From positions 64,914,001 through 64,978,000 of the forward strand of contig NC_059432.1 of assembly GCF_021028975.2 (NCBI RefSeq): 64,000 nt of DNA. The letters are read 5' to 3'. Of the stretch, positions 1 to 64,000 are shown in pieces. The notes under the pieces are model-generated. The model was not told where the DNA came from. It saw only the letters and a program-made list of their open reading frames with translations, and searched no databases. Position 1 is the stretch's first letter. The number at the start of each line of letters is the position of its first letter. Both the position numbers and the translations under genes were made by a program. Origin of the DNA: Sphaerodactylus townsendi. Lineage: Eukaryota.

Positions 1-76
1 CAGAGCCTTGGGAACTAATGTTATGGTATAAATTACAAATCAACAGTGCAGATGTTAACAGGAAGCCAGCTCGCAC

Positions 77-155
77 CTTCTTCCTCAGGACCCCACTTCT
101 GCCGCAGCTCCAAGAAACCAAGGAGCACCTCCAAGATTGTCCTACGCTGACTACT
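77..155 (-). CDS. MMS19: MMS19 coding exon 14 (gene continues off the left edge)
   Basis: SSQRRTILEVLLGFLELRQKWGPEEE; 79 nt. Confidence 0.93.
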
Positions 156-360
156 CTACAAGAGATCAAAAAGACACAGGCTGAATTAGGGGGGTCAAGA
201 ACATGGAAGAAGAGGCATGATTCAAGGCTACTGTCCTATGTCGGCCACAAGCCAAAGCAAACTCCAAGGGCAGATGTAGAATAACCCACAACCAAACTTT
301 CCCTAACCTGCAACTGGGGCTGCCAGTTCCATCACCATGATCCTCCACTCCAGCACTTAC

Positions 361-515
361 TTGCAAATGCTTGTTATACTGCTCCACCAGTAATGGAAAC
401 ACATTGCTTGTGATCTGGTAATAAGCCCGCAAGGAACCCCCTGCAGCTGCCTGCAGGAGCTTTGCACTCGGCCACACCAACTTCATGTCTGGCTCACACA
501 GGTGGTGCCTGCAAT
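361..515 (-). CDS. MMS19: MMS19 coding exon 13
   Basis: DCRHHLCEPDMKLVWPSAKLLQAAAGGSLRAYYQITSNVFPLLVEQYNKHLQ; 155 nt; donor gtaagt. Confidence 0.97.
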
Positions 516-1002
516 CTGAAGCAGGCAAGACTGCATATGAGTGAGATAACAGAAGCCCCAAAATCCCCATTAAAATCCCACCAAAAAGCAACTTTTCTCC
601 AACAGGATGTTGCTCATCTTCAGAATTTTAAGGCTGAGCAGAGAATTTATTCTCTGTTCCTACTTCCCCAAGTTAACAGTAGGAACAGTTTCCACCCCTT
701 TCTCTAAAGCTGGACAGCAGATGCCTTCTTCTCCTAAAAGGGTGTAATTTCCTCCCAATAGAATTGTGTGAATGGAGTCTCTTCTTCAAGTGGCTGCCCA
801 GTCAGTATTAAGTATTTATATGCTGCTTCTGTCCTACCACCGCTCCAATGTCACCCAGCATGTTTTCATGGTCCAATGTCACCCAGCATGCTTTCATGGC
901 AAAGCAAGAATTCAAACCTGGTCTCCCACATCCTAGTCCAAACCCGTAACCACTATGTCACACCATCTCTTGTTGAAAGGTACACTGCTCCTGTGGAGTT
1001 AC

Positions 1003-1141
1003 CCTTCAAAATGCCTCCAAGGAAGGAATCCAGAAGGTCCTCATCATCTGAGCTGAGCACTGAGCGCGACAGGCATGTTGACAGAGAACGCAAAGTGGAG
1101 AGACCCTCTGTTTCAATCCTCTCACTTGCTGTCTGGAACAC
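1003..1141 (-). CDS. MMS19: MMS19 coding exon 12
   Basis: VFQTASERIETEGLSTLRSLSTCLSRSVLSSDDEDLLDSFLGGILK; 139 nt. Confidence 0.97.
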
Positions 1142-1351
1142 CTGGTCCGAATGGGAGGGAAGGGAAGGAAGGAAGGAGAATCAACTCTCCATGCAAGAGT
1201 TTGCCCTGTTTATAAACTAGACAAGAATGGGACTCCAGAATGCAATCAGCATTCCAGGAAGTCCTCAGGAAACAACCTGTATTCCGCAAACAGGTCAAAG
1301 TGGCCCTTTGAGTACATTTCTAGACAAAGAGGGGGAACAAAGGCTACATAT

Positions 1352-1604
1352 GCATTGTCGAAGGCTTTCTCGGACGGATTCAACTGGTTATGGTGGATTT
1401 TCTGGGCTGTGTGGCCGTGGTCTGGTAGATCTTGTTCCTAACATTTCGCCTGCATCTGTGGCTGGCATCTTTCAAGGTGTATCACAGTGTAACAGACTTC
1501 TCTCTGTGGTATACCTCTGAAGATGCCAGCCACAGATGCAGGCGAAACGTTAGGAACAAGATCTACCAGACCATGGCCTTACAGTCCGGAAAATCCATTA
1601 CAAC
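1352..1604 (-). mobile_element. Penelope-like (PLE) fold-back element with hammerhead motif
   Basis: ~110-bp inverted arms; CTGAAGA(1517)...GAAACGTT(1544); one-sided tail; direct repeat CAAAGGCTACATAT at 1338-1351 and 1605-1618. Confidence 0.85.
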
Positions 1605-1673
1605 CAAAGGCTACATATATTTTCCCAGGAAACAAAGCCCACCTCACCTCCCATACAAATTCATTTCTCTCAC

Positions 1674-1751
1674 CTCTCTGCGCAAGGATGACCAGAGGCT
1701 TGGGAGAAAATCCTTCAGCTCTTTCTGCCCATAGATTATGCAGGCAGCATT
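1674..1751 (-). CDS. MMS19: MMS19 coding exon 11
   Basis: NAACIIYGQKELKDFLPSLWSSLRRE; 78 nt. Confidence 0.97.
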
Positions 1752-1968
1752 CTGTAAGAAAAAGTTAGACGGGAAGGGGGTCAACAGCCAGTGAAGAGCT
1801 ACAGTGGCTGGCACAGACTGCAGACTTTGAATTACCAAGAAGGCTAAGCAGACACTGAAACAAGGGAAGGCAAAACCTGGATGCTTGGCTAAGAAAAGTT
1901 GCAGAAGCAAGATAACCTAATCCCTGACCCCAGTAATAGAGCTTGTTATGTTTCAGTACTGCTCTTAC

Positions 1969-2043
1969 CAGTGTCTGTAGGGAGTCCATCTTGGCACTTT
2001 GTACATCAGAATCCATTTTCTCAATGAGAAGTGGAAGCAGAAA
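1969..2043 (-). CDS. MMS19: MMS19 coding exon 10
   Basis: FLLPLLIEKMDSDVQSAKMDSLQTL; 75 nt. Confidence 0.97.
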
Positions 2044-2830
2044 CTAGGATGGGGGAGGAGATGGAAATTTCAGTGTACTCTGGGGTAAAATATATCCCAG
2101 AAGACCAGACACTTGCCCCACCCTAAGACAGACACCATATGCAACCTACAGTAAGAGGTATTGTCATAACTCTCAGATTTCACTGTAATTCACGGTGGGG
2201 AGGTGTGGGGGAGACATGTACCGACCCTCACAAAACACTTTCATGCAGTTTATGGAATGTTTAAAGAATATCAAATGGCTTTAAAAAGTGGTTTAAAAAA
2301 CATTAGTTGTACCCTCTGCCCAAAAAGTTGTAAGGTTTGATAGGTGCATTTTCAAGAGAGCTGACTCCAGTCAACAAAAGGGAAATAGCTCTGCAATACA
2401 CCTATTGCTAGCTGTTAATACATTAACAGTTTATAAAAATATCCAAGTTATTATAAAAACCTGGACCTCTTTTTGACAAATGTTGAACACAGTCCACAGA
2501 AACCAAATTATGAACATAACAACCTACACATTTTATTCCATGCTTTCTCCAAGAATCTCAGAATTAATGGTTTTCCCAACAGCCTTTTGTAGTAGGCTGA
2601 GTGAGAGTGACTGGCCCATGGTTACCCAGTGAGCTTCATGGTGGAGTGGGGATTTTCAGGGTGTAATCTTACCATTACACCATACTACCTCTATACTCCC
2701 TAGCTGCAAAGAAGTCAGCACAGCTAAAGGACAAGCTAAAGGTCAGCACAGCAGAAAGATTACTAGAGCAATCCCATAAGGCAATGGGACAGATGTGAAG
2801 AATCTCATCAATCCTACGTAACTGTTCTAC

Positions 2831-2917
2831 CTCAGCAAAAGCAGGGGTGGAGGTTAGCACTGCCCGCAGGCTGGCAATCAAGTCTTCTCTCTGGATTCCA
2901 TGAGGATCGTTTGGAGG
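2831..2917 (-). CDS. MMS19: MMS19 coding exon 9
   Basis: PPNDPHGIQREDLIASLRAVLTSTPAFAE; 87 nt. Confidence 0.97.
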
Positions 2918-3067
2918 CTGAAACAGAATCAGAAACTGAAAACTGTGCTCATAAAAGCCACCCTGTAACATGATATTTTTGCAAAATTTCCCGCCGATAC
3001 CCTCAATCCCACGCACCACCAATCATTCTGCTGCAACAGTTATAGCCCAGCAGGGAGGGATGACTAG

Positions 3068-3156
3068 CAAAGACAAGTGACAGCACCAACCAAACTCAAA
3101 GACATGTGACAGCACAAACCAAACTCAAAGACATGTGACAGCACCAACCAAACTCA
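3068..3156. repeat. Tandem repeat, 29-bp unit x3
   Basis: CAAAGACATGTGACAGCACCAACCAAACT repeated next to the MMS19 exon 8 donor. Confidence 0.9.
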
Positions 3157-3161
3157 CTCAC

Positions 3162-3223
3162 GGGAATAAAGTCGATAGGGAAGTAGCAGGATGTCACCTC
3201 AAACAGCTCCTCTACAAAGGGCC
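3162..3223 (-). CDS. MMS19: MMS19 coding exon 8
   Basis: GPFVEELFEVTSCYFPIDFIP; 62 nt. Confidence 0.97.
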
Positions 3224-3443
3224 CTGAAAGGCAGAAGACCAGTGTGAATCCTCAGGATGAACAGAGGCTATATGCTACAAATTCAAACTAAACCAGAGAA
3301 TGACCTGGCCTGTTCATCTGCAGCCCATTTGGCACTACTCTTATGACAGGCCATGATATGGGTGAGAGGAATTGGTTTGGGGACTTGAAAGCAGTTCTTG
3401 TGCCAGATGTCTCCACAGGTTTTCACACTCAAGATCTGCTCAA

Positions 3444-3740
3444 GGAGCAGCAGTGGCATAGTGGTTAAGAGAAGGTGCATACTAATCTGGAAGAACCGGG
3501 TTTGAATCCCCGCTCTACTGCCTGAGCTGTGGAGGCTTATCTGGGGAATTCAGATTAGCCTGTGCACTCCCACACACGCCAGCTGGGTGACCTTGGGCTA
3601 GTCACAGCTTTTCGGAGCTCTCTCAGCCCCACCCACCTCACAGGATGTTTGTTGTGAGGGGGGAAGGGCAAGGAGATTGTAAGCCCCTTTGAGTCTCCTA
3701 CAGGAGAGAAAGGTGGGATATAAATCCAAACGCTTCTTCT
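3444..3740 (+). mobile_element. tRNA-derived SINE (Squam3/Ther1-like)
   Basis: A box TGGCATAGTGG, B box GGTTTGAATCC, core GCTGGGTGACCTTGGGCTAGTCAC, (CTT)n tail; high similarity to the other copies. Confidence 0.85.
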
Positions 3741-3847
3741 CCCCCACCCTCCCAAAAATCTTATACTCCACAAGCAAGAAGCCTAAGCAATTGGCCACTG
3801 GTCACTCAGAGCTCTCCCTTATTCAGCTAGCCTCGTAAGCAACCTAC

Positions 3848-3976
3848 CAAGTGCATAGCCTTTTATAATGATGTCTCGCACAATCTGAAAGGCCACTAAC
3901 AGGTTGCGAGGGTCCTTCTCCCCATCCATCACCTGGATGAAGCCGAAGGTGAAATCAGCACCCAGGCTCTTCAGTT
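3848..3976 (-). CDS. MMS19: MMS19 coding exon 7
   Basis: ELKSLGADFTFGFIQVMDGEKDPRNLLVAFQIVRDIIIKGYAL; hallmark GEKDPRNLL motif; 129 nt. Confidence 0.97.
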
Positions 3977-4070
3977 CTGTGGGAGGAAGCAGCAGATACA
4001 GAAAATCTCAAGGTATTCAAAATGAAGCTCTGATTCCAACTCAACCCCTTTCCACAGTTGTCCACCTCAC

Positions 4071-4140
4071 CTGTCTCTCGGTCACTCATGAAATTCGTAA
4101 TGATGCTGTAGACTGTATGGCGATCTAACTGAAGCAGAGA
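4071..4140 (-). CDS. MMS19: MMS19 coding exon 6
   Basis: SLLQLDRHTVYSIITNFMSDRET; 70 nt. Confidence 0.95.
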
Positions 4141-4375
4141 CTAGAAGATAAACACACAAATGATAAATAGGTTGTTAACACAGGCACACTTTTTTCACGC
4201 TTTAGAGATTTATATAAAGGTATTTTTTGTGTTGCTTGTATTTTATAATTTCATTCATATTTTTATACATTGTGTAAGCACCCATTTGGCACAAAAAAGA
4301 TCAAGATAAAAATTAGTTCAAATTTCTATATGCACAGATGGGCAAACAACAGACCAACAGAGCCCCCAAACTCAC

Positions 4376-4450
4376 CTGGACATGAACCTCCTGGAAGATG
4401 GCTTTGAGAACAGACACTGCCAGGCCTGGAGCCAATGCTGCACACATACT
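4376..4450 (-). CDS. MMS19: MMS19 coding exon 5
   Basis: SMCAALAPGLAVSVLKAIFQEVHVQ; 75 nt; donor gtgagt. Confidence 0.95.
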
Positions 4451-4956
4451 CTAGAAAAATGCAAGAAACAACAGTAAAAATTCAAGGGCCACTTATATAA
4501 AGGAATGGCCATTTGAAGCAGTGCCAAGAATCCCTGAATGCAACCTTGAAAGCTACAAGGACTGAATTCACCACCCAATGCCATAACCACAAGCCAAATG
4601 AATCAGTTGTTTAATCAGCAGTATGACAATGTGCCACACATGAAAAAGGAAACAAGCACTATGAAGGCTGAGCCCGTGTGTCAGGGAGAGTCAGAAGAGA
4701 TCACAATCTCACCAACTCTCACCACCTTTATGTTACCAGAATTAGACTCTCCGATTATCTCTCTTATGGATCATATCTAAATCAGGTAGACCAGCTGATC
4801 TGCTGTCCTTCAATTAATCAAACAGTTTCTTGAGTTTTTCTACTATTGCAGAAAACGCGGCACCCCAACTATGGTGACGAATGGACATGGTAACCTCCCA
4901 AGTTGTTATACATTTATTTCACTCTATTAAGTGTGGCAACAAGAACAAATTCTTAC

Positions 4957-5042
4957 TAGAGCTTTGAGGCCCTGCAGCACAGAGGGAATGACAGTATGAT
5001 GATCTTTCAGCCGGTTCTCGAAGAACAAGACCAGGTGGGTCA
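4957..5042 (-). CDS. MMS19: MMS19 coding exon 4
   Basis: VTHLVLFFENRLKDHHTVIPSVLQGLKAL; 86 nt; donor gtaaga. Confidence 0.95.
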
Positions 5043-5594
5043 CTGGAACAGACAAGCATCATGAGATATAATAGTGGGAAGTGACCGTCAAGAAATGGGA
5101 ATTTGCATGGAGTTAAGTAGACATCTCCACCACACCCAGAATCTGCAGGAATAGTGGACAATACTGGATCACTATGAGCTGTCCAGCTATATTCTTCCTC
5201 CTTGGCTCACCTATAAGACAGAAAACTCTGACAGGTGGCACCATGACCAAAGAAAGACTAAAATGGGACATTTTGGAAAGCAAAATCACAAACTTTTGAA
5301 AAATCCGCCCGTCACATAGAACATTACTGAGTCCAATCAGGGCACCTCTGATTACCAGTCAGTAAGACTTAACAGTTTGTGTTGGCATAGAGCTGGGAGA
5401 TGTAATATAGTGGGGAACCTCTAGGCAAGCACTCACTGATGGGCACCAACAAGGAGAGCAACTTTTATGACTGAGGCTAGCCTCACGTATATGTATAGGA
5501 AACCAGGACAAAAACTGCAGTGGGATAGGCTAGTCATACCATTCAGTCATGCCTTCCCTTTCTATGTTGTCCCAGACCCTGTGCAATATCACAT

Positions 5595-5830
5595 CAGAGC
5601 CAGCATGGTGTACTGGTTAGAACGTCAGACTAGGATCTGGGAAACCCAGATTCAAACAGCCACACTGTCAAGGAAAAATTGCTGAGTGAGTTTAGATGAG
5701 TCACACTCTCGGCCTAACCTACTTCATAGGGTTGTTCTGAGGACAAAATGGAAGATAATAATATATGTTCTTAAAACTTTGAGTTGGACACTTTGAATTC
5801 CCATAAGGAAGAAAGGCAGGGTAAAGTAAA
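5595..5830 (+). mobile_element. Older Ther1/MIR-like SINE; similar copies ~2525-2690(-), 21930-22110(-), 42583-42790(+), 44460-44670(-)
   Basis: GGTGTACTGGTTAGAACGTCAGACTAGGATCTGGGAAACCCAG head; CCTAACCTAC..CATAGGGTTGTT core. Confidence 0.65.
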
Positions 5831-6243
5831 CAAAGTAATTTTTAAAATGTCAAAACTGTCACTAAACTAGCTTACCATGACTCCTTTAAAGATTCTTCTT
5901 AAACCTCTTTCCCACCTCCCACCCCCCAAAGAGAGCTGCTTTTTGTCACCCATGTAAATTAACAGAACTTTCCAATGAGATTTTTCCCAACAGACCTGAG
6001 CTGCCAACGACAATACAAACCTATGCTAAATTAACCTATAGTTGATGAACTTTACAAAGTGGACTCGGCCACATCTCTGTTGGTCATGTGGGCTACCTAG
6101 GATATGCCAGTGGCTGCCTTGTTCCTGGCTAATGCCCCCAGATGCCAATCACCATCTTTGGGTGATTGAGTCTTTGAGTGCTGAGTCTTGAAAGCACTCA
6201 ATGAGGAACAAGTTCAGTGTAAAAACATCACATATGCCCCCAC

Positions 6244-6344
6244 CTTCTTTTTCCTGAAGTAGGGAGTAGCACTGTAGCAAGACTTCAGAGAGCACCTGAA
6301 GGCCGCGTGCACGCATTCGAGGGTCTGCATTCTCAAGCAGAGAT
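6244..6344 (-). CDS. MMS19: MMS19 coding exon 3
   Basis: SLLENADPRMRARGLQVLSEVLLQCYSLLQEKE; AG/GT bounded; 101 nt. Confidence 0.95.
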
Positions 6345-7487
6345 CTGTGTTGGAGACAAACCATAATGAAAGATTTCATGGACTAGATATGAAAAATAAA
6401 AAATGAGCAGGGGACCCATAAGGACTCATGGGGGGTATTTCATTTCTTCTCGCCTGCTACTTTCTCTTTCCCTTCTCTAAAAGCCGTGATGGTATCTCCT
6501 CTTTTCCTACATCATTCCTTCCCACCACCCAGTCAAACTACCTTTATGTGTCCCAATCTTCAACTTTCCCTCTTTTTCTCTCCCAGCAGCCTCTCCCTGG
6601 GGAAACTCTGTTCGCTTCCAGTCACGAGGCCTGGTGTAGTTGCACAGTGGGGAGCCCACAGGGGCTCTCCTTCGTCACGGTGATTCTGTCTGGAACATTT
6701 TTATCCATTTTCTCCCTTCTGTCTTTCATCATCACAACAACTCTACGAAGTAGCTTAGGCTAAGAGAGAATGACTGCTTCAATGTCACCTGCAGTATAAT
6801 CCTATCAGAACACTTTACTAGGGCTCAGCCTGATTGAATAGACACAAGTACAGTTCTGACTAGATCGGCTTAGGATTGCTTTCCCAAAAAGCTTCATTCT
6901 GTGCATGTTTATTCAGAAGTGAGCCCACAAAGGTCAATGGGACTGCTTTCCAGATAAATAAAAAGGCATGATCTCACTAGCTACTCCCCAGGTGCTGCCT
7001 GCTCATGTGCCAAATAAGAGAGGGTGGGGAAGACCAGAAGCGGGCATCTCGCAGAGAGTCAGCAGAACAGAAACTGTGTGTTTTGTTCCACACAGTCTAA
7101 TGCAAATTCTCAACATCCCTCTCTCCAAAAAAGCTTGGCTGGAGAGCAGTCGCTTTCTCCTTCACTCATAAAGTTTAACAAATTGAACTGTGGCATCAGC
7201 CATATAACTAGCTCTACCAAGGGCATACAATACAATGCTCATACTCAGGCATTTCATTCATCCCTTTTGTTTTTGTGATTCCTCTTAGCCTTGTACACTG
7301 GGCTGGGGGAACATCAGTAGAGATGTAAGGATCCCCTCAATTTTGCTCCAAATTTTTGAAGTCTGTTATGATTTGGATTCCACTCGTCTTCCAACAAGAA
7401 AACAAATTTTCTGAAACCTGGTCATGGTTATCATACATGAAAAATATTTACTGCTTTTATAAATATATTCTAAAAATGTAAATAAAT

Positions 7488-7577
7488 AGCCACAGATGCA
7501 GGCGAAACGTCAGGAGAAAATGCTACTAGAACATGGCACCCCAGTGATTCCGGCCGTGAAAGCCTTCAACAATACAA
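7488..7577 (+). mobile_element. PLE pLTR 3' fragment
   Basis: GCCACAGATGCAGGCGAAACGTCAGG...GGCCGTGAAAGCCTTCAACAATAC, same family, single arm. Confidence 0.75.
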
Positions 7578-7812
7578 TTAATTTCCAGTTGTTGCCTTTC
7601 CATAGACACATAACAGAATTTAAAAAGTCCTTCAAAACTACCCCTCTGAATGCCAAATGGGGGGAGGTTATGTGCAGAACAGTCTCTGTAATTTAAGCAA
7701 AACAAACCCCTTCAAAACTAAACATCTATTTGAAGCATTTTTTTTTCAAAATTACCTCAAGTTTAGTTTTGCTTTTTTGCCACTTTTGTGCAGAATCAGA
7801 ATACTTTTCTGC

Positions 7813-8348
7813 GGCCGTTTCCGCACGGCCCATTAACGACGGCCTGGGGGCGCTAAAAACGCCGCCCCCAGGCTGCCGTTCGCACAGGCGCCGCTGCTGC
7901 AACACAGCAGCGGCGACCTGACTCCGCTTCCCTCCCCCCAGGGCGGCCTCAGGCCGCCCTAAACAACAACCCTTTAAAGGGTTGTTGTTGGGGAGGAAGC
8001 GTCTTCCCGGCGGCGCGGTGCGAACCGCGCCACCGGGAAGATGTCTTGCGCCCCACTCACGATGTCCTTGTGTCGTGTCGCCTGCTGGCGTCGAGCCCAG
8101 CCACACTGTCCTCCGACCTCCAGGGGTCGGAGGGCAGCGTGGGCGGGGCTTCGACGCCCAGCAGGCGACAACGAGGACATCGTGAGTGGGGCGCAGAAGG
8201 GAGAAGAGGCGGCTCCGTGCGGAGCCGCCTGCCGTCTGTCGGCCTCTGCTTGGCCCGTTCGCATGCTTGCATGCGAACGGGCTTCCGCCCCCACGCCACC
8301 AGAACTCTTGGCGGCGTGGGGGCAAATGGATGCCGTGCGGAAACGGCC
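7813..8348. mobile_element. GC-rich non-autonomous DNA transposon (PIF/Harbinger-like MITE)
   Basis: Perfect 17-bp TIR GGCCGTTTCCGCACGGC; 3-bp TSD TGC; many internal hairpins; CpGs intact. Confidence 0.8.
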
Positions 8349-9971
8349 TGCAATACACAAAAACCTTTAACAATTAAAAACATATTTCAGCACTCCTGGG
8401 ATAAGTCTTGAAGAAGTTTACTTCAAAGAAATATATTTCCAGAAGATCCCTGGTATAACATGACTTCCACCCAGTAAACATTTGGTTATATAGAACCCCC
8501 AAACCTAAGGGGAAATCTCATAAGCAGTGTCTACCAGAGATTCATAATGCATAAGCTCTCTTGAAAGGAGAAAGAGTTTCTGTTAAAGTTTAGGAGCCTC
8601 ATCTGGGGGGGTGGGGAGGCTCCTAAATTTGCCCTTGGGAACAGCGTATGGCTGGGCTGGCAGATTTGCCCTCCCCACGGCACTTGCCCCAGTGGAGGGG
8701 TAGATCTGCCAGTGTGCAGCCACTGCAGCCCTCCCTGGTGCTGGGATGCTGTGCCGGATGCTCAGTGCCTCTGCCACCATGGGCATAGCGGGGCGCGCCA
8801 GGGAAGGGGCCGACATTAGTCTACTCCTTCCTGGCTATTTGCTGTGTTACACCAGCAGCCAGAACTTGAGACTTATACCACCCTTTTGGGTGGCGCAAGT
8901 CTACTAAGCCCAATAGGAGCTTCTTGGTGGCAAGGGAGCTTTTACACTTCTGAAGCCTCCCCACGCTGTTGGGAAGCCTCTTTGGGAGTGGCAGGGTGAC
9001 GCTGCAGCTGGCTGCCTGACCTCTTGGATGGTGCTGCCCAGCACAGAGAAATATTTTTCTTTTGCACTGTTTCTGCTGGTTTCAGTTTATTCTTCATTCT
9101 TATGGAAGGAGGCAAAGAAGCAGCCTATGTTTCCAGTGATAACAGTCCTCCTGTTGGAGGCAGGAAAGAAGGTTGAGAAAGAAGTTGCTTCCCTGGCAGC
9201 TCCAGCTACTCCTCTGCCTCTTCATTGACCTATAGCTGACCAATGTATTAGAAAAAAGTTTTTTTAAAATAAGATGCATCGTTACATGATGGGGAGCGGG
9301 GGGGTAATCTCTCTTCCAGCTGCGAATACTACGAATCATGTTGAATGCTTCCTATTGCTACAACAATTTTTCCTCCTTTTCTGAGATATATGATTCACCA
9401 TTACAATATTCTTGCTTCAGTCTCCTAATTTGTCATTAGTGCTTAATTCCTTGCTATGGTAAAACAGACAGACAGCCCCAGAGGCGGTTTGCTTACTTCT
9501 GACAAAAAAAGGCAGTGAGTTGGTACCTGAAGGCAACATTTGAACTAGGGGCTTCTAGGCTCAGAACTTTCAGGTGTCCAGATACTTGGCTCTACCACAT
9601 AACAGCCAACAGCGTGTCCCTGCAAATAATCCTTGAGTTTCTCTTCAAGGAAAGAGCTAGTGCAAAAATGTTCTTCATCAAGGATATCCTGGTGTGGGCC
9701 AAAGAGGCACTTTCATCTTCCAGAATATTAAGGATATACTGGAAAATTCTAGAGAGCAAGTAACAGAATGTCTGAAATTCATATTAGCACCCGAGCAATC
9801 AAATGATACTTTCATCAACAAGCCCAGAGCCACAGGGAATGAACACATTCCCACTTCTATAACATTTTATTTACACTGAACTCTACAGCAAAGCAAGGAC
9901 TCCTTTCTTGGAACAATGACACATGTACCCTTCCTAGAACTGGCTGGGATCGCACACAAAGTTCCACTCAC

Positions 9972-10020
9972 CCCAAGGTTTCCACAAGCTCCAATATGGT
10001 GCAGGTCCCAGCTTTCACCC
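9972..10020 (-). CDS. MMS19: MMS19 coding exon 2
   Basis: tttttttag|GGGTGAAA...TTGGG|gtgagt; GVKAGTCTILELVETLG matches human DVKSGNYTVLQVVEALG; 49 nt. Confidence 0.93.
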
Positions 10021-10387
10021 CTAAAAAAAAGGAAGATGCAAGATTAAATTTTGCACTGTAGCTTACTGCACTAGAGTTGGCAGCAGTTCTTAAAACATCT
10101 TTTAGAGATGGGAATACACGTAGCTTAAAGTTCAACGCAATTTACCATCCTTCTGCTTGTACAACTCAGTCCAATTTTCACCTCAGACCTTGGGGAGTTG
10201 CTCTTAGACCAGAAAATACTGGCTACATAGAACAAATAATCTGACTCTGCAGAAGGAAGCTTTATGTGATCATGAGGTGAGATGCATTTATCTCAAGGCA
10301 ACTTCAAGAGGGAAAAACTGTCTTGTTTCCCCGCTAATCATTAGCTGCCTCTGGCAAGAAACAGTACTGCAGTCCTTTCTTGTCTGA

Positions 10388-10590
10388 GGTAGGGCTATGG
10401 CTCAGTGGAAGAGCACCTGCTTTGCATGGGGAGAACTCCAGGTTCAATCCCTGGCATCTCCAGTTGAAGGATCTGAGAGTAGCTGATATGAAAGATGTTT
10501 CTGTGAAACCTTGGAGAGCCAATCAGAGTAAACAACATTGACCTGGACAGACCATTAGGTATGACTCAGAAAAAGGGAGGTTCATGTGCT
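10388..10590 (+). mobile_element. Second tRNA-derived SINE family; copies ~35030-35520 (interrupted), 57055-57210(-), 60625-60830(-)
   Basis: GGCTCAGTGGAAGAGCA A box, GGTTCAATCCC B box, LINE-like 3' end GACCTGGACAGACC..GACTCAG. Confidence 0.7.
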
Positions 10591-10686
10591 CAGGTATCAC
10601 TGAATACACTTGGGCATTTCTTCCAACCACCGAAAATAAGTGCTGCAGCAATAATAATAGCTGTTGAACATGCTCTCTCTTCCTGT

Positions 10687-10967
10687 GAGAACCAGCATGG
10701 TATAGTGGTTAAGAGCAGGTGCACTCTAACCTGGAGAACTGGGTTTGATTCCCAGCTCAGCCATTTGAGCTGTGGAGGCTTATCTAGATTAGCTTGTGCA
10801 CTCCATGCCAGCTGGTGACCTTGGGCTAGTCACAACTCTTCAGAGCTCTCTCAGACCCACCTACCTCACAAGGTGTTTGTTGTGAGGGGGGAAGGGAAAG
10901 GAGTTTGTAAGCCTCTTTGTGTCTCCTTACAGGAGAGAAAGGGGGGATTTAAATCCAACTCTTCTTC
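10687..10967 (+). mobile_element. SINE (Squam3-like)
   Basis: Homologous to 3444-3740. Confidence 0.85.
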
Positions 10968-13898
10968 GTGCCCTTTAAGGCTGGAAACAGTGATATAGGA
11001 CTCTCCCAGCTGATTTCCTTGGCTATGAAGGGAGAAGACAGACAAGTGGGATAGTACTTACAGTGAAAGGGATGGAGGAAGCAATTCATGGCTATTTCTA
11101 AGGCGAGTCTAATAACAAGAGTAAGCTATGCAGGGACTTGAGGACTTCTAACTAATTTTTCTGCCGGGTCTCCAAAAATACTAGATCATTTTACCTGTGT
11201 GCCATGGTCTAATCAGGCATTCAAACAGCTAAGAACTGACAACTTCTTGAATGCGCCTTATTGATCACAGAAGTACAAAAGCTACAACTGCTTTATTTCC
11301 TAGGGCGTAGAAGCAGCTACAATATGCAGGTCACACCAAATTTCCACCTAGCTGCTTCCCTGAAGTCAGCACACAGAGGAAAGTGGCTAGCCAGATCATT
11401 ACTTACGTCACCTCTGAAACACAACCCATGCAGGCAGGCAAAAATGCATTTCAGATTGGTTTGCACTTTTTTATATCCTTTTGAAAAAAATGGGATATCC
11501 AGGAAACCCAAGGCAAGCAATGTCTCTCCTCCTTACATGACAACATTTTCATAATGATCTACTTTCCATTTATAGTGGTAAACTTATGGCCTTCCAATCG
11601 CCCAAAGCATGCTATTCACATCCATTTATTTACTTTTCACCTGAGCATAATTTATAGAAGTCGCTTTTTAAAATATTGTCAAATTAAGTATCGATGCCAA
11701 AAGTGAGTTTAATCACTGTAATATGGATTTGCAAAGCCATATTTTAAGTAGAGCAAAATTACAATTATTGAAATTGGGGGGAAAACCCCAAAATTGAAGG
11801 GAACAAACATACCCGCTGCAATAGAAGCATGCCATAAAAATCTAATCTTTGCTGAGAAATTACCGTTATCTACCTCATTCGAAGTGGGGAAACTATGAAG
11901 GGAAAAGGAAGGAAACTGAGAGAAAGTGGGAAGCAGCTTGCCACCTGAAAGGACAACTTGCGATATAAACAGGCAGAGGAGTGGCAGACGCACAGGCACA
12001 GTACAGAATCTCAACAGCTACCGTCATCCTGACACAACCAGGTGTTAAGGAACAAGAGGACCATCCTGAACAAACCACTTCTAACTCATTCTTATCACTG
12101 CCTTGCTCTCAAAAGCACAAGATCTGCAAGATATGTTTTCTTAGCACGTCTCTTGGAAACATGGCACTCCTGGTTGTAAAAGAACACATTTTCTGTACTT
12201 AAAGGTACTTTCTTTGGAGAGCTTCTATTTAAAAGGAAAGGCAGAAGAGACGTATCGACAGCACTCCATCACATCCCTTGCTACAGTACCTCCTTCTTTT
12301 CTTCTGTTCAGGGGCACAGCCTGCTAAATAGTTCAGAGGAATACAACTGGGATCAGAATATTCCTCAGTCAATTAGCAAAGCAGGTTGCCCCTGGACAGA
12401 AACACTGGGCAACAGAAGGGGCCTGAGGAGAAGGCAAAAAAATAATGCTTGCATGTTGAAAGAGCAGAAACGATGCATGGATCAAACAGGGCCAGTATCA
12501 GAATACCATAAGGTGGGATAACTGTCAGGGACCACTGCTGTCAATGGCCCCCCACATACTCTCTTGCTGGTGATCCACCACCCATGCTCCCTGCTTCTTG
12601 AACTGCCCAGTGCCACTGGGGAAGAGGCTGCAGGTAGCTATGAGCATGGGCAGTGAGAGGACTTGTGAGCAGACAAGGGAAGGAGTACGAGAAGGGGACT
12701 GGTGGTGGGTGGAGGTTGGGGAAGGGGGCACTGGGAACCAGCCCTAAGTAGACAGGAAAAGTAAATACCTGTTTGTACTGTTCCTTTTGTTTCTTCTCTA
12801 CAATTTTTTGTATGTGGATCCACATAGTATTTCAAACCAAAATAGTACTCTAATTTATTGAAGGGGAAAAGGCAAGACAGAGAAAAGCATTCAAATCACA
12901 TCCCATCCTTTCCTGCCTATGCCCCACTTAGAACAGAAACAAAGCCCTCCAGAAGTGTATGTCAGAGATCCACTGGCATCACTCCGTGCCAGTGTCAGGC
13001 TGGGATAATTTCAGCATGTCAGTGTAGAATGGAGTGGTATCAGGGGCTTTTCAGGGGCAAAGTGAATCAACTTCCTAAGCTTTTCCAGTCCCAACAGCAT
13101 CCCTAATGCCAGCATAAAATCATGGCACTGAAAACAATGCCCCTTCTTTAAAACATCTAACAGAGACCAAGGCTAATGAAAATGCTACTATCCTTCTCCC
13201 ACCTCACTTTCAAGTCCTCCTCCACCTTCAAATATCAGGATACCAACTAAGTCTGTCGTCAATCACAGACTTTCAATTAACTAAATAAACTCCAGCCAAA
13301 ATTCCCATAGCTCAAATGTTAGGGCATGTGGCGTGGGGTTACAGGATCATGGCAAGCATACCTAGAATATCCACAGGAGGGTTTTGGTGATAGGAAGGGC
13401 ACTTTGACAAAAAGGAAATACTGAGTACAACAGCCAGCATTGATGTAGAATATGTCTAACAATGGTGTTCCATCTTCGGACACAAACATTCAATGGAAGC
13501 CTCCACATTTCCTAGTGGTGATGCAAGGACAATGCAACTCACTCAGTTAAGCAAGGAAGGGCAGGCTGCCCTAAATTATAGCAACTAAAACTCTCCTGTT
13601 CCCCTGGACCTATTCTGTATATTGCCCAACCAATCCTCCTTTCCTGGATAGCTGCTAGCAGTGTGTACAGTGCAAACAGCCAAAGAGAGAACTTGTAAAA
13701 TATGCTGCTAACAGGCCTGTTGACAACCCCAGAGGCAAGTACCAACAAAGAGCAAGTGGGCTCCAAAGGTTGACAGCTTCCTCCTCTACCTTGAAAATCC
13801 CCATATAGTGGGACACAGTGGAACCATTCAGCCAACCTTTACACATTTGCAATGGAATCATGTCTGTTCTGTCTGCTGGGGCTGTGATTCTGCAAGCC

Positions 13899-14155
13899 GA
13901 GATGCACCTTGGGTGGTGTAATGGTTAAGATCAGTGGACTCTAATCTGGTGAACTGGATTTATTTCCCCACTCCTCCATATGAAGCCTGCTGGGTGAACT
14001 TGGGCTTGTCACATTTCCCTCAGAACTCTCAGCCCAACCTAACTTCACAAGGTTTCTGTTTGGGTCTGTCTGTTTGAAGGAGGGGAAGTGATTACAAGCC
14101 ACTTTGAGACTCTTCAAAGGTGGAGAAAAATCAGAGTATTAAAAAAAACCCTACC
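13899..14155 (+). mobile_element. SINE (Squam3-like, diverged)
   Basis: Homologous head, core and tail. Confidence 0.7.
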
Positions 14156-15899
14156 TTTTCTCCTTGGTTTGTAGATCACAGCAGTAGTTGTACTCCGTGT
14201 CTCCTACTTGCAAAGGCATGACACCGGTATGGCATCTTCGATGACAGAATGGTGTTCTGCCTGGAATATTACCCATTACCATTCTTGCATGTTTTTGGAG
14301 TCTTTGCAAGCAGCCATCCAAAAGGGCAAGAGGCCAGGATTCATTCATACTACATTCCCAACCATCTGCCAAGGCTACCACCCAACCAACATCTCCCCTG
14401 CTATGGAACTGCCAGTTCACTTGCTCTAGTCTAGCTCCTGCAACACAGCAAGATGCCTAACAGACAGAGTGCATCAGTTGGCTGTCTCAGTTTACCTCTG
14501 GCAGAGTTGTGTGAATGGTGACAGATAGTGTGGTTTCTATGGATTCTGTTGACCCTTGTTGTTCTTGTCACATATTTCCCCTCTACAGTAGAGACACATG
14601 ATACAGACTAGTGAAACCATAGTGGTGCACTGGGAGTCTTAGAAATGGGTTGCCACTAAAGAAATTTCAAATGATGCTTGCAAGTGCTGATCTTCACTAA
14701 CTGGGCTTTTCTACTGGGTCAAGTCCAGAACCTCTCTAAACAGATACATTTATGAAGCCAATGAATGGAATCAAAAGACGTGTTCTCTCCATTTCCAACT
14801 CCAATTGAAGCTGCTCATTAAGGCAATTTTTCATAGTTTAATCAGCCAGTCAAATGCCAGTTACTGCTGCTGATTCTCATTTAAGCCAAGATTGGATTCA
14901 AATGACTATTTGGCACATAATGTAGTGTTTGCTCTTACCGGTAGTACTTGACTAGATGGCAAGATGACCTTCACTACACTCATGCCGTGTTGGAGAACGA
15001 TAAAACCCACCTGACGTTGTGACTGAATGCTGTGACTATCCATTAGCAATACAAGACCTAGCAAGATCCCAAAAACTGAAAGCATAGAGTAGCTGCTGGA
15101 GCATGCCGAAAGCTCACCGTGCTGCATGGCTAGACGCAACAAAACATCACTCCACAAAGTTGCAGTCAAACCATGATGAATTTGTCAGGGGTCACCATAA
15201 CCACGAATACTAATCTGAGCCGACAATAATGCTATACTCTCTTAAAGAAGTAACTGGGACAGTGTTTCAAAGAATAGAGAAAATACATGCTTATAAGATG
15301 AAGGAAAGTTCTGATGAACACACATGTAACCTTTAATACTCTTTAACCTTGTTATTCAGATAGTGTTTAAGAGATAGATTTTCCTTTTTTGTTGGTTTTA
15401 TTTGGGGGTGGTTTGAATGTCAAAGGCAAGTGAGATTCAAAACAGCATTCATGAACTGTACAGACCAGAAGCAATGGTGAATTAATTTATTTAAAGGGGA
15501 TGGATTTTGTGTATGTCAGTTTTTTTCTGAGCACATCCTGGTGAAGCAGACATTGGGGCAACACAACATATTCAGTTTTCATCTCTAGCTAGCAGGTACA
15601 GCACACAACGGCAGCTTCATACCCATCTCAACATGTCATTCTTGCTCATCGTCTTCGAAAACACCAAGAGGAAGAAAAGCTGAACTTGCCCTAATTGCTC
15701 AGGCTATGAATCACATCTCACTCCATAACCAGCGCGCCTGCACTCACTGCTAAACCACACGTTAACCCATCTGTGAGTGCATAGTGCAGTTAATCTACGG
15801 TCAGGGAAAGGCACTCTGTACATGCTCCGATGCTTTCATTACTTTAGGTAGCAGTGTGCCAGCAATAGACTTGGTATCACATTCCGAATCTGGGCCAGC

Positions 15900-16470
15900 C
15901 TTCCGCCCCATACAGTCCCAGAACCAAAGTCCTCCCCCACCTTTCAACTCCGCCTTCCTTTTGCTTTTCCATCTCTCGCCCTCCATCAGGGTTCTGACGA
16001 GCTTGTACGCCGCCACCTCTTTCCCTGCAAGCCCCAGCACATTTCCCGGGCGCTGTAGGAGCACATGCCGCCTCGTCTCCAACCCTTCTACTTTCGCCTG
16101 CTCCAGTTACCCTTTCCTCTGCATGCCCATACCTTCCGCCGCTTCTCGGGCCGCACTTTCCCGCTCCCAAGGCGGCAGCTGGGACCCAGGCGCGCCTGCA
16201 TCAACATCAGCCCCTCCAGCCGCCATCATAACCTGAAAACGGCGAGGGGGGGAGAAGAACGGACTGCGCGTGCGCATCGCCTCCGTCATGTGTGAAGGGA
16301 GAAAGGTAGCGGTGGGCGGTGGTCGTGGATTTACTACACAGTTCCTAAACAGAGGCGTGGACTATCAGAAGTTAGGGCAGGCATTTAAATGCGATTAGGA
16401 GGATTGAGGTTTCACTGGGTCCAGTTTACTGAAAATGACAAAAATTCCCGCCCTTTCCGCCATGATAAGT
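15900..16470. promoter_or_regulatory. CpG island / proximal promoter around the MMS19 first coding exon
   Basis: CpG-rich; NRF1-like GCGTGCGCAT (~16268), ZNF143-like ACTACACAGTTCC (~16333), E2F-like TTCCCGCC (~16445), YY1-like CCGCCAT (~16457). Confidence 0.6.
16133..16229 (-). CDS. MMS19: MMS19 (cytosolic Fe-S assembly component) first coding exon
   Basis: ATGATG start, MMAAGGADVDAGAPGSQLPPWERESAAREAAE-G, donor G|GTATGG at 16132; phase-1 join to next exon; CpG-rich. N-terminus diverged from human. Confidence 0.8.
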
Positions 16471-18119
16471 GTAAGAAGTATGATCTCAGCAGATTCCAAA
16501 ATGCCCAGGGAATGTGTGTGTGATGTGTTTGGTATTTGAAATATAGCTGTTCATACGTATAAATTATGATAATTTAAACTACTAAAAACTAATTTAGCGC
16601 TATAGAGTTGAATGGCTTTTCATTTACTCGTTCAAATCATAAGAAATAAAGCTGAAAATGCCAGACAAACCGAGCTTTGGTTTGGGGAAAACCTAGGACC
16701 AAGGTAGGAAACAGATCCTCTTCTCTCTCTGGAATCCTTGCCCCAGGTGCAGTACAAGCATAAATTAGGACAGGGCTGCATTTCCCAAAATATGACCTGA
16801 GGAGCTGCAGGACACTTCAAACTGTGTTCCACGTAGGAAGATTATCTCACAGCCTGTAAATCTAGAGATATTTTGTTCTAGCAACATTAATTTAGTATTA
16901 CAACCCTCAACAACTGCTACTTGTTGTGCTAACTAACTTTGGAGGCCACAAAGAGCCAGAAGGAGCTTCCCACCCTGCCTCTTCCTCTGCATGGATTAAC
17001 GGAAAGTGAGGCACTATTCTTTACTAATGCTGTTGTAAAGTTAATGCCCCAGTCCACAGATTTGTATGGATCCTTGTGCCATGAGCTGCATAGATGCAGC
17101 TGTTAAGAGATTCTGTGTGTTTGCCTAATGAAGAGATGACTGCCAGTGAAGTGGTGGGGGCTGGGAGGGTAGTGTAAATTTAGAAGAGGTCCCCAGTTCA
17201 AAAAGTACGAAAGACACTGAATTAGTCTGTCTACACATAATTTATTCACTAGCTCAGTTTTCAAAAACACCATCTTTATAATTTAGTTAATTCTGAACTA
17301 GACCATAGAACATGGGTGAAAAAATCTACAAAATAAACCCGGGTAGAAATTTCTCCACAAACCTAAAGAAAGCCCCAAGTTTGCAGAAATATACAGAAAA
17401 AATCTGCAACTTAAGATAAGGAAATATATTGGAGGATTAAAACTCGCTAAAATAACTCAGACTTTTTGCTAAGAAGAAAGGCTGGCAGAGGAAGCAAGGA
17501 GGAAAACCTGAAGATGGGGTGGATGCAAGAAGAGCTGTGCTGGGTCAGATCAATGGTCAATTTAAGTCCAGCATCCTGTCTCACACAGCAGTCGACCAGT
17601 TATTCTGGAGGGCCAACAACAGGGTAGAGAGAACAAGGCCTTCCCCTGATTTGCACTTGGCACTGGTATTCAGAAGCTTATTGTCTCTGAATTTGGAAGT
17701 GGGTAGGAATGAGGCAGGAAAAGGCTACAGAGGCTGCCAGGGAAGCAATGAGGAAAATAGTGGGAGAGGGAGATACCAGGGAAAATAAAATGCCCCCTGT
17801 AAATTATTATGTGTTTCTCACTTATGTTATCCAAAGGGCAATTTCTTTGTGATTCCAAACTCACTTACTACTGCAAATGTCCAGATGCAACAAAAATTAG
17901 GCCCAACATGAATAGGATGTTTTGTGCTAGGGCCACAAATAATTTTTAAAAGCCCTAAAACCTATGGAATGTGTCTGTTCTGATGAATTTTAGTGGTACA
18001 ATGGGTAAGTCTCAGCAAAGTAATTCTGCCTACCCTACCTATTTGTCTTTCAAAAGTCTGCAGTCTGCCTTTGCTAGTTAAAATTGCTAGCTTGTTAAAG
18101 TTGTCAGGAAGGAAAGGTG

Positions 18120-18272
18120 GCATAGTATAGCCTGATGTCGTCAGATCTTGGAGACCACTGAGGAAGACTCTGCAGAAGAATGCAATGGCAAACCACCTCC
18201 GCTTCTCACTTGCCTTGAAAGCCTGGGTTCACCATAAGTCAGTTGCAACTTGACAGTACTTATGCACATACA
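18120..18272 (+). mobile_element. 5S-derived SINE, internally deleted
   Basis: GCCTGATGTCGTCAGATCTTGGAG head and the same GGCAAACCACCTC..CCATAAGTC tail. Confidence 0.7.
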
Positions 18273-19154
18273 TAAGTTCTTCAGTGAGAAGCAAGGATCA
18301 GTTTGAATACCTTTTACAATATGCAAATGGGTGTAACATGCATTCTTCAACAGGATAAGGGGTATTATTTCTAATATTTCCCTTGGAAGAAAGTCAAGAG
18401 AAAGGAATGTGTCAAGAGACTGCAACAATGATACATACCCAAATTCCCTTTTGGCATAGGGCTGCTACCAAGGATGGGCTGGAACCAAAAAAGTTAAAAG
18501 CAGCAAAGGGAAACCAATTTGGGCCCAGGTGTAATCTGAACAAGAAGCACTTGTGCTATGTACTTGTGCTTCTTTGTTCAGAATCAAAAACAGGGATGAA
18601 AATATATTATTGCTAAAGGGTGGTACAATGAGCATAAGATGACCAGAGAGACCTATTATTTTCTGTTCTTTACAACCCAAGCTTATGCAGAGATCAGCAC
18701 ACCTATATTTGCACAGAATCAGGCTGTGAGTACACTGAAAGTTTAAACTATGTCAGCACTGACTTTCAAAAAGTGCAACAGGAAAAGGGATTACATGGGG
18801 AAATCTGCACAGGACTGCCATCCATGAAAAGTCATGCCACAAGCTTGTGTACATGCCCCCCATTTGAGAGGGTTATATTTGGACATATATTTGTATTTTG
18901 CCTAGGATGGCCTTTACTTTAAATTTACAATGCTTTTTTTTTAATTGCATTGCTTGCCATATTACCATCTGAAGTTTTGGGTCTACAACCACTCCTATCA
19001 TTAAACAGCCCACCTGCAGGAATCAGAGGACAGGTTTTGCCAGTTAACACCCTAGAATGGCAGCTTCCACACCACTTCCTCTGCAACATATGCACAGGCA
19101 GATCTTTTTCTTTGCAAGCTATATGAGTGGCTCAGATATTTAATAGTGTATTAT

Positions 19155-19393
19155 TGTACTGTTGAAGGCTTTCAAAGCCAGAATAACTGACTATTATTTT
19201 CCAGGCTGTGTGGCCATGGTCTGGTAGTTTTTGATCCTAATGTTTCACTCGCATCTGTAGCTGACATCTTCAAAGGTATGTCACAAAACATATCTTACAT
19301 GCCTCTGAAGATGCCAGCTGTAGATGCAGGCAAAACATTAGGAGCAAAAATTACCAGACCATGGCCACACAACCTGGAATACCCACAACAGCA
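19155..19393 (-). mobile_element. PLE fold-back element, older copy
   Basis: Inverted arms homologous to 1352-1604; CTGAAGA at 19305; CpG-decayed GAAA. Confidence 0.8.
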
Positions 19394-19789
19394 GGCTGTA
19401 TTAGTGTTGCTTGTTACTGTTTTGTGACTTAATGGCATTAAATGTACATTTACAAAATAAGTTTTAAAAATCCCCAAATTCCAGAAGTGGAAGATCCATC
19501 AAAGAGCAGAGAATTAGGGGAAAAACAAGAATCAAGGGAGAAACAACAGAGATTGTGGAGGCAAAGAAGTAACAGCGAGGGGCATAATTGACACTGGGAA
19601 AAAATAACTAAGAAAAATAGGGCAGATTTTGAAGGGGAAGGTTATATTTCGCATTCTGTATTTCGAACGCTGATCGGCAGGAAGACGAATGCCCCCCTTG
19701 GTTAAAGCAAATGCTTTACACAGAAGGTAGGGTTTGATTATGGATATGAAGGAAGAGTTGATATTTTAAAAGGGCAGAGGCCTTCCACT

Positions 19790-20820
19790 GTCAACACCGC
19801 GGGACGGGGCTGCCACAAAATCCACAGGTCGTCCACTCCCGCACCCAAGACCCTTGCGTTTTACAGTCGGTGCCACCTGCAAGGCAAGGTGGTATACATT
19901 GACTGGGCCTTAGGTAGAGCCAGGCCCACGGACTTCCCTCGCATTTGCAACGAGGAGAGTTGGGCTTCGCATAAATCTTGCTACCCTAAATCCAGCCTGA
20001 GGTCGAGCGAGCGTGTGGCGACTGAGTTGCACTGAAAGGACGGAGTCCACAGAGGCTGGGAACTGTGCGGAAATCCGTTTAATCCCCAGGCCAGCAGATC
20101 CCACTCCGTCTCGCCCGCTCCTCCCTGCAGGATTGAGGTTCGGGTCACGGCCGATCCTCTTCCAGGGCTTGGCCGAGAGAGGCGGAGCGGTGGGCGGACT
20201 CCTGCCGCCGAGTCACATGCTCACCTGGAGAAGGAGGAGCCCCGAGTGTCTCCCAGGGCCGGCCGGGACCCTCCCCGGCTCAAATCCCGGCTCTCGGCAG
20301 GGCTGCAACCGCCCTGCCGCCAGCAGCGAGCGCCGGAGTCGCCTTCGGGCCTGTCTCGGCTGGATCCCGCCTGATCGAGGAAGAGCCTAATTAACGCCTC
20401 CCGTTCCGCGAGACTCCCGACCTGCCGAGGAGGAGGAGGAGGAGGAACACCCGGCAGAAAGTTTGCGTGCCTGTCCGGACGGCGGGTTGCGGATCCGGCC
20501 CCATGCGGGACGGGAGAGCCCTGAGCAGGGCTCAGGCGCTAGGATCCCTCAGAGTCGTCGCCTGGGGCTGCCGCCATGGGCAGCTGTGTAGGGAGGCAAC
20601 GCAGGGAGCGGCCGACCACCCCCGGGCACCCGCGCAAGCGAGCAGGTGAGCGGCATCGAAGTACCCCCTTCCCCCCCCCCCCCCACGCCCTCTCAGCCTC
20701 AGCAGACATGGCAGTTGGGCGACCGGGAACGCAAGCGAAGTCTGGCCCCCGCGACGGAAGAAGGACACTTCCCCTTCTCCACCTAGGCCCACCCAAGGCT
20801 GGTCATCGAGAGTCATGCCA
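19790..20820. promoter_or_regulatory. CpG island, UBTD1 promoter (probably bidirectional with MMS19)
   Basis: Very high GC and CpG content, GGGCGG box, surrounds UBTD1 exon 1. Confidence 0.8.
20576..20645 (+). CDS. UBTD1: UBTD1 exon 1 (ubiquitin domain-containing protein 1)
   Basis: Strong Kozak gccgccATGG; MGSCVGRQRRERPTTPGHPRKRA-G; donor G|GTGAGC. Confidence 0.96.
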
Positions 20821-21523
20821 AGCTTGGGGACAGGGTGCTGTTATATTATGCTGCTTAGGATTTCTGATGGTCGTCTGGACGGGCACTGTGGCCCAAAACA
20901 ATGTGTAGGCGAGGGCTGTATATGCTTCTAGGAGTGGATCATCTCTGTTTTAAGTGGTATGAGTGACTGGGGGATGCATGTCCTATGAGAGGGGAGAGGG
21001 ATGAATTTGGTGTCCTATAGTTAATAGTAAGCCCCTTGCACCCAGCCATCCAGCTTCTCCAGACCCAATAGGTCTGTGTCCAGCAAAAGTGGAGGATATC
21101 CTGGAAACTTGCCTTCTCACTTTATGTACCAGCTGGTCTGTCCTGTCTCACCAGGTGAGTTGAAGGTGCAGACTCCCATGCCTCTGCTGACCCAAGTGCA
21201 CGGGGTGGGTGTTGGCTGCTTTCATGTCATGGGCTGCTAGATTAAGCGGTATTAATTCTCAGTTCAGTGAACAGGTCAGAATGATTTGGGACCAGAGTAT
21301 TTTTGGGCCAGGAAAGCAACCTTTCTTTATGTGGCTGATCAAAATTGGCTCTAAAGTCTGCAGCAGCCACATTGGGAATATGTCTTGTGACCGATATCTT
21401 TACACCAGTACTAACTAAAAGACGTGACCTTCTCTAAAAGTTAGGGTCAAAAATATTTGAAGAAGCTCTGTTTGCTTCTATGTGGAGTTAGTGGGGAGGG
21501 GCAGAGGTTGGCACCTTAGAAAT

Positions 21524-22262
21524 TTCGTCACTACTCTCCATTAGTCAGATTGCATCTGGAGAACCGTGCCCAGTTCTGGGTGCCACTCTTTAAGAAAGTT
21601 GTAGACCAACTCTAACAGGTCCCGGACCAGGGGCGTGCAATAAACAGACCGAGGGGTCTGGATAACTCCTGTGAGGAAAGCATGAGGGACCTTAGTATTG
21701 TCTGGCCTTCAGAAGAGATCAGACATGATCACACTCTTCTAATATCTGAAGCGCTGCCTCATAGAAGAGGACAAAGACTTGTTTTGCTCTGCTCCTGAGG
21801 ACTGAATCTTCTAAAGAGCTGAGGTTACAGGAGAGTACATTGCTGTTGAATGTTAGGAAGCAGCCTTCTAACAGTGAGAGCGCTATGATAATAGAACTGA
21901 TGAATTATTTATGTAATACTTTAAAAAAAACCACCTTTCCTCTGAGGAGCTCAGGAAATGTATATCATTCTCCCCTCCTCCACAACAATTCTGTAAGGTA
22001 AGTTAGGCAGAGAGAAAGAGAGAGAGCAGTCCAAGGTTACTGAGTGAGTTTGTGACAGAGTGGAGATTTGAACCTGGATCTTGGTACAACACTCTCACCC
22101 CAATATCACACAGGCTGTTGGGATGGGATGTTACTGGAAATTTTCAAGCAAATACTGGACAGCCATCTGTCAGGGACATTTTAACTTTGGATTTTCTGCA
22201 TTGAGCAGGTGTTAGACTAGATGGGTTTTAAAAGCATCATCTACCTCTACTGTTCTTTATAT
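21524..22262 (+). mobile_element. CR1 LINE 3' fragment (interrupted by a SINE at ~21930-22110)
   Basis: CATCTGGAG..GCCCAGTTCTGG..AAGAA pattern of the CR1 ORF2 end; GACTAGATG 3'UTR. Confidence 0.7.
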
Positions 22263-25200
22263 TCCACCCCCCAAAAAAGTTATTTTTACTTCAAAACAAA
22301 AGTCCAAAACATTCACAAAGACAGAACTTCAACAAATTATCAAGTACTTATTTCATACAGAGTTCCAGTTTCTTCTACACCGAATATTAACCCTTAAACC
22401 TACACTTTCAGCAGTTGGCCATTACATTTAAATTCCAACTCAAAGGCCTTGTACCTCTTCTGCAAGGTGGGAGGACTGCTGCTGGCATAGACTTTACTGT
22501 TACTTTGTGTGGTGTGTCCATGTGCACAAGACTTTATGGCCTGGTCTGACATTTCTTAGTTTACGTCACTCAAGAACGCAGTCGGTTCCCTTTCATAATA
22601 GCTCTGTCTCGCTCTCCGCTGCTGCTGCATCAGTTGGATCAATAACAGAAACAGCCTTAACCCAGCAAGCTCATCAGCAGTACTTGGCATCAGTACACAC
22701 ATACGGATGCAGAATTTTTGGTGACAGAACAGTCTTGACTTTTCAGCAATAGAGAGGTCTTTGGTGGCATGTCAGTGTAGTTTCTATGGTGGCAGCTAAA
22801 TAACTTTTTTTTAACCTACTGATAACATAGTGGTGCAGTAACTCCATCTGGCCCCATCCTAGTCCCACAAAGCTGAGATCTCCGCACTTGAGGAATGGTG
22901 ATGATGCTGGATAGAAGTGGATCGAAAATGGGCAGACTGGCCATGAAGTTCCTGGTCCTTATGCAAAATAGTCTTCTCTTTACCTGAAGGAGGTGTTCTG
23001 CAGAAAAGGTTGTGAGACATCAAACTTTGCTGAGCTAGAAGCCACACACTGCTCACTTGGATTTGTACTGTCTTGCATGTTTCTGGAAAAGGAGTAGGAT
23101 CTAGCCCATGGCAGAATAGGGAGGGGCTTGTTGCTACGCATTTTGCTGTTCAGTTTCCTGAGAGCTTTACTTATTTGTAGCGGTATTTTGCATCACAGGA
23201 TTACATGGCTGAAGTGCTATGGTACCGTAATAGCTGTTTTATTGGTCACAAACTGACATTGGCAACAACCTACCTTATATGGATGCTCAGGGCATGCCTA
23301 TGGTTTTTGACTAAGAAATGTTCATACCCACAATCATCCAGCCTCTAAGGGCACAGCATTTTGTGGTGTTCTTGGTGCCACAGGCCAGGACATCTTTGGC
23401 TACTCTTCAGCATATACTTTTACACAAAAAACTCTTAACATAATTTGCAGTTTTGCTTGACTCACAACTGTGGGGAGCCCTGAAATAGCTTGGCTGTGAA
23501 AAAATTGTAACACTTGGTTCTGTATTGAGGAAAGGATATGAGACCTTATTGACTTCACATCTTCTATAACAGACAAGTAGAACTAGGGGAGGTATTCTCT
23601 GGAAATGGTATATTGTTCTAAAAGAGGTACAGTTTCCTTTGTTTGCATCCTGTGGTCAGTCCTTTTTATTTAAAAGGGTAGACAATAAGCATGTCAAACT
23701 TTTATTTATTTCTTGTTCATTCAATAGGTTTATGCTTCACCTCTCTGTCATGTGTACAGAAAGTAGCTCTTATTTTCTTTATGGGTGAAACCCTTTCTCC
23801 CATAGAAACTGGAAGCTGCTCTGAAGCTTCCTGGTAGCGTTTATCTTAACTGCTTATAAAAAGTTGGGTCGACACTCCTGGTGATGTATAGCTGGCATTT
23901 TGCAAACGCAGGCAGTGTATGCTCAGCTGAATCTTCAAGAAACAGCGGAAACACATCTTTCTATTAATCATCTGAGGATGTCCACTGAAAACACTGCTGC
24001 TAAGCCAAATTTCTTGGTAGCTGGTGGGTTTCTCCCAAGTTCTGGTCTCGAGGTACTTAGGGGTGTAAGTTGCGTGAAGGGCCAGACTAGCAAGGACATT
24101 CTTGTGAGGGGACTGTTGCAAGGGGGTGGGGAGATACCATCTTGACTGCTTGAAGTCACTGCAGATCTCATAGTGCCCTGAGAAGACTTGGATCTTGAGC
24201 CCTGGTGCCTTCTCCACATTCCAGAACCATAATTATGCTTCAGTGTTGACTTAGAGGGTATTATCTCTGCTTCCGGCCCTAAATTATGGGGCCAGTGCTG
24301 TTAGTCAGTCATTGCATTGTACCTCAGAGGTGACTACATGTGGTGATGGGTGGAGCGATATTCATGTCTTCCTCTCCCAACTTTCTGAGGCTCAAAGTCA
24401 CTTTCAACATTGTATTCTTGTAAATGTAGCCCTCTGTCTCGTTTCTCTCTGTGTGGGAAATGTAATACTGAAATTGCTATCACATGGGCCTGGTTTATTG
24501 ATATGTGTATAAAATCTCATGACTGGCTGCCCTTCTGGATTTCACAGCTCTCCTGTTGAGTCAGCCCCATACGTAACGAATCTACACATTGAATTTGATC
24601 ATACATGAAGAAGCATGCCAGTCGTAGTGTGTGAACCCACCCTGGAGTATCCTGGAAGATACCCATTAGCTAGTTTGAGTGCCATGTTATGAGGCTGACT
24701 GAAGTTTTCTTTCTCTGAAAGTAATGCGACTTTAAAGTGCACACTATGATAACCAGAAACTGGCCCCACCAAGGGCCTGCAGGACTGACTCATGCCTGCA
24801 CTCTCTGCTCACTCAGCCACTGATTGCAAATGCCTCGGTGTTGCTCCCAGCAATAATTACTGTTTTGTAGGAGGCAGAAAAAGAGAAACAGGAAGTGGGG
24901 AGGGGCGGATAAATAGGTTGAGAACAGGACTTGTAAGCTACACCTTCCTGGAATGGAGGCTGACTGCATCTGATCCATAAAAGACACAAAGGCAGGATTA
25001 CATGTCATGTTTTAGCAGAAGGCACAGGGTGGGGTGGGGGTTGAGCTGGATGACCAGCTGAGGCAGAAAACGTAATCTTAGGTTTAGTAAGACCAGAGTT
25101 TTTAAAGTCATCCCAAATGTGTTGTCCCCCAGTACAATGTTTATCTAAACTCCAAGTCCAGAGATTGTGGTTTTAGCAATATATTTTCTGCTTTTGCCAG

Positions 25201-26304
25201 CAATCATGCAAAGTATATAGTCCTAACTGAAATCAGTGGTGCTGAGTACCTGTACTGAGCTACAGTGTTTCTTAAACTGTATGAAATTGACCATGCCTGA
25301 AGGTACCTATGTTCACCCCCCTCTGGTTTCTGGGGGAGTTAATTGCACTTAAATCCTGTTGAAATGAATGGTATTTAAATGAATGATGACTAACTTGTGT
25401 GACAAAGGTTGCAGTTCTGTGCATACTTCCCTGAGATTAAGACTAATTAAACATAGTCGGACTAATATATGAATAAACATCCACTGGATTAGGCTGTAAC
25501 TTTCTCTGGATTTGGGATGTTTGATGAACTTGCCCAGCTGCTACCCCACACTGACGACTTCTTCTTTACCTATCCAAATCCTGTTCACTCCTTTGTACCT
25601 CTGCCCTTTTGCTGAGCTCCTGGGCTTCAAGCCCTGTCTTTTAGAGCCACTGGGGCTTACCCAACGTTGTTTGCCCCTGTTTGGATGGTATTGGGAGTGG
25701 GTTCTTTTCCTGCTTCCATGAAACATCATGGTGTGTTCATGTGCCTCCGCAGTTCTTCCCAGCTTTTCTGTGTTCTTTCCAGAACCTGCTTTATACTGAC
25801 TTTTGAGAAAGTTTGCATCACAGCCTAGATGGCTGCCATATAGATGAGAAAGCGAGGAGCAATCTCCTGTTTGAACTTCCTAGGCCTGCGGTAGTCAGGA
25901 GTCAGCATCCTCAGTCCTTTTCAGAGATCCCTGCAGGTAGGGAGGTTAATTCTGGCTTGAGAAATTCCTCAAGATTTGGGGGTGGAGCCCGGCAGGGCTG
26001 AGAAGCCATGAAAGCTTCCCTCTGAAGCGGGTGCTTCCTCCAGGGCAACTGATTGCTGTAGCTGGAGATCAGTTGTAATTTTGAAAGAATTCCAGGCTCC
26101 ACTTGGAGGAGAGCGACATACTGCGAAGATACAATCTATGCTCTGAAAAAGAATGTTTATAAACCATCTGGATGCAAGTCTGGCAATGAGATTGCTGTGG
26201 TCTTTGGTTGACTGGGAAAAATGTAATGGCAAAGCTGTTTATGCCTTCCTCTTGCAGGCACATGCCATGCCTTCCAGTTCAAGAAGCACTGACTTCCGAT
26301 AGGT

Positions 26305-26357
26305 CCATGGTGGCAAACCTATGGCACTCCAGATGTGCCATAGGTTTGCCACCATTG
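26305..26357. mobile_element. 53-bp minimal hAT MITE
   Basis: ATGGTGGCAAACCTATGGCAC arms with a short spacer; 8-bp TSD CGATAGGT / CAATAGGT. Confidence 0.75.
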
Positions 26358-29300
26358 CAATAGGTGTATCAAAGCGGCTCTGTGCACAAAAGCAGGCTAA
26401 TGAAGTGGGGACTTCATCATAGGCCTAATGAAGGATGAGCGTTTAAACAAAAATATTATGTTTGAATTCAGCCAAGGGCTTTTGTCACCATAAGAGGTAT
26501 TCTCTTCTTTCTTGTTTTCTTGTCTTCTGTGTCTGATCTCTCTGTTCTGCCTTCACTGGTGCCACTGACTGATCTGCTGTAAAGTGACAGTGGAATCCTT
26601 TCCCTGTTGGCAGGGTTGTGGCCCATGCGGCAGCCGTTGGTGTTGTTATTCTGATGTAAAGTAAGGCTGGCCTGCCTTTACAGAAAGAAAAAAAACTGAA
26701 TTTGGAGGGCCGTGGGTGGACATTCAATGTGAAATCAAGCCCCTGATCTTCACCAGTGTGACAAGTGATGCTTTGTGAGCGCAGGTCAGTTTGGAACCTT
26801 TTGCCAGAAAGGGACAGACAACACTTGCAGTATATAAGGGTTGAAAAACTGCAGTCATAAAATAGTGTGCAAGTATTTCAGAGTAAGGGTCATCATGACA
26901 GTAGTAGTACCAGCCCTGCTGGCTAGAACAGTGGATCTGTAGACCAGAAACCTTTACTGAACTGATTGCAATTATGATATTCATGTTAAGGAGGGGCCAA
27001 CTGAGGTGGCAGACCCCAGACTTGGGTGAGAAGGTGTTCGGGGCCGCAGGTTGTCTACTGCTTTGCTCATTTGTGTGAATGAATTCTCTGGGTGCTTGAT
27101 GGTGCTTGTTGTCTGGCTGCACTACGGCTGTACTTTGATCCTTCAGGCTCGAAGCAGGCTCCTGGTCTTCTTTTCTCCCCACACATTTGGGTGCACGCCC
27201 AAATGATGCAGTCCTTCTGCTTAACCTACTGATTATATAGGGAAAGACCCACCCCATTCTGCATCTCATGCTGTAAGCAATCCTTCAAAGCCGACAGCTC
27301 TGTGTCTTCCACCCTCTTTCTCTGCCTCGGATGAGGCTGGACTTGCCACCTGCAAGCAGCAGCTCCTCACCTCAAGTAGGTGTTAATTAGTCCCCAACCT
27401 GCCTCCCCCTTGCCCAGGCCTGCTTGTTTGTTCAGCTCAGGGGGTGTTGCCCAGATGCCTCCCTGCAGAGCAACTTAAGTCAAGTACACAGCTGGGAGCT
27501 TAAGTTTAGACTGTGCTGCTTGAGGGAGCAGCATTCCCGCATGCCCTAGAGAAGGCAGAGGTATTCAGGTACAAAGGCCAGACTTGGGAGACCACGTTCC
27601 AGGGCTCCCAGATAAGATCCTGTGCATGTGGGTCCTGTTCTGCCACATTTTTGCATCAACACGGTTGATGAGCTGCCTCTAAGATGGTACAATAGAAGTG
27701 AGGGTTCATGCAGCTTTAATTTTGATAAGTGTCGCCCAGTTCCTTGGTGTGTGTATGTGAGGGAGGGAGCCCTACCCCCACTTCTATCTAGCCACTCTAG
27801 TTGCCTCATGAGCCCTGGTCTTATTAGCCAGCTCAAAGCCTGTTCATCATAATCCTCCTGTCTGTTGAGCCACATGGCCCCTCCCTAAAATGCTGAGCCA
27901 GGCAGCACAGGGGGAGTAGTGCCAACAAGACGTCAGTTGATGTGCCCCCCCCCCCCCCCCGCGTCGGCACACTGCTTTCTTTCTCTTGCTCTTGAGCTGT
28001 GCGGGCAATTTTGTGAGGCTCGTGTTGGGAATCTGCTCTGGTTTTGCCCAGTTCAAACCAGAAGACAGTTCTGGGGGAAGAAAATAGCCCTTGTGACACA
28101 AGCTGGTTCTGACACTTCCCAGATCATGTGAAGTTCTTCAGGGTGCTGAACTGTCCATGGCAAGCTAGTCATGTGTTTGCCGTTCCTGGTGGTCAATCCG
28201 TTCAGAAAATGTTGGTTCCTCTTCTTTTTCTTGCAGAATACCTCTTTTGTGCAAAAGGCAGTTTGTCTTTCAAGGGCTCTGGCAAGGCCCAAGAGAGAAA
28301 GAGAGTGGCCACAATTGTACCTGAAGGACATGTTCAGACAAGGAATTAAGAAGCAATGTTTATACATCACGTATAGTATTTTGCTTCCAAAAATGCTGTA
28401 TATGCTGTTCCCTTCTGCAGATGTAACACTTGTACTGTGCTTCCCCCCAGTGATGACTCTTGGATTTGTGGTACACCAGCCTCTTCTAATCGTGTCATGA
28501 TGCTTGCTGATGTATGTGATTGGGGGCTGATCTTACACCCAGGCAGATTCTTGAAGACAGGCAGTTGCTGAGTTGGCATTTGCCCAGTCACAGCTGGCCT
28601 TTGGCATTCTTGGTATCCAGAGGAAATATTCAGACAGACCCTCAGGCTCCTGAGTTGAGGAGTCATTCCTTACGTGATTCCCGCCTACCCAGTAAGAGCT
28701 AATTCACATGCCACACATTCCTACACACTCACAAGCTTGCTGAGGTTCCCAACCAACTCATTCCCTGCCTGTTTGTCAATGGACTCTCCCTTCCCCAGGC
28801 CCTGTTGCTCCACTGTTGTTTGCAGAAGGCATCTCTTCAGCTCTGACTTATCGAATCATTCCTTTGCCCTTTCCTTTCGGTGCAGGGATTGCTGCTGCCT
28901 GGTCACTGTCTTTAGTATTAGGCCTTACTTCTGTCGTTGGTCCTATGCAATTTTTGAACAGGAAATATACATGATGATCACACTGAACACATGGAGCCCT
29001 TGGGAGTATTCAAAGGACCTCACCTGCATTATTGTTTTACATGCTCATTTATAGAATATTTTTATTCTGACATTCCCCCCCCCCCCCAAAAAAAAAAAGA
29101 TCCAAGAGGGCACTAAACAAATGCCTGCAAGGCAAAAAAAATAAATAAAATGAACCCCCTTAACCTTGTAAAAAAACACATTAAAATCATTACAGTAATT
29201 ACCAGTCTAGCATCTACAACAACAGAACCCTTAGTAATATCAGAAGACACAGATGTACACAGTATCCTAAAAGCAGGAAGAGGTGATGTTGTCTTTTCTT

Positions 29301-31523
29301 GCTTGGGCAGATTTTTCCACAGAGTTGAGGTACTAACTAAGATGGCCTGTGATTGAGCTGAAGAACATATCTAAACGAAGAGATGGATAGCAGGAACTGA
29401 TTGGATGACTGCAGTTGGCCCAAAGGACCATACAAGAAGAAGGAGTCCTTAAGATATGTGTTTCCCCAGTCATTAAGAGCTTTAGTTGTTTCCAGAAAAG
29501 GTGTAATGTGTTTACAACAGTGGATCTCAGTCAAAAGATTTGCAGCTGTCTTCTGCACTAATTGCAGTTTTCCATGTTGTCTTCAAGGGCAACTCCACAA
29601 ACATCACATTATAGTAAACTAACCAAAAGGTTATATGGGCACAGAGCAGTATAGCCAAGGAGAGATGCCCTTATGCTCCAGATGTAAGTGATAAGAAGGC
29701 ACTTGTTGCAACCCATCCCCTTTTTTAACAGCAAGGCTGGTTTCAAAGGTATCATCAAGACAGAGACAGAAAAGGACAAGGGCTGTTTCTTAGGTGGCTG
29801 TTGAACATTTCCTATGGATCCCAAAATCGGCTTTAAGCTGTTTAGTGATGCTTTGGGATGGATTAAGTTTTTAATAGTTAGAGAAGGTCTTGAATGGCAT
29901 GTGTATATCTTCCACGATACATAAATATATTTGGGCTGAACCAGTCATAAATATTGAGCGTTCCCTTTCCTTCTGCACTGCCCCCTAGCATTGTGACCTT
30001 CGTATTGATAGCTTGTTCCTGTTTTGTATTGGCATATTCCTGCCTCAGAATTGTCAAATTGTTCTCATTTCTTTTGGTAGAAGGCTTGCTTCTAAGCACT
30101 TTGCTCTAGGCTGACTCTGACTGCCTTCTTACATGTCTGCTGAAAACTCATTCTAAATATACTTTATTGGCAGAACAAAGTAAACAAGTGTTTCTAGTGT
30201 AATTAGGAATAGCGCATCCCTATTTATCTGCCAAGAAATGGGACAAGACAACACCTGACCAAAGAGGTGCACAAACCCCACCCTTATGGTCCATGGTCCA
30301 TGTTCCTTATGCCCTTTATTCATTCTGGCTACATGCTTGATTCTTTTTTTTGACCTTAGGGATTTGGAACATCAGGTTTCAGTCTGAGGAACAGTTACAT
30401 TAGCCTGTTGTAACCAAAACTACAAATATACCTGTTTTTGGCTATGCCTACATATTTGGTGAGCATGCCTTAATTTTGCATATTGTATAGTTGCAATAGC
30501 AGGTGATTTCCTATTTAAATAGTTCTGAGCTTTGTAACAGTACTACCTGCTACAAACATTTGTCTCTTCCCAGCAAATTTTCTGCTTAGCTTTTGATCTA
30601 CCTGCACACTTTTAAAAAACAGCTAGTACACATAAATATCTTCGGGAGGATCAGACTATGAATTAGGATGCAAAAGAGGGTTGCAGCTTTCTCTCGTGTG
30701 GGTTGTGAGGCTCAAATCCATTAACTGAGAGAGGAAGATCTGCCGCTTCCTCATCCCTACAGTGCAGAAAAAAGAAAAGGTGAAGCGGCCACATTCCCTT
30801 CTCTTCCCTTCCTTCTCCTTGCACTATTAATTCCCAAGCGTTCAGTCCTGGCCACCAGTGATGTAGTAAGTGATGGGCATGCTGTGTGGTCTGCAGTGCC
30901 GGGTCTCAAAATGTAGCATTAGTTTGCTAAATGGTTCCCACTTCAAATAGAGAACTGCAAGAACTTATTGTGAACATACCCAGAAACTTTTAAACTCTTG
31001 ATTTTCTATTGTAACTTATATTTCACATTCACAGCTATCCACACATTCACAGCTATCCAGCTGTCGTGTATTCTTGCTCTGCAAAAATGTGTACCGTATG
31101 TGTACGGTTTTAACATAATCTCTCAAACAATGCAGAACTCAACTTGTTTCTCTTGTAATATGTAATTATGTCTCGCCAAGACCATCAGACTTGGGCCTTG
31201 TCTTCTTCCATTCTGGCGTGCTGCAGACACAATACCCTTGCTGCCTGTAAGGGTAGAGTCCCAGCAGTACTGCAGGAGATTGTATTTTTGAGAAATAAAG
31301 AGGCAGTGATACTGAGGACATGATTTGAAGCCTATAGCCAACAAGGAAGGCAGACAGCTGGTTTATGGAATGCTGGGGGAGAGAAAAGGACCTTACCTCC
31401 CTAGGGAGGATTATGGTGATAAAAGCCTCCCTGCTTTTAAATATGTTTGTGTGTGATACTAACTCATATCAATACATGGCAAGCATGACATAAGTTTGCT
31501 AAAACAAGTTGAATCATGTCAAA

Positions 31524-31583
31524 ATGGATGAGTCGACAGATGCATCCACCACACATCATGCACAGTTCTTTAGGTGTGTGCTA
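31524..31583 (+). mobile_element. Possible hAT transposase fragment
   Basis: MDESTDAS..HAQF resembles the DESTD..AQL motif of Charlie/Buster transposases; short match only. Confidence 0.3.
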
Positions 31584-31872
31584 AAAGTGTATAAGCAAAG
31601 GTCAAACTATATCATTACTAAATGTTTTCAAGTTATTCCAATAAAATAATTTTTGTATAAAGTTTTGAATTTGTTTTTACATAGTGCTTAAACCACAGTT
31701 AGGGTTAGGTGGAGATGACTGTTTTGCAGGCACAAGGAGTGTGCCCATGCAGTATGATTTTTATGCTTCCTTCCACCTGCAGCAAACCAAAGCCCCTCAA
31801 TAACAGGAGTTGGGGGGCATTTGGGGCTGTGATGGGAGATGAGAACATCACTTTCCACAAGTGAATACCCTT

Positions 31873-32118
31873 GCCAGAGTGGTGTAGTGGTTCAGAGCAG
31901 GTGGGCTCTAACCTGGTGAATTGGATTTGCTTCCCCACTCCTACACTCCTACAGACCTTGGGCTAGTCGTAGTTCTTTCAGAACTCCTTCAGCCCTACCT
32001 ACCTACCTCACAAACAGTCTGTTGTGGGGAGAGGAAGAGAAAGGACTTTGTAAGCCCCTTTGAGTCTTCTTACAGGAGAGGAAAGCGGGGAGTATAAATC
32101 CAAAGTTGTTGTCTTCTT
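31873..32118 (+). mobile_element. SINE (Squam3-like)
   Basis: Homologous, with an internal deletion. Confidence 0.8.
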
Positions 32119-32363
32119 GCACTTGCAGAAATTTTACTCTGGATCCAAGGATGGTTTTGTTTTGTTTTTGTTCTAATCAAATGTTTCAGTTCACATATTT
32201 GATTGTATTCAGGTAGAACATTAGATATATTTAAATTATTGATTACTAAATTAAACAAATAAATATGTGAAATCAGTTCATGCTTTGTTTGGGGCATCAG
32301 ATTTTTTTTCTAGAAAATTTGCAGAGAGCAGGCTTTAAAATACCTAAGGAAATGTCACTCTAA

Positions 32364-32481
32364 GGCAGATTCCACATGGGCCAAAAACAGCGGTGTGAAA
32401 ACGGTGTAAAATAGTTTAAAACAGTATAAAAGGGTTTACACCGTTTTCACACCACTGTTTTTGGCCCATGCAGAATCCGCC
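32364..32481. mobile_element. Harbinger-like palindromic MITE
   Basis: TAA TSD on both sides; TIR GGCAGATTCCACATGGGCCAAAAACAG / CTGTTTTTGGCCCATGCAGAATCCGCC. Confidence 0.8.
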
Positions 32482-32645
32482 TAAGAACCTGTTGACACAG
32501 TGTATTGCAAAGCATTGGAAACAGCATCAGTAAGAAGTAGCCAATTTAGCACTTTTGCTACCAGTGTTAGATTGCTCAGTAGTGCTGCTCAAAGGGTTTT
32601 ACCCCTTCCCGGCTTCTTGGTCATATTCAGAGGCTTGGTTTAGAT

Positions 32646-32780
32646 CAGGGAATCAGCTCTCCAGATAAACAGGCAATTCCATCAGTTTCTCCGTCAGCAT
32701 GGCCAATTGGCCATGCTGACAGAGGCTGATGGGAATTGCAGTTCCTGAACATCTGGAGAGCTGCAGGTTCCCTACCCCTG
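32646..32780. mobile_element. hAT MITE (URR1-like)
   Basis: Perfect 8-bp TSD GTTTAGAT; end GAGCTGCAGGTTCCCTACCCCTG; internal palindrome GTCAGCATGGCCAATTGGCCATGCTGAC. Confidence 0.8.
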
Positions 32781-34087
32781 GTTTAGATAAAACAGTTGCT
32801 ACTGTTTGTTGTGTGCTTTCTAGGGAACTCAGCTTGAATTAATCCAAGATCCTACATTATAGTAAATGTTAATCTAAGGTTAATGAGGATAACATTGTAG
32901 TATATTATGTTAGTAGTATAAACTTTCTTATTTATCTAGATATTCAAAGAAAAAATTGATTGCACAGCTGGGACATATCATCTAAAGATGGTGCCCAGGG
33001 CAAGAGTTGAATTGCATAGCCTCCCAATCGCCCCAACTTCATGTGGAGTTGTGGGGTCAATGGAGTTGAGAGCTGGTCTTGGTTGGTTTTAGCTTTAAAC
33101 TGCAGACTTCACCACCGAAGTCTGCAGTTTGGAGCTGGACCCAGCCAGGCCGAGCTTACCCTTGAACTGCAGGCTCTCCCCTGGCCGGGTCCACCTCGGG
33201 AGCTCTGCCTCTGAAGTCACGGTGGACTTTGGACCCAGGCAGGCCAAACCTGCAGTTCAAGGTTGGCCTTACAGCTTGACCTGGCCAAGCCCAGTCTGGA
33301 ACTGTGTGCCCCCCTCCACTCAACATGGAGTTCAGGGGCGGAGCATGCTGGACACAACTCCAGCCTTGAACTGTGCCCCTGCCCCCAAACTCCATGTTCA
33401 ACTCTAGGGGAGCAGGGCTTGTGGGGGGGGAGGGGGGCTGTGTGCTGCCTGGCACCCCCTTCAAGCTGCACCTAGGGCAGAAGCCGCAGCTTTCCCCACC
33501 CTAGTTACGCCCTTGTTGAACATCAGTCTTATGAACAATCCCATTTTTCATTGTTGATGAGGATCCAGTGGAGATGTGAACAAATGTATCAAAACTGGTT
33601 CAGTTCCAATATCTTTCAATTAACATCCTTACTTATAATGCACATTACAAAATTCCTCTGTCTTGGCAAAATATACTTCAGTTTTATTGGTGTTATAAAT
33701 TATATCCCTGGAAACAAAGTTAAATACAGTGCAGACAGTAATTCTGAAGAATTAATCTTGAGAGCAAAAAGACAAGAGGTCTTTTATAAAAAATGCCATC
33801 AACTTCTGTTGGAAATACAGCCTACTGTAAAATGGAGTTTTAAACTGAGAAGTGGAAAATGGCTAAGCATAACTGCTAATAAAACAGAATAGGAAATTTT
33901 ATTTACTTCAAACTGCAAGCTACCACTATAAAGTTTTTATTTGCCATTTATAGTTCATAAATTAAACGTGTGAAAGTAGCTCTCATAAATGTTGGAAATG
34001 TGAACAAGTCTTAACTAAATTTTTACATATGTTGTGATAATGGCCTGCTATCCAAGATTATTGGAAGAAATGATAACACGGGTTAAT

Positions 34088-34299
34088 AAGGTTGCTAACC
34101 TCCAGGTGGCACCTGGAGATCTCCCACTATTACAGTTGACTTCTAGACAGCCAAGATCAGGTCCCCTGGAGAAAATTATTACTTTGGGCAGACTCTATGA
34201 TATTATATCTGGCTAAGATCCATCCACTCTCAAACTCCACCCTCCCCAGGCTCCACCCCAAATTCTTTAGGTATTTCCTATTCCAGAGCTGGCAACCCT
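34088..34299. mobile_element. Non-autonomous DNA element with (A)GGTTGCCA...TGGCAACCCT ends; related copies ~35709-35932 and ~25936-26145
   Basis: Shared core CTGGAGATCTCC..TATTACA..TGA..TCCAG..CAGAGATCA..TCCCCTGGA across the three loci. Confidence 0.6.
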
Positions 34300-35157
34300 G
34301 CAGTTTAAACAAATTGTATGTACCAAGCTACCAATGGATTTTAAAGTTAATCTCTTGGTGCTTGTTAACAATTGTGCTGTTTTCCACATAGATGGTGGTG
34401 GTAACATGAAGCAGACTGGTTACATATATCTTATAGCAGCATTGATATATAGTTGTAAGCTGGGGTGCCCACCCCAGAGCACCCCTTCCACGTCCCCTTC
34501 ACAACTCCACCTGGGGCGTCACAGTGCCCCCCCTCCCCTTTGGCACTACGCTACTGGTTGTAAGCAGTTACATTGAGTTAGGAATGCATCTCAATCACCT
34601 AGATAGCATATCTCTGACATGTGCATTTCATTTTTTTTTACTAAGTGTAGTACCCTACATTTCTCCCTGTTGAAATTTATTTTTTTAGTTTCGGTCCAAC
34701 TCTCTAATCTGTCCAGCTCATTTTAAATTCTGACCCTGTCCTCTGTGTATTAGTTACCCCTCCTAATATTTTTATATCAATTTACTGTTGTCACAATAGG
34801 GAAATTGCTTTACTGAAATCTTGTGGAAAACCTCAGAGCAAAGTGGGTTCGAGAAAGATCAGAGAAAATCTGGGTAAATTCCAGAGGGTTCAGGAATACA
34901 CCACAATGCTACAGAGAAGCAGGAAAAAATCCACTTTCCAACCAGGTCTTTGGCTATACTGAGCAATTAAAAATATATAATAAACATGTTACTTTCTCAA
35001 GGGTGCCCATTCTGCAGTGTTTGGGGGGAACGTTAGCTCGCTCAGTTGTGGAGCAAATGCTCAAATTCAAAACATCAAAGGTCCAGTTCCTTGTATTTTC
35101 AGAAAAGGACCTCTGGGTACAGGGCTGGGAAGTATCCTTACCTAAAATCTTAAATAG

Positions 35158-35459
35158 AAGAAGAAGAAGAGTTTGGATTTATATCCCCCCTTTCTCTCCT
35201 GTAGGAGACTGAAAGGGGCTTACAATCTCCTTGCCCTTCCCCCCTCACAACAAACATCCTGTGAGGTGGGTGGGGCTGAGAGAGCTCCTAAAAGCTGTGA
35301 CTAGCCCAAGGTCACCCAGCTGGCGTGTGTGGGAGTGCACAGGCTAATCTGAATTCCCCAAATAAGTCTCCACAGCTCAAGTGGCAGAGCGGGGAATCAA
35401 ACCCGGTTCCTCCAGATTAGAATTCACCTGCTCTTAACCACTACGCCACTGCTGCTCCC
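35158..35459 (-). mobile_element. SINE (Squam3-like, young) nested in an older SINE
   Basis: Reverse complement of 3444-3740 with (AAG)n tail; CpGs retained. Confidence 0.87.
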
Positions 35460-36049
35460 ATAGTCATTGCCTGCAAGAGTTGACAACACTGGACTTGACG
35501 GAACCTATTCTAAGAGAGATTTATACCATATATCTGTTCCTGGCCCTTTGTTTTTGTGAGTCTTCTTGGTTTTAGACGAGAACTGAACATCTGCTTCTTG
35601 AGGAATCATGCTGAAAGAACTTCCTTTTGAGTTGTCTGGTCCGTGTTGACCAGAGATGCTTTTCCCACATCTGGCAGTAAACTGAATTCCTCTTTGCAAC
35701 TTCTTAGAGTAGGTTGCCAATTTCTAGGTGGGGCCTGGAGATCTCCTGCTATTACAATTGATCTCCAGCTGACAGAGATCAATTCCCTTGGATAAATGGC
35801 TGCTTTGGACAGTTGGACTCTTTGGCATTGTCCCCTGCTGAGATCCTTTCCCCCCCCCCACACACACAGACCCAGCCCTTCCCAGACTCCACCCCCAACA
35901 TCTCTATCTCCCAACCCAGAAGTGGCTACCCAGTCTCTGAACCAAACAAGGGCAGAGACCAGAATCAACTAATGCTGATCTCATACCTTTTTATCCAGAA
36001 ATGAGTAAGTATGGTTGTGCGTACTGCAGTGGAAGTTGCAGCAGCGTGT

Positions 36050-36715
36050 TGTCATGGACCTGCTGGATCCAGAAGGTATTGAGGACTCCTCTGATGAAGA
36101 GTCAGCAGGAAACCCTGCCTCCTGTCCACAGTCAATAGTAGAAGTGGCACAGGGAGAAGCAGCCTCAGTAGGGTCAGACAAAAGCCCAGAGCTGGACACC
36201 AGTGCAGTGACCCAACAGCCCTCCAGCTCTGAGCAAGCTGTGGAAAGCCAGATGCCTGCCTGCTCACCTCCCTCATCCCCAGAGCTTCAGGAACAGAAGA
36301 GGAGAACATGCAGGGCCCTACAGGACAGAAGACAAAGTATATGCATTGCAGCTCAGCACAGGCCTTGTATGGATAGTGAGGATGAGTATTTGCAGGGGCA
36401 GGTCTGAGGCAGCCAGCAGGTGCAGAGTGTTTCAGCCCTCTGAGTAGCCTTGCCTTTATAAGCAGCTGGAACGGGCATAGCTATGTGGAAGCAACATGTT
36501 GAATTGCTGCTGACCTTATGGCTCCTGCTTTGAACGATCTGCTCCTGTCTTGACCTTGTCCTGAATCTCTGAACTTGTGTTTTTGAACTTGTGTTTTGTG
36601 GACTTGTTACTGTGTTAGAACTTTTATGCTTGACTTCTGGAATACAACTTTAACCATGAAAACTGGACTCTGTGTGTTTGTGGGCCGGGGGGGGGGTTAC
36701 TTGGGAACCATGACA
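36050..36715 (+). mobile_element. Solo-LTR-like element
   Basis: TGTCATGG...CCATGACA termini; internal TATA-like CTTTATAAG (~36455); no clear TSD. Confidence 0.5.
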
Positions 36716-37242
36716 CACTCCACATTTTAAAGTAGTGCAGATTCTCCACTATCGTTTATAATGTTATTTAAGTGCCACTTTCATCCAAATCATTATTTCC
36801 TGCACTAGTAAACATACAACTTTGAAAAAAATAGCATTTATATTTTCCTGGATGGCTAGTAGCAACACTTACTTTTCTCTATTGCGGTGCCCACCGTTTT
36901 CCTCTGCACAGCAGCATGGAGCCTACTGAATTCTGCCAGCGAGAGATAAGGAATGTGATTTTGCCTGTTGGCACTCCATGGGAAACTTAGCCTGTTCAGT
37001 TTCTGCTTGTTAACACAGCTGAAAGGCTGAGGATCCAGCTTAACAGCCATCAGTGTCAAGGGGTGTTTGGGCCTGGTGCTGTTAGATTTACAAGTCAGGC
37101 CCCTCCTTCTCCATTTGGGAGGAGGAGTGTGAGAGGGAATGCCACATGTATGTAAAAGCCCCGCATTATCTGATGCATGCTTGCTTTCAGCCTTCCAGAA
37201 CTCCTTATGAGACTATTTGGAGATTCCCCCTCCCCTTCTATA

Positions 37243-37534
37243 TCAGCAGTGGCATATTGGTCAAGAGCAAGGGTACTCTAATCTGGAGGAACTGGGTTTG
37301 ATTCCTCACTCTGCTGCTTGAGCTGTGGAGGTTTATCTGGGGAATTCAGATTAGCTTGTGCACTCCACCACACCCCAGCTGGGTGACCTTGGGTAAATCA
37401 CAGTTCTTCTGAGCTCTCTGAGCCCCACCTATCTCAAAGGGTGCTTGTTGTGAGGAGGGAAGGGAAAGGAGTTTGTAAGCCCCTTTGAGTCTCCTTATGG
37501 GAAAGTAGAGATATAAATTCAACTCTTCTTCTTC
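37243..37534 (+). mobile_element. SINE (Squam3-like)
   Basis: Homologous to 3444-3740. Confidence 0.82.
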
Positions 37535-38600
37535 CTTTTTTTCCTTTGCAAGTTTACGTTTTCTAGCCTATCTTTGCATATACAGAAACCCCATTCCTGT
37601 TTGTGTGTGACAAGGGGTGCGTTGTTTTGATACAGTTATCTAAAAAATGGGTGTCTGGTGTTTGGGAGGAAGCACAGTTTTAGTTCTTGCCTCAGGCACC
37701 ATTTTCTGTAGCTGTGCCCCTGGGTGTTGCTGCTCCTCTGCACTCTTTTGCTGCCTCCATGTAGTCCAAGTGATGGGCAGAATATCAACGGTTTTACCTG
37801 ACTACCATGCATGTCTTTAACTGACGGCAGAGTGGCGTGTGGATGGACATGGACATGCTGACCCTGGGATATAAAACGGTGGACCAGCCTCCTCCGAAAG
37901 CAATAGTTATATCTCTACAATAAAAATCTAGTCATGAATGGTCTGCATGTTTTCCCTGGAGCCAAATGAACAGTATTTTCTGTCTCTCACAATGGGCGCT
38001 ACTTCTTGCACTATTGGGTCAGTTGTTCTAAAGCTAATTTAGGTGACGAGTTTAACATAGCTGGGGGTGGGGAGAAGTCAGCATAATCTGCCTGAGGCCC
38101 CTTGGGTCATCAACAGCCCTCTCTGTTCAGCTGGCGATCAAGGCAAGGTTTTTGTTAACACATTAGAAGGAGCCTGGAGAAAGATGCTTGCATTTGGGAG
38201 TTTCAACAGCTCCCGCTGGCCTAATACTGTCTCCTATTTCACAGGTCGTCACTAAAGGTGCCATGTAACTGATTTTATACCAAGCTGATAATTAGGAGCT
38301 TAGCGTTTCTTGTAGTTCAGACTTCATACTAAGCAATAGGTTTTTTTTTTAAAGGCACATTTTAAAAATACATAATAAATGAATAAGTGATAGTTCTTCT
38401 TTAAACTATGTAAATTTGGCAGTTCTATTGCCAGGTCTGCCTCGAAACATCCCCACGCATCTTTACAGATAAAGTTCCTCTAACCAAAGTGCTTTTAGTC
38501 TGACCTTTTACCAGCCAGGAAATGCATCAAAGATGAGGAAGAAGCTGGTACCCACAAGGGCCAAGGGTTTGCTTACATCTCAGGAAACTGAGGAAAGGGC

Positions 38601-38861
38601 TGGTTGTGGTGGGTTTTCCAGGCTGTGTGGCCATGGTCCGGTAGATCTTGTTCATAACATTTTGCCTGCATCTGTGGCCGGTGTCTTCAGAGGTGTATCA
38701 CAGTGAGAACACACTTCCCTCTGTGATACACCTCTGAAGATGCCAGCCACAGATGCAGGCGAAACGTTAGGAACAAGATCTACCAGACCACGGCCACACA
38801 GCCCGGAAAACCCACCACAACCAGTTGAATCTGGCTGTGGAAGCCTCAATGTGGAATACAT
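38601..38861 (+). mobile_element. PLE fold-back element with hammerhead motif
   Basis: Inverted arms; CTGAAGA(38734)...GAAACGTT(38761); TSD TGAGGAAAGGGC at 38589-38600 and 38862-38873. Confidence 0.87.
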
Positions 38862-39683
38862 TGAGGAAAGGGCATTTGTCAGGCTCTTGCTTTTTCAGAG
38901 ATGTTTCCTCATTCTGAAAACTTGCCTTGCCCTGGCCTTTTTTCACCCTCTGACCACCTCTAATTAGACTTAAACCCGCAGCACAAGCTCCTTATACAGC
39001 TGGCTTCAAATGAAATCCCCTTCCAGAGCCAGCCAGGGCAGGGTCAGCTCAGGAAGCTGGTGTTCTTTTGCCTCCTTCCCAGGGAAGAACTGACTGAGCA
39101 ATAATTCTAGGAATGAGTGTACCCACAGGGAGGGCCCTGGACTCCCCTTGAATCTGAAGGAGGCTTTCCTGTTGGATAAAGGGGCGAAATGAGGTGGTGG
39201 TTAGAGGAGCAAGGGTTAGGGTTGCATGAGGGTCATCAGAACAATGTATATCCTGTGTCTGTTTTAGCATTTGGATTCCTGGGAAACAGTGCCATAGGAA
39301 GGGGAAATGGCACCCGGGGTGAAATGACAGCTCCCCCTCCCTGCATGCCCTGCCCCCCAAACACCCCTCACCCACCTTTTTAAAGCTAAAAAAGCAGCCT
39401 GCTCCGGTCTGTGGGGGCTGCTGCGGAGGTGGCCGGAGGGGTGGGGATGCGATTCTCTGCCCCCACGCCCGGGGCGTTTGTCCCCCGCTGCCGCCACCTT
39501 GTGGTAGCTCCGCCTATGCTGGGAAATCCTCAGTTTTGATTTTAAAATATTGCACTTCTAGCTGTTTGGACTGTAAACAAAAGTTTGAACACATGCACAG
39601 CAGTTGAGAACTTGTTAGAAGTCTGAAGGGGCTATTTGGGATTTCCAACTGGTGATCAAAGGAAAGATTTGGGGTCTCCAGTA

Positions 39684-41751
39684 ATAACAAGCCTTTATTG
39701 GCATAAAATAAACATACAAAACAAGCATACAAAACCTGCCCGCCATTGCTCACAGTCATAGACACTGGTACTAAAATATATACATGGTCCTTCTGTAACT
39801 ATAGGACATTCTTTCAGCTAAGTTGACTCACTTAAACGTCATCGGATACTGACAGAAGCTAGAAAAATTACTGCTGGCTATATGTGGTCATAATACATAG
39901 ACATTGATTGGTATTCATCTAGACTTACGTCTATTATCGTTAGCAGAAATTTTGCTACATTCTCGCACACTGTGGGATCCATGTTGTTCAAAAGCATAGG
40001 TATCTTAAGAACATCAGTTAGATTGTTATACAGAAATGGGATAAGTGCAGATTGCGACATTCTGATTTTTGCAAACCTTACACAATGAAAGAGGGTATGA
40101 TCGAGTGTCTCCACCTGACCCATGTTGCATGGACATAGCCTCCTCTGTTTATCAATTTGTTGATATCTGCCATAGAGCAGCATAGAAGGCATTAGATTGA
40201 ATCTGGCCAGTGTTAAGGCTCTTCTTAATTTAGGGTTGGTGATCCAATGTAAATAATTGGCCATGTGTCCTTGCTCAATTGGAATAAGCAGGGTCAGGGG
40301 GGAACACGTTTTCCTCGCAGCCGTTATCATATCCCGATACTCTTGTTCTAATAGCTTAGTTTTCAAGCAGCTATATGCTTCTGATAGGGAAAGAGGGCCT
40401 AACGACTCTAGTGAAAAGCCAAGAGCGTTGATTTTTCCCTCAACTAGTTTCAGCCACCTAGAATTTGCATAGTCGGAAAGCATGAGGTGTAGCAAACTGG
40501 AGTGATCCTGCAAATAGTGGATATGTAGCCAGTATCTGACAGTTCTCAGCCAGGCCATTGTGGCATATGATATTTGCCCGAGTTCTAAACATAGTGCTGC
40601 ATATGAAGCACAATTTGGTAAGCCCATAATTTTATGGAAGAAACGGGACTGGGCTGTGTTTATATTTTTGTTTATAGCTCCGATCCAAATTGGTGCTCCA
40701 TAGAGGAGCTGAGAGCCGCATTTAGCATTGAACACCTTCAATGCGGATGGTATATACTGGTGGCCCACAGTGAAAAAGAAACGCTGAATTGCTAGGGCAC
40801 TGTTGTTAGCTGCAGCAAGTGCTAATTTCCTATGTACTGCCCAATTAAGGTTGCTGGTAAGAGTTATGCCCAAATATTTGAACTGGTTAACTTGTTCTAT
40901 GGGTCTGTTATTGATGGTCCATGTATGACTAGGGGGTCTTCTAGCGAAGGCCATTATTTTGGTTTTTTCATAATTAATTACCAGTTCGTTCCTCTTACAA
41001 TATTCAGCACAGCAATTTAAGAGACGAGTGAGGCCAACTTTAGTGTGGGAAAGAAGAACGGTGTCGTCAGCATAAAGTAGCGCGGGCACGTGTTTAGCAC
41101 TTAGTTTGGGAACATGCCCATTGGCCTTCTGGAGGGTTGGCACTAGATCACTAAGGAATATATTGAACAAAGTGGGGGCCAATGTACAGCCTTGTTTGAC
41201 CCCTCTGGTTGTGATGATATTTTCTGTGAGTGGTCCTTTTATTGCGGCTCTTATTCTACAGCTAGTGCAAGTGTATAGCTGTTTTATGAGAAACAGTAGT
41301 CTGGGGTCGATATGTAACGCCATCAATTTTCTCCACAGTAGGGCTCTAGATATGGAGTCAAATGCCCCTTTTAAATCCAGGAAATCTGCAAAAAGTTTAC
41401 GGTTATTATGAATTATACTTTTGTTAGCTAAGTGTGCTAAAACTGTTACATGATCCAGTGTTGATTTATTTTTAGTGAATCCAATTTGCTCCGGTCCTAT
41501 TACTTCTGCTTGCTTGACCCAATCTTCCACTCTCCTAAGGAGTAGTTTTGCATATAGTTTGCCAATTACAGATAATAGGCTTATAGGGCGATAGTTTGAA
41601 GGATTAGTAATATCACCCTTTTTGTAGATTGGGACAACTATAGACGCCAGCCACATCTTTGGGATGTGGCCTGTGTTATTTACATGGGTAAATAAGGAAG
41701 CCAGAGTTGTAGCCCACCACTCGGGTGAGGATTTAAGTATTTCTGGTATTA
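39684..41751 (-). mobile_element. 5'-truncated non-LTR retrotransposon (RTE-X-like) with uninterrupted RT reading frame
   Basis: Open frame to stop at 39878 with NYRPISLL, DLKGAFDS, GVKQGCTLAPTLF, YADD, FKYLG and C-terminal RLCPC..ETLDHTLFHC; 3' end GCCAATAAAGGCTTGTTAT; perfect 15-bp TSD TTGGGGTCTCCAGTA at 39669-39683 and 41752-41766. Confidence 0.92.
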
Positions 41752-44700
41752 TTGGGGTCTCCAGTATATCTTCTTTCCTCCTTGCATGTACAGTTCTGAA
41801 AAACCCTTTCCTCAAACTTTTAGCTAATAAAATGAAATTACTTTAAAATTTGCATTTTGGGAGCAATATAAAGTATACAAAATAAGCAATATGTGCTTAA
41901 TTTCCACAGTGTCTTTTGATCATTGACTTTAATTCTCAGTGTACAATATGCACTCTTCATGTGTGTTCTGCCCACCGCTGTAAGTACCAAGGAGAGGTTG
42001 AATCTAGGCAGGAGCACTTTACTGATAACTAGTGATCTCTCCTCCAGGATTTGGTGACCCCACAATAAAATATACTTGCTGGTAACCTAATGCTGATTGG
42101 GCTTTGTGGCCTTTTGATGGTCAGGAGTCAGCAGGGATTCATGATTCTTTCAAGCATCCTACACTACAACATGAGCACATGCTTACTGCATTTTCAAATA
42201 TACATGATTAATGAAGCATTGTACCTCCACATCTGTATCAATGATACTGAACTGTGTGTTACCTTTCTGCTGGACTGCAGTACACTATGCTGTGGATGAG
42301 TCCTAAACATTGTCAATTCTTACACAATACGACTCAAATCTACTAGACTGAATTAAGATTTGCTGTCTGCCTTTGTTTGGGCAGGGGGGACTCCTTACAA
42401 GAGTTGATGCCTTCTCACTACCCTTATCCCTGAGCTCTGCCACAGCAGCTCCTCTTATCAGTACTCTGCTGTCTCTCTTTGTGTGGGTATGTGTGGATTA
42501 GGAAAGAAATCACATTGTGTCAGCGGGAATCCACATTGCTCATCACCATACTGAAAGGTGATACAGGGCTGGAGTCAGCCTGAGAACCAGTTCGTTTGTA
42601 GTTTCAGTGTTGGACTAGGATCTGGGAGACCCCATTTTCTACGGAAGCTTGCTGGGTGACCTTGGACCTCTCTCTTAGCCTAAGCTACCAAATAGTGGTG
42701 TTGTGAAGATAAAGTGGGGGAGAAGTGGACAATGTAAGCCACTTTGGGTCCACATTAGGGAGAAAGTGGGGTATAAATGAAGTAAACAAACCATGTCCTG
42801 AGGTGGGGCAGCTGCCAGTGCTCAGGCCTTTGGTGGCCACTGCTACCACCTCTGCCCTTGCTTGCCCATCCATCCCCCATGCTCCCAGCCACATGCACTG
42901 CCCAGCACTGTTGTGGGAGGAGCATATATGGTTGGAAATGCAGACAGAGTGAGGGCTTGTGAGTGGGGGAAAGATGCGTGGGTGGATGGGGGAAGGGAAA
43001 TGTGGATGAATGGGAACAGCTATGAGCAGGGTGTGCAGTGACAAGGAATGGGGCCCTTGACATTCTGCCCATGGCTCCTAAAAGCTGGAATTGAGCTGCC
43101 CTGATGAATCTAACACATGGAATATGGGGAAATGTCATGACCTGGCTGCTCCTCCTGACTCCACATAGGTTGGTGACCTCATGAAAGTTTGAGTAGTGTT
43201 TGCTTGGATCACCACTGGGGATTATGGTGTCGTAAGAAGATCATGGTTCTCCACCCTGCTCCCTGATTCTTGACATCAGGCTGATGACTGTCCATCCTGT
43301 GGCTGGAGCACAGTCATTTCCCCCACCATTGCTTTTCTTGCTTGCTCTGAACCCCGGGCCTGATGTTTGTGAGAAAACTTTGTCCCTGTACTGCTGCCGA
43401 CTCTGTTTCCTCACATACAGGGCATGACACTTGGTCTCTTCAATCATCTCCAGTAAGCTGCTGCCGATCAATGCCTTCCCGCCATCTCTAGTACGCTAGA
43501 GATAATGGCTGGTTAATTGCTAACATCCTGGCACTATTTCCATTAGTGGAGAAGGGGGATGGGTCAGATCAGAAGAACTTCTTCCTGCACATGCCCTCCC
43601 CTCCTGCCCTCATTTTTAGGCCACACTTACCTAGTAGTCTCTGTATAACATAACAAAGAGGTTAATGATGCTGAGAGGATCTGGGCAAGGAGGGGGTATT
43701 CTGAGGACTCTGTGTGAATTAGGACCAAAACCTGGTGCTAGACAGGTCCAAATGCTCTGCTCAGCCTGGGGGTTGTCTGATTTCTGGTATCTACTTCCTG
43801 CTGCTCCTCAGGGTCAGTTATTCAGCTATCTCTGGAATGATCTGTATGGGCAGCACACTTCCAGGAGGGATAAAGGGCATTTGACTCCTGGACCCATTTT
43901 TCACAAATATGTATTCAGAGTCTTAAAGAATATATTTTAAAATGCCGATAGGCAGCCTTTGACCCAGACTGTCCCTTAGATCGTCACGCAGAATATTCTA
44001 GGCTTCCCACTGCCCTGAATCTCAAGGCTCTTTGTTTCGAGACCAGCTCTTTTTGACCAGTGGTCCTCAGAACAATCACAGCTGCCGTGTCAGAACAGCT
44101 GCCCTTTGTGGGAGAAGGGAGGCCAGGAAAGAGACTGGATCACATGCCTGCTCCTGAATCAGCGGGACTGATCCCTCCTCCCCCACTGCAGTAGCCATCA
44201 CCATCAACTGCCCCCCAGGAGAGGACAAGGAGACGAAGGCAAGGCAGGCTGAGGAAATAGTATCACACAGTTGTCCCTGGCTTAGCTGCTCCAATCCCTC
44301 TACCACTGGAGCAGCCAGGGGTGTTTGGTGTCTGTTTGGTTGAATTCAGCATTTTGAGATGATGTTTTTCTACCTGATTCTCCCCACCCTCCCATCTCAT
44401 GGGCCAGTTTGTTTGGTCGCTTGACTTTTTTACATTTAGTCTTTAGAACAGATTTGTGTTTTACTTATTTATTTGGATAATTATTCCCTGTTTCTCTTCC
44501 CAGGGACTTAACTCATTATTTCCTCTTGCATTTTATTTTCACAACAACAGCCCAGTGAGGTAGGTTAGGCTGAAAAAGAGAGACTGGTCCAAGGTCACCA
44601 AGCTTCCTGACCCCTGTGGTGATTTAAACCTGGGTCTCCCAGATCCTAGTCCAACACTAACCACTACACTGCTTCTTCAGCCAAAAAGTGGGATTGGAAT

Positions 44701-45532
44701 ATTAATCTGAAAATAAATCACTATGTAAAGATGAAAAGTACCAAGATGTGACCAGTTTGGAGACTATGCAGGGCCTGTCTGAATATCTGGCATTCCAGTG
44801 TGCCTGGCATTTCAAGTGGAACTTTTTGGTATATGTTCACCTCTTACTTTGGAACAGAGTATTTCTAACAGTTTCAAACCTACCCCAGCAATTATGCTCA
44901 TAATTTTGGCTGTGTTTGCCACATCATTATACCTGTTGGCAAGTGGCAACCCCTGCATTAGTGTTCTGAGTAACGGTTCTGTCCTACGTCTCAGCAGTGG
45001 GTGTTAATGACTAGATCTGAGAATAATGTTGCTGGTCCTGAGACCATCTTGAAAGCAGCAAAACTGGATCAGCCGCAAACAAATGTCAAAGTTTCTACAT
45101 GCTTGAGGGGCTCCTAAGATGTGCAGAAAAATATGAGGTCATTAAGTTACAAATTAACTAATTTTTTTTTTAATCCCTCAAAAAGCAGTCTGATAAGGAC
45201 TGGATGTGCTCCAGCATATTTTGAGATAGTGGAGAGCCACATCAAGGGGAAAAGTGGGGAGGATAAATTTGCCTGATCAAGTCCCGGGGAACTCAGAGAA
45301 TTTGGGAGGGGGAAATTGGGTTATCTTTCCAGACTATCCTCTCGTCCACCCAGCAATTTTTGTATCCCCCTCCAGCTTGTTTAATCTGAAATGGGATTCA
45401 CTTTTTGTATAATAGCATCAAAGTTGATCCATGTTTGATTTTCTGTTCTGAATTTCCCCAAACTCTCCTCTCCTATGCTGCATTCCACTTAATAGATCTG
45501 TACATTATTGCCTCTTTTCTTCAGGGGCCTTC

Positions 45533-45757
45533 TGTTGCTGGTAGAAAGTGCCCTCAAGCTGCAGGTGACTTATGGCAACCCTGTGTGGTTTTTAAGGCAG
45601 GAGACATTCAGAGGTGGTTTGCCACAGCCTGCCTCTGCCTTGCTACCCCGGACTTCCTTGGTGGTCTCCCATGATCCAAATACTCATCAGAGCTTGCCCT
45701 GCTTAGCTTCTGAGATCTGATGAAATCAGGCACGCCTGGGCTATCCAGGGCAGGGAC
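45533..45757 (-). mobile_element. 5S rRNA-derived SINE (5S-Sauria-like)
   Basis: Minus strand GCCTGATTTCATCAGATCTCAGAAGCTAAGCAGGG..GGGAGACC resembles 5S rRNA; followed by GGCAAACCACCTC..GTTGCCATAAGTC tail. Confidence 0.8.
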
Positions 45758-46832
45758 CATGTATTTTATTGCATTTCGTTCTTTTTTCTATTCAAAGTAC
45801 AGGTTTTTATCAGGAGTTTAGTAAATGTTCCGCCTTTTCTTGTGGTTTGTGTACTTTTCCTATCAGCTTTATATCTGGAGTAAATACAATACACATTCTT
45901 TATTGATTCATTCAAGTCATTAAGGGAGAAGTTACTCTGTTCTTGAAAGATTTTTTTCACTCATTTATGTAGCTCTTGATTTGTTTTGGTTGTTCCTGAG
46001 CTATCCTGTGTGTGTAGTTTTCGAACTGCACATAAATTTCTAAACAAACTAGGAAATATTTAGATTACAACAATAAAGATAAGGCTGAGAATGCTACGTT
46101 TTTACCGCGGAAAGAGGGAAGGAAATCAGCATCTTCAGAGCAAGGGACTGAGGAGGGGCATGGTGAGAAATTTTAAAAGCATTATTATAAAAATAGGGAA
46201 CAGCTGGTTTCTTAGCAACAGGAATAAGATACTTCTAAACTGTAGTAAATCTGACTATAGAACCAGCTGATTTGAAATTATATAGAATTTCTTTTTATGA
46301 GATGTTTACAAAGAAGTGTTGAGTAAGTGTCTGTCAGAGACTATTTTGGTTTGGAGAGTCCTGCCTTTAGCAAAGCAGTAAGAGTGAGAGAGTTACACAG
46401 GAATCAGTGATTAGGAAACACGCCCGGCTGAACTGACTTCAACCTCTATGCTTCCTGCTCTCCCAGAGTATTTGCCTTCCAGGAGCATAACTTCTCTTAG
46501 CCTTGCAAATTGTTGCCGTGCACCAGGTTGCTGCCTCATGGCTTATTTCTTGGCTAATACGCTGAGCTATAAATACCGTCTAGGGTGGAAAACTCTCTTA
46601 AGGCTCTGACCAAAGAGCTGGGTGGGGGTGGAAGAAAGCTGTGGCCACTGGGTATGTGCAGTCCACAACAAGAACCAGGGAAGCATGGAGGAGGAGTGGA
46701 AGTGCCCCTTGCCAGAGCCGGGTTGTGACAAGATGAGGCAGCAGTCCCTGTAAATGCAAAAGAAGCTGGGTCCAGCAGGTGAGGGGGTTCTGTTTTTGTT
46801 GCTTCATTTGAAGTCTGTTTCTACTGCTGCAG

Positions 46833-47060
46833 GTCGCAATGAACCTCTAAAGAAGGAGCGCCCCAAGTGGAAGAGTGATTACCCAATGACAGATGGCCAG
46901 CTGCGAAGCAAGAGGGATGAGTTCTGGGACACAGCACCGGCCTTCGAAGGCCGCAAGGAGATCTGGGATGCCCTCAAAGCTGCCGCCTATGCTGTGGAAG
47001 CAAACGACCATGGGCTAGCTCAGGCCATTATCGATGGTGCTGGTGTTACCCTGCCACATG
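46833..47060 (+). CDS. UBTD1: UBTD1 exon 2
   Basis: [52 protein letters not shown]...LPHG; 228 nt. Confidence 0.97.
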
Positions 47061-48095
47061 GTATGTTGGGTGAAACAAAGTTGAGTCTTTCTACCCCTGT
47101 CTCCAGTTCCCAGCAGAAACACTGTCTTATGTTGTGGATTTTTTTTATGGCTACACCATCCTCTTCTGCTGCAGTAATCAAACAATATATGTACAAAAAT
47201 GCAATTTATGTGTGTAACAAATGAATGTTTGCCACTGTGAATATTATAGAGGTGCCAAAGGTGATAATGGTAGGATTGGGCATGCCTTCTTACCATGTGT
47301 ACAAAATTCACGTAATGGGCTTAAGTCTTGAACATCCAGAACTATTCAAATCTTTTGTGGGGCTACACACATTTTTTTCTTGGAACAAAGACCACTGGGA
47401 ACTGGGCAGACAGCAAGAGGTTCATACGTGCTTGTCAGTATCCAAAGGAAAACTAAGTATGGTGAGCTTCGTTCTATCCTTGCAGTGTGGGATGAACCAT
47501 GCTGAAAAGTTTTATAGTGGCTGTTCTGAGCATGGGTTGAACGGAACTTCCAAATATGACAGAACAAGGCTGTTCAGCCTCTTCATGTTGCCCCCCAGAC
47601 TCCAACTGCAGGGTAACATGACTTTGAGAAGTTCCCAGGAACATGAGGGGGGCACATATGGGGAACTTTCTTTTCTAGTCCTAGGAAACCAGTCTAGACA
47701 TTTTTGCACTCACTTCATGCTGAGAGGAGACAATTGGAATGGGAGATTGAACAGTCTCATATTCATTCATTCAAAAAGAAGGGTAAGCGGAACAGGGGGA
47801 GTCATTCAGTGGGGTAACCGGTGGACTTCCCCTAACTTAGGGGGCATCCAAAGGCTGGGAGCCGGGGATGGTCTGGGGCTGCATGATAAGATAGGGGAAT
47901 ATCAGAGAAAAAGAGTTGGAAGGAATTTAGGGCACGTGGTTAGTGAGGTCATCATGAAAGAGACCAAGATTTGGAGAGAAAAATGAAAAGTTTATATTTT
48001 GTAGAATTTAACTGTGTCTTAAATAGGCCTGTGGAAAAGCCTACTTGTTTCCCAAGCCTCTCATGCCCTCTACTGGTTTCTTAACTCTCCTGCAG

Positions 48096-48481
48096 GTTCC
48101 CTCACTGAGTGCTATGATGAATTGGGGAACCGGTACCAGCTCCCTGTTTATTGCTTGGCTCCGCCTGTCAACCTGATTATGGAGAGGAGCGAGGAGGAGG
48201 GCGTGGAGCCCCCTGAGCCAGCACCCAACACCCGGCGTGAGTTCCCTCTCAAAGTGCGCCTCTCAACCGGCAAGGACTTGCGCCTGAGTGCCAGCATGAC
48301 TGACACTATTGGGCAGCTCAAAAAGCAGCTCTTTGCCCAGGAGGCACTGGAGCCTTCCTGGCAGCGTTGGTTTTTTTCTGGGAAGCTCCTGACAGACCGG
48401 ACCCGCCTGCAGGAAACCAAAATCCAGAAGGACTTTGTCATTCAAGTAATCATCAATCAGCCGCCTGCACCAAGGAACTGA
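48096..48481 (+). CDS. UBTD1: UBTD1 exon 3 (C-terminal ubiquitin-like domain, stop)
   Basis: [20 protein letters not shown]...[40 protein letters not shown]; total CDS 684 nt = 227 aa. Confidence 0.97.
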
Positions 48482-49205
48482 ATTGGAGGTGGCTGGCACA
48501 GGGCCCGTTTTGTGGACCAGAGGCTGAGCTGGAGTCCATGAGCACGAGGCTGTTCTTGTGGCTGGGGAAAGCAAATGGTGTCCTCTGAGCCGTGGCTGGA
48601 AGGTTTTATAGTGGCCCTTGGAGAATGGCAAGTGCTCACTTGCTGCAGGGCACAGATAAGGGGTAGCAAACAGCATAGGTGGGTGGTTGTGAAGGTGGAT
48701 TCTTCCCATGCTTTGCCTCTCTTGACCCTTAGGACCATTTTTTTACCACCCCATACCTCAAAGAATTGGATTTGTTTCCTTTATCCCCCCTTTCTAGGCT
48801 GGTATTGAAACACATGCCTTTCTCCTCTTCTTCTGGGCTTATAAGCCTATGTGAAAGACTGTGGGTTTAGTCCCTTCAGGGACCAAGCATAGATTTTGCT
48901 GCTTGGGCATCAAGAAGTTTTTCTAGGGAGCTTGAGACCAAAGCACCACCCACAAAAAGGCCCGTGCTGGGTACAAGACCAGAATACCTTGTCAAATACT
49001 GTGCTGTATCTGGTTCCCAATTTCTTGTCCCAATATCTAGTCCAGTGAATGAGGCCTCAGTAATGCTGAGACTGGTCCTATTTGCACAGTCTCCTGTGAC
49101 GAGCCAATGGGACAGTTGTGTATTCTGGATATATAGGCAGCCCTTCAGCTAGATGGGGGAAATGGAGGATTGTTCCTGTATGTATAGGTCTCAGTGTAAT
49201 TTATC

Positions 49206-49211
49206 AATAAA
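49206..49211 (+). terminator. Likely UBTD1 polyadenylation signal
   Basis: AATAAA about 725 nt after the stop, followed by pyrimidine/GT-rich sequence. Confidence 0.6.
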
Positions 49212-49368
49212 ACCTTTTCCAACTAGCCCTGAGCCTGTCCTGTTGCCCTGATTCAGCCTGACCTTGGTTTTGTTTCTTAAGAAAGTTTTACACTATTTCC
49301 TTAATTCTGGATAGCATTCAAATGCTTAATTGGAATGAGCAGGCTTGTGTTCGGAAAAACCTAGCCCT

Positions 49369-50699
49369 TGTGACAAAGGCACCTCGTGCTGCTAACGGGG
49401 AAGTGGGCAATTTGTAAGAGAAGAGTTAGGTAGGAACATGAAATTGCTGTGAAATGCAAAACTTTGGTTTGGGGTGGAGCTAGAAATTATTTAGAAATAA
49501 GGGGAGGGGGCTTATAAAAGAGGATCAGTGGATAAGAAGTAAGCTTTCTTACATTCATTGATCTTCTGTATAAATAATTGCTCACTTCCAGCTTCATAGC
49601 TCTGCTGAAGAAGAGAAAATGAGGCAGAAAGACAGCTTTAGCAGCAGAGGAATTGTTAAAGGAATTAAACACAATAACCTTCTGAGATGGACACCCCCCA
49701 ACCCTCCTTTCTTATCATCTTCAGGCAGGGGACCACAGACTGACTTATCCTGTCAGTTTCCCCCCCATCTTTTCCCTTTCAGGGACTGAGGTGCTTCAGA
49801 AAATGGTAGTGTTTGGTTGAAAGCACTTCCCCTCAGCCATATAACACACCCAGAAGGCAAAGAATACCCATTGACTTTTATTCTTTTTCAGGTACATCCC
49901 TCACTAAGACACTATAAAATAAATACTTGAGGCAGATTTAAAACTTAAACAGATTAAAGATTTATCAACAGATAGAGGAGATGGGAAAGGAGGAATAGTA
50001 ATTTGGAGATGGATTTTGATGAGGCAAATAAGGCAGGAGGCAGTATATATATACACACACACACTGTACACAAAAGGTTGGCATAAAGGTTCAGAGATGT
50101 TTCACAGATCGGACAGTTCCTTTAACTTTACAGGTAGTTCTGGCTTTTGACTTTTGCACATACAGGGTCCTAACACTGGCTTGGTACTTATACACAGTAC
50201 CCTCACACATTCCACAGTTAGGAATGACCCTCAAAATATGAACTCTCTACTGAGGTCAACCAAAGCAATACCCAATACCCCAGACTCACTGGTATACAGG
50301 GATTCTTCTCTCACTAGAAGAAATTCTTACCCCAGTTTATTATGGTCCCACAGCTTAGCCCTTCAATAAACCCTTTCATGAGTATATATTTGCTTTCACC
50401 CAGCACTCAGGCTGATAACAGAAGCAGTTACACACTTTGACTGACTACTTCCTTCAGTTAAAGCAGACAGCACTTAACAGCAGGAACGCTCCAGACCATG
50501 AAGACTCACAGATTCTTCTGACAGGGAGTTAACCTCCTTTGCATCATACAGTTACTTAGTCAATCAGAGTGCAGGAGGCCACAGCCAATCAGGTGGCTTT
50601 TCTGTTCCTAGCCTTTCAGCCTCACTCTGACTGTAAACAGTAAGTTGTTTTAGACAAAAATACACTTTTAAAAATCATATTTCCTTGCAGTCCATCATA
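49369..50699 (-). mobile_element. Probable 3' LTR of the Gypsy remnant
   Basis: On the minus strand a purine tract AAAGGGTGAG precedes TATGATGG; candidate end GTCACA at 49369. Left boundary is tentative. Confidence 0.55.
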
Positions 50700-50975
50700 T
50701 GTCTCACCCTTTGAAATCATTGCAGTAGGTCTGGCTTTTCATGCCTCCTCTTAGCAACAAGTGAGGTCTCCAATAACATTTACCCTTTGCGCATTGTTAT
50801 CTTAAACACATTAACACATTGGGCATTACCTTATATACTTTTTGCATTTACCTTAACATTCTTATAATTCAAAATACATCAGTAGATACACAGCACTTTT
50901 ACTCAATGCTCACCACATTACAGGATTACCTTAAATACTAACTCAGGTAAGTTTATCAGTTCACGTTTACAGTTT

Positions 50976-51700
50976 TTACCTTCCGTTTGTCCTAGAAAGT
51001 GCATCTGCGATTACATTGTCCTTGCCTTTGATGTGCATCACATCAAAAGCTGTAATCCTGCAACTGCAGACCCCTTCTGATCAGTTTGCTGCTTGTGCAC
51101 TTTACCTGGTTCAGACATTTCAAAGGCGAAGGATTAGTACACAGAGTACATTTCCTTCCCCAAAAGGTAAGGTTTTAATTTACCCACCGCCCATACTATT
51201 GCCAGATGCTTGATGTCTGAGAGATGTCGCTCTCTTATCTGCCAGTTTACAGCTCAGATAGAGAACAGGAAGTTGAGCTCCATCCTCTCCCTCCTTGGCT
51301 TAGCATGGCTCCGATGCCAATGTTAGAGGCATCTGTGAACAACATAAAGGGGTTCTCAAAATCAGGTGCCCTTAAAACTTGTACCATAGTAAGTACTTAC
51401 TGAAATGTGTCAAAAGCAGTCTGGCACTCTGGTGCCCACAACACTTTATTTGGTACAGCTTTTTTTGTTAGCTCACATAAGGGTGCTGTGATGGTGCTAA
51501 ACTCAGGTATATACTTCCGGTCGTACCCAACTCCCCGATGAATGCTCTTATTTGCTTTTTTGTGGTGGGCCAGGGCCATCCTGAATTGCTTGCACCCCTG
51601 TCCAGTCTGGTTATATTTGCCTTCCAGTATGTGTCCCAGAAATTTCACCTGGTGCATACCTATTTGACACTTGGAGGCTTTCACTGTTAGCTCTCTTTCC
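50976..51700 (-). mobile_element. Ty3/Gypsy pol remnant (RT thumb/connection + RNase H), frameshifted
   Basis: TVKASKCQ..VKFLGH, GYDRKYIPEFSTITAPLCELTKK, FTDASNIGIGAML, LAIVWAVGKLKPYL, HIKGKDNVIADALSRTNGR*. Confidence 0.9.
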
Positions 51701-53029
51701 AAGAGTAGCCAACTAAAAAGTCCACAATCAGGGGCACAGGCCAAAGCCTCCCATTGCTGCTGCTACCCAGCAAATGGCAGAGTGCCTTGGAATATGGCGG
51801 TCTTATTCAGACCTGCCAATTACAAAGACTGGCTTGTTTATATAAAAACTGGATATTGTAGGCTGGTGTAGTGATAGGTCCATTACCATGGGTCTTCTGA
51901 AACAGGGCTGGTGATAACAGTATCTGTGACTTGGGACCCATTGAAATGTGGTCCAAGATACATTTGAATACATTGGCTTCCTTCCTTCCTCCTTTTCCAA
52001 ACATGGAGCCTTGTTTGACTACATAGGTTCATTCAGGTCTATATCTTTATGGAAGCTGCTACTAGTCTGGAAAGATAACCTTAAACGATTAATTCTTTAA
52101 CTGGTCATTAGAAAATAGGACCTTTACCATGTTCTTTGGAGGGGCACCCAGGAATTACTTCAGTGGCTGTGCTGTCATAGTACAATTTGGGGGTAGTGAG
52201 ACTGTGAGAGACAGAGCAGTGTGACCATCACCACAAATAGCTCCCAGCTCAGCCCTCTTGTTGTCATTCCCCTGCCCCCAGTTCACCCAATGTTATTCAA
52301 AGTGTTCCAAGCTTTCTGTTCCAGGCTTTGTGCCTAAGTTAGCAGCTTGGCAGCTTGGTAAGTTAGCACGCAGCACCCATACCAATGGGCCAAAAATGTA
52401 AAATGTAGCTAGGGGATGGCAATGCGTTTGGGAAAAGTGCTGTAAGCCATTTTAAGACCAAAGGATAGAGCAGGATATAAATCAAAGGAGTAATATTCCA
52501 CTTCTCATATCAGGGAATATGGTAGGGGGAACAGAGGGACACTTAAACAAAGCCATTGAGGGCATTTAGAATAATATTACCAGGTGGCCCTTTCTTGAGA
52601 GGGTTGCGCGTGATGCTAGGATTTCAGGATTTTCACATGATGGCTATCTCTTCATATCTGAATAAAGCATAGATATCCTTGTTTCAGATGCTTCAGTTCT
52701 TAACATTTCAAAATATTGGGACCTTTTGAGGCAGAGTGTCAGTGTGCTTATGGGTTTGTGGTGTGTGTGTATGTCTGTATGAATGACAGATAAATCTACC
52801 AAGAATAGTAATGACTGACGGCGCAGTACCTGGGCAGAAAGCCACAATTCCTGTCCCCATCCTGAACTGGAGAGGGGGAGCAGCCTATGTGGAATTGATG
52901 GCACTTTAAGCCAACATTCTGTCCTGCCTTTCTCCCTACTCACCATGCAAGTGCGGGTAGGAGATCCTTGTGTGTCTCCCTTTGGGGATGGGGGTTCTTT
53001 AAGCAGGAACTGACCACTTTAGGAAGGTG

Positions 53030-53205
53030 ACTTCTGGGCAGCTGGACAAGGAAAGAACGTGACAGGCTGAACTCATGACAAAGGCTTGTGAGGGGAGGGA
53101 AGTAGGGATGTCACTTTAGACAGAACTGTTCATCAGATCTTTATAGCAGTAGCTGCAACAGAACTGAGTCAGAACCAGTGAGTACTGTATAAGGACTGAG
53201 CAGAT
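53030..53205 (+). promoter_or_regulatory. ANKRD2 proximal promoter
   Basis: E-box CAGCTG (53039), AP-1 TGAGTCA (53165), TATA-like TATAAG (53188). Confidence 0.5.
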
Positions 53206-53341
53206 GGCTGAGCCAGGATTTCAAAGCTGTCAGGACGGTTCACAACTCCATGACAATACAGAAAAGATGGCTGGTGATGATCAGGGACTGAAGTGGGCAA
53301 CTGAACTGATTGAACAGAAGCTAGCTCTTGAAGAGCAAGAG
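53204..53341 (+). CDS. ANKRD2: ANKRD2 exon 1 (start at 53204 or, more likely, 53267)
   Basis: MAGDDQGLKWATELIEQKLALEEQE resembles human VQRATALIEQRLAQEEENE; donor G|GTCAGT. Confidence 0.8.
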
Positions 53342-53572
53342 GTCAGTTTCCAGGGGACAAGTAGGGGTAGTTTGCTGGGAGACCAAAAGCTAGACTCGGT
53401 TACATGAGGAGTGACTGTGTAGTTTCCCTGACAATGCTGGAAGGGGCCACCATAGTGTGAAGTAATAGGAATCAGCCTCTTCAGGCAACAGAGTCCACAG
53501 CAGATGCCAAGGAAAGAAAAGGTAAGTTGTCAAGACATCAGCATTTTCTCATCTTCTGCATGTTTCATCCAG

Positions 53573-53686
53573 AAACACTGCTCCCATCCCCCTGCAAAGC
53601 TGCCAGAAATGGCACAGATGGACTCTCCTCAGCTGAAAGACGAAAAGCAGCGTGGACCTATCAGCAAAGACGTTGAGGGGCTAAAG
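53573..53686 (+). CDS. ANKRD2: ANKRD2 exon 2
   Basis: KHCSHPPAKLPEMAQMDSPQLKDEKQRGPISKDVEGLK (cf. human KLPMDLLVLEDEKHHG); 114 nt; phase 0. Confidence 0.8.
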
Positions 53687-53935
53687 GTCAGAGGGACTTG
53701 GACCTTCCGCATGCCTTTTAAAGCTTATTCTGTTGCTTTAAATATGAATTCATTTTACTAGAAGTAGTTTCCAGAACTTAATCTACTGGGTAAAAGCATT
53801 CAGTATATGTTTTATGTTTTCTTCACATGGCTGAATGACATAAATTCTCTCATGCTAATAATCCTTATAGTACTCCATTAGACACTGAAAGGAACTATAT
53901 TTTATAGGTATCAAATACTGGGTTGGTTTCTGCCT

Positions 53936-53939
<4 letters not shown>

Positions 53940-53980
<41 letters not shown>
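53940..53980. repeat. (CT)n microsatellite
   Basis: About 20 CT units in ANKRD2 intron 2. Confidence 0.95.
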
Positions 53981-53984
<4 letters not shown>

Positions 53985-54439
53985 GTGTGCGTGTGTACAT
54001 GAGCTATGGCATTTTAGAAAGGCATGGCTTTAATCTGAAATGTGATATTCCCCCTTTGCCCAGGATTGTAAACAGCGCTGCTCCTCTTTGATACTGATTT
54101 GATTATAGTGTCCTGCTTGTACTTATCTGGTACCAAATAAAACTGTTCCAAATAGCGAGTTTTCCCTTTCATTTTTATCATCCGCACCCAAGTTTCCCCA
54201 GCTCTGGCTGTTTGCACATCCACATCCCTGAGACCAGGTTGTCTTTCTCCTGCAGGTTCCATCCCTCTTCTTTGACCCTAAATTTCTAGGCATCATAACT
54301 CCAAAGACTGTTTGTCCAGAGGTGACTAATTCAATTCAGGCCAGCTGCTCCCAGAAACATACAGCACCAGTTCTGACCGTTCGTTCTGTAAGGAAAAGGA
54401 CTGAGGATGGGAATGGAAGATGGCACCAATTAATAGATT

Positions 54440-54860
54440 TTATTTTATTAGATTTATATCCCACCCTTTCATTACCATTGTCAGGCTCAGAGTGGCTAAT
54501 ACCCTCAGTTAAAATACAAATACCCTCAGTTAAAATACATAATATAGATGATACAATTAAAATGTTAGCAAATTTATAAAAATCTACTTGGTGCTCTATC
54601 AAAATTCCATTGGATAAGTGAAGGAAGTTACAAGTATCAGTGAAGGAAAGTAACAATAATTAAGACAAACCAAAAATCAGCCAAGTGACGATAGAGGTAG
54701 GGGGCCAGCTAAGATATAATCTTCACTGCCTCAACCATAGGCCTGGCAGAATATCTTGATCTTGAAAGTCCTGTGGACTTGAGCAGATCTAATTCAGCGT
54801 TCCATCAGGGGTGAGAGCTAAAAAGGCTCTGGTTCTGGTTGAGGACAGCTGGATGTCTCT
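54440..54860 (-). mobile_element. L2-like LINE 3' fragment; similar fragment ~29045-29480
   Basis: TTTATTAGATTTATATCCCACCCTT..GGCTCAGAGTGGCT tail pattern typical of squamate L2. Confidence 0.5.
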
Positions 54861-55439
54861 AAGGCCACAAAAGAGTTCCTGTTCTACAACATATGTTGTC
54901 ATCTATTCCAGTAGAGATTCCCAGTGGTTTTGACTCCAAGCAGTTCCATTGCTCTTGGTGGACTGTTCCTTGAATCACCCTGAATGGCAGTCCCTTTGTA
55001 TTCCTATTTATACAATAAAGGTAAAGATAAAGTTTTCCTTTCAGTTGTGTCTGACCCTGGGGTACCACTGCGAGCAGTTAGCCAGTGATGCAGTTAGATG
55101 TTTTAAAGTCTGTGGATTCAGTGGTCTTACACTCTCTACCCTGGCAATGATGGTGTTGATTTACTCAAACCCCCCCCCCTTTTGAATCCATGTCTTGAGG
55201 CCCTGGACTTTCATCCCAAAGTCAAACTCTGATTGTACCATGGTTTTCAACATCCTTTATGTTTGGTGAGATGTTGTGTTCTTGATCTTAACACAACTGT
55301 ACATTAAAGGACAGCTACACAAACTGAATAAACAGCCTGCCAATGACCTTCTCCACTGGCTCATTAGTATCATTCTCTTGTATGGGCAGCTAAGGGAGAG
55401 TACAGCAGTGCTAACACTAGGCACACTGATAATTTTTGA

Positions 55440-55920
55440 TTTTGTTCTGCACTAATCAAACCTCACCTGGGGTAACGTGTCCAGTTCTGTCCATCACAGT
55501 TTGAAAAGAACATCAACAAACTAGACTACATCCAGGGGAGGATTATCAGGATGGCAAAGGGGTCTGGAAACCAAACCCTGTGAGGCAAAATGGAAAGAAC
55601 TGAGTATGGGAGGACATAATGATTGCCTTTAAATATCTGAAGGACTGGCATGTAAAGGATAAATCATCTTGTTCCCGGGGCAGGATTAGAATTAATGGGT
55701 AAAATTACAAGGAAGTAGATTTGGGGTAAATCTTAAGGGAAATTTCCTAATAATAAGAACAGTGGAGCAGACTGCCTCAGGAGTGGTGGAGGCTCTTTCA
55801 TAGGAGGTCTTTAAATAAAGGCTAGATTACCATCTGTTGCAGTTGCTATAGTTGTGTATTCTGGCAATGAGCAGGACATTGGATTAGGTCACTTTCAAAG
55901 CCCTGTCCAACTGTATGAGC
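55440..55920 (+). mobile_element. CR1 LINE 3' fragment
   Basis: CCTCACCTGG..GTCCAGTTCTG, AAATATCTGAAGG, GAAATTTCCTAATAATAAGA..TGGAGCAGACTGCCT. Confidence 0.72.
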
Positions 55921-56261
55921 CCTTCCCTCCCCTCCCCTTTCCCTAGGGCTATGCAAATTAGTATGGGAATTAAGACGGTCTCTCTATGGGTAAAATAAAA
56001 TAAATTATCTAGTCAGCTATGTTATTAAATTTGGTATTGCGATAAGTAGAACACATTGTAGGAAGTAAACAAAACAAAAAATAAGCCCTTTGATCAGCAT
56101 GTCCTTGGCCATAACTGGAGAGCAAAACAAACAGGGATTTGCAATTACAGGGTGAAGAGACAAGAATCCGTTAATAAGCCAGAGAATTCTTCACACATCC
56201 CTTTCCCCTTCTCTCCCCTGCTTTTCCTTGCTCTTTATCCCCTGCCTTCTGTCCTCTACAG

Positions 56262-56402
56262 GGCCAGGAGAGGGTCCGGAAGAGTTCTGTGGACCTAAGG
56301 CGAGAGATCATTGAAGTTGGTGGCACTCAGTATCTCTTTGAGCTTCGCAAAAAACCCAAAAAGAAAGAAGAGAAGAAACCAGAGCCTGAGCCGGAGGAGA
56401 TT
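56262..56402 (+). CDS. ANKRD2: ANKRD2 exon 3
   Basis: GQERVRKSSVDLRREIIEVGGTQYLFELRKKPKKKEEKKPEPEPEEI; basic NLS-like and PEST-like region. Confidence 0.95.
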
Positions 56403-56722
56403 GTATGGAAAATTACATTGTCGGGGTTGGGAGGGTGGAGTTCTAGGGAAACAGTAGTGAGAGCCCAGAATTCATCTGAAAGTGCATTTAGGAAGCTGAC
56501 TGAAGCAAGACAGCAAGGAACCAGCTTGTTCTCCAAAGGTGGAGGCCTCTAGATGCATGCTATTCCTATGAAGGGCAATGTCTGCCACAAGTGCTTAGAA
56601 CTCTGGGAAGGGGTTGGGAATAGTGTGTCAGGGTTTGAGGTTTTCCTCTTAACTTTTTAAAAAAATTGCTATGCTTTTTGAGCCTTTAGAACACTCATTG
56701 AACCATCAATGCTTCCCTGCAG

Positions 56723-56830
56723 ACAGGTCCTGTGGCAGAAGAGGACTTCTTGAAAGCTGCTGTACAGGGCAAGGTGCATGTTGTGGAGAAATTCCTGGCA
56801 GATGGGGGCTCTCCGGACACCAGTGATGAG
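56723..56830 (+). CDS. ANKRD2: ANKRD2 exon 4
   Basis: TGPVAEEDFLKAAVQGKVHVVEKFLADGGSPDTSDE; 108 nt. Confidence 0.95.
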
Positions 56831-57382
56831 GTAGTACAATGCTCAAGGAATGGCATTCTTAATTATCTTTCCTGTGATTTCTATTTATTGCTGTTTTCTC
56901 TAGTTATGGATTAGAATGTGGCACCCATTTAGCAGTGTGGTAGCCATCTCTGCAGAGTTTTGGGCAGGACAGTAAAGAAAACTGAAAATACTTAGAGTTC
57001 AAAGAGTACAAGTCTTGACACATGGTTAGTAGAGTCTTTGTTAAGTGTAAGAATATGTGGAACTGCCTTATACCGAATCAGACCACTTGCACATCTAGCA
57101 CATGATATTGTTTCTTCAAGGTCCCAGGTATCAAAACATCTTTTCTAACACCTTGACCTGAGACTTTTAATTGGAGATACTGGGGACTGAATTTGGGATC
57201 TTCTGCATATACAATATATAGTCCACTACTAAGCTTTCTTTTTCTTTTTGAGAAGGGGGTACTGCAGAATCTATTTTTAAATCTGAGAAATAACTCCTCA
57301 GTTTTGCATGAAGGTACATTGGGGTGAGTTGTCTGAAAGACTACCAATATGAAGACCAGGTGACTTCTTGAAACAACTCTGA

Positions 57383-57522
57383 TGCCCCTTCTGTACATGC
57401 AGAATAATGCACTTTAAAACTATTTTGCAGATGGATTTTACTGTGCGAAATACCAAAATCCACTTGCAAACGATTGTGAAAGTGGATTGAAAGTGCATTA
57501 TTCTACGTGTGTGGAAGGGGCC
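57383..57522. mobile_element. Palindromic MITE (Harbinger-like)
   Basis: GCCCCTTC..ACATGCAGAATAATGCACTTT ... AAAGTGCATTATTCTACGTGT..GAAGGGGC. Confidence 0.7.
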
Positions 57523-57846
57523 TGTCCTTTATAATCTCTGAATCATACATGCCCATTTATTGTAAGAAGTAGATAACTGGGGCCATCGGTACAACCCCAT
57601 GAAGTCTAAGAAAACGAAAAACCCAGTTCCTCAGTATATATGCTGAACATGAAAGAGACTTCACAAAATTCCTTTCAGCAATGTATGGAAAGTTTAATAA
57701 ATGCTAGATTAGTGGTGCGGTGGTAGGCAATGGGGAGATATATGGAGCTTTAAAGAAAAATACCTTTGGTCATAGATAATTGGTATAGAACCTCCTTTCT
57801 TTTACTGCATCCTTTGCTTGAGACTTCCTTTTTCTCTTTCAACAAG

Positions 57847-57945
57847 TTCCGTAGGACAGCTTTACATCGTGCCTCACTTGAGGGATACACAGAGATAGTG
57901 GAGAAGCTTTTGGCCCGTGGCGCCACTGTTGACTTCAGAGATCGA
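57847..57945 (+). CDS. ANKRD2: ANKRD2 exon 5 (ankyrin repeat)
   Basis: FRRTALHRASLEGYTEIVEKLLARGATVDFRDR; 99 nt. Confidence 0.96.
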
Positions 57946-58059
57946 GTAAGATCTACCCCCTCATATTCTTCCATGAACATGCTTACTTTTGTCTCAATCA
58001 TTCTGCAGTTTCAGCCATGTCTCCTTTCTGCTGTCTACCATTGTTGGTGTCTTGTCTAA

Positions 58060-58557
58060 GGACCTTTCTGCACAGCATAGGTAGAGTGGGTGACAGTCAG
58101 GATAAAGTACCCACTCTCCTGTTTATGCATACACATGCATCTGTGCAGACAGCGATTGAAGTCTGGGGAAACAATGCAGGCTGCTGTCACGCCTTTGCAT
58201 GGAGGTGTGTCTTTCACAGGCAGGCACAAATGGACCCCCAAAGCCATGCTACTGTCTCGCGATGCCACGAGATGACCTTGTGACCCTGAGTGGCTACACA
58301 ACTGCAAGGCAGGAAATTTTGAAAAAGGAAAGTGTGGCCGATTAAAGCGCCTCTTGCCCAGCTGTTTGTTTGCTAGTGGCTGCAACCTGGGATATTAAAA
58401 AAGAATTGTGCATAGTGCGATTCTCAAAAAACCCAGTTCGGGGGAACTAACATGGGGCAGCCTTGCTTTAGGGGTGGGATCCATGCAAAGTACCCCCCAC
58501 CCCAATGGGTTTTTTACCATCCGTAGCCCGGGTTTATCGGCCCATACGGAAGGGGCC
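58060..58557. mobile_element. Degenerate Harbinger-like non-autonomous element
   Basis: Ends GGACCTTTCTGCAC / ATACGGAAGGGGCC resemble the TIRs above. Confidence 0.4.
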
Positions 58558-58749
58558 AGAGTCTCAAGGGGAAAAAATCATTGGGTTGTCTAGGTATCAA
58601 AAATGGCTTTGAATCTTTCAACAAATTCATGTGCAGTTAGGAGGTGCAGGCACATGAAAATACAAAAGAAAACTCCAAGGATGGATGAAGGTTAGCATAG
58701 GTGAAAGGTGGAGTGGGTCTCCCTGTTGACAGATGTGTTCTGCTGACAG

Positions 58750-58848
58750 CTAGATGCAACTGCTATGCATTGGGCCTGTCGTGGTGGACATCTTGATGTG
58801 GTAAAACTCTTGCAAGAGAAAGGAGCCAGTTTCAATGTTAAGGACAAG
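58750..58848 (+). CDS. ANKRD2: ANKRD2 exon 6 (ankyrin repeat)
   Basis: LDATAMHWACRGGHLDVVKLLQEKGASFNVKDK; 99 nt. Confidence 0.96.
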
Positions 58849-59241
58849 GTAAGTGAAGGAGTGAGGATTCCAGGAACTGCTGCATGAAAACTTTGGTGAA
58901 AGAATAGCATTGTGGTAAAAAAGGAGATCAGCTGTTGGGGAAGTGGGTGAACTTTGTGTGAAAGCCAGAGGGGGAGGGGGTGCATGCTCCTGTGGGGGTG
59001 TGGCGAGGGCGTTCCGGGGGTGTTCCAGGGTGGGATGGGGCAGAGGACGCACCAGTGCACCAGGCGCTTTCCCCCCTTGCTACACCTCTGGTGAAAGTAT
59101 TGGGGCAAAGGTGATTTTAGAAGAGAAATTGTGGTTGCATTAGGGTAATAGAAATATAGGGCATTCTGATGGGTAGGACTGAATTAAAATAAAATGTTTC
59201 TTCCTTCTGGCTTCCATCCTTCTATATTTTCTCAAACTCAG

Positions 59242-59340
59242 CTTCTCAGCACTCCTCTGCATGTGGCAACCCGCTCTGGTGTAACTGAGATTGTGGAACA
59301 CCTGATTAACAATGGAGCAGATATCAACTTTAGGGATCGA
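59242..59340 (+). CDS. ANKRD2: ANKRD2 exon 7 (ankyrin repeat)
   Basis: LLSTPLHVATRSGVTEIVEHLINNGADINFRDR; 99 nt. Confidence 0.96.
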
Positions 59341-59993
59341 GTAAGATAACATTTTTGAAAAAACAAGTGTGTGTGTCTTTTATTGAAATGACTATAGTTC
59401 ACCTCACTCTAATCAATGATTTACAGTGGGTAACAGAAGTGTTGCATCAGCAAATGAGGTCCTGTCTGTGAAAGTTGTTGAAGCAACAAAATGAAGGGGA
59501 ATATAAATATGATACTAGCAGTATAGCAATTTAAAATGCAAAAGCCCTTATCATGCCTTACTAAGTTCAGTTCCTAAATGTGCTTGACCCTCCTCTTTTC
59601 AGGAAGTGGTTGAGTTGTTTCAGAACCCTTTCATACCACTCTAGTAATTTCCAGCCAACCAAGGATGCACTGAGTGATCCACCTGGATGCTCCAGCTCAT
59701 GGAGCCAGCATCCTCTGCCCCAACAATGGTGAAACTGCAGCCCTTCCTATCACGGACAGCCAGAAAGATTCTGTTCAGCCAGACTGACTGAAACCGTTCA
59801 GGGTTGGTTTTGGCCTCCAAAGTTATATTCAGTGTATCCAGACTGTGCCAAGACTTGAGAGAGCTGAACTGGATGGTTTTCTCTGGCTGCTAAAGCTTCA
59901 CCTGTTCTTAGATCAGTATTATGCACTTAGTTCTGATTTCTTATTCCAGTCTGTCCTTACCTTCACAATGCGGTACTACTGTATCTGTTGCAG

Positions 59994-60092
59994 GAGGGAG
60001 ACACTGCCCTGCATGATGCGGTTCGTCTTAATCGTTACAAAATCATTAAGTTGTTGACTCTGCATGGGGCAAACATGATGGCCAAAAACCTG
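59994..60092 (+). CDS. ANKRD2: ANKRD2 exon 8 (ankyrin repeat)
   Basis: [33 protein letters not shown]; 99 nt. Confidence 0.96.
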
Positions 60093-60250
60093 GTGAGTAT
60101 TGCCCTGTGATGACTTTAGCACAGGATAAAATTTTAATAATTTAGAAGGAATTTTCTTTCAGCAGTTCAGCTGCCAGCTTCAGGTAGCTCAGGTTGCAGC
60201 AGTTGCATGATACAAAGATACTTACCTTTCTTATCTGTCTCCTGCCACAG

Positions 60251-60349
60251 GCTGGGAAGACTCCTGCAAGTCTTGTGCAGCTATGGCAGAAAGATACACG
60301 GCATGTGTTGGAAAAGCAAAAGCCAGACACAGCAGAGATGCCATCATGA
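60251..60349 (+). CDS. ANKRD2: ANKRD2 exon 9 (terminal, stop)
   Basis: AGKTPASLVQLWQKDTRHVLEKQKPDTAEMPS*; candidate polyA signals ATTAAA 60438 and AATAAA 60622. Confidence 0.95.
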   Translation, partial: AGKTPASLVQLWQKDTRHVLEKQKPDTAEMPS

Positions 60350-60905
60350 GGCAGAAGGAGAGGGGACGGGGAAGCCAGCTGGAACTCCAAGCAAGGATGA
60401 TATTGGACGCCAAGAGGCTGCCTGTTGTTACTACCCAATTAAAAAAAGAAGTAAAATCTAATGTGGGTTCACCCACTATGTGAGAAGCAGAAATGCAATA
60501 GCTGGAAAATTCCCCATCACCATATTATCACCAGCTACACACGTGAATTTTGTGTTGTCATGCAGCTGTATATAACAGAAGCATGCTGTCAAGCAGAAAA
60601 GTTCCAGTCTTGTATCCATGGAATAAAATGAAGCTGCCTTACACCAACCCAGACATCTGGTCAGTTAAAGCCAGTGATGTTTGCTCTGATTGGCAGGAGC
60701 TCTTGATGGGCTCAGGTAAAGGTCTTTCACACCACCTCCTAGCCAATTATTTTACCTGCAGATGCCAAGGATTGAACCTGGGGCCAGTAGTATGAAAACT
60801 AGATAATCTGCCACTGAGCCACCACCCTTCCAGTGAGCTGAGTGATAGATAACACTCATGTGTCCCAGATGCATGATAAAAAAACAAGCCCACAAGACTT
60901 TACAG

Positions 60906-61375
60906 CAGTGATGGCGAACCTTTTTGAGACCGAATGCCCAAATTGCAACCTAAACTGCACTTACTTATCACAAAGTGCCAACCCGGCAATTTAACCTGAA
61001 TGCTGAGGTTTTAGTTTAGAAAAAACCCGGTTGGCTCCCTCTTCCTCCGCCCCACCCGCTCGAGCAGGGGGCAGCCTGCTCTAGCCTGCAGCAAGTCCCG
61101 CACACACCGCTCTTTGCCTCTCTAGCATCTCTGCCTCCTCTGCACCCCCTCCCTCGGGAAGCAGCACAGGCACCAGGCCCGCCAGCCGAGTCCTCCCTGC
61201 TCACCACGGTGCACACACGTTGTGCTCAGTGGCCCATGCCAGCCTAGATGTGTGTGTGTGTGTCAGGGTGTGTGTGTGATTTTCCGCCCCCCACGTGATG
61301 AACTCTGTGCGCGTGCCCACAGAGAGGGCTCCGAGTGCCACCTCTGACACCCGTGCCATAGGTTCGCCATCACTG
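60906..61375. mobile_element. hAT (Charlie-group) non-autonomous transposon
   Basis: 16-bp TIR CAGTGATGGCGAACCT / AGGTTCGCCATCACTG; 8-bp TSD CTTTACAG / CCTTACAG. Confidence 0.88.
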
Positions 61376-61879
61376 CCTTACAGTATGAAACTGTTTGTAG
61401 TATTCTGGGTCAGTGCTGTAAAAGCAAAGACTCCAGGCGTCTTCGATGAGTCTCCAGGTAACCTTCCACCAATGCAAACTGATCTGTAACTTAACCTCAG
61501 GCAGGCCTGATTGGTATCCTGTCCTTCACTCCATGCATGGTCCCTCTGGCACTGCTCATAGTGGGCTCCTTCTGCTTAGATTGTCCGAGCTACCCGCTTG
61601 AGGTACCCCTGCAACATTCACCCAAACCAGACCGTTATTGAATCTTTGTTGGTTGCTCTGGCTGGTGGCAGCTTCCCAGTGGCTCAGGAAAAGAACCTTC
61701 CACATCACCTTCTATCTACCTTGCCCTTTTGGATCTTCTGCATGCTAGGCAGGTGCAGGCATGGGTAAAATATGGTGCTCCTCTTTGGCGTTTTTCGAGC
61801 TTGAAAAAGCCAAAAAAAAAAAAAAGCAGAGGGATCGTTAAGTCCTGTCCACTGCATACCAATAGGAGACTAAAGTCTA

Positions 61880-62530
61880 TTGCACACAACGGGCTTGCTT
61901 CCAAGCAAGGAGGCCCGGCAGAGGCAAAGTTGCCCGTACTCGAGAGAGGCCCTCTATCTCGCTCGCAGCTGGAAAGAAAGTAAATCACATCCTGGACAGG
62001 ACTTGCCCCTCGCCCTTTTGCAATTCTTGGACCCCGCCTCCTGGGGACGGCCTCAGCACAGGCCAGGCTGTGGGACAAGGTCTCCCGAAGGCAACCCTGG
62101 CAGTTGCCGAGCGAGGGTCGAGACGATGCAAGTCCCCCGGATCCCGCCCCTTCGTTGGTCAAGAAGCCTTTGCAGGCGCCTCAGTGGGCCTGGGATAAGG
62201 GGCGCTCCTAGGAGGTTCGGCGCTGTGGCTGGGGGAAGCGGTGGGCGGCTGGACCTGCGCGGCATCTACCCACCCCTGACGACCCCCTTCACCTCGCAAG
62301 GAGAGGTGGATTATGTCCGTTTGGAGGAGAACGTGCGTCTTTACGATAAGGTTCCCTTCCGAGGTAAGATCGGCAGGCAGGGCTGGTGGGGTCCTTCGAG
62401 AAGGCCAATGCAGCAGAAGACCCGGGAGCCTTTCGTTGCTTGCAACAGACTCATGGGGCTACTCCTCGGGAATTAAAACAGGAACCCCCGGGAACTACTC
62501 CCGCCCCCCCCCCCCGACCGCCGTCACACA
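61880..62530. promoter_or_regulatory. CpG-rich HOGA1 promoter / exon 1 region
   Basis: CpG enrichment; GC box CCCCGCC (~62032); HNF4-like AGGCAAAGTT (~61922). Confidence 0.55.
62126..62363 (+). CDS. HOGA1: HOGA1 exon 1 (4-hydroxy-2-oxoglutarate aldolase; mitochondrial transit peptide and start of DHDPS-like domain)
   Basis: Arg-rich, acid-free presequence MQVPRIPPLRWSRSLCRRL..., then LRGIYPPLTTPFTSQGEVDYVRLEENVRLYDKVPFR-G; donor G|GTAAGA. Confidence 0.93.
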
Positions 62531-62842
62531 CCTTTGCAAGTGCACAACTATGCTCGCTGTAAACTCTCTCTTGAAAGTCAGTCGGTCCAGACCACTGTTC
62601 ATTCCTCTGCCTGGCGCTCTCCTATAAAACACAACCTTGACAAGTAGCTCCAAGTCTTTCTAAGGTCCATGTCTGGAAGAAATTCAACAGACACTGTTTT
62701 GTTTCACCTTTTGAATTCTGCCTGTCCTGCTGCCGGGACCAGCACAAGAGCCTCTGTTGAGAACAGGTGGCAATTATTGTCTGAATACACCTAAGGCATC
62801 TGTCAGCCTAGGGAGGACAAACACAGCATCTAATAGAATAAT

Positions 62843-63101
62843 GGTTCTGGTGGGTTTTCTGGGCTGTGTGGCCGTGGTCTGGTAGATCTAGTTTCGCCTG
62901 CATCTGTGGCTGGCATCTTCAGAGGTGTATCACAGAGAAAAATCTGTGTGAACAGACTTCCCTCTGTGATACACCTCTGAAGATGCCAGCCACAGATGCA
63001 GGCGAAACATTAGGAACAAGATCTACCAGACCACAGCCACACAGCCCGGAAAACCCACCAGAACCAGTTGAATCCGCCTGTGAAAGCCTTCAACAATACA
63101 T
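62843..63101 (+). mobile_element. PLE fold-back element with hammerhead motif
   Basis: Inverted arms; CTGAAGA(62977)...GAAAC(63004); TSD TAATAGAATAAT at 62831-62842 and 63102-63113. Confidence 0.87.
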
Positions 63102-63669
63102 TAATAGAATAATCTTTAGATGCAGTGTTGCAGTTTCAATTACAGCTGTGGCTTTAAAAGCTAGAAAAAGGGAACTTTGCTGTGTTGAATCTTGCAACTG
63201 GATTCTTTCCAACAGACAGAATGCTGAACTAGCAACTGAACTGTCTTCAAAGATACCTTGCCTGCCTGCCTGCCTGGACTTTGGGCTCATTTTCTGCTCT
63301 GCAGGAGATGTACAGTTAGGGGGAGGAGCCTGCCCCCAAATAATGCCCTTCTCGTTCTCATCTGTCCCCTCCTAAAATATCCTTGGTCGTGCCTTCTCCA
63401 TATTTGGTTCCCAACTTTCCTTGACACTGTTCCTTTCTTCAATAACAGTTGTGCACAGATCGAGTAGCACTATTTCTCTTCCAGCTATTGAGGATAGGGG
63501 TGCAGCCACACACTGGGAGACAGGAGTACCATGGCTGCACGACTGAGCAACTGATATAGCTATCTTGCATTGAGCTGCTTTTCTGGCACTGTGGCTGTAC
63601 CAGTTCTGGTGACTCAGTATCACAACAGGGACTTTAGAGCGCACAAGAACGACATCTGTTTTTTTGCAG

Positions 63670-63798
63670 GTTTTGTGGCGCAGGGCTCCACTGGAGAGGC
63701 CCCCTACTTGACACAGCAGGAACGTCTGGAAGTGGTGAGACGATTACGACAAGCTGTGTCCAAGGAAAAACTGCTGCTTGCTGGGTCCGGATGTGAAA
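63670..63798 (+). CDS. HOGA1: HOGA1 exon 2 (gene continues off the right edge)
   Basis: [43 protein letters not shown]; GxxGE motif; 129 nt. Confidence 0.95.
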
Positions 63799-64000
63799 GT
63801 GAGCAGTGTGGGCCTGGGATCATCAGCCTCTAGTTCCATCATGGCCTGAAGGATTGAAGATGGCTCTAGGGTTGGGAACTGACCCTATGTGGATCTTGTT
63901 TGAGTGGGACCTAATTCTGCTAATCTGACAGGCCCCATCCTCTGACTCGATAGGCTCCTAAAACCCCGATCCTCATGAGATCTTTGAAATTCATCCTTGC

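Follow-up and report, generated by a model that had tools for sequence, protein, structure and literature searches.

Fold-back elements in Sphaerodactylus townsendi as probable head-to-head terminal-repeat pieces of a Poseidon-type Penelope-like element

How do short, hammerhead-bearing fold-backs arise and spread in a vertebrate genome? The question is raised by a 64-kb stretch of Sphaerodactylus townsendi DNA (NC_059432.1, positions 64,914,001 to 64,978,000; hereafter the window, numbered from its first letter), in which a first-pass annotation had described four fold-back copies and one partial copy as a possibly retrozyme-like, non-autonomous family mobilised by the protein of a Penelope-like element (PLE). 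All of these loci are present: four fold-backs of 239–261 bp (c1–c4) and one lone arm. An nhmmer search whose model was derived from the arms in the window recovered eight arms plus the lone partial arm at about 7487–7577, and no further arm in the window up to an E value of 10. Terminal stubs thus occur at about one per 13–16 kb of the window, and at four of the five loci an inverted, 5'-truncated partner adjoins the arm.

The paired inverted arms claimed for the family were found in every fold-back, together with a tail on one side only, which measures 33–38 nt in c1, c3 and c4 (about 35 nt had been claimed). Copy c1 consists of a tailed arm on the minus strand (1352–1487; ATG 1468, end at +117, tail 1352–1384) with a decayed hammerhead core, a central spacer (1488–1503, plus strand, oriented like the tail-less arm) and a tail-less plus-strand arm (1504–1604; ATG 1523, end at +82) with a predicted intact minimal type I hammerhead at 1514–1554; its inverted arms, 1385–1487 and 1504–1606, are 86% complementary. 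Copy c2 (19158–19396) pairs a tailed minus-strand arm (ATG 19267) with a tail-less plus-strand arm (ATG 19311), the inverted stretches 19199–19281 and 19297–19379 again being 86% complementary. Both of its hammerhead cores are broken and its arms differ by 21–30% from the others, so that c2 is either older or a member of another subfamily. In c3 the polarity is opposite to that of c1: the tail-less arm lies first (38601–38703, minus strand; end at +84, with a decayed start codon and hammerhead core), followed by a spacer (38704–38720, plus strand, oriented like the tailed arm) and the tailed arm (38721–38861, plus strand; ATG 38740, tail 38824–38861), which carries a putatively intact minimal type I hammerhead at 38731–38771; the arms are 90% complementary over 38600–38709 and 38715–38824. 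The inverted arms of c4 are interrupted by a 9-nt deletion that removes the cleavage site of the tail-less arm (62843–62947, minus strand; ATG 62916, end at about +83 once the gap is restored); the tailed arm (62948–63101, plus strand) has a hammerhead at 62974–63014 with a mismatch in stem III and a tail at 63067–63101. The lone tailed arm (7488–7577, plus strand) belongs to another subfamily, is 5'-truncated within hammerhead stem II and has a 24-nt internal gap; neither an inverted partner nor a target-site duplication (TSD) was found for it.

The clean TSDs of 12–14 bp that had been reported for three copies stand for c1 (14 bp, 1338–1351 and 1605–1618, where as many as 2 nt per junction may equally be assigned to the element), c3 (12 bp, 38589–38600 and 38862–38873) and c4 (12 bp, 62831–62842 and 63102–63113), all of them exact. 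To these we add an imperfect TSD of 11 bp with one mismatch in c2 (19147–19157 and 19397–19407), which brings TSDs to four of four fold-backs. Exact repeats of at least 12 nt occurred in 2 of 3000 random site pairs spaced 255 nt apart.

Each arm comprises the hammerhead and the first 28 or 40 codons of a PLE open reading frame. In c4 the reading-frame stub (62983–63101, plus strand) is homologous to residues 1–40 of P0047, an 836-residue protein of Anolis carolinensis with a Pfam RVT_1 domain: 19 of 40 residues are identical without a gap (pairwise E value of 5e-10), which bears out the claimed Penelope origin. P0047 shows a GIY-YIG motif near residue 700, as read by eye, where Pfam gave no match. 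The earlier statement that the copies lack a reading frame is correct for the full frame, and the PLE reverse transcriptase (RT) region is absent from the window, but the arms do hold those first 28–40 PLE codons. The link to the reading frame is based on homologues at 43–48% identity; the window peptides used alone as protein queries returned none of 175 candidates. Among 44 homologous peptides (46 less two repetitive proteins), 26 diverge past position 40, nine end, seven stop at positions 25–30 and two continue, counts that are no guide to the rarity of full elements, as the search behind them missed P0047 and was biased against long proteins. In P0042, a protein from another organism, the translation runs from an inverted arm through a sense arm into a long reading frame, and to judge from sequence this is the junction of the fold-backs placed in front of a longer element. 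The homology and the asymmetric ends contradict an origin as a MITE-type DNA transposon with the arms as terminal inverted repeats, to which we give practically no credence: small size, high copy number, inverted arms and TSDs would suit it, but TSD length varies from 11 to 14 bp, the overhang of 33–38 nt at one end means that the two ends do not form inverted repeats, and each arm is the beginning of a retroelement reading frame.

The outer ends of the arms are nearly constant; the first-pass annotation had taken the near-constant size of the copies as a sign of non-autonomy. Corrected for gaps, the window arms stop at +82 to +86 or at +115 to +119 from the ATG. In three contig sets, among 24 of 984 loose-end rows, loose ends lie at 63066 (+84) and 63100–63102 (+118 to +120), beyond which the DNA is heterogeneous and AT-rich (agreement 0.37–0.39); outer ends at about +84 and +117–120 are thus common to the family in three genomes. 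The protein of Poseidon_Ac (PAc) from Anolis carolinensis, acting on AT-rich targets, initiates reverse transcription at +111–118, and a pair of start sites bounds its tail (PMC11167929). The tail of the fold-backs is this published segment; the end at about +84 presumably matches the second PAc start site, as the tail length suggests. Two RT start sites explain the constant outer ends, and as they operate in ordinary PLE insertions too, the near-constant size of the copies is no proof of non-autonomy.

We therefore consider it probable that the copies are head-to-head terminal-repeat pieces of a Poseidon-type PLE, each laid down in one insertion event by the RT/GIY-YIG protein of the parent element and predicted to be inactive; the earlier proposal of mobilisation by such a protein is judged right. 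The PAc protein cleaves each target strand and extends it, with reverse transcription from two internal RNA sites flanking the tail (PMC11167929). In the proposed route, staggered nicks 11–14 bp apart would each prime one cDNA, that of the tailed arm beginning at the +117–119 site and that of the tail-less arm at about +84. Both cDNAs would halt 17–38 nt upstream of the ATG, at a presumed stall or annealing site, and would pair through 3–5 nt of complementarity in the native upstream sequence before the gaps are filled. Their architecture equals the published insertion signature, and the fold-backs were likely left dead on arrival by ordinary PLE insertion.

The inner breakpoints bear on whether the template was a full element. 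All eight arms stop between 17 and 38 nt upstream of the ATG. Their breakpoints fall inside a stretch of about 22 nt, a tighter cluster than one would expect from random 5' truncation. Such clustering would fit a short non-autonomous template of about 150–180 nt, with its 5' end just upstream of the hammerhead, inserted head-to-head from two starts by a Poseidon protein acting in trans; the constant size would then come from the template and not from truncation. The huge abundance of the family (36,215–51,607 contigs per run, with a summed arm depth of about 10^5 times the flank, which is not a copy number) and the more than 20-fold drop in depth past the tail end point the same way, and in-trans use of pLTRs as well as putative non-autonomous PLE derivatives have been published (PMC8557442, PMC3846280). 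However, upstream of 62951 a loose-end consensus common to all four runs extends some 20–30 nt further, evidence that the sequence upstream can be longer; there are also arms with heavier truncation (joints at 63004–63065, lone arm at 7488), and extreme 5' truncation is typical of PLEs (PMC8557442). On balance we regard a short template of this kind as unlikely. Equally doubtful is its fuller form, a SINE-like Penelope derivative made of a hammerhead and two RT start sites that has reached on the order of 10^5 loci by copying in trans, with two head-to-head cDNAs per insertion. Were it true, PLE integration would have a natural minimal substrate in this derivative and twin-start priming could be read out at the scale of the genome, and a minority of cDNAs would stop at the ribozyme cut.

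The centres suggest that the copies formed separately. The four centres take three different forms. Aligned in the same forward sense, the spacers of c1 and c3 are identical in 13 of 17 columns (score 8, against 0 when reversed) despite tails on opposite sides, and hence their polarity flips relative to the tail. Nine non-CpG variants are shared between arms: seven join the arms within one copy and one joins like arms across copies, although five of the seven within-copy variants stem from c2 and gene conversion between arms could mimic the pattern. In 15 of 148 joint rows, eight opposite-strand joints all lie at different places, each with at most six contigs per run, to be read with the caution that contigs built from short words break inside high-copy hairpins and a common symmetric junction could be hidden. 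Neither a shared internal junction nor arm-specific diagnostic bases were seen in the four copies or in these 15 of 148 rows, which together make up a small sample. The centres likely sit on microhomologies of 3–5 nt, by visual comparison with an upstream sequence that is itself a low-agreement loose-end consensus (0.51–0.65). An alternative to two target-primed cDNAs, proposed in PMC3846280 and PMC8557442, is that the inversion arises through self-priming at a short palindrome within an antisense template, with subsequent resolution by the endonuclease, so that the tail may stay at one end or the other. Palindromes are frequent at inverted PLE junctions, a tail at either end (PMC8557442) fits the polarity swap between c1 and c3, and the private variants common to the arms of one copy would follow as well. 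We nevertheless find this route improbable, as PAc in vitro extends both target strands from sense RNA, starting at the tail boundaries (PMC11167929), so that no resolution step is needed to account for either outer end.

Centres that differ between copies, probably lie on microhomologies and change their polarity with respect to the tail argue against one master hairpin, that is, against pre-formed hairpins copied as units in a retrozyme-like manner via ribozyme-processed or circular RNA. The near-constant size, the 16–17-nt spacer common to c1 and c3 and the few head-to-tail arm joints within the family (e.g., from 63066 back to 62974), which mean that tandem forms could exist elsewhere, would accord with such copying; the ribozymes themselves do not. 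In a motif scan the CUGANGA/stem II/GAAA/NUH layout was complete in three of eight arms (1517, 38734 and 62977, all plus strand); stem III of the one at 62977 contains a C-A mismatch, which leaves two of eight intact. This corrects the earlier description of a hammerhead core, intact or decayed, on every arm. In contig set X1, G12 is changed to A in about 22% of the depth. Each element holds its two ribozyme copies on opposite strands, so that a transcript would contain a single sense copy and is predicted to be fully duplexed. According to folding computations the stem II pairing probability is 0.90–0.96 for the isolated hammerhead; for a whole copy the equilibrium calculation gives at most 1e-26, and forcing the ribozyme fold costs 64–68 kcal/mol. 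A search against Rfam at E≤5 yielded no hammerhead match in the window; on the fold-backs it returned miRNA hairpins only, below their gathering scores and attributable to the hairpin shape. An exact 26-nt core pattern had no match in metagenome and viral contigs. Among 7,382 RNA reads of a related species (about 6% of one unstranded 100-nt RNA-seq run, a library type that circles may escape) there was no pile-up of starts or ends, and ribozyme mutants of PAc left insertion in vitro unaffected (PMC11167929). Spacer polarity and the lack of an arm-specific signature likewise oppose copying from a hairpin master, which is very improbable in general and largely refuted for these four copies. We infer that the hammerhead is a passenger without a role in the spreading of these copies.

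There is as yet no settled account of how PLE inverted repeats and tails originate (PMC8557442, PMC11167929). The family is abundant, its TSDs are clean and a close relative has been reconstituted in vitro, so that insertion by two cDNAs and by self-priming could be told apart here from junction statistics alone. Fold-backs that are read through in introns would give long double-stranded RNA, and repeat annotators could take them for MITEs or miRNA genes. Our literature search found no paper on this squamate fold-back family or on PLE twin priming; Repbase or Dfam may already contain the family. Passages from PMC6050309, PMC5753468 and PMC7561263 gave nothing further on structure.

The class itself is already known: the fold-backs are the shortest form of the standard Penelope insertion signature. 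Canonical PLE insertions comprise a pLTR, an adjoining inverted and 5'-truncated pLTR, an optional tail of 30–40 bp and a TSD, as in a published example with a 31-bp tail of the next ORF codons and a TSD of 8–10 bp (PMC3846280, PMC8557442), and the inverted truncated pLTR claimed for the fold-backs matches this layout. Head-to-head arms, a one-sided tail of ORF codons, TSDs and a palindrome or overlap at the junction are common to the canonical EN+ unit and the fold-backs, whereas in the latter both sides are cut to the last 100–155 nt with no reading frame between the arms, and the insertion as a whole is therefore a hairpin. With PAc they share a hammerhead over the start codon, the ATG lying at stem II and cleavage at +29, as well as colinearity through the first 40 codons, a tail bounded by RT start sites and AT-rich targets. 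Unlike PAc, they are terminal stubs without an ORF body, and c1 and c3 have the cleavage triplet GUU in place of GUC; at 48% identity across 40 aa, the family is a distinct subfamily. The minimal type I hammerhead with a palindromic stem III that had been claimed is supported by the motif scan and by features of metazoan PLE ribozymes (PMC4209133), namely the extra base between 9 and 10.1, the G10.1-C11.1 pair, the palindromic loopless helix III and opposite-strand pairs 100–700 bp apart, though the predicted helix I is here just 3 bp long. Non-LTR retrozymes, which form head-to-tail tandems with a same-strand hammerhead per unit and circular RNA (PMC7229834; bioRxiv 10.64898/2026.07.22.740005), resemble the fold-backs in their short size, lack of a full reading frame, type I hammerhead, relation to pLTRs and probable dependence on a PLE protein. 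In contrast to their tandem same-strand hammerheads, each of the four copies has its arms head-to-head and a single sense hammerhead on either strand. With ribozymes that are antiparallel, mostly dead and, by prediction, trapped within a 110-bp duplex, the fold-backs do not bear out the retrozyme-like character first ascribed to them.

The four fold-back copies that the first-pass annotation had placed in the window were borne out when the sequence was re-examined (c1, 1352-1604; c2, here set at 19158-19396; c3, 38601-38861; c4, 62843-63101), and the family is real, very abundant and belongs to an already known kind. Searching with a profile made from the arms in the window, i.e., the inverted halves of the copies, retrieved eight arms plus a solitary partial one at 7487-7575, with no further arm match in the 64-kb window, where the density is 4-5 loci per 64 kb. 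Exact flanking repeats measure 14 bp in c1 and 12 bp in both c3 and c4, and c2 is flanked by an 11-bp repeat with one mismatch; repeats of at least 12 bp occurred in 2 of 3000 random site pairs. Divergence is 6-16% among the arms of c1, c3 and c4, and 21-30% between these arms and c2. No reverse transcriptase (RT) region of a Penelope-like element (PLE) was found within the 64-kb window.

Each arm carries the start of a PLE-like ORF. From an ATG at the foot of stem II of the hammerhead, the frame runs for 28 codons in the tail-less arms and ~40 codons in the longer, tailed arms. Searched against 1.84 billion representatives, the arm profile gave 10 matches, and enlarging the alignment by six of these yielded 43 matches among 2785 candidates. 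One matching protein, P0042, extends beyond the tail as part of a longer frame; used as a query, it retrieved seven long proteins among 687 candidates, headed by P0047, which comes from Anolis carolinensis, is 836 aa long and contains an RT domain. The c4 stub aligns gap-free with P0047 residues 1-40 (19/40 identical, E 5e-10). In by-eye comparison, the start of P0047 resembles the ORF of the template printed for PAc, a Poseidon-clade PLE of A. carolinensis (PMC11167929), whose ATG and cut site are placed as in the window arm. These homologues, together with a match labelled as gecko, make a squamate the probable host. A UniRef entry from Anolis annotated as "transmembrane protein 126A" (P0036) carries the PLE ORF start as its first 38 residues, stopping at the tail; it is either a misannotation or an exonised stub.

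Of the hammerheads that the first-pass annotation saw, intact or decayed, on both arms of each copy, the layout is complete in three of the eight arms and fully intact in two. The two hammerhead copies of one element point in opposite directions, and opposite-strand pairs 100-700 bp apart are already on record (PMC4209133). Predicted folding of the isolated 56-nt motif gives stem II a probability of 0.90-0.96 and a weak stem I (~0.2). For whole copies, the 110-bp duplex is predicted to win (c3, -195 kcal/mol, z -22), with a predicted cost of 64-68 kcal/mol for forcing the ribozyme fold. Catalytic G12 reads A in ~22% of the depth of one contig set (X1), a CpG-type decay, and RNA reads covering ~6% of a run (related species, unstranded library) displayed no start or end pile-up. 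The ribozyme of PAc is reported to need protein for cleavage and to be dispensable for insertion in vitro (PMC11167929), and minimal PLE hammerheads are reported to have low activity (PMC4209133). Next to the predicted ribozyme cut at 63011/63012 lie two of eight listed opposite-strand joints, at positions 63010 and 63013, and the target of one listed join, 63012 (15 of 148 rows); these may mark cDNAs copied from cleaved RNA.

Four of 23 runs, three of them contig sets and the fourth RNA, were aligned to the tailed arm of c4 plus its flanking sequence; the contig sets placed 48,814, 51,607 and 36,215 contigs there, and the RNA run 7,382 reads. Counted from the arm ATG and corrected for gaps, the outer ends of arms in the window fall at +82 to +86 or at +115 to +119. 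Loose ends at +84 and +118-120 enter AT-rich sequence with an agreement of 0.37-0.39 in all three contig sets (24 of 984 rows), as expected of insertion boundaries at many loci. PAc is reported to cut both target strands and extend them, to favour AT-rich DNA and to initiate RT at ORF +111-118, its genomic tail being the stretch bounded by two RT start sites (PMC11167929). Two start sites of the PAc type would explain the constant outer ends, and from tail length we infer that the second PAc site is equivalent to +84. Summed depth over the arm is ~10^5 times that over the flank, which is not a copy number, though its order agrees with 4-5 loci per 64 kb. Flank contigs stop inside the element in contig sets X1 and X5; that of X8, from a more distant organism, departs from the window sequence at 63109 and continues for 314 letters, which suggests an empty c4 site there. 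The RNA reads derive mostly from another subfamily, nearer the Anolis element and the lone arm at 7488; their loose ends fall at 62974, 63008, 63015 and 63058, and 293 reads exit at 63058 into sequence resembling a 5' splice site.

Centre junctions take three forms among the four copies. The spacer common to c1 and c3 lies in forward orientation (score 8 vs. 0 reversed), and the tail is on the left in c1 and on the right in c3. A single fixed master hairpin as the source of copies would hold spacer and tail in one polarity, as would a single cDNA that started at +119 and snapped back, and the opposite tail sides of c1 and c3 stand against both. Self-priming with later resolution would allow both polarities. 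We consider it fairly probable that each copy arose independently, as a dead-on-arrival stub, from two primed cDNAs; these would anneal at microhomology, permitting either spacer/tail polarity. L1 twin priming offers a likeness for two cDNAs joined in this manner. In all four runs, the consensus of loose letters upstream of 62951 closes with the same 10-18 letters (agreement 0.51-0.65). By eye against this low-agreement consensus, the c1 and c3 junctions fall on a 5-nt complementarity (CACAG/CTGTG) between native upstream sequence and arm, and that of c4 on 3 nt. Among nine shared non-CpG variants, seven connect the two arms within a copy, five of these in c2; of the other two, one links like arms between copies and the second marks the junction. 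No two of the eight listed opposite-strand joints are alike, and each is rare, a weak test, as contigs fragment in high-copy hairpins (15 of 148 rows). The inner ends of all eight arms lie between 17 and 38 nt upstream of the ATG. A short template, and with it a true non-autonomous family, could also account for these stops, but we regard that origin as unlikely; under two primed cDNAs, a stall and an annealing site upstream of the ATG could produce them.

Elsewhere in the window, an uninterrupted 654-aa RT frame on the minus strand (39878-41842; Pfam RVT_1, E 5e-39) gave no tblastn match to the PLE proteins and thus probably belongs to a young LINE from a different clade. A separate MITE-like hairpin at 32359-32486 (52-bp arms, 90%; AT-rich 24-nt loop) and a GC-rich stretch at 7950-8300, with an internal inverted repeat of ~40 bp near 8060-8200, are unrelated to the fold-back family. 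A SINE-like family of ~300 bp occurs at 3444-3740, 10692-10976, 31874-32089, 35162-35458 and 37244-37540, two copies being 95% alike; a 5S rRNA-like match (45637-45755, minus strand; 37.1 bits, slightly below cut-off) and a tRNA-like match (10391-10462, plus strand; 29.3 bits) are probably SINE heads or pseudogenes. Host sequence on the plus strand includes an exon with ubiquitin-binding and ubiquitin domains (46754-48481; Pfam), presumably UBTD1-like, and exon frames at 56178-56552 and ~62300-62400, which we take to resemble ANKRD2 and HOGA1; with these identifications, c3 and c4 would be intronic.

A literature search, with Repbase and Dfam outside its scope, found no published description of this fold-back family; putative non-autonomous PLE derivatives have been reported (PMC8557442). 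Retrozymes are described as tandem arrays with one hammerhead per unit (PMC7229834; bioRxiv 10.64898/2026.07.22.740005), and the initial "retrozyme-like" reading was not sustained, the window copies lacking those retrozyme features that could be tested, such as this array. Head-to-tail arm joints, i.e., partial tandems, occur in the family (63066 to 62974, 63058 to 62972, 63069 to 62962), and longer tandem arrays could be retrozyme-like. PLE insertions are described as comprising a terminal repeat (pLTR) with an adjacent inverted pLTR, junction palindromes, a 31-bp tail prolonging the ORF start and target-site duplications of 8-10 bp (PMC3846280), a layout presented elsewhere as the general pattern (PMC8557442, PMC8969392). 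The window copies show those features of such insertions that could be tested.
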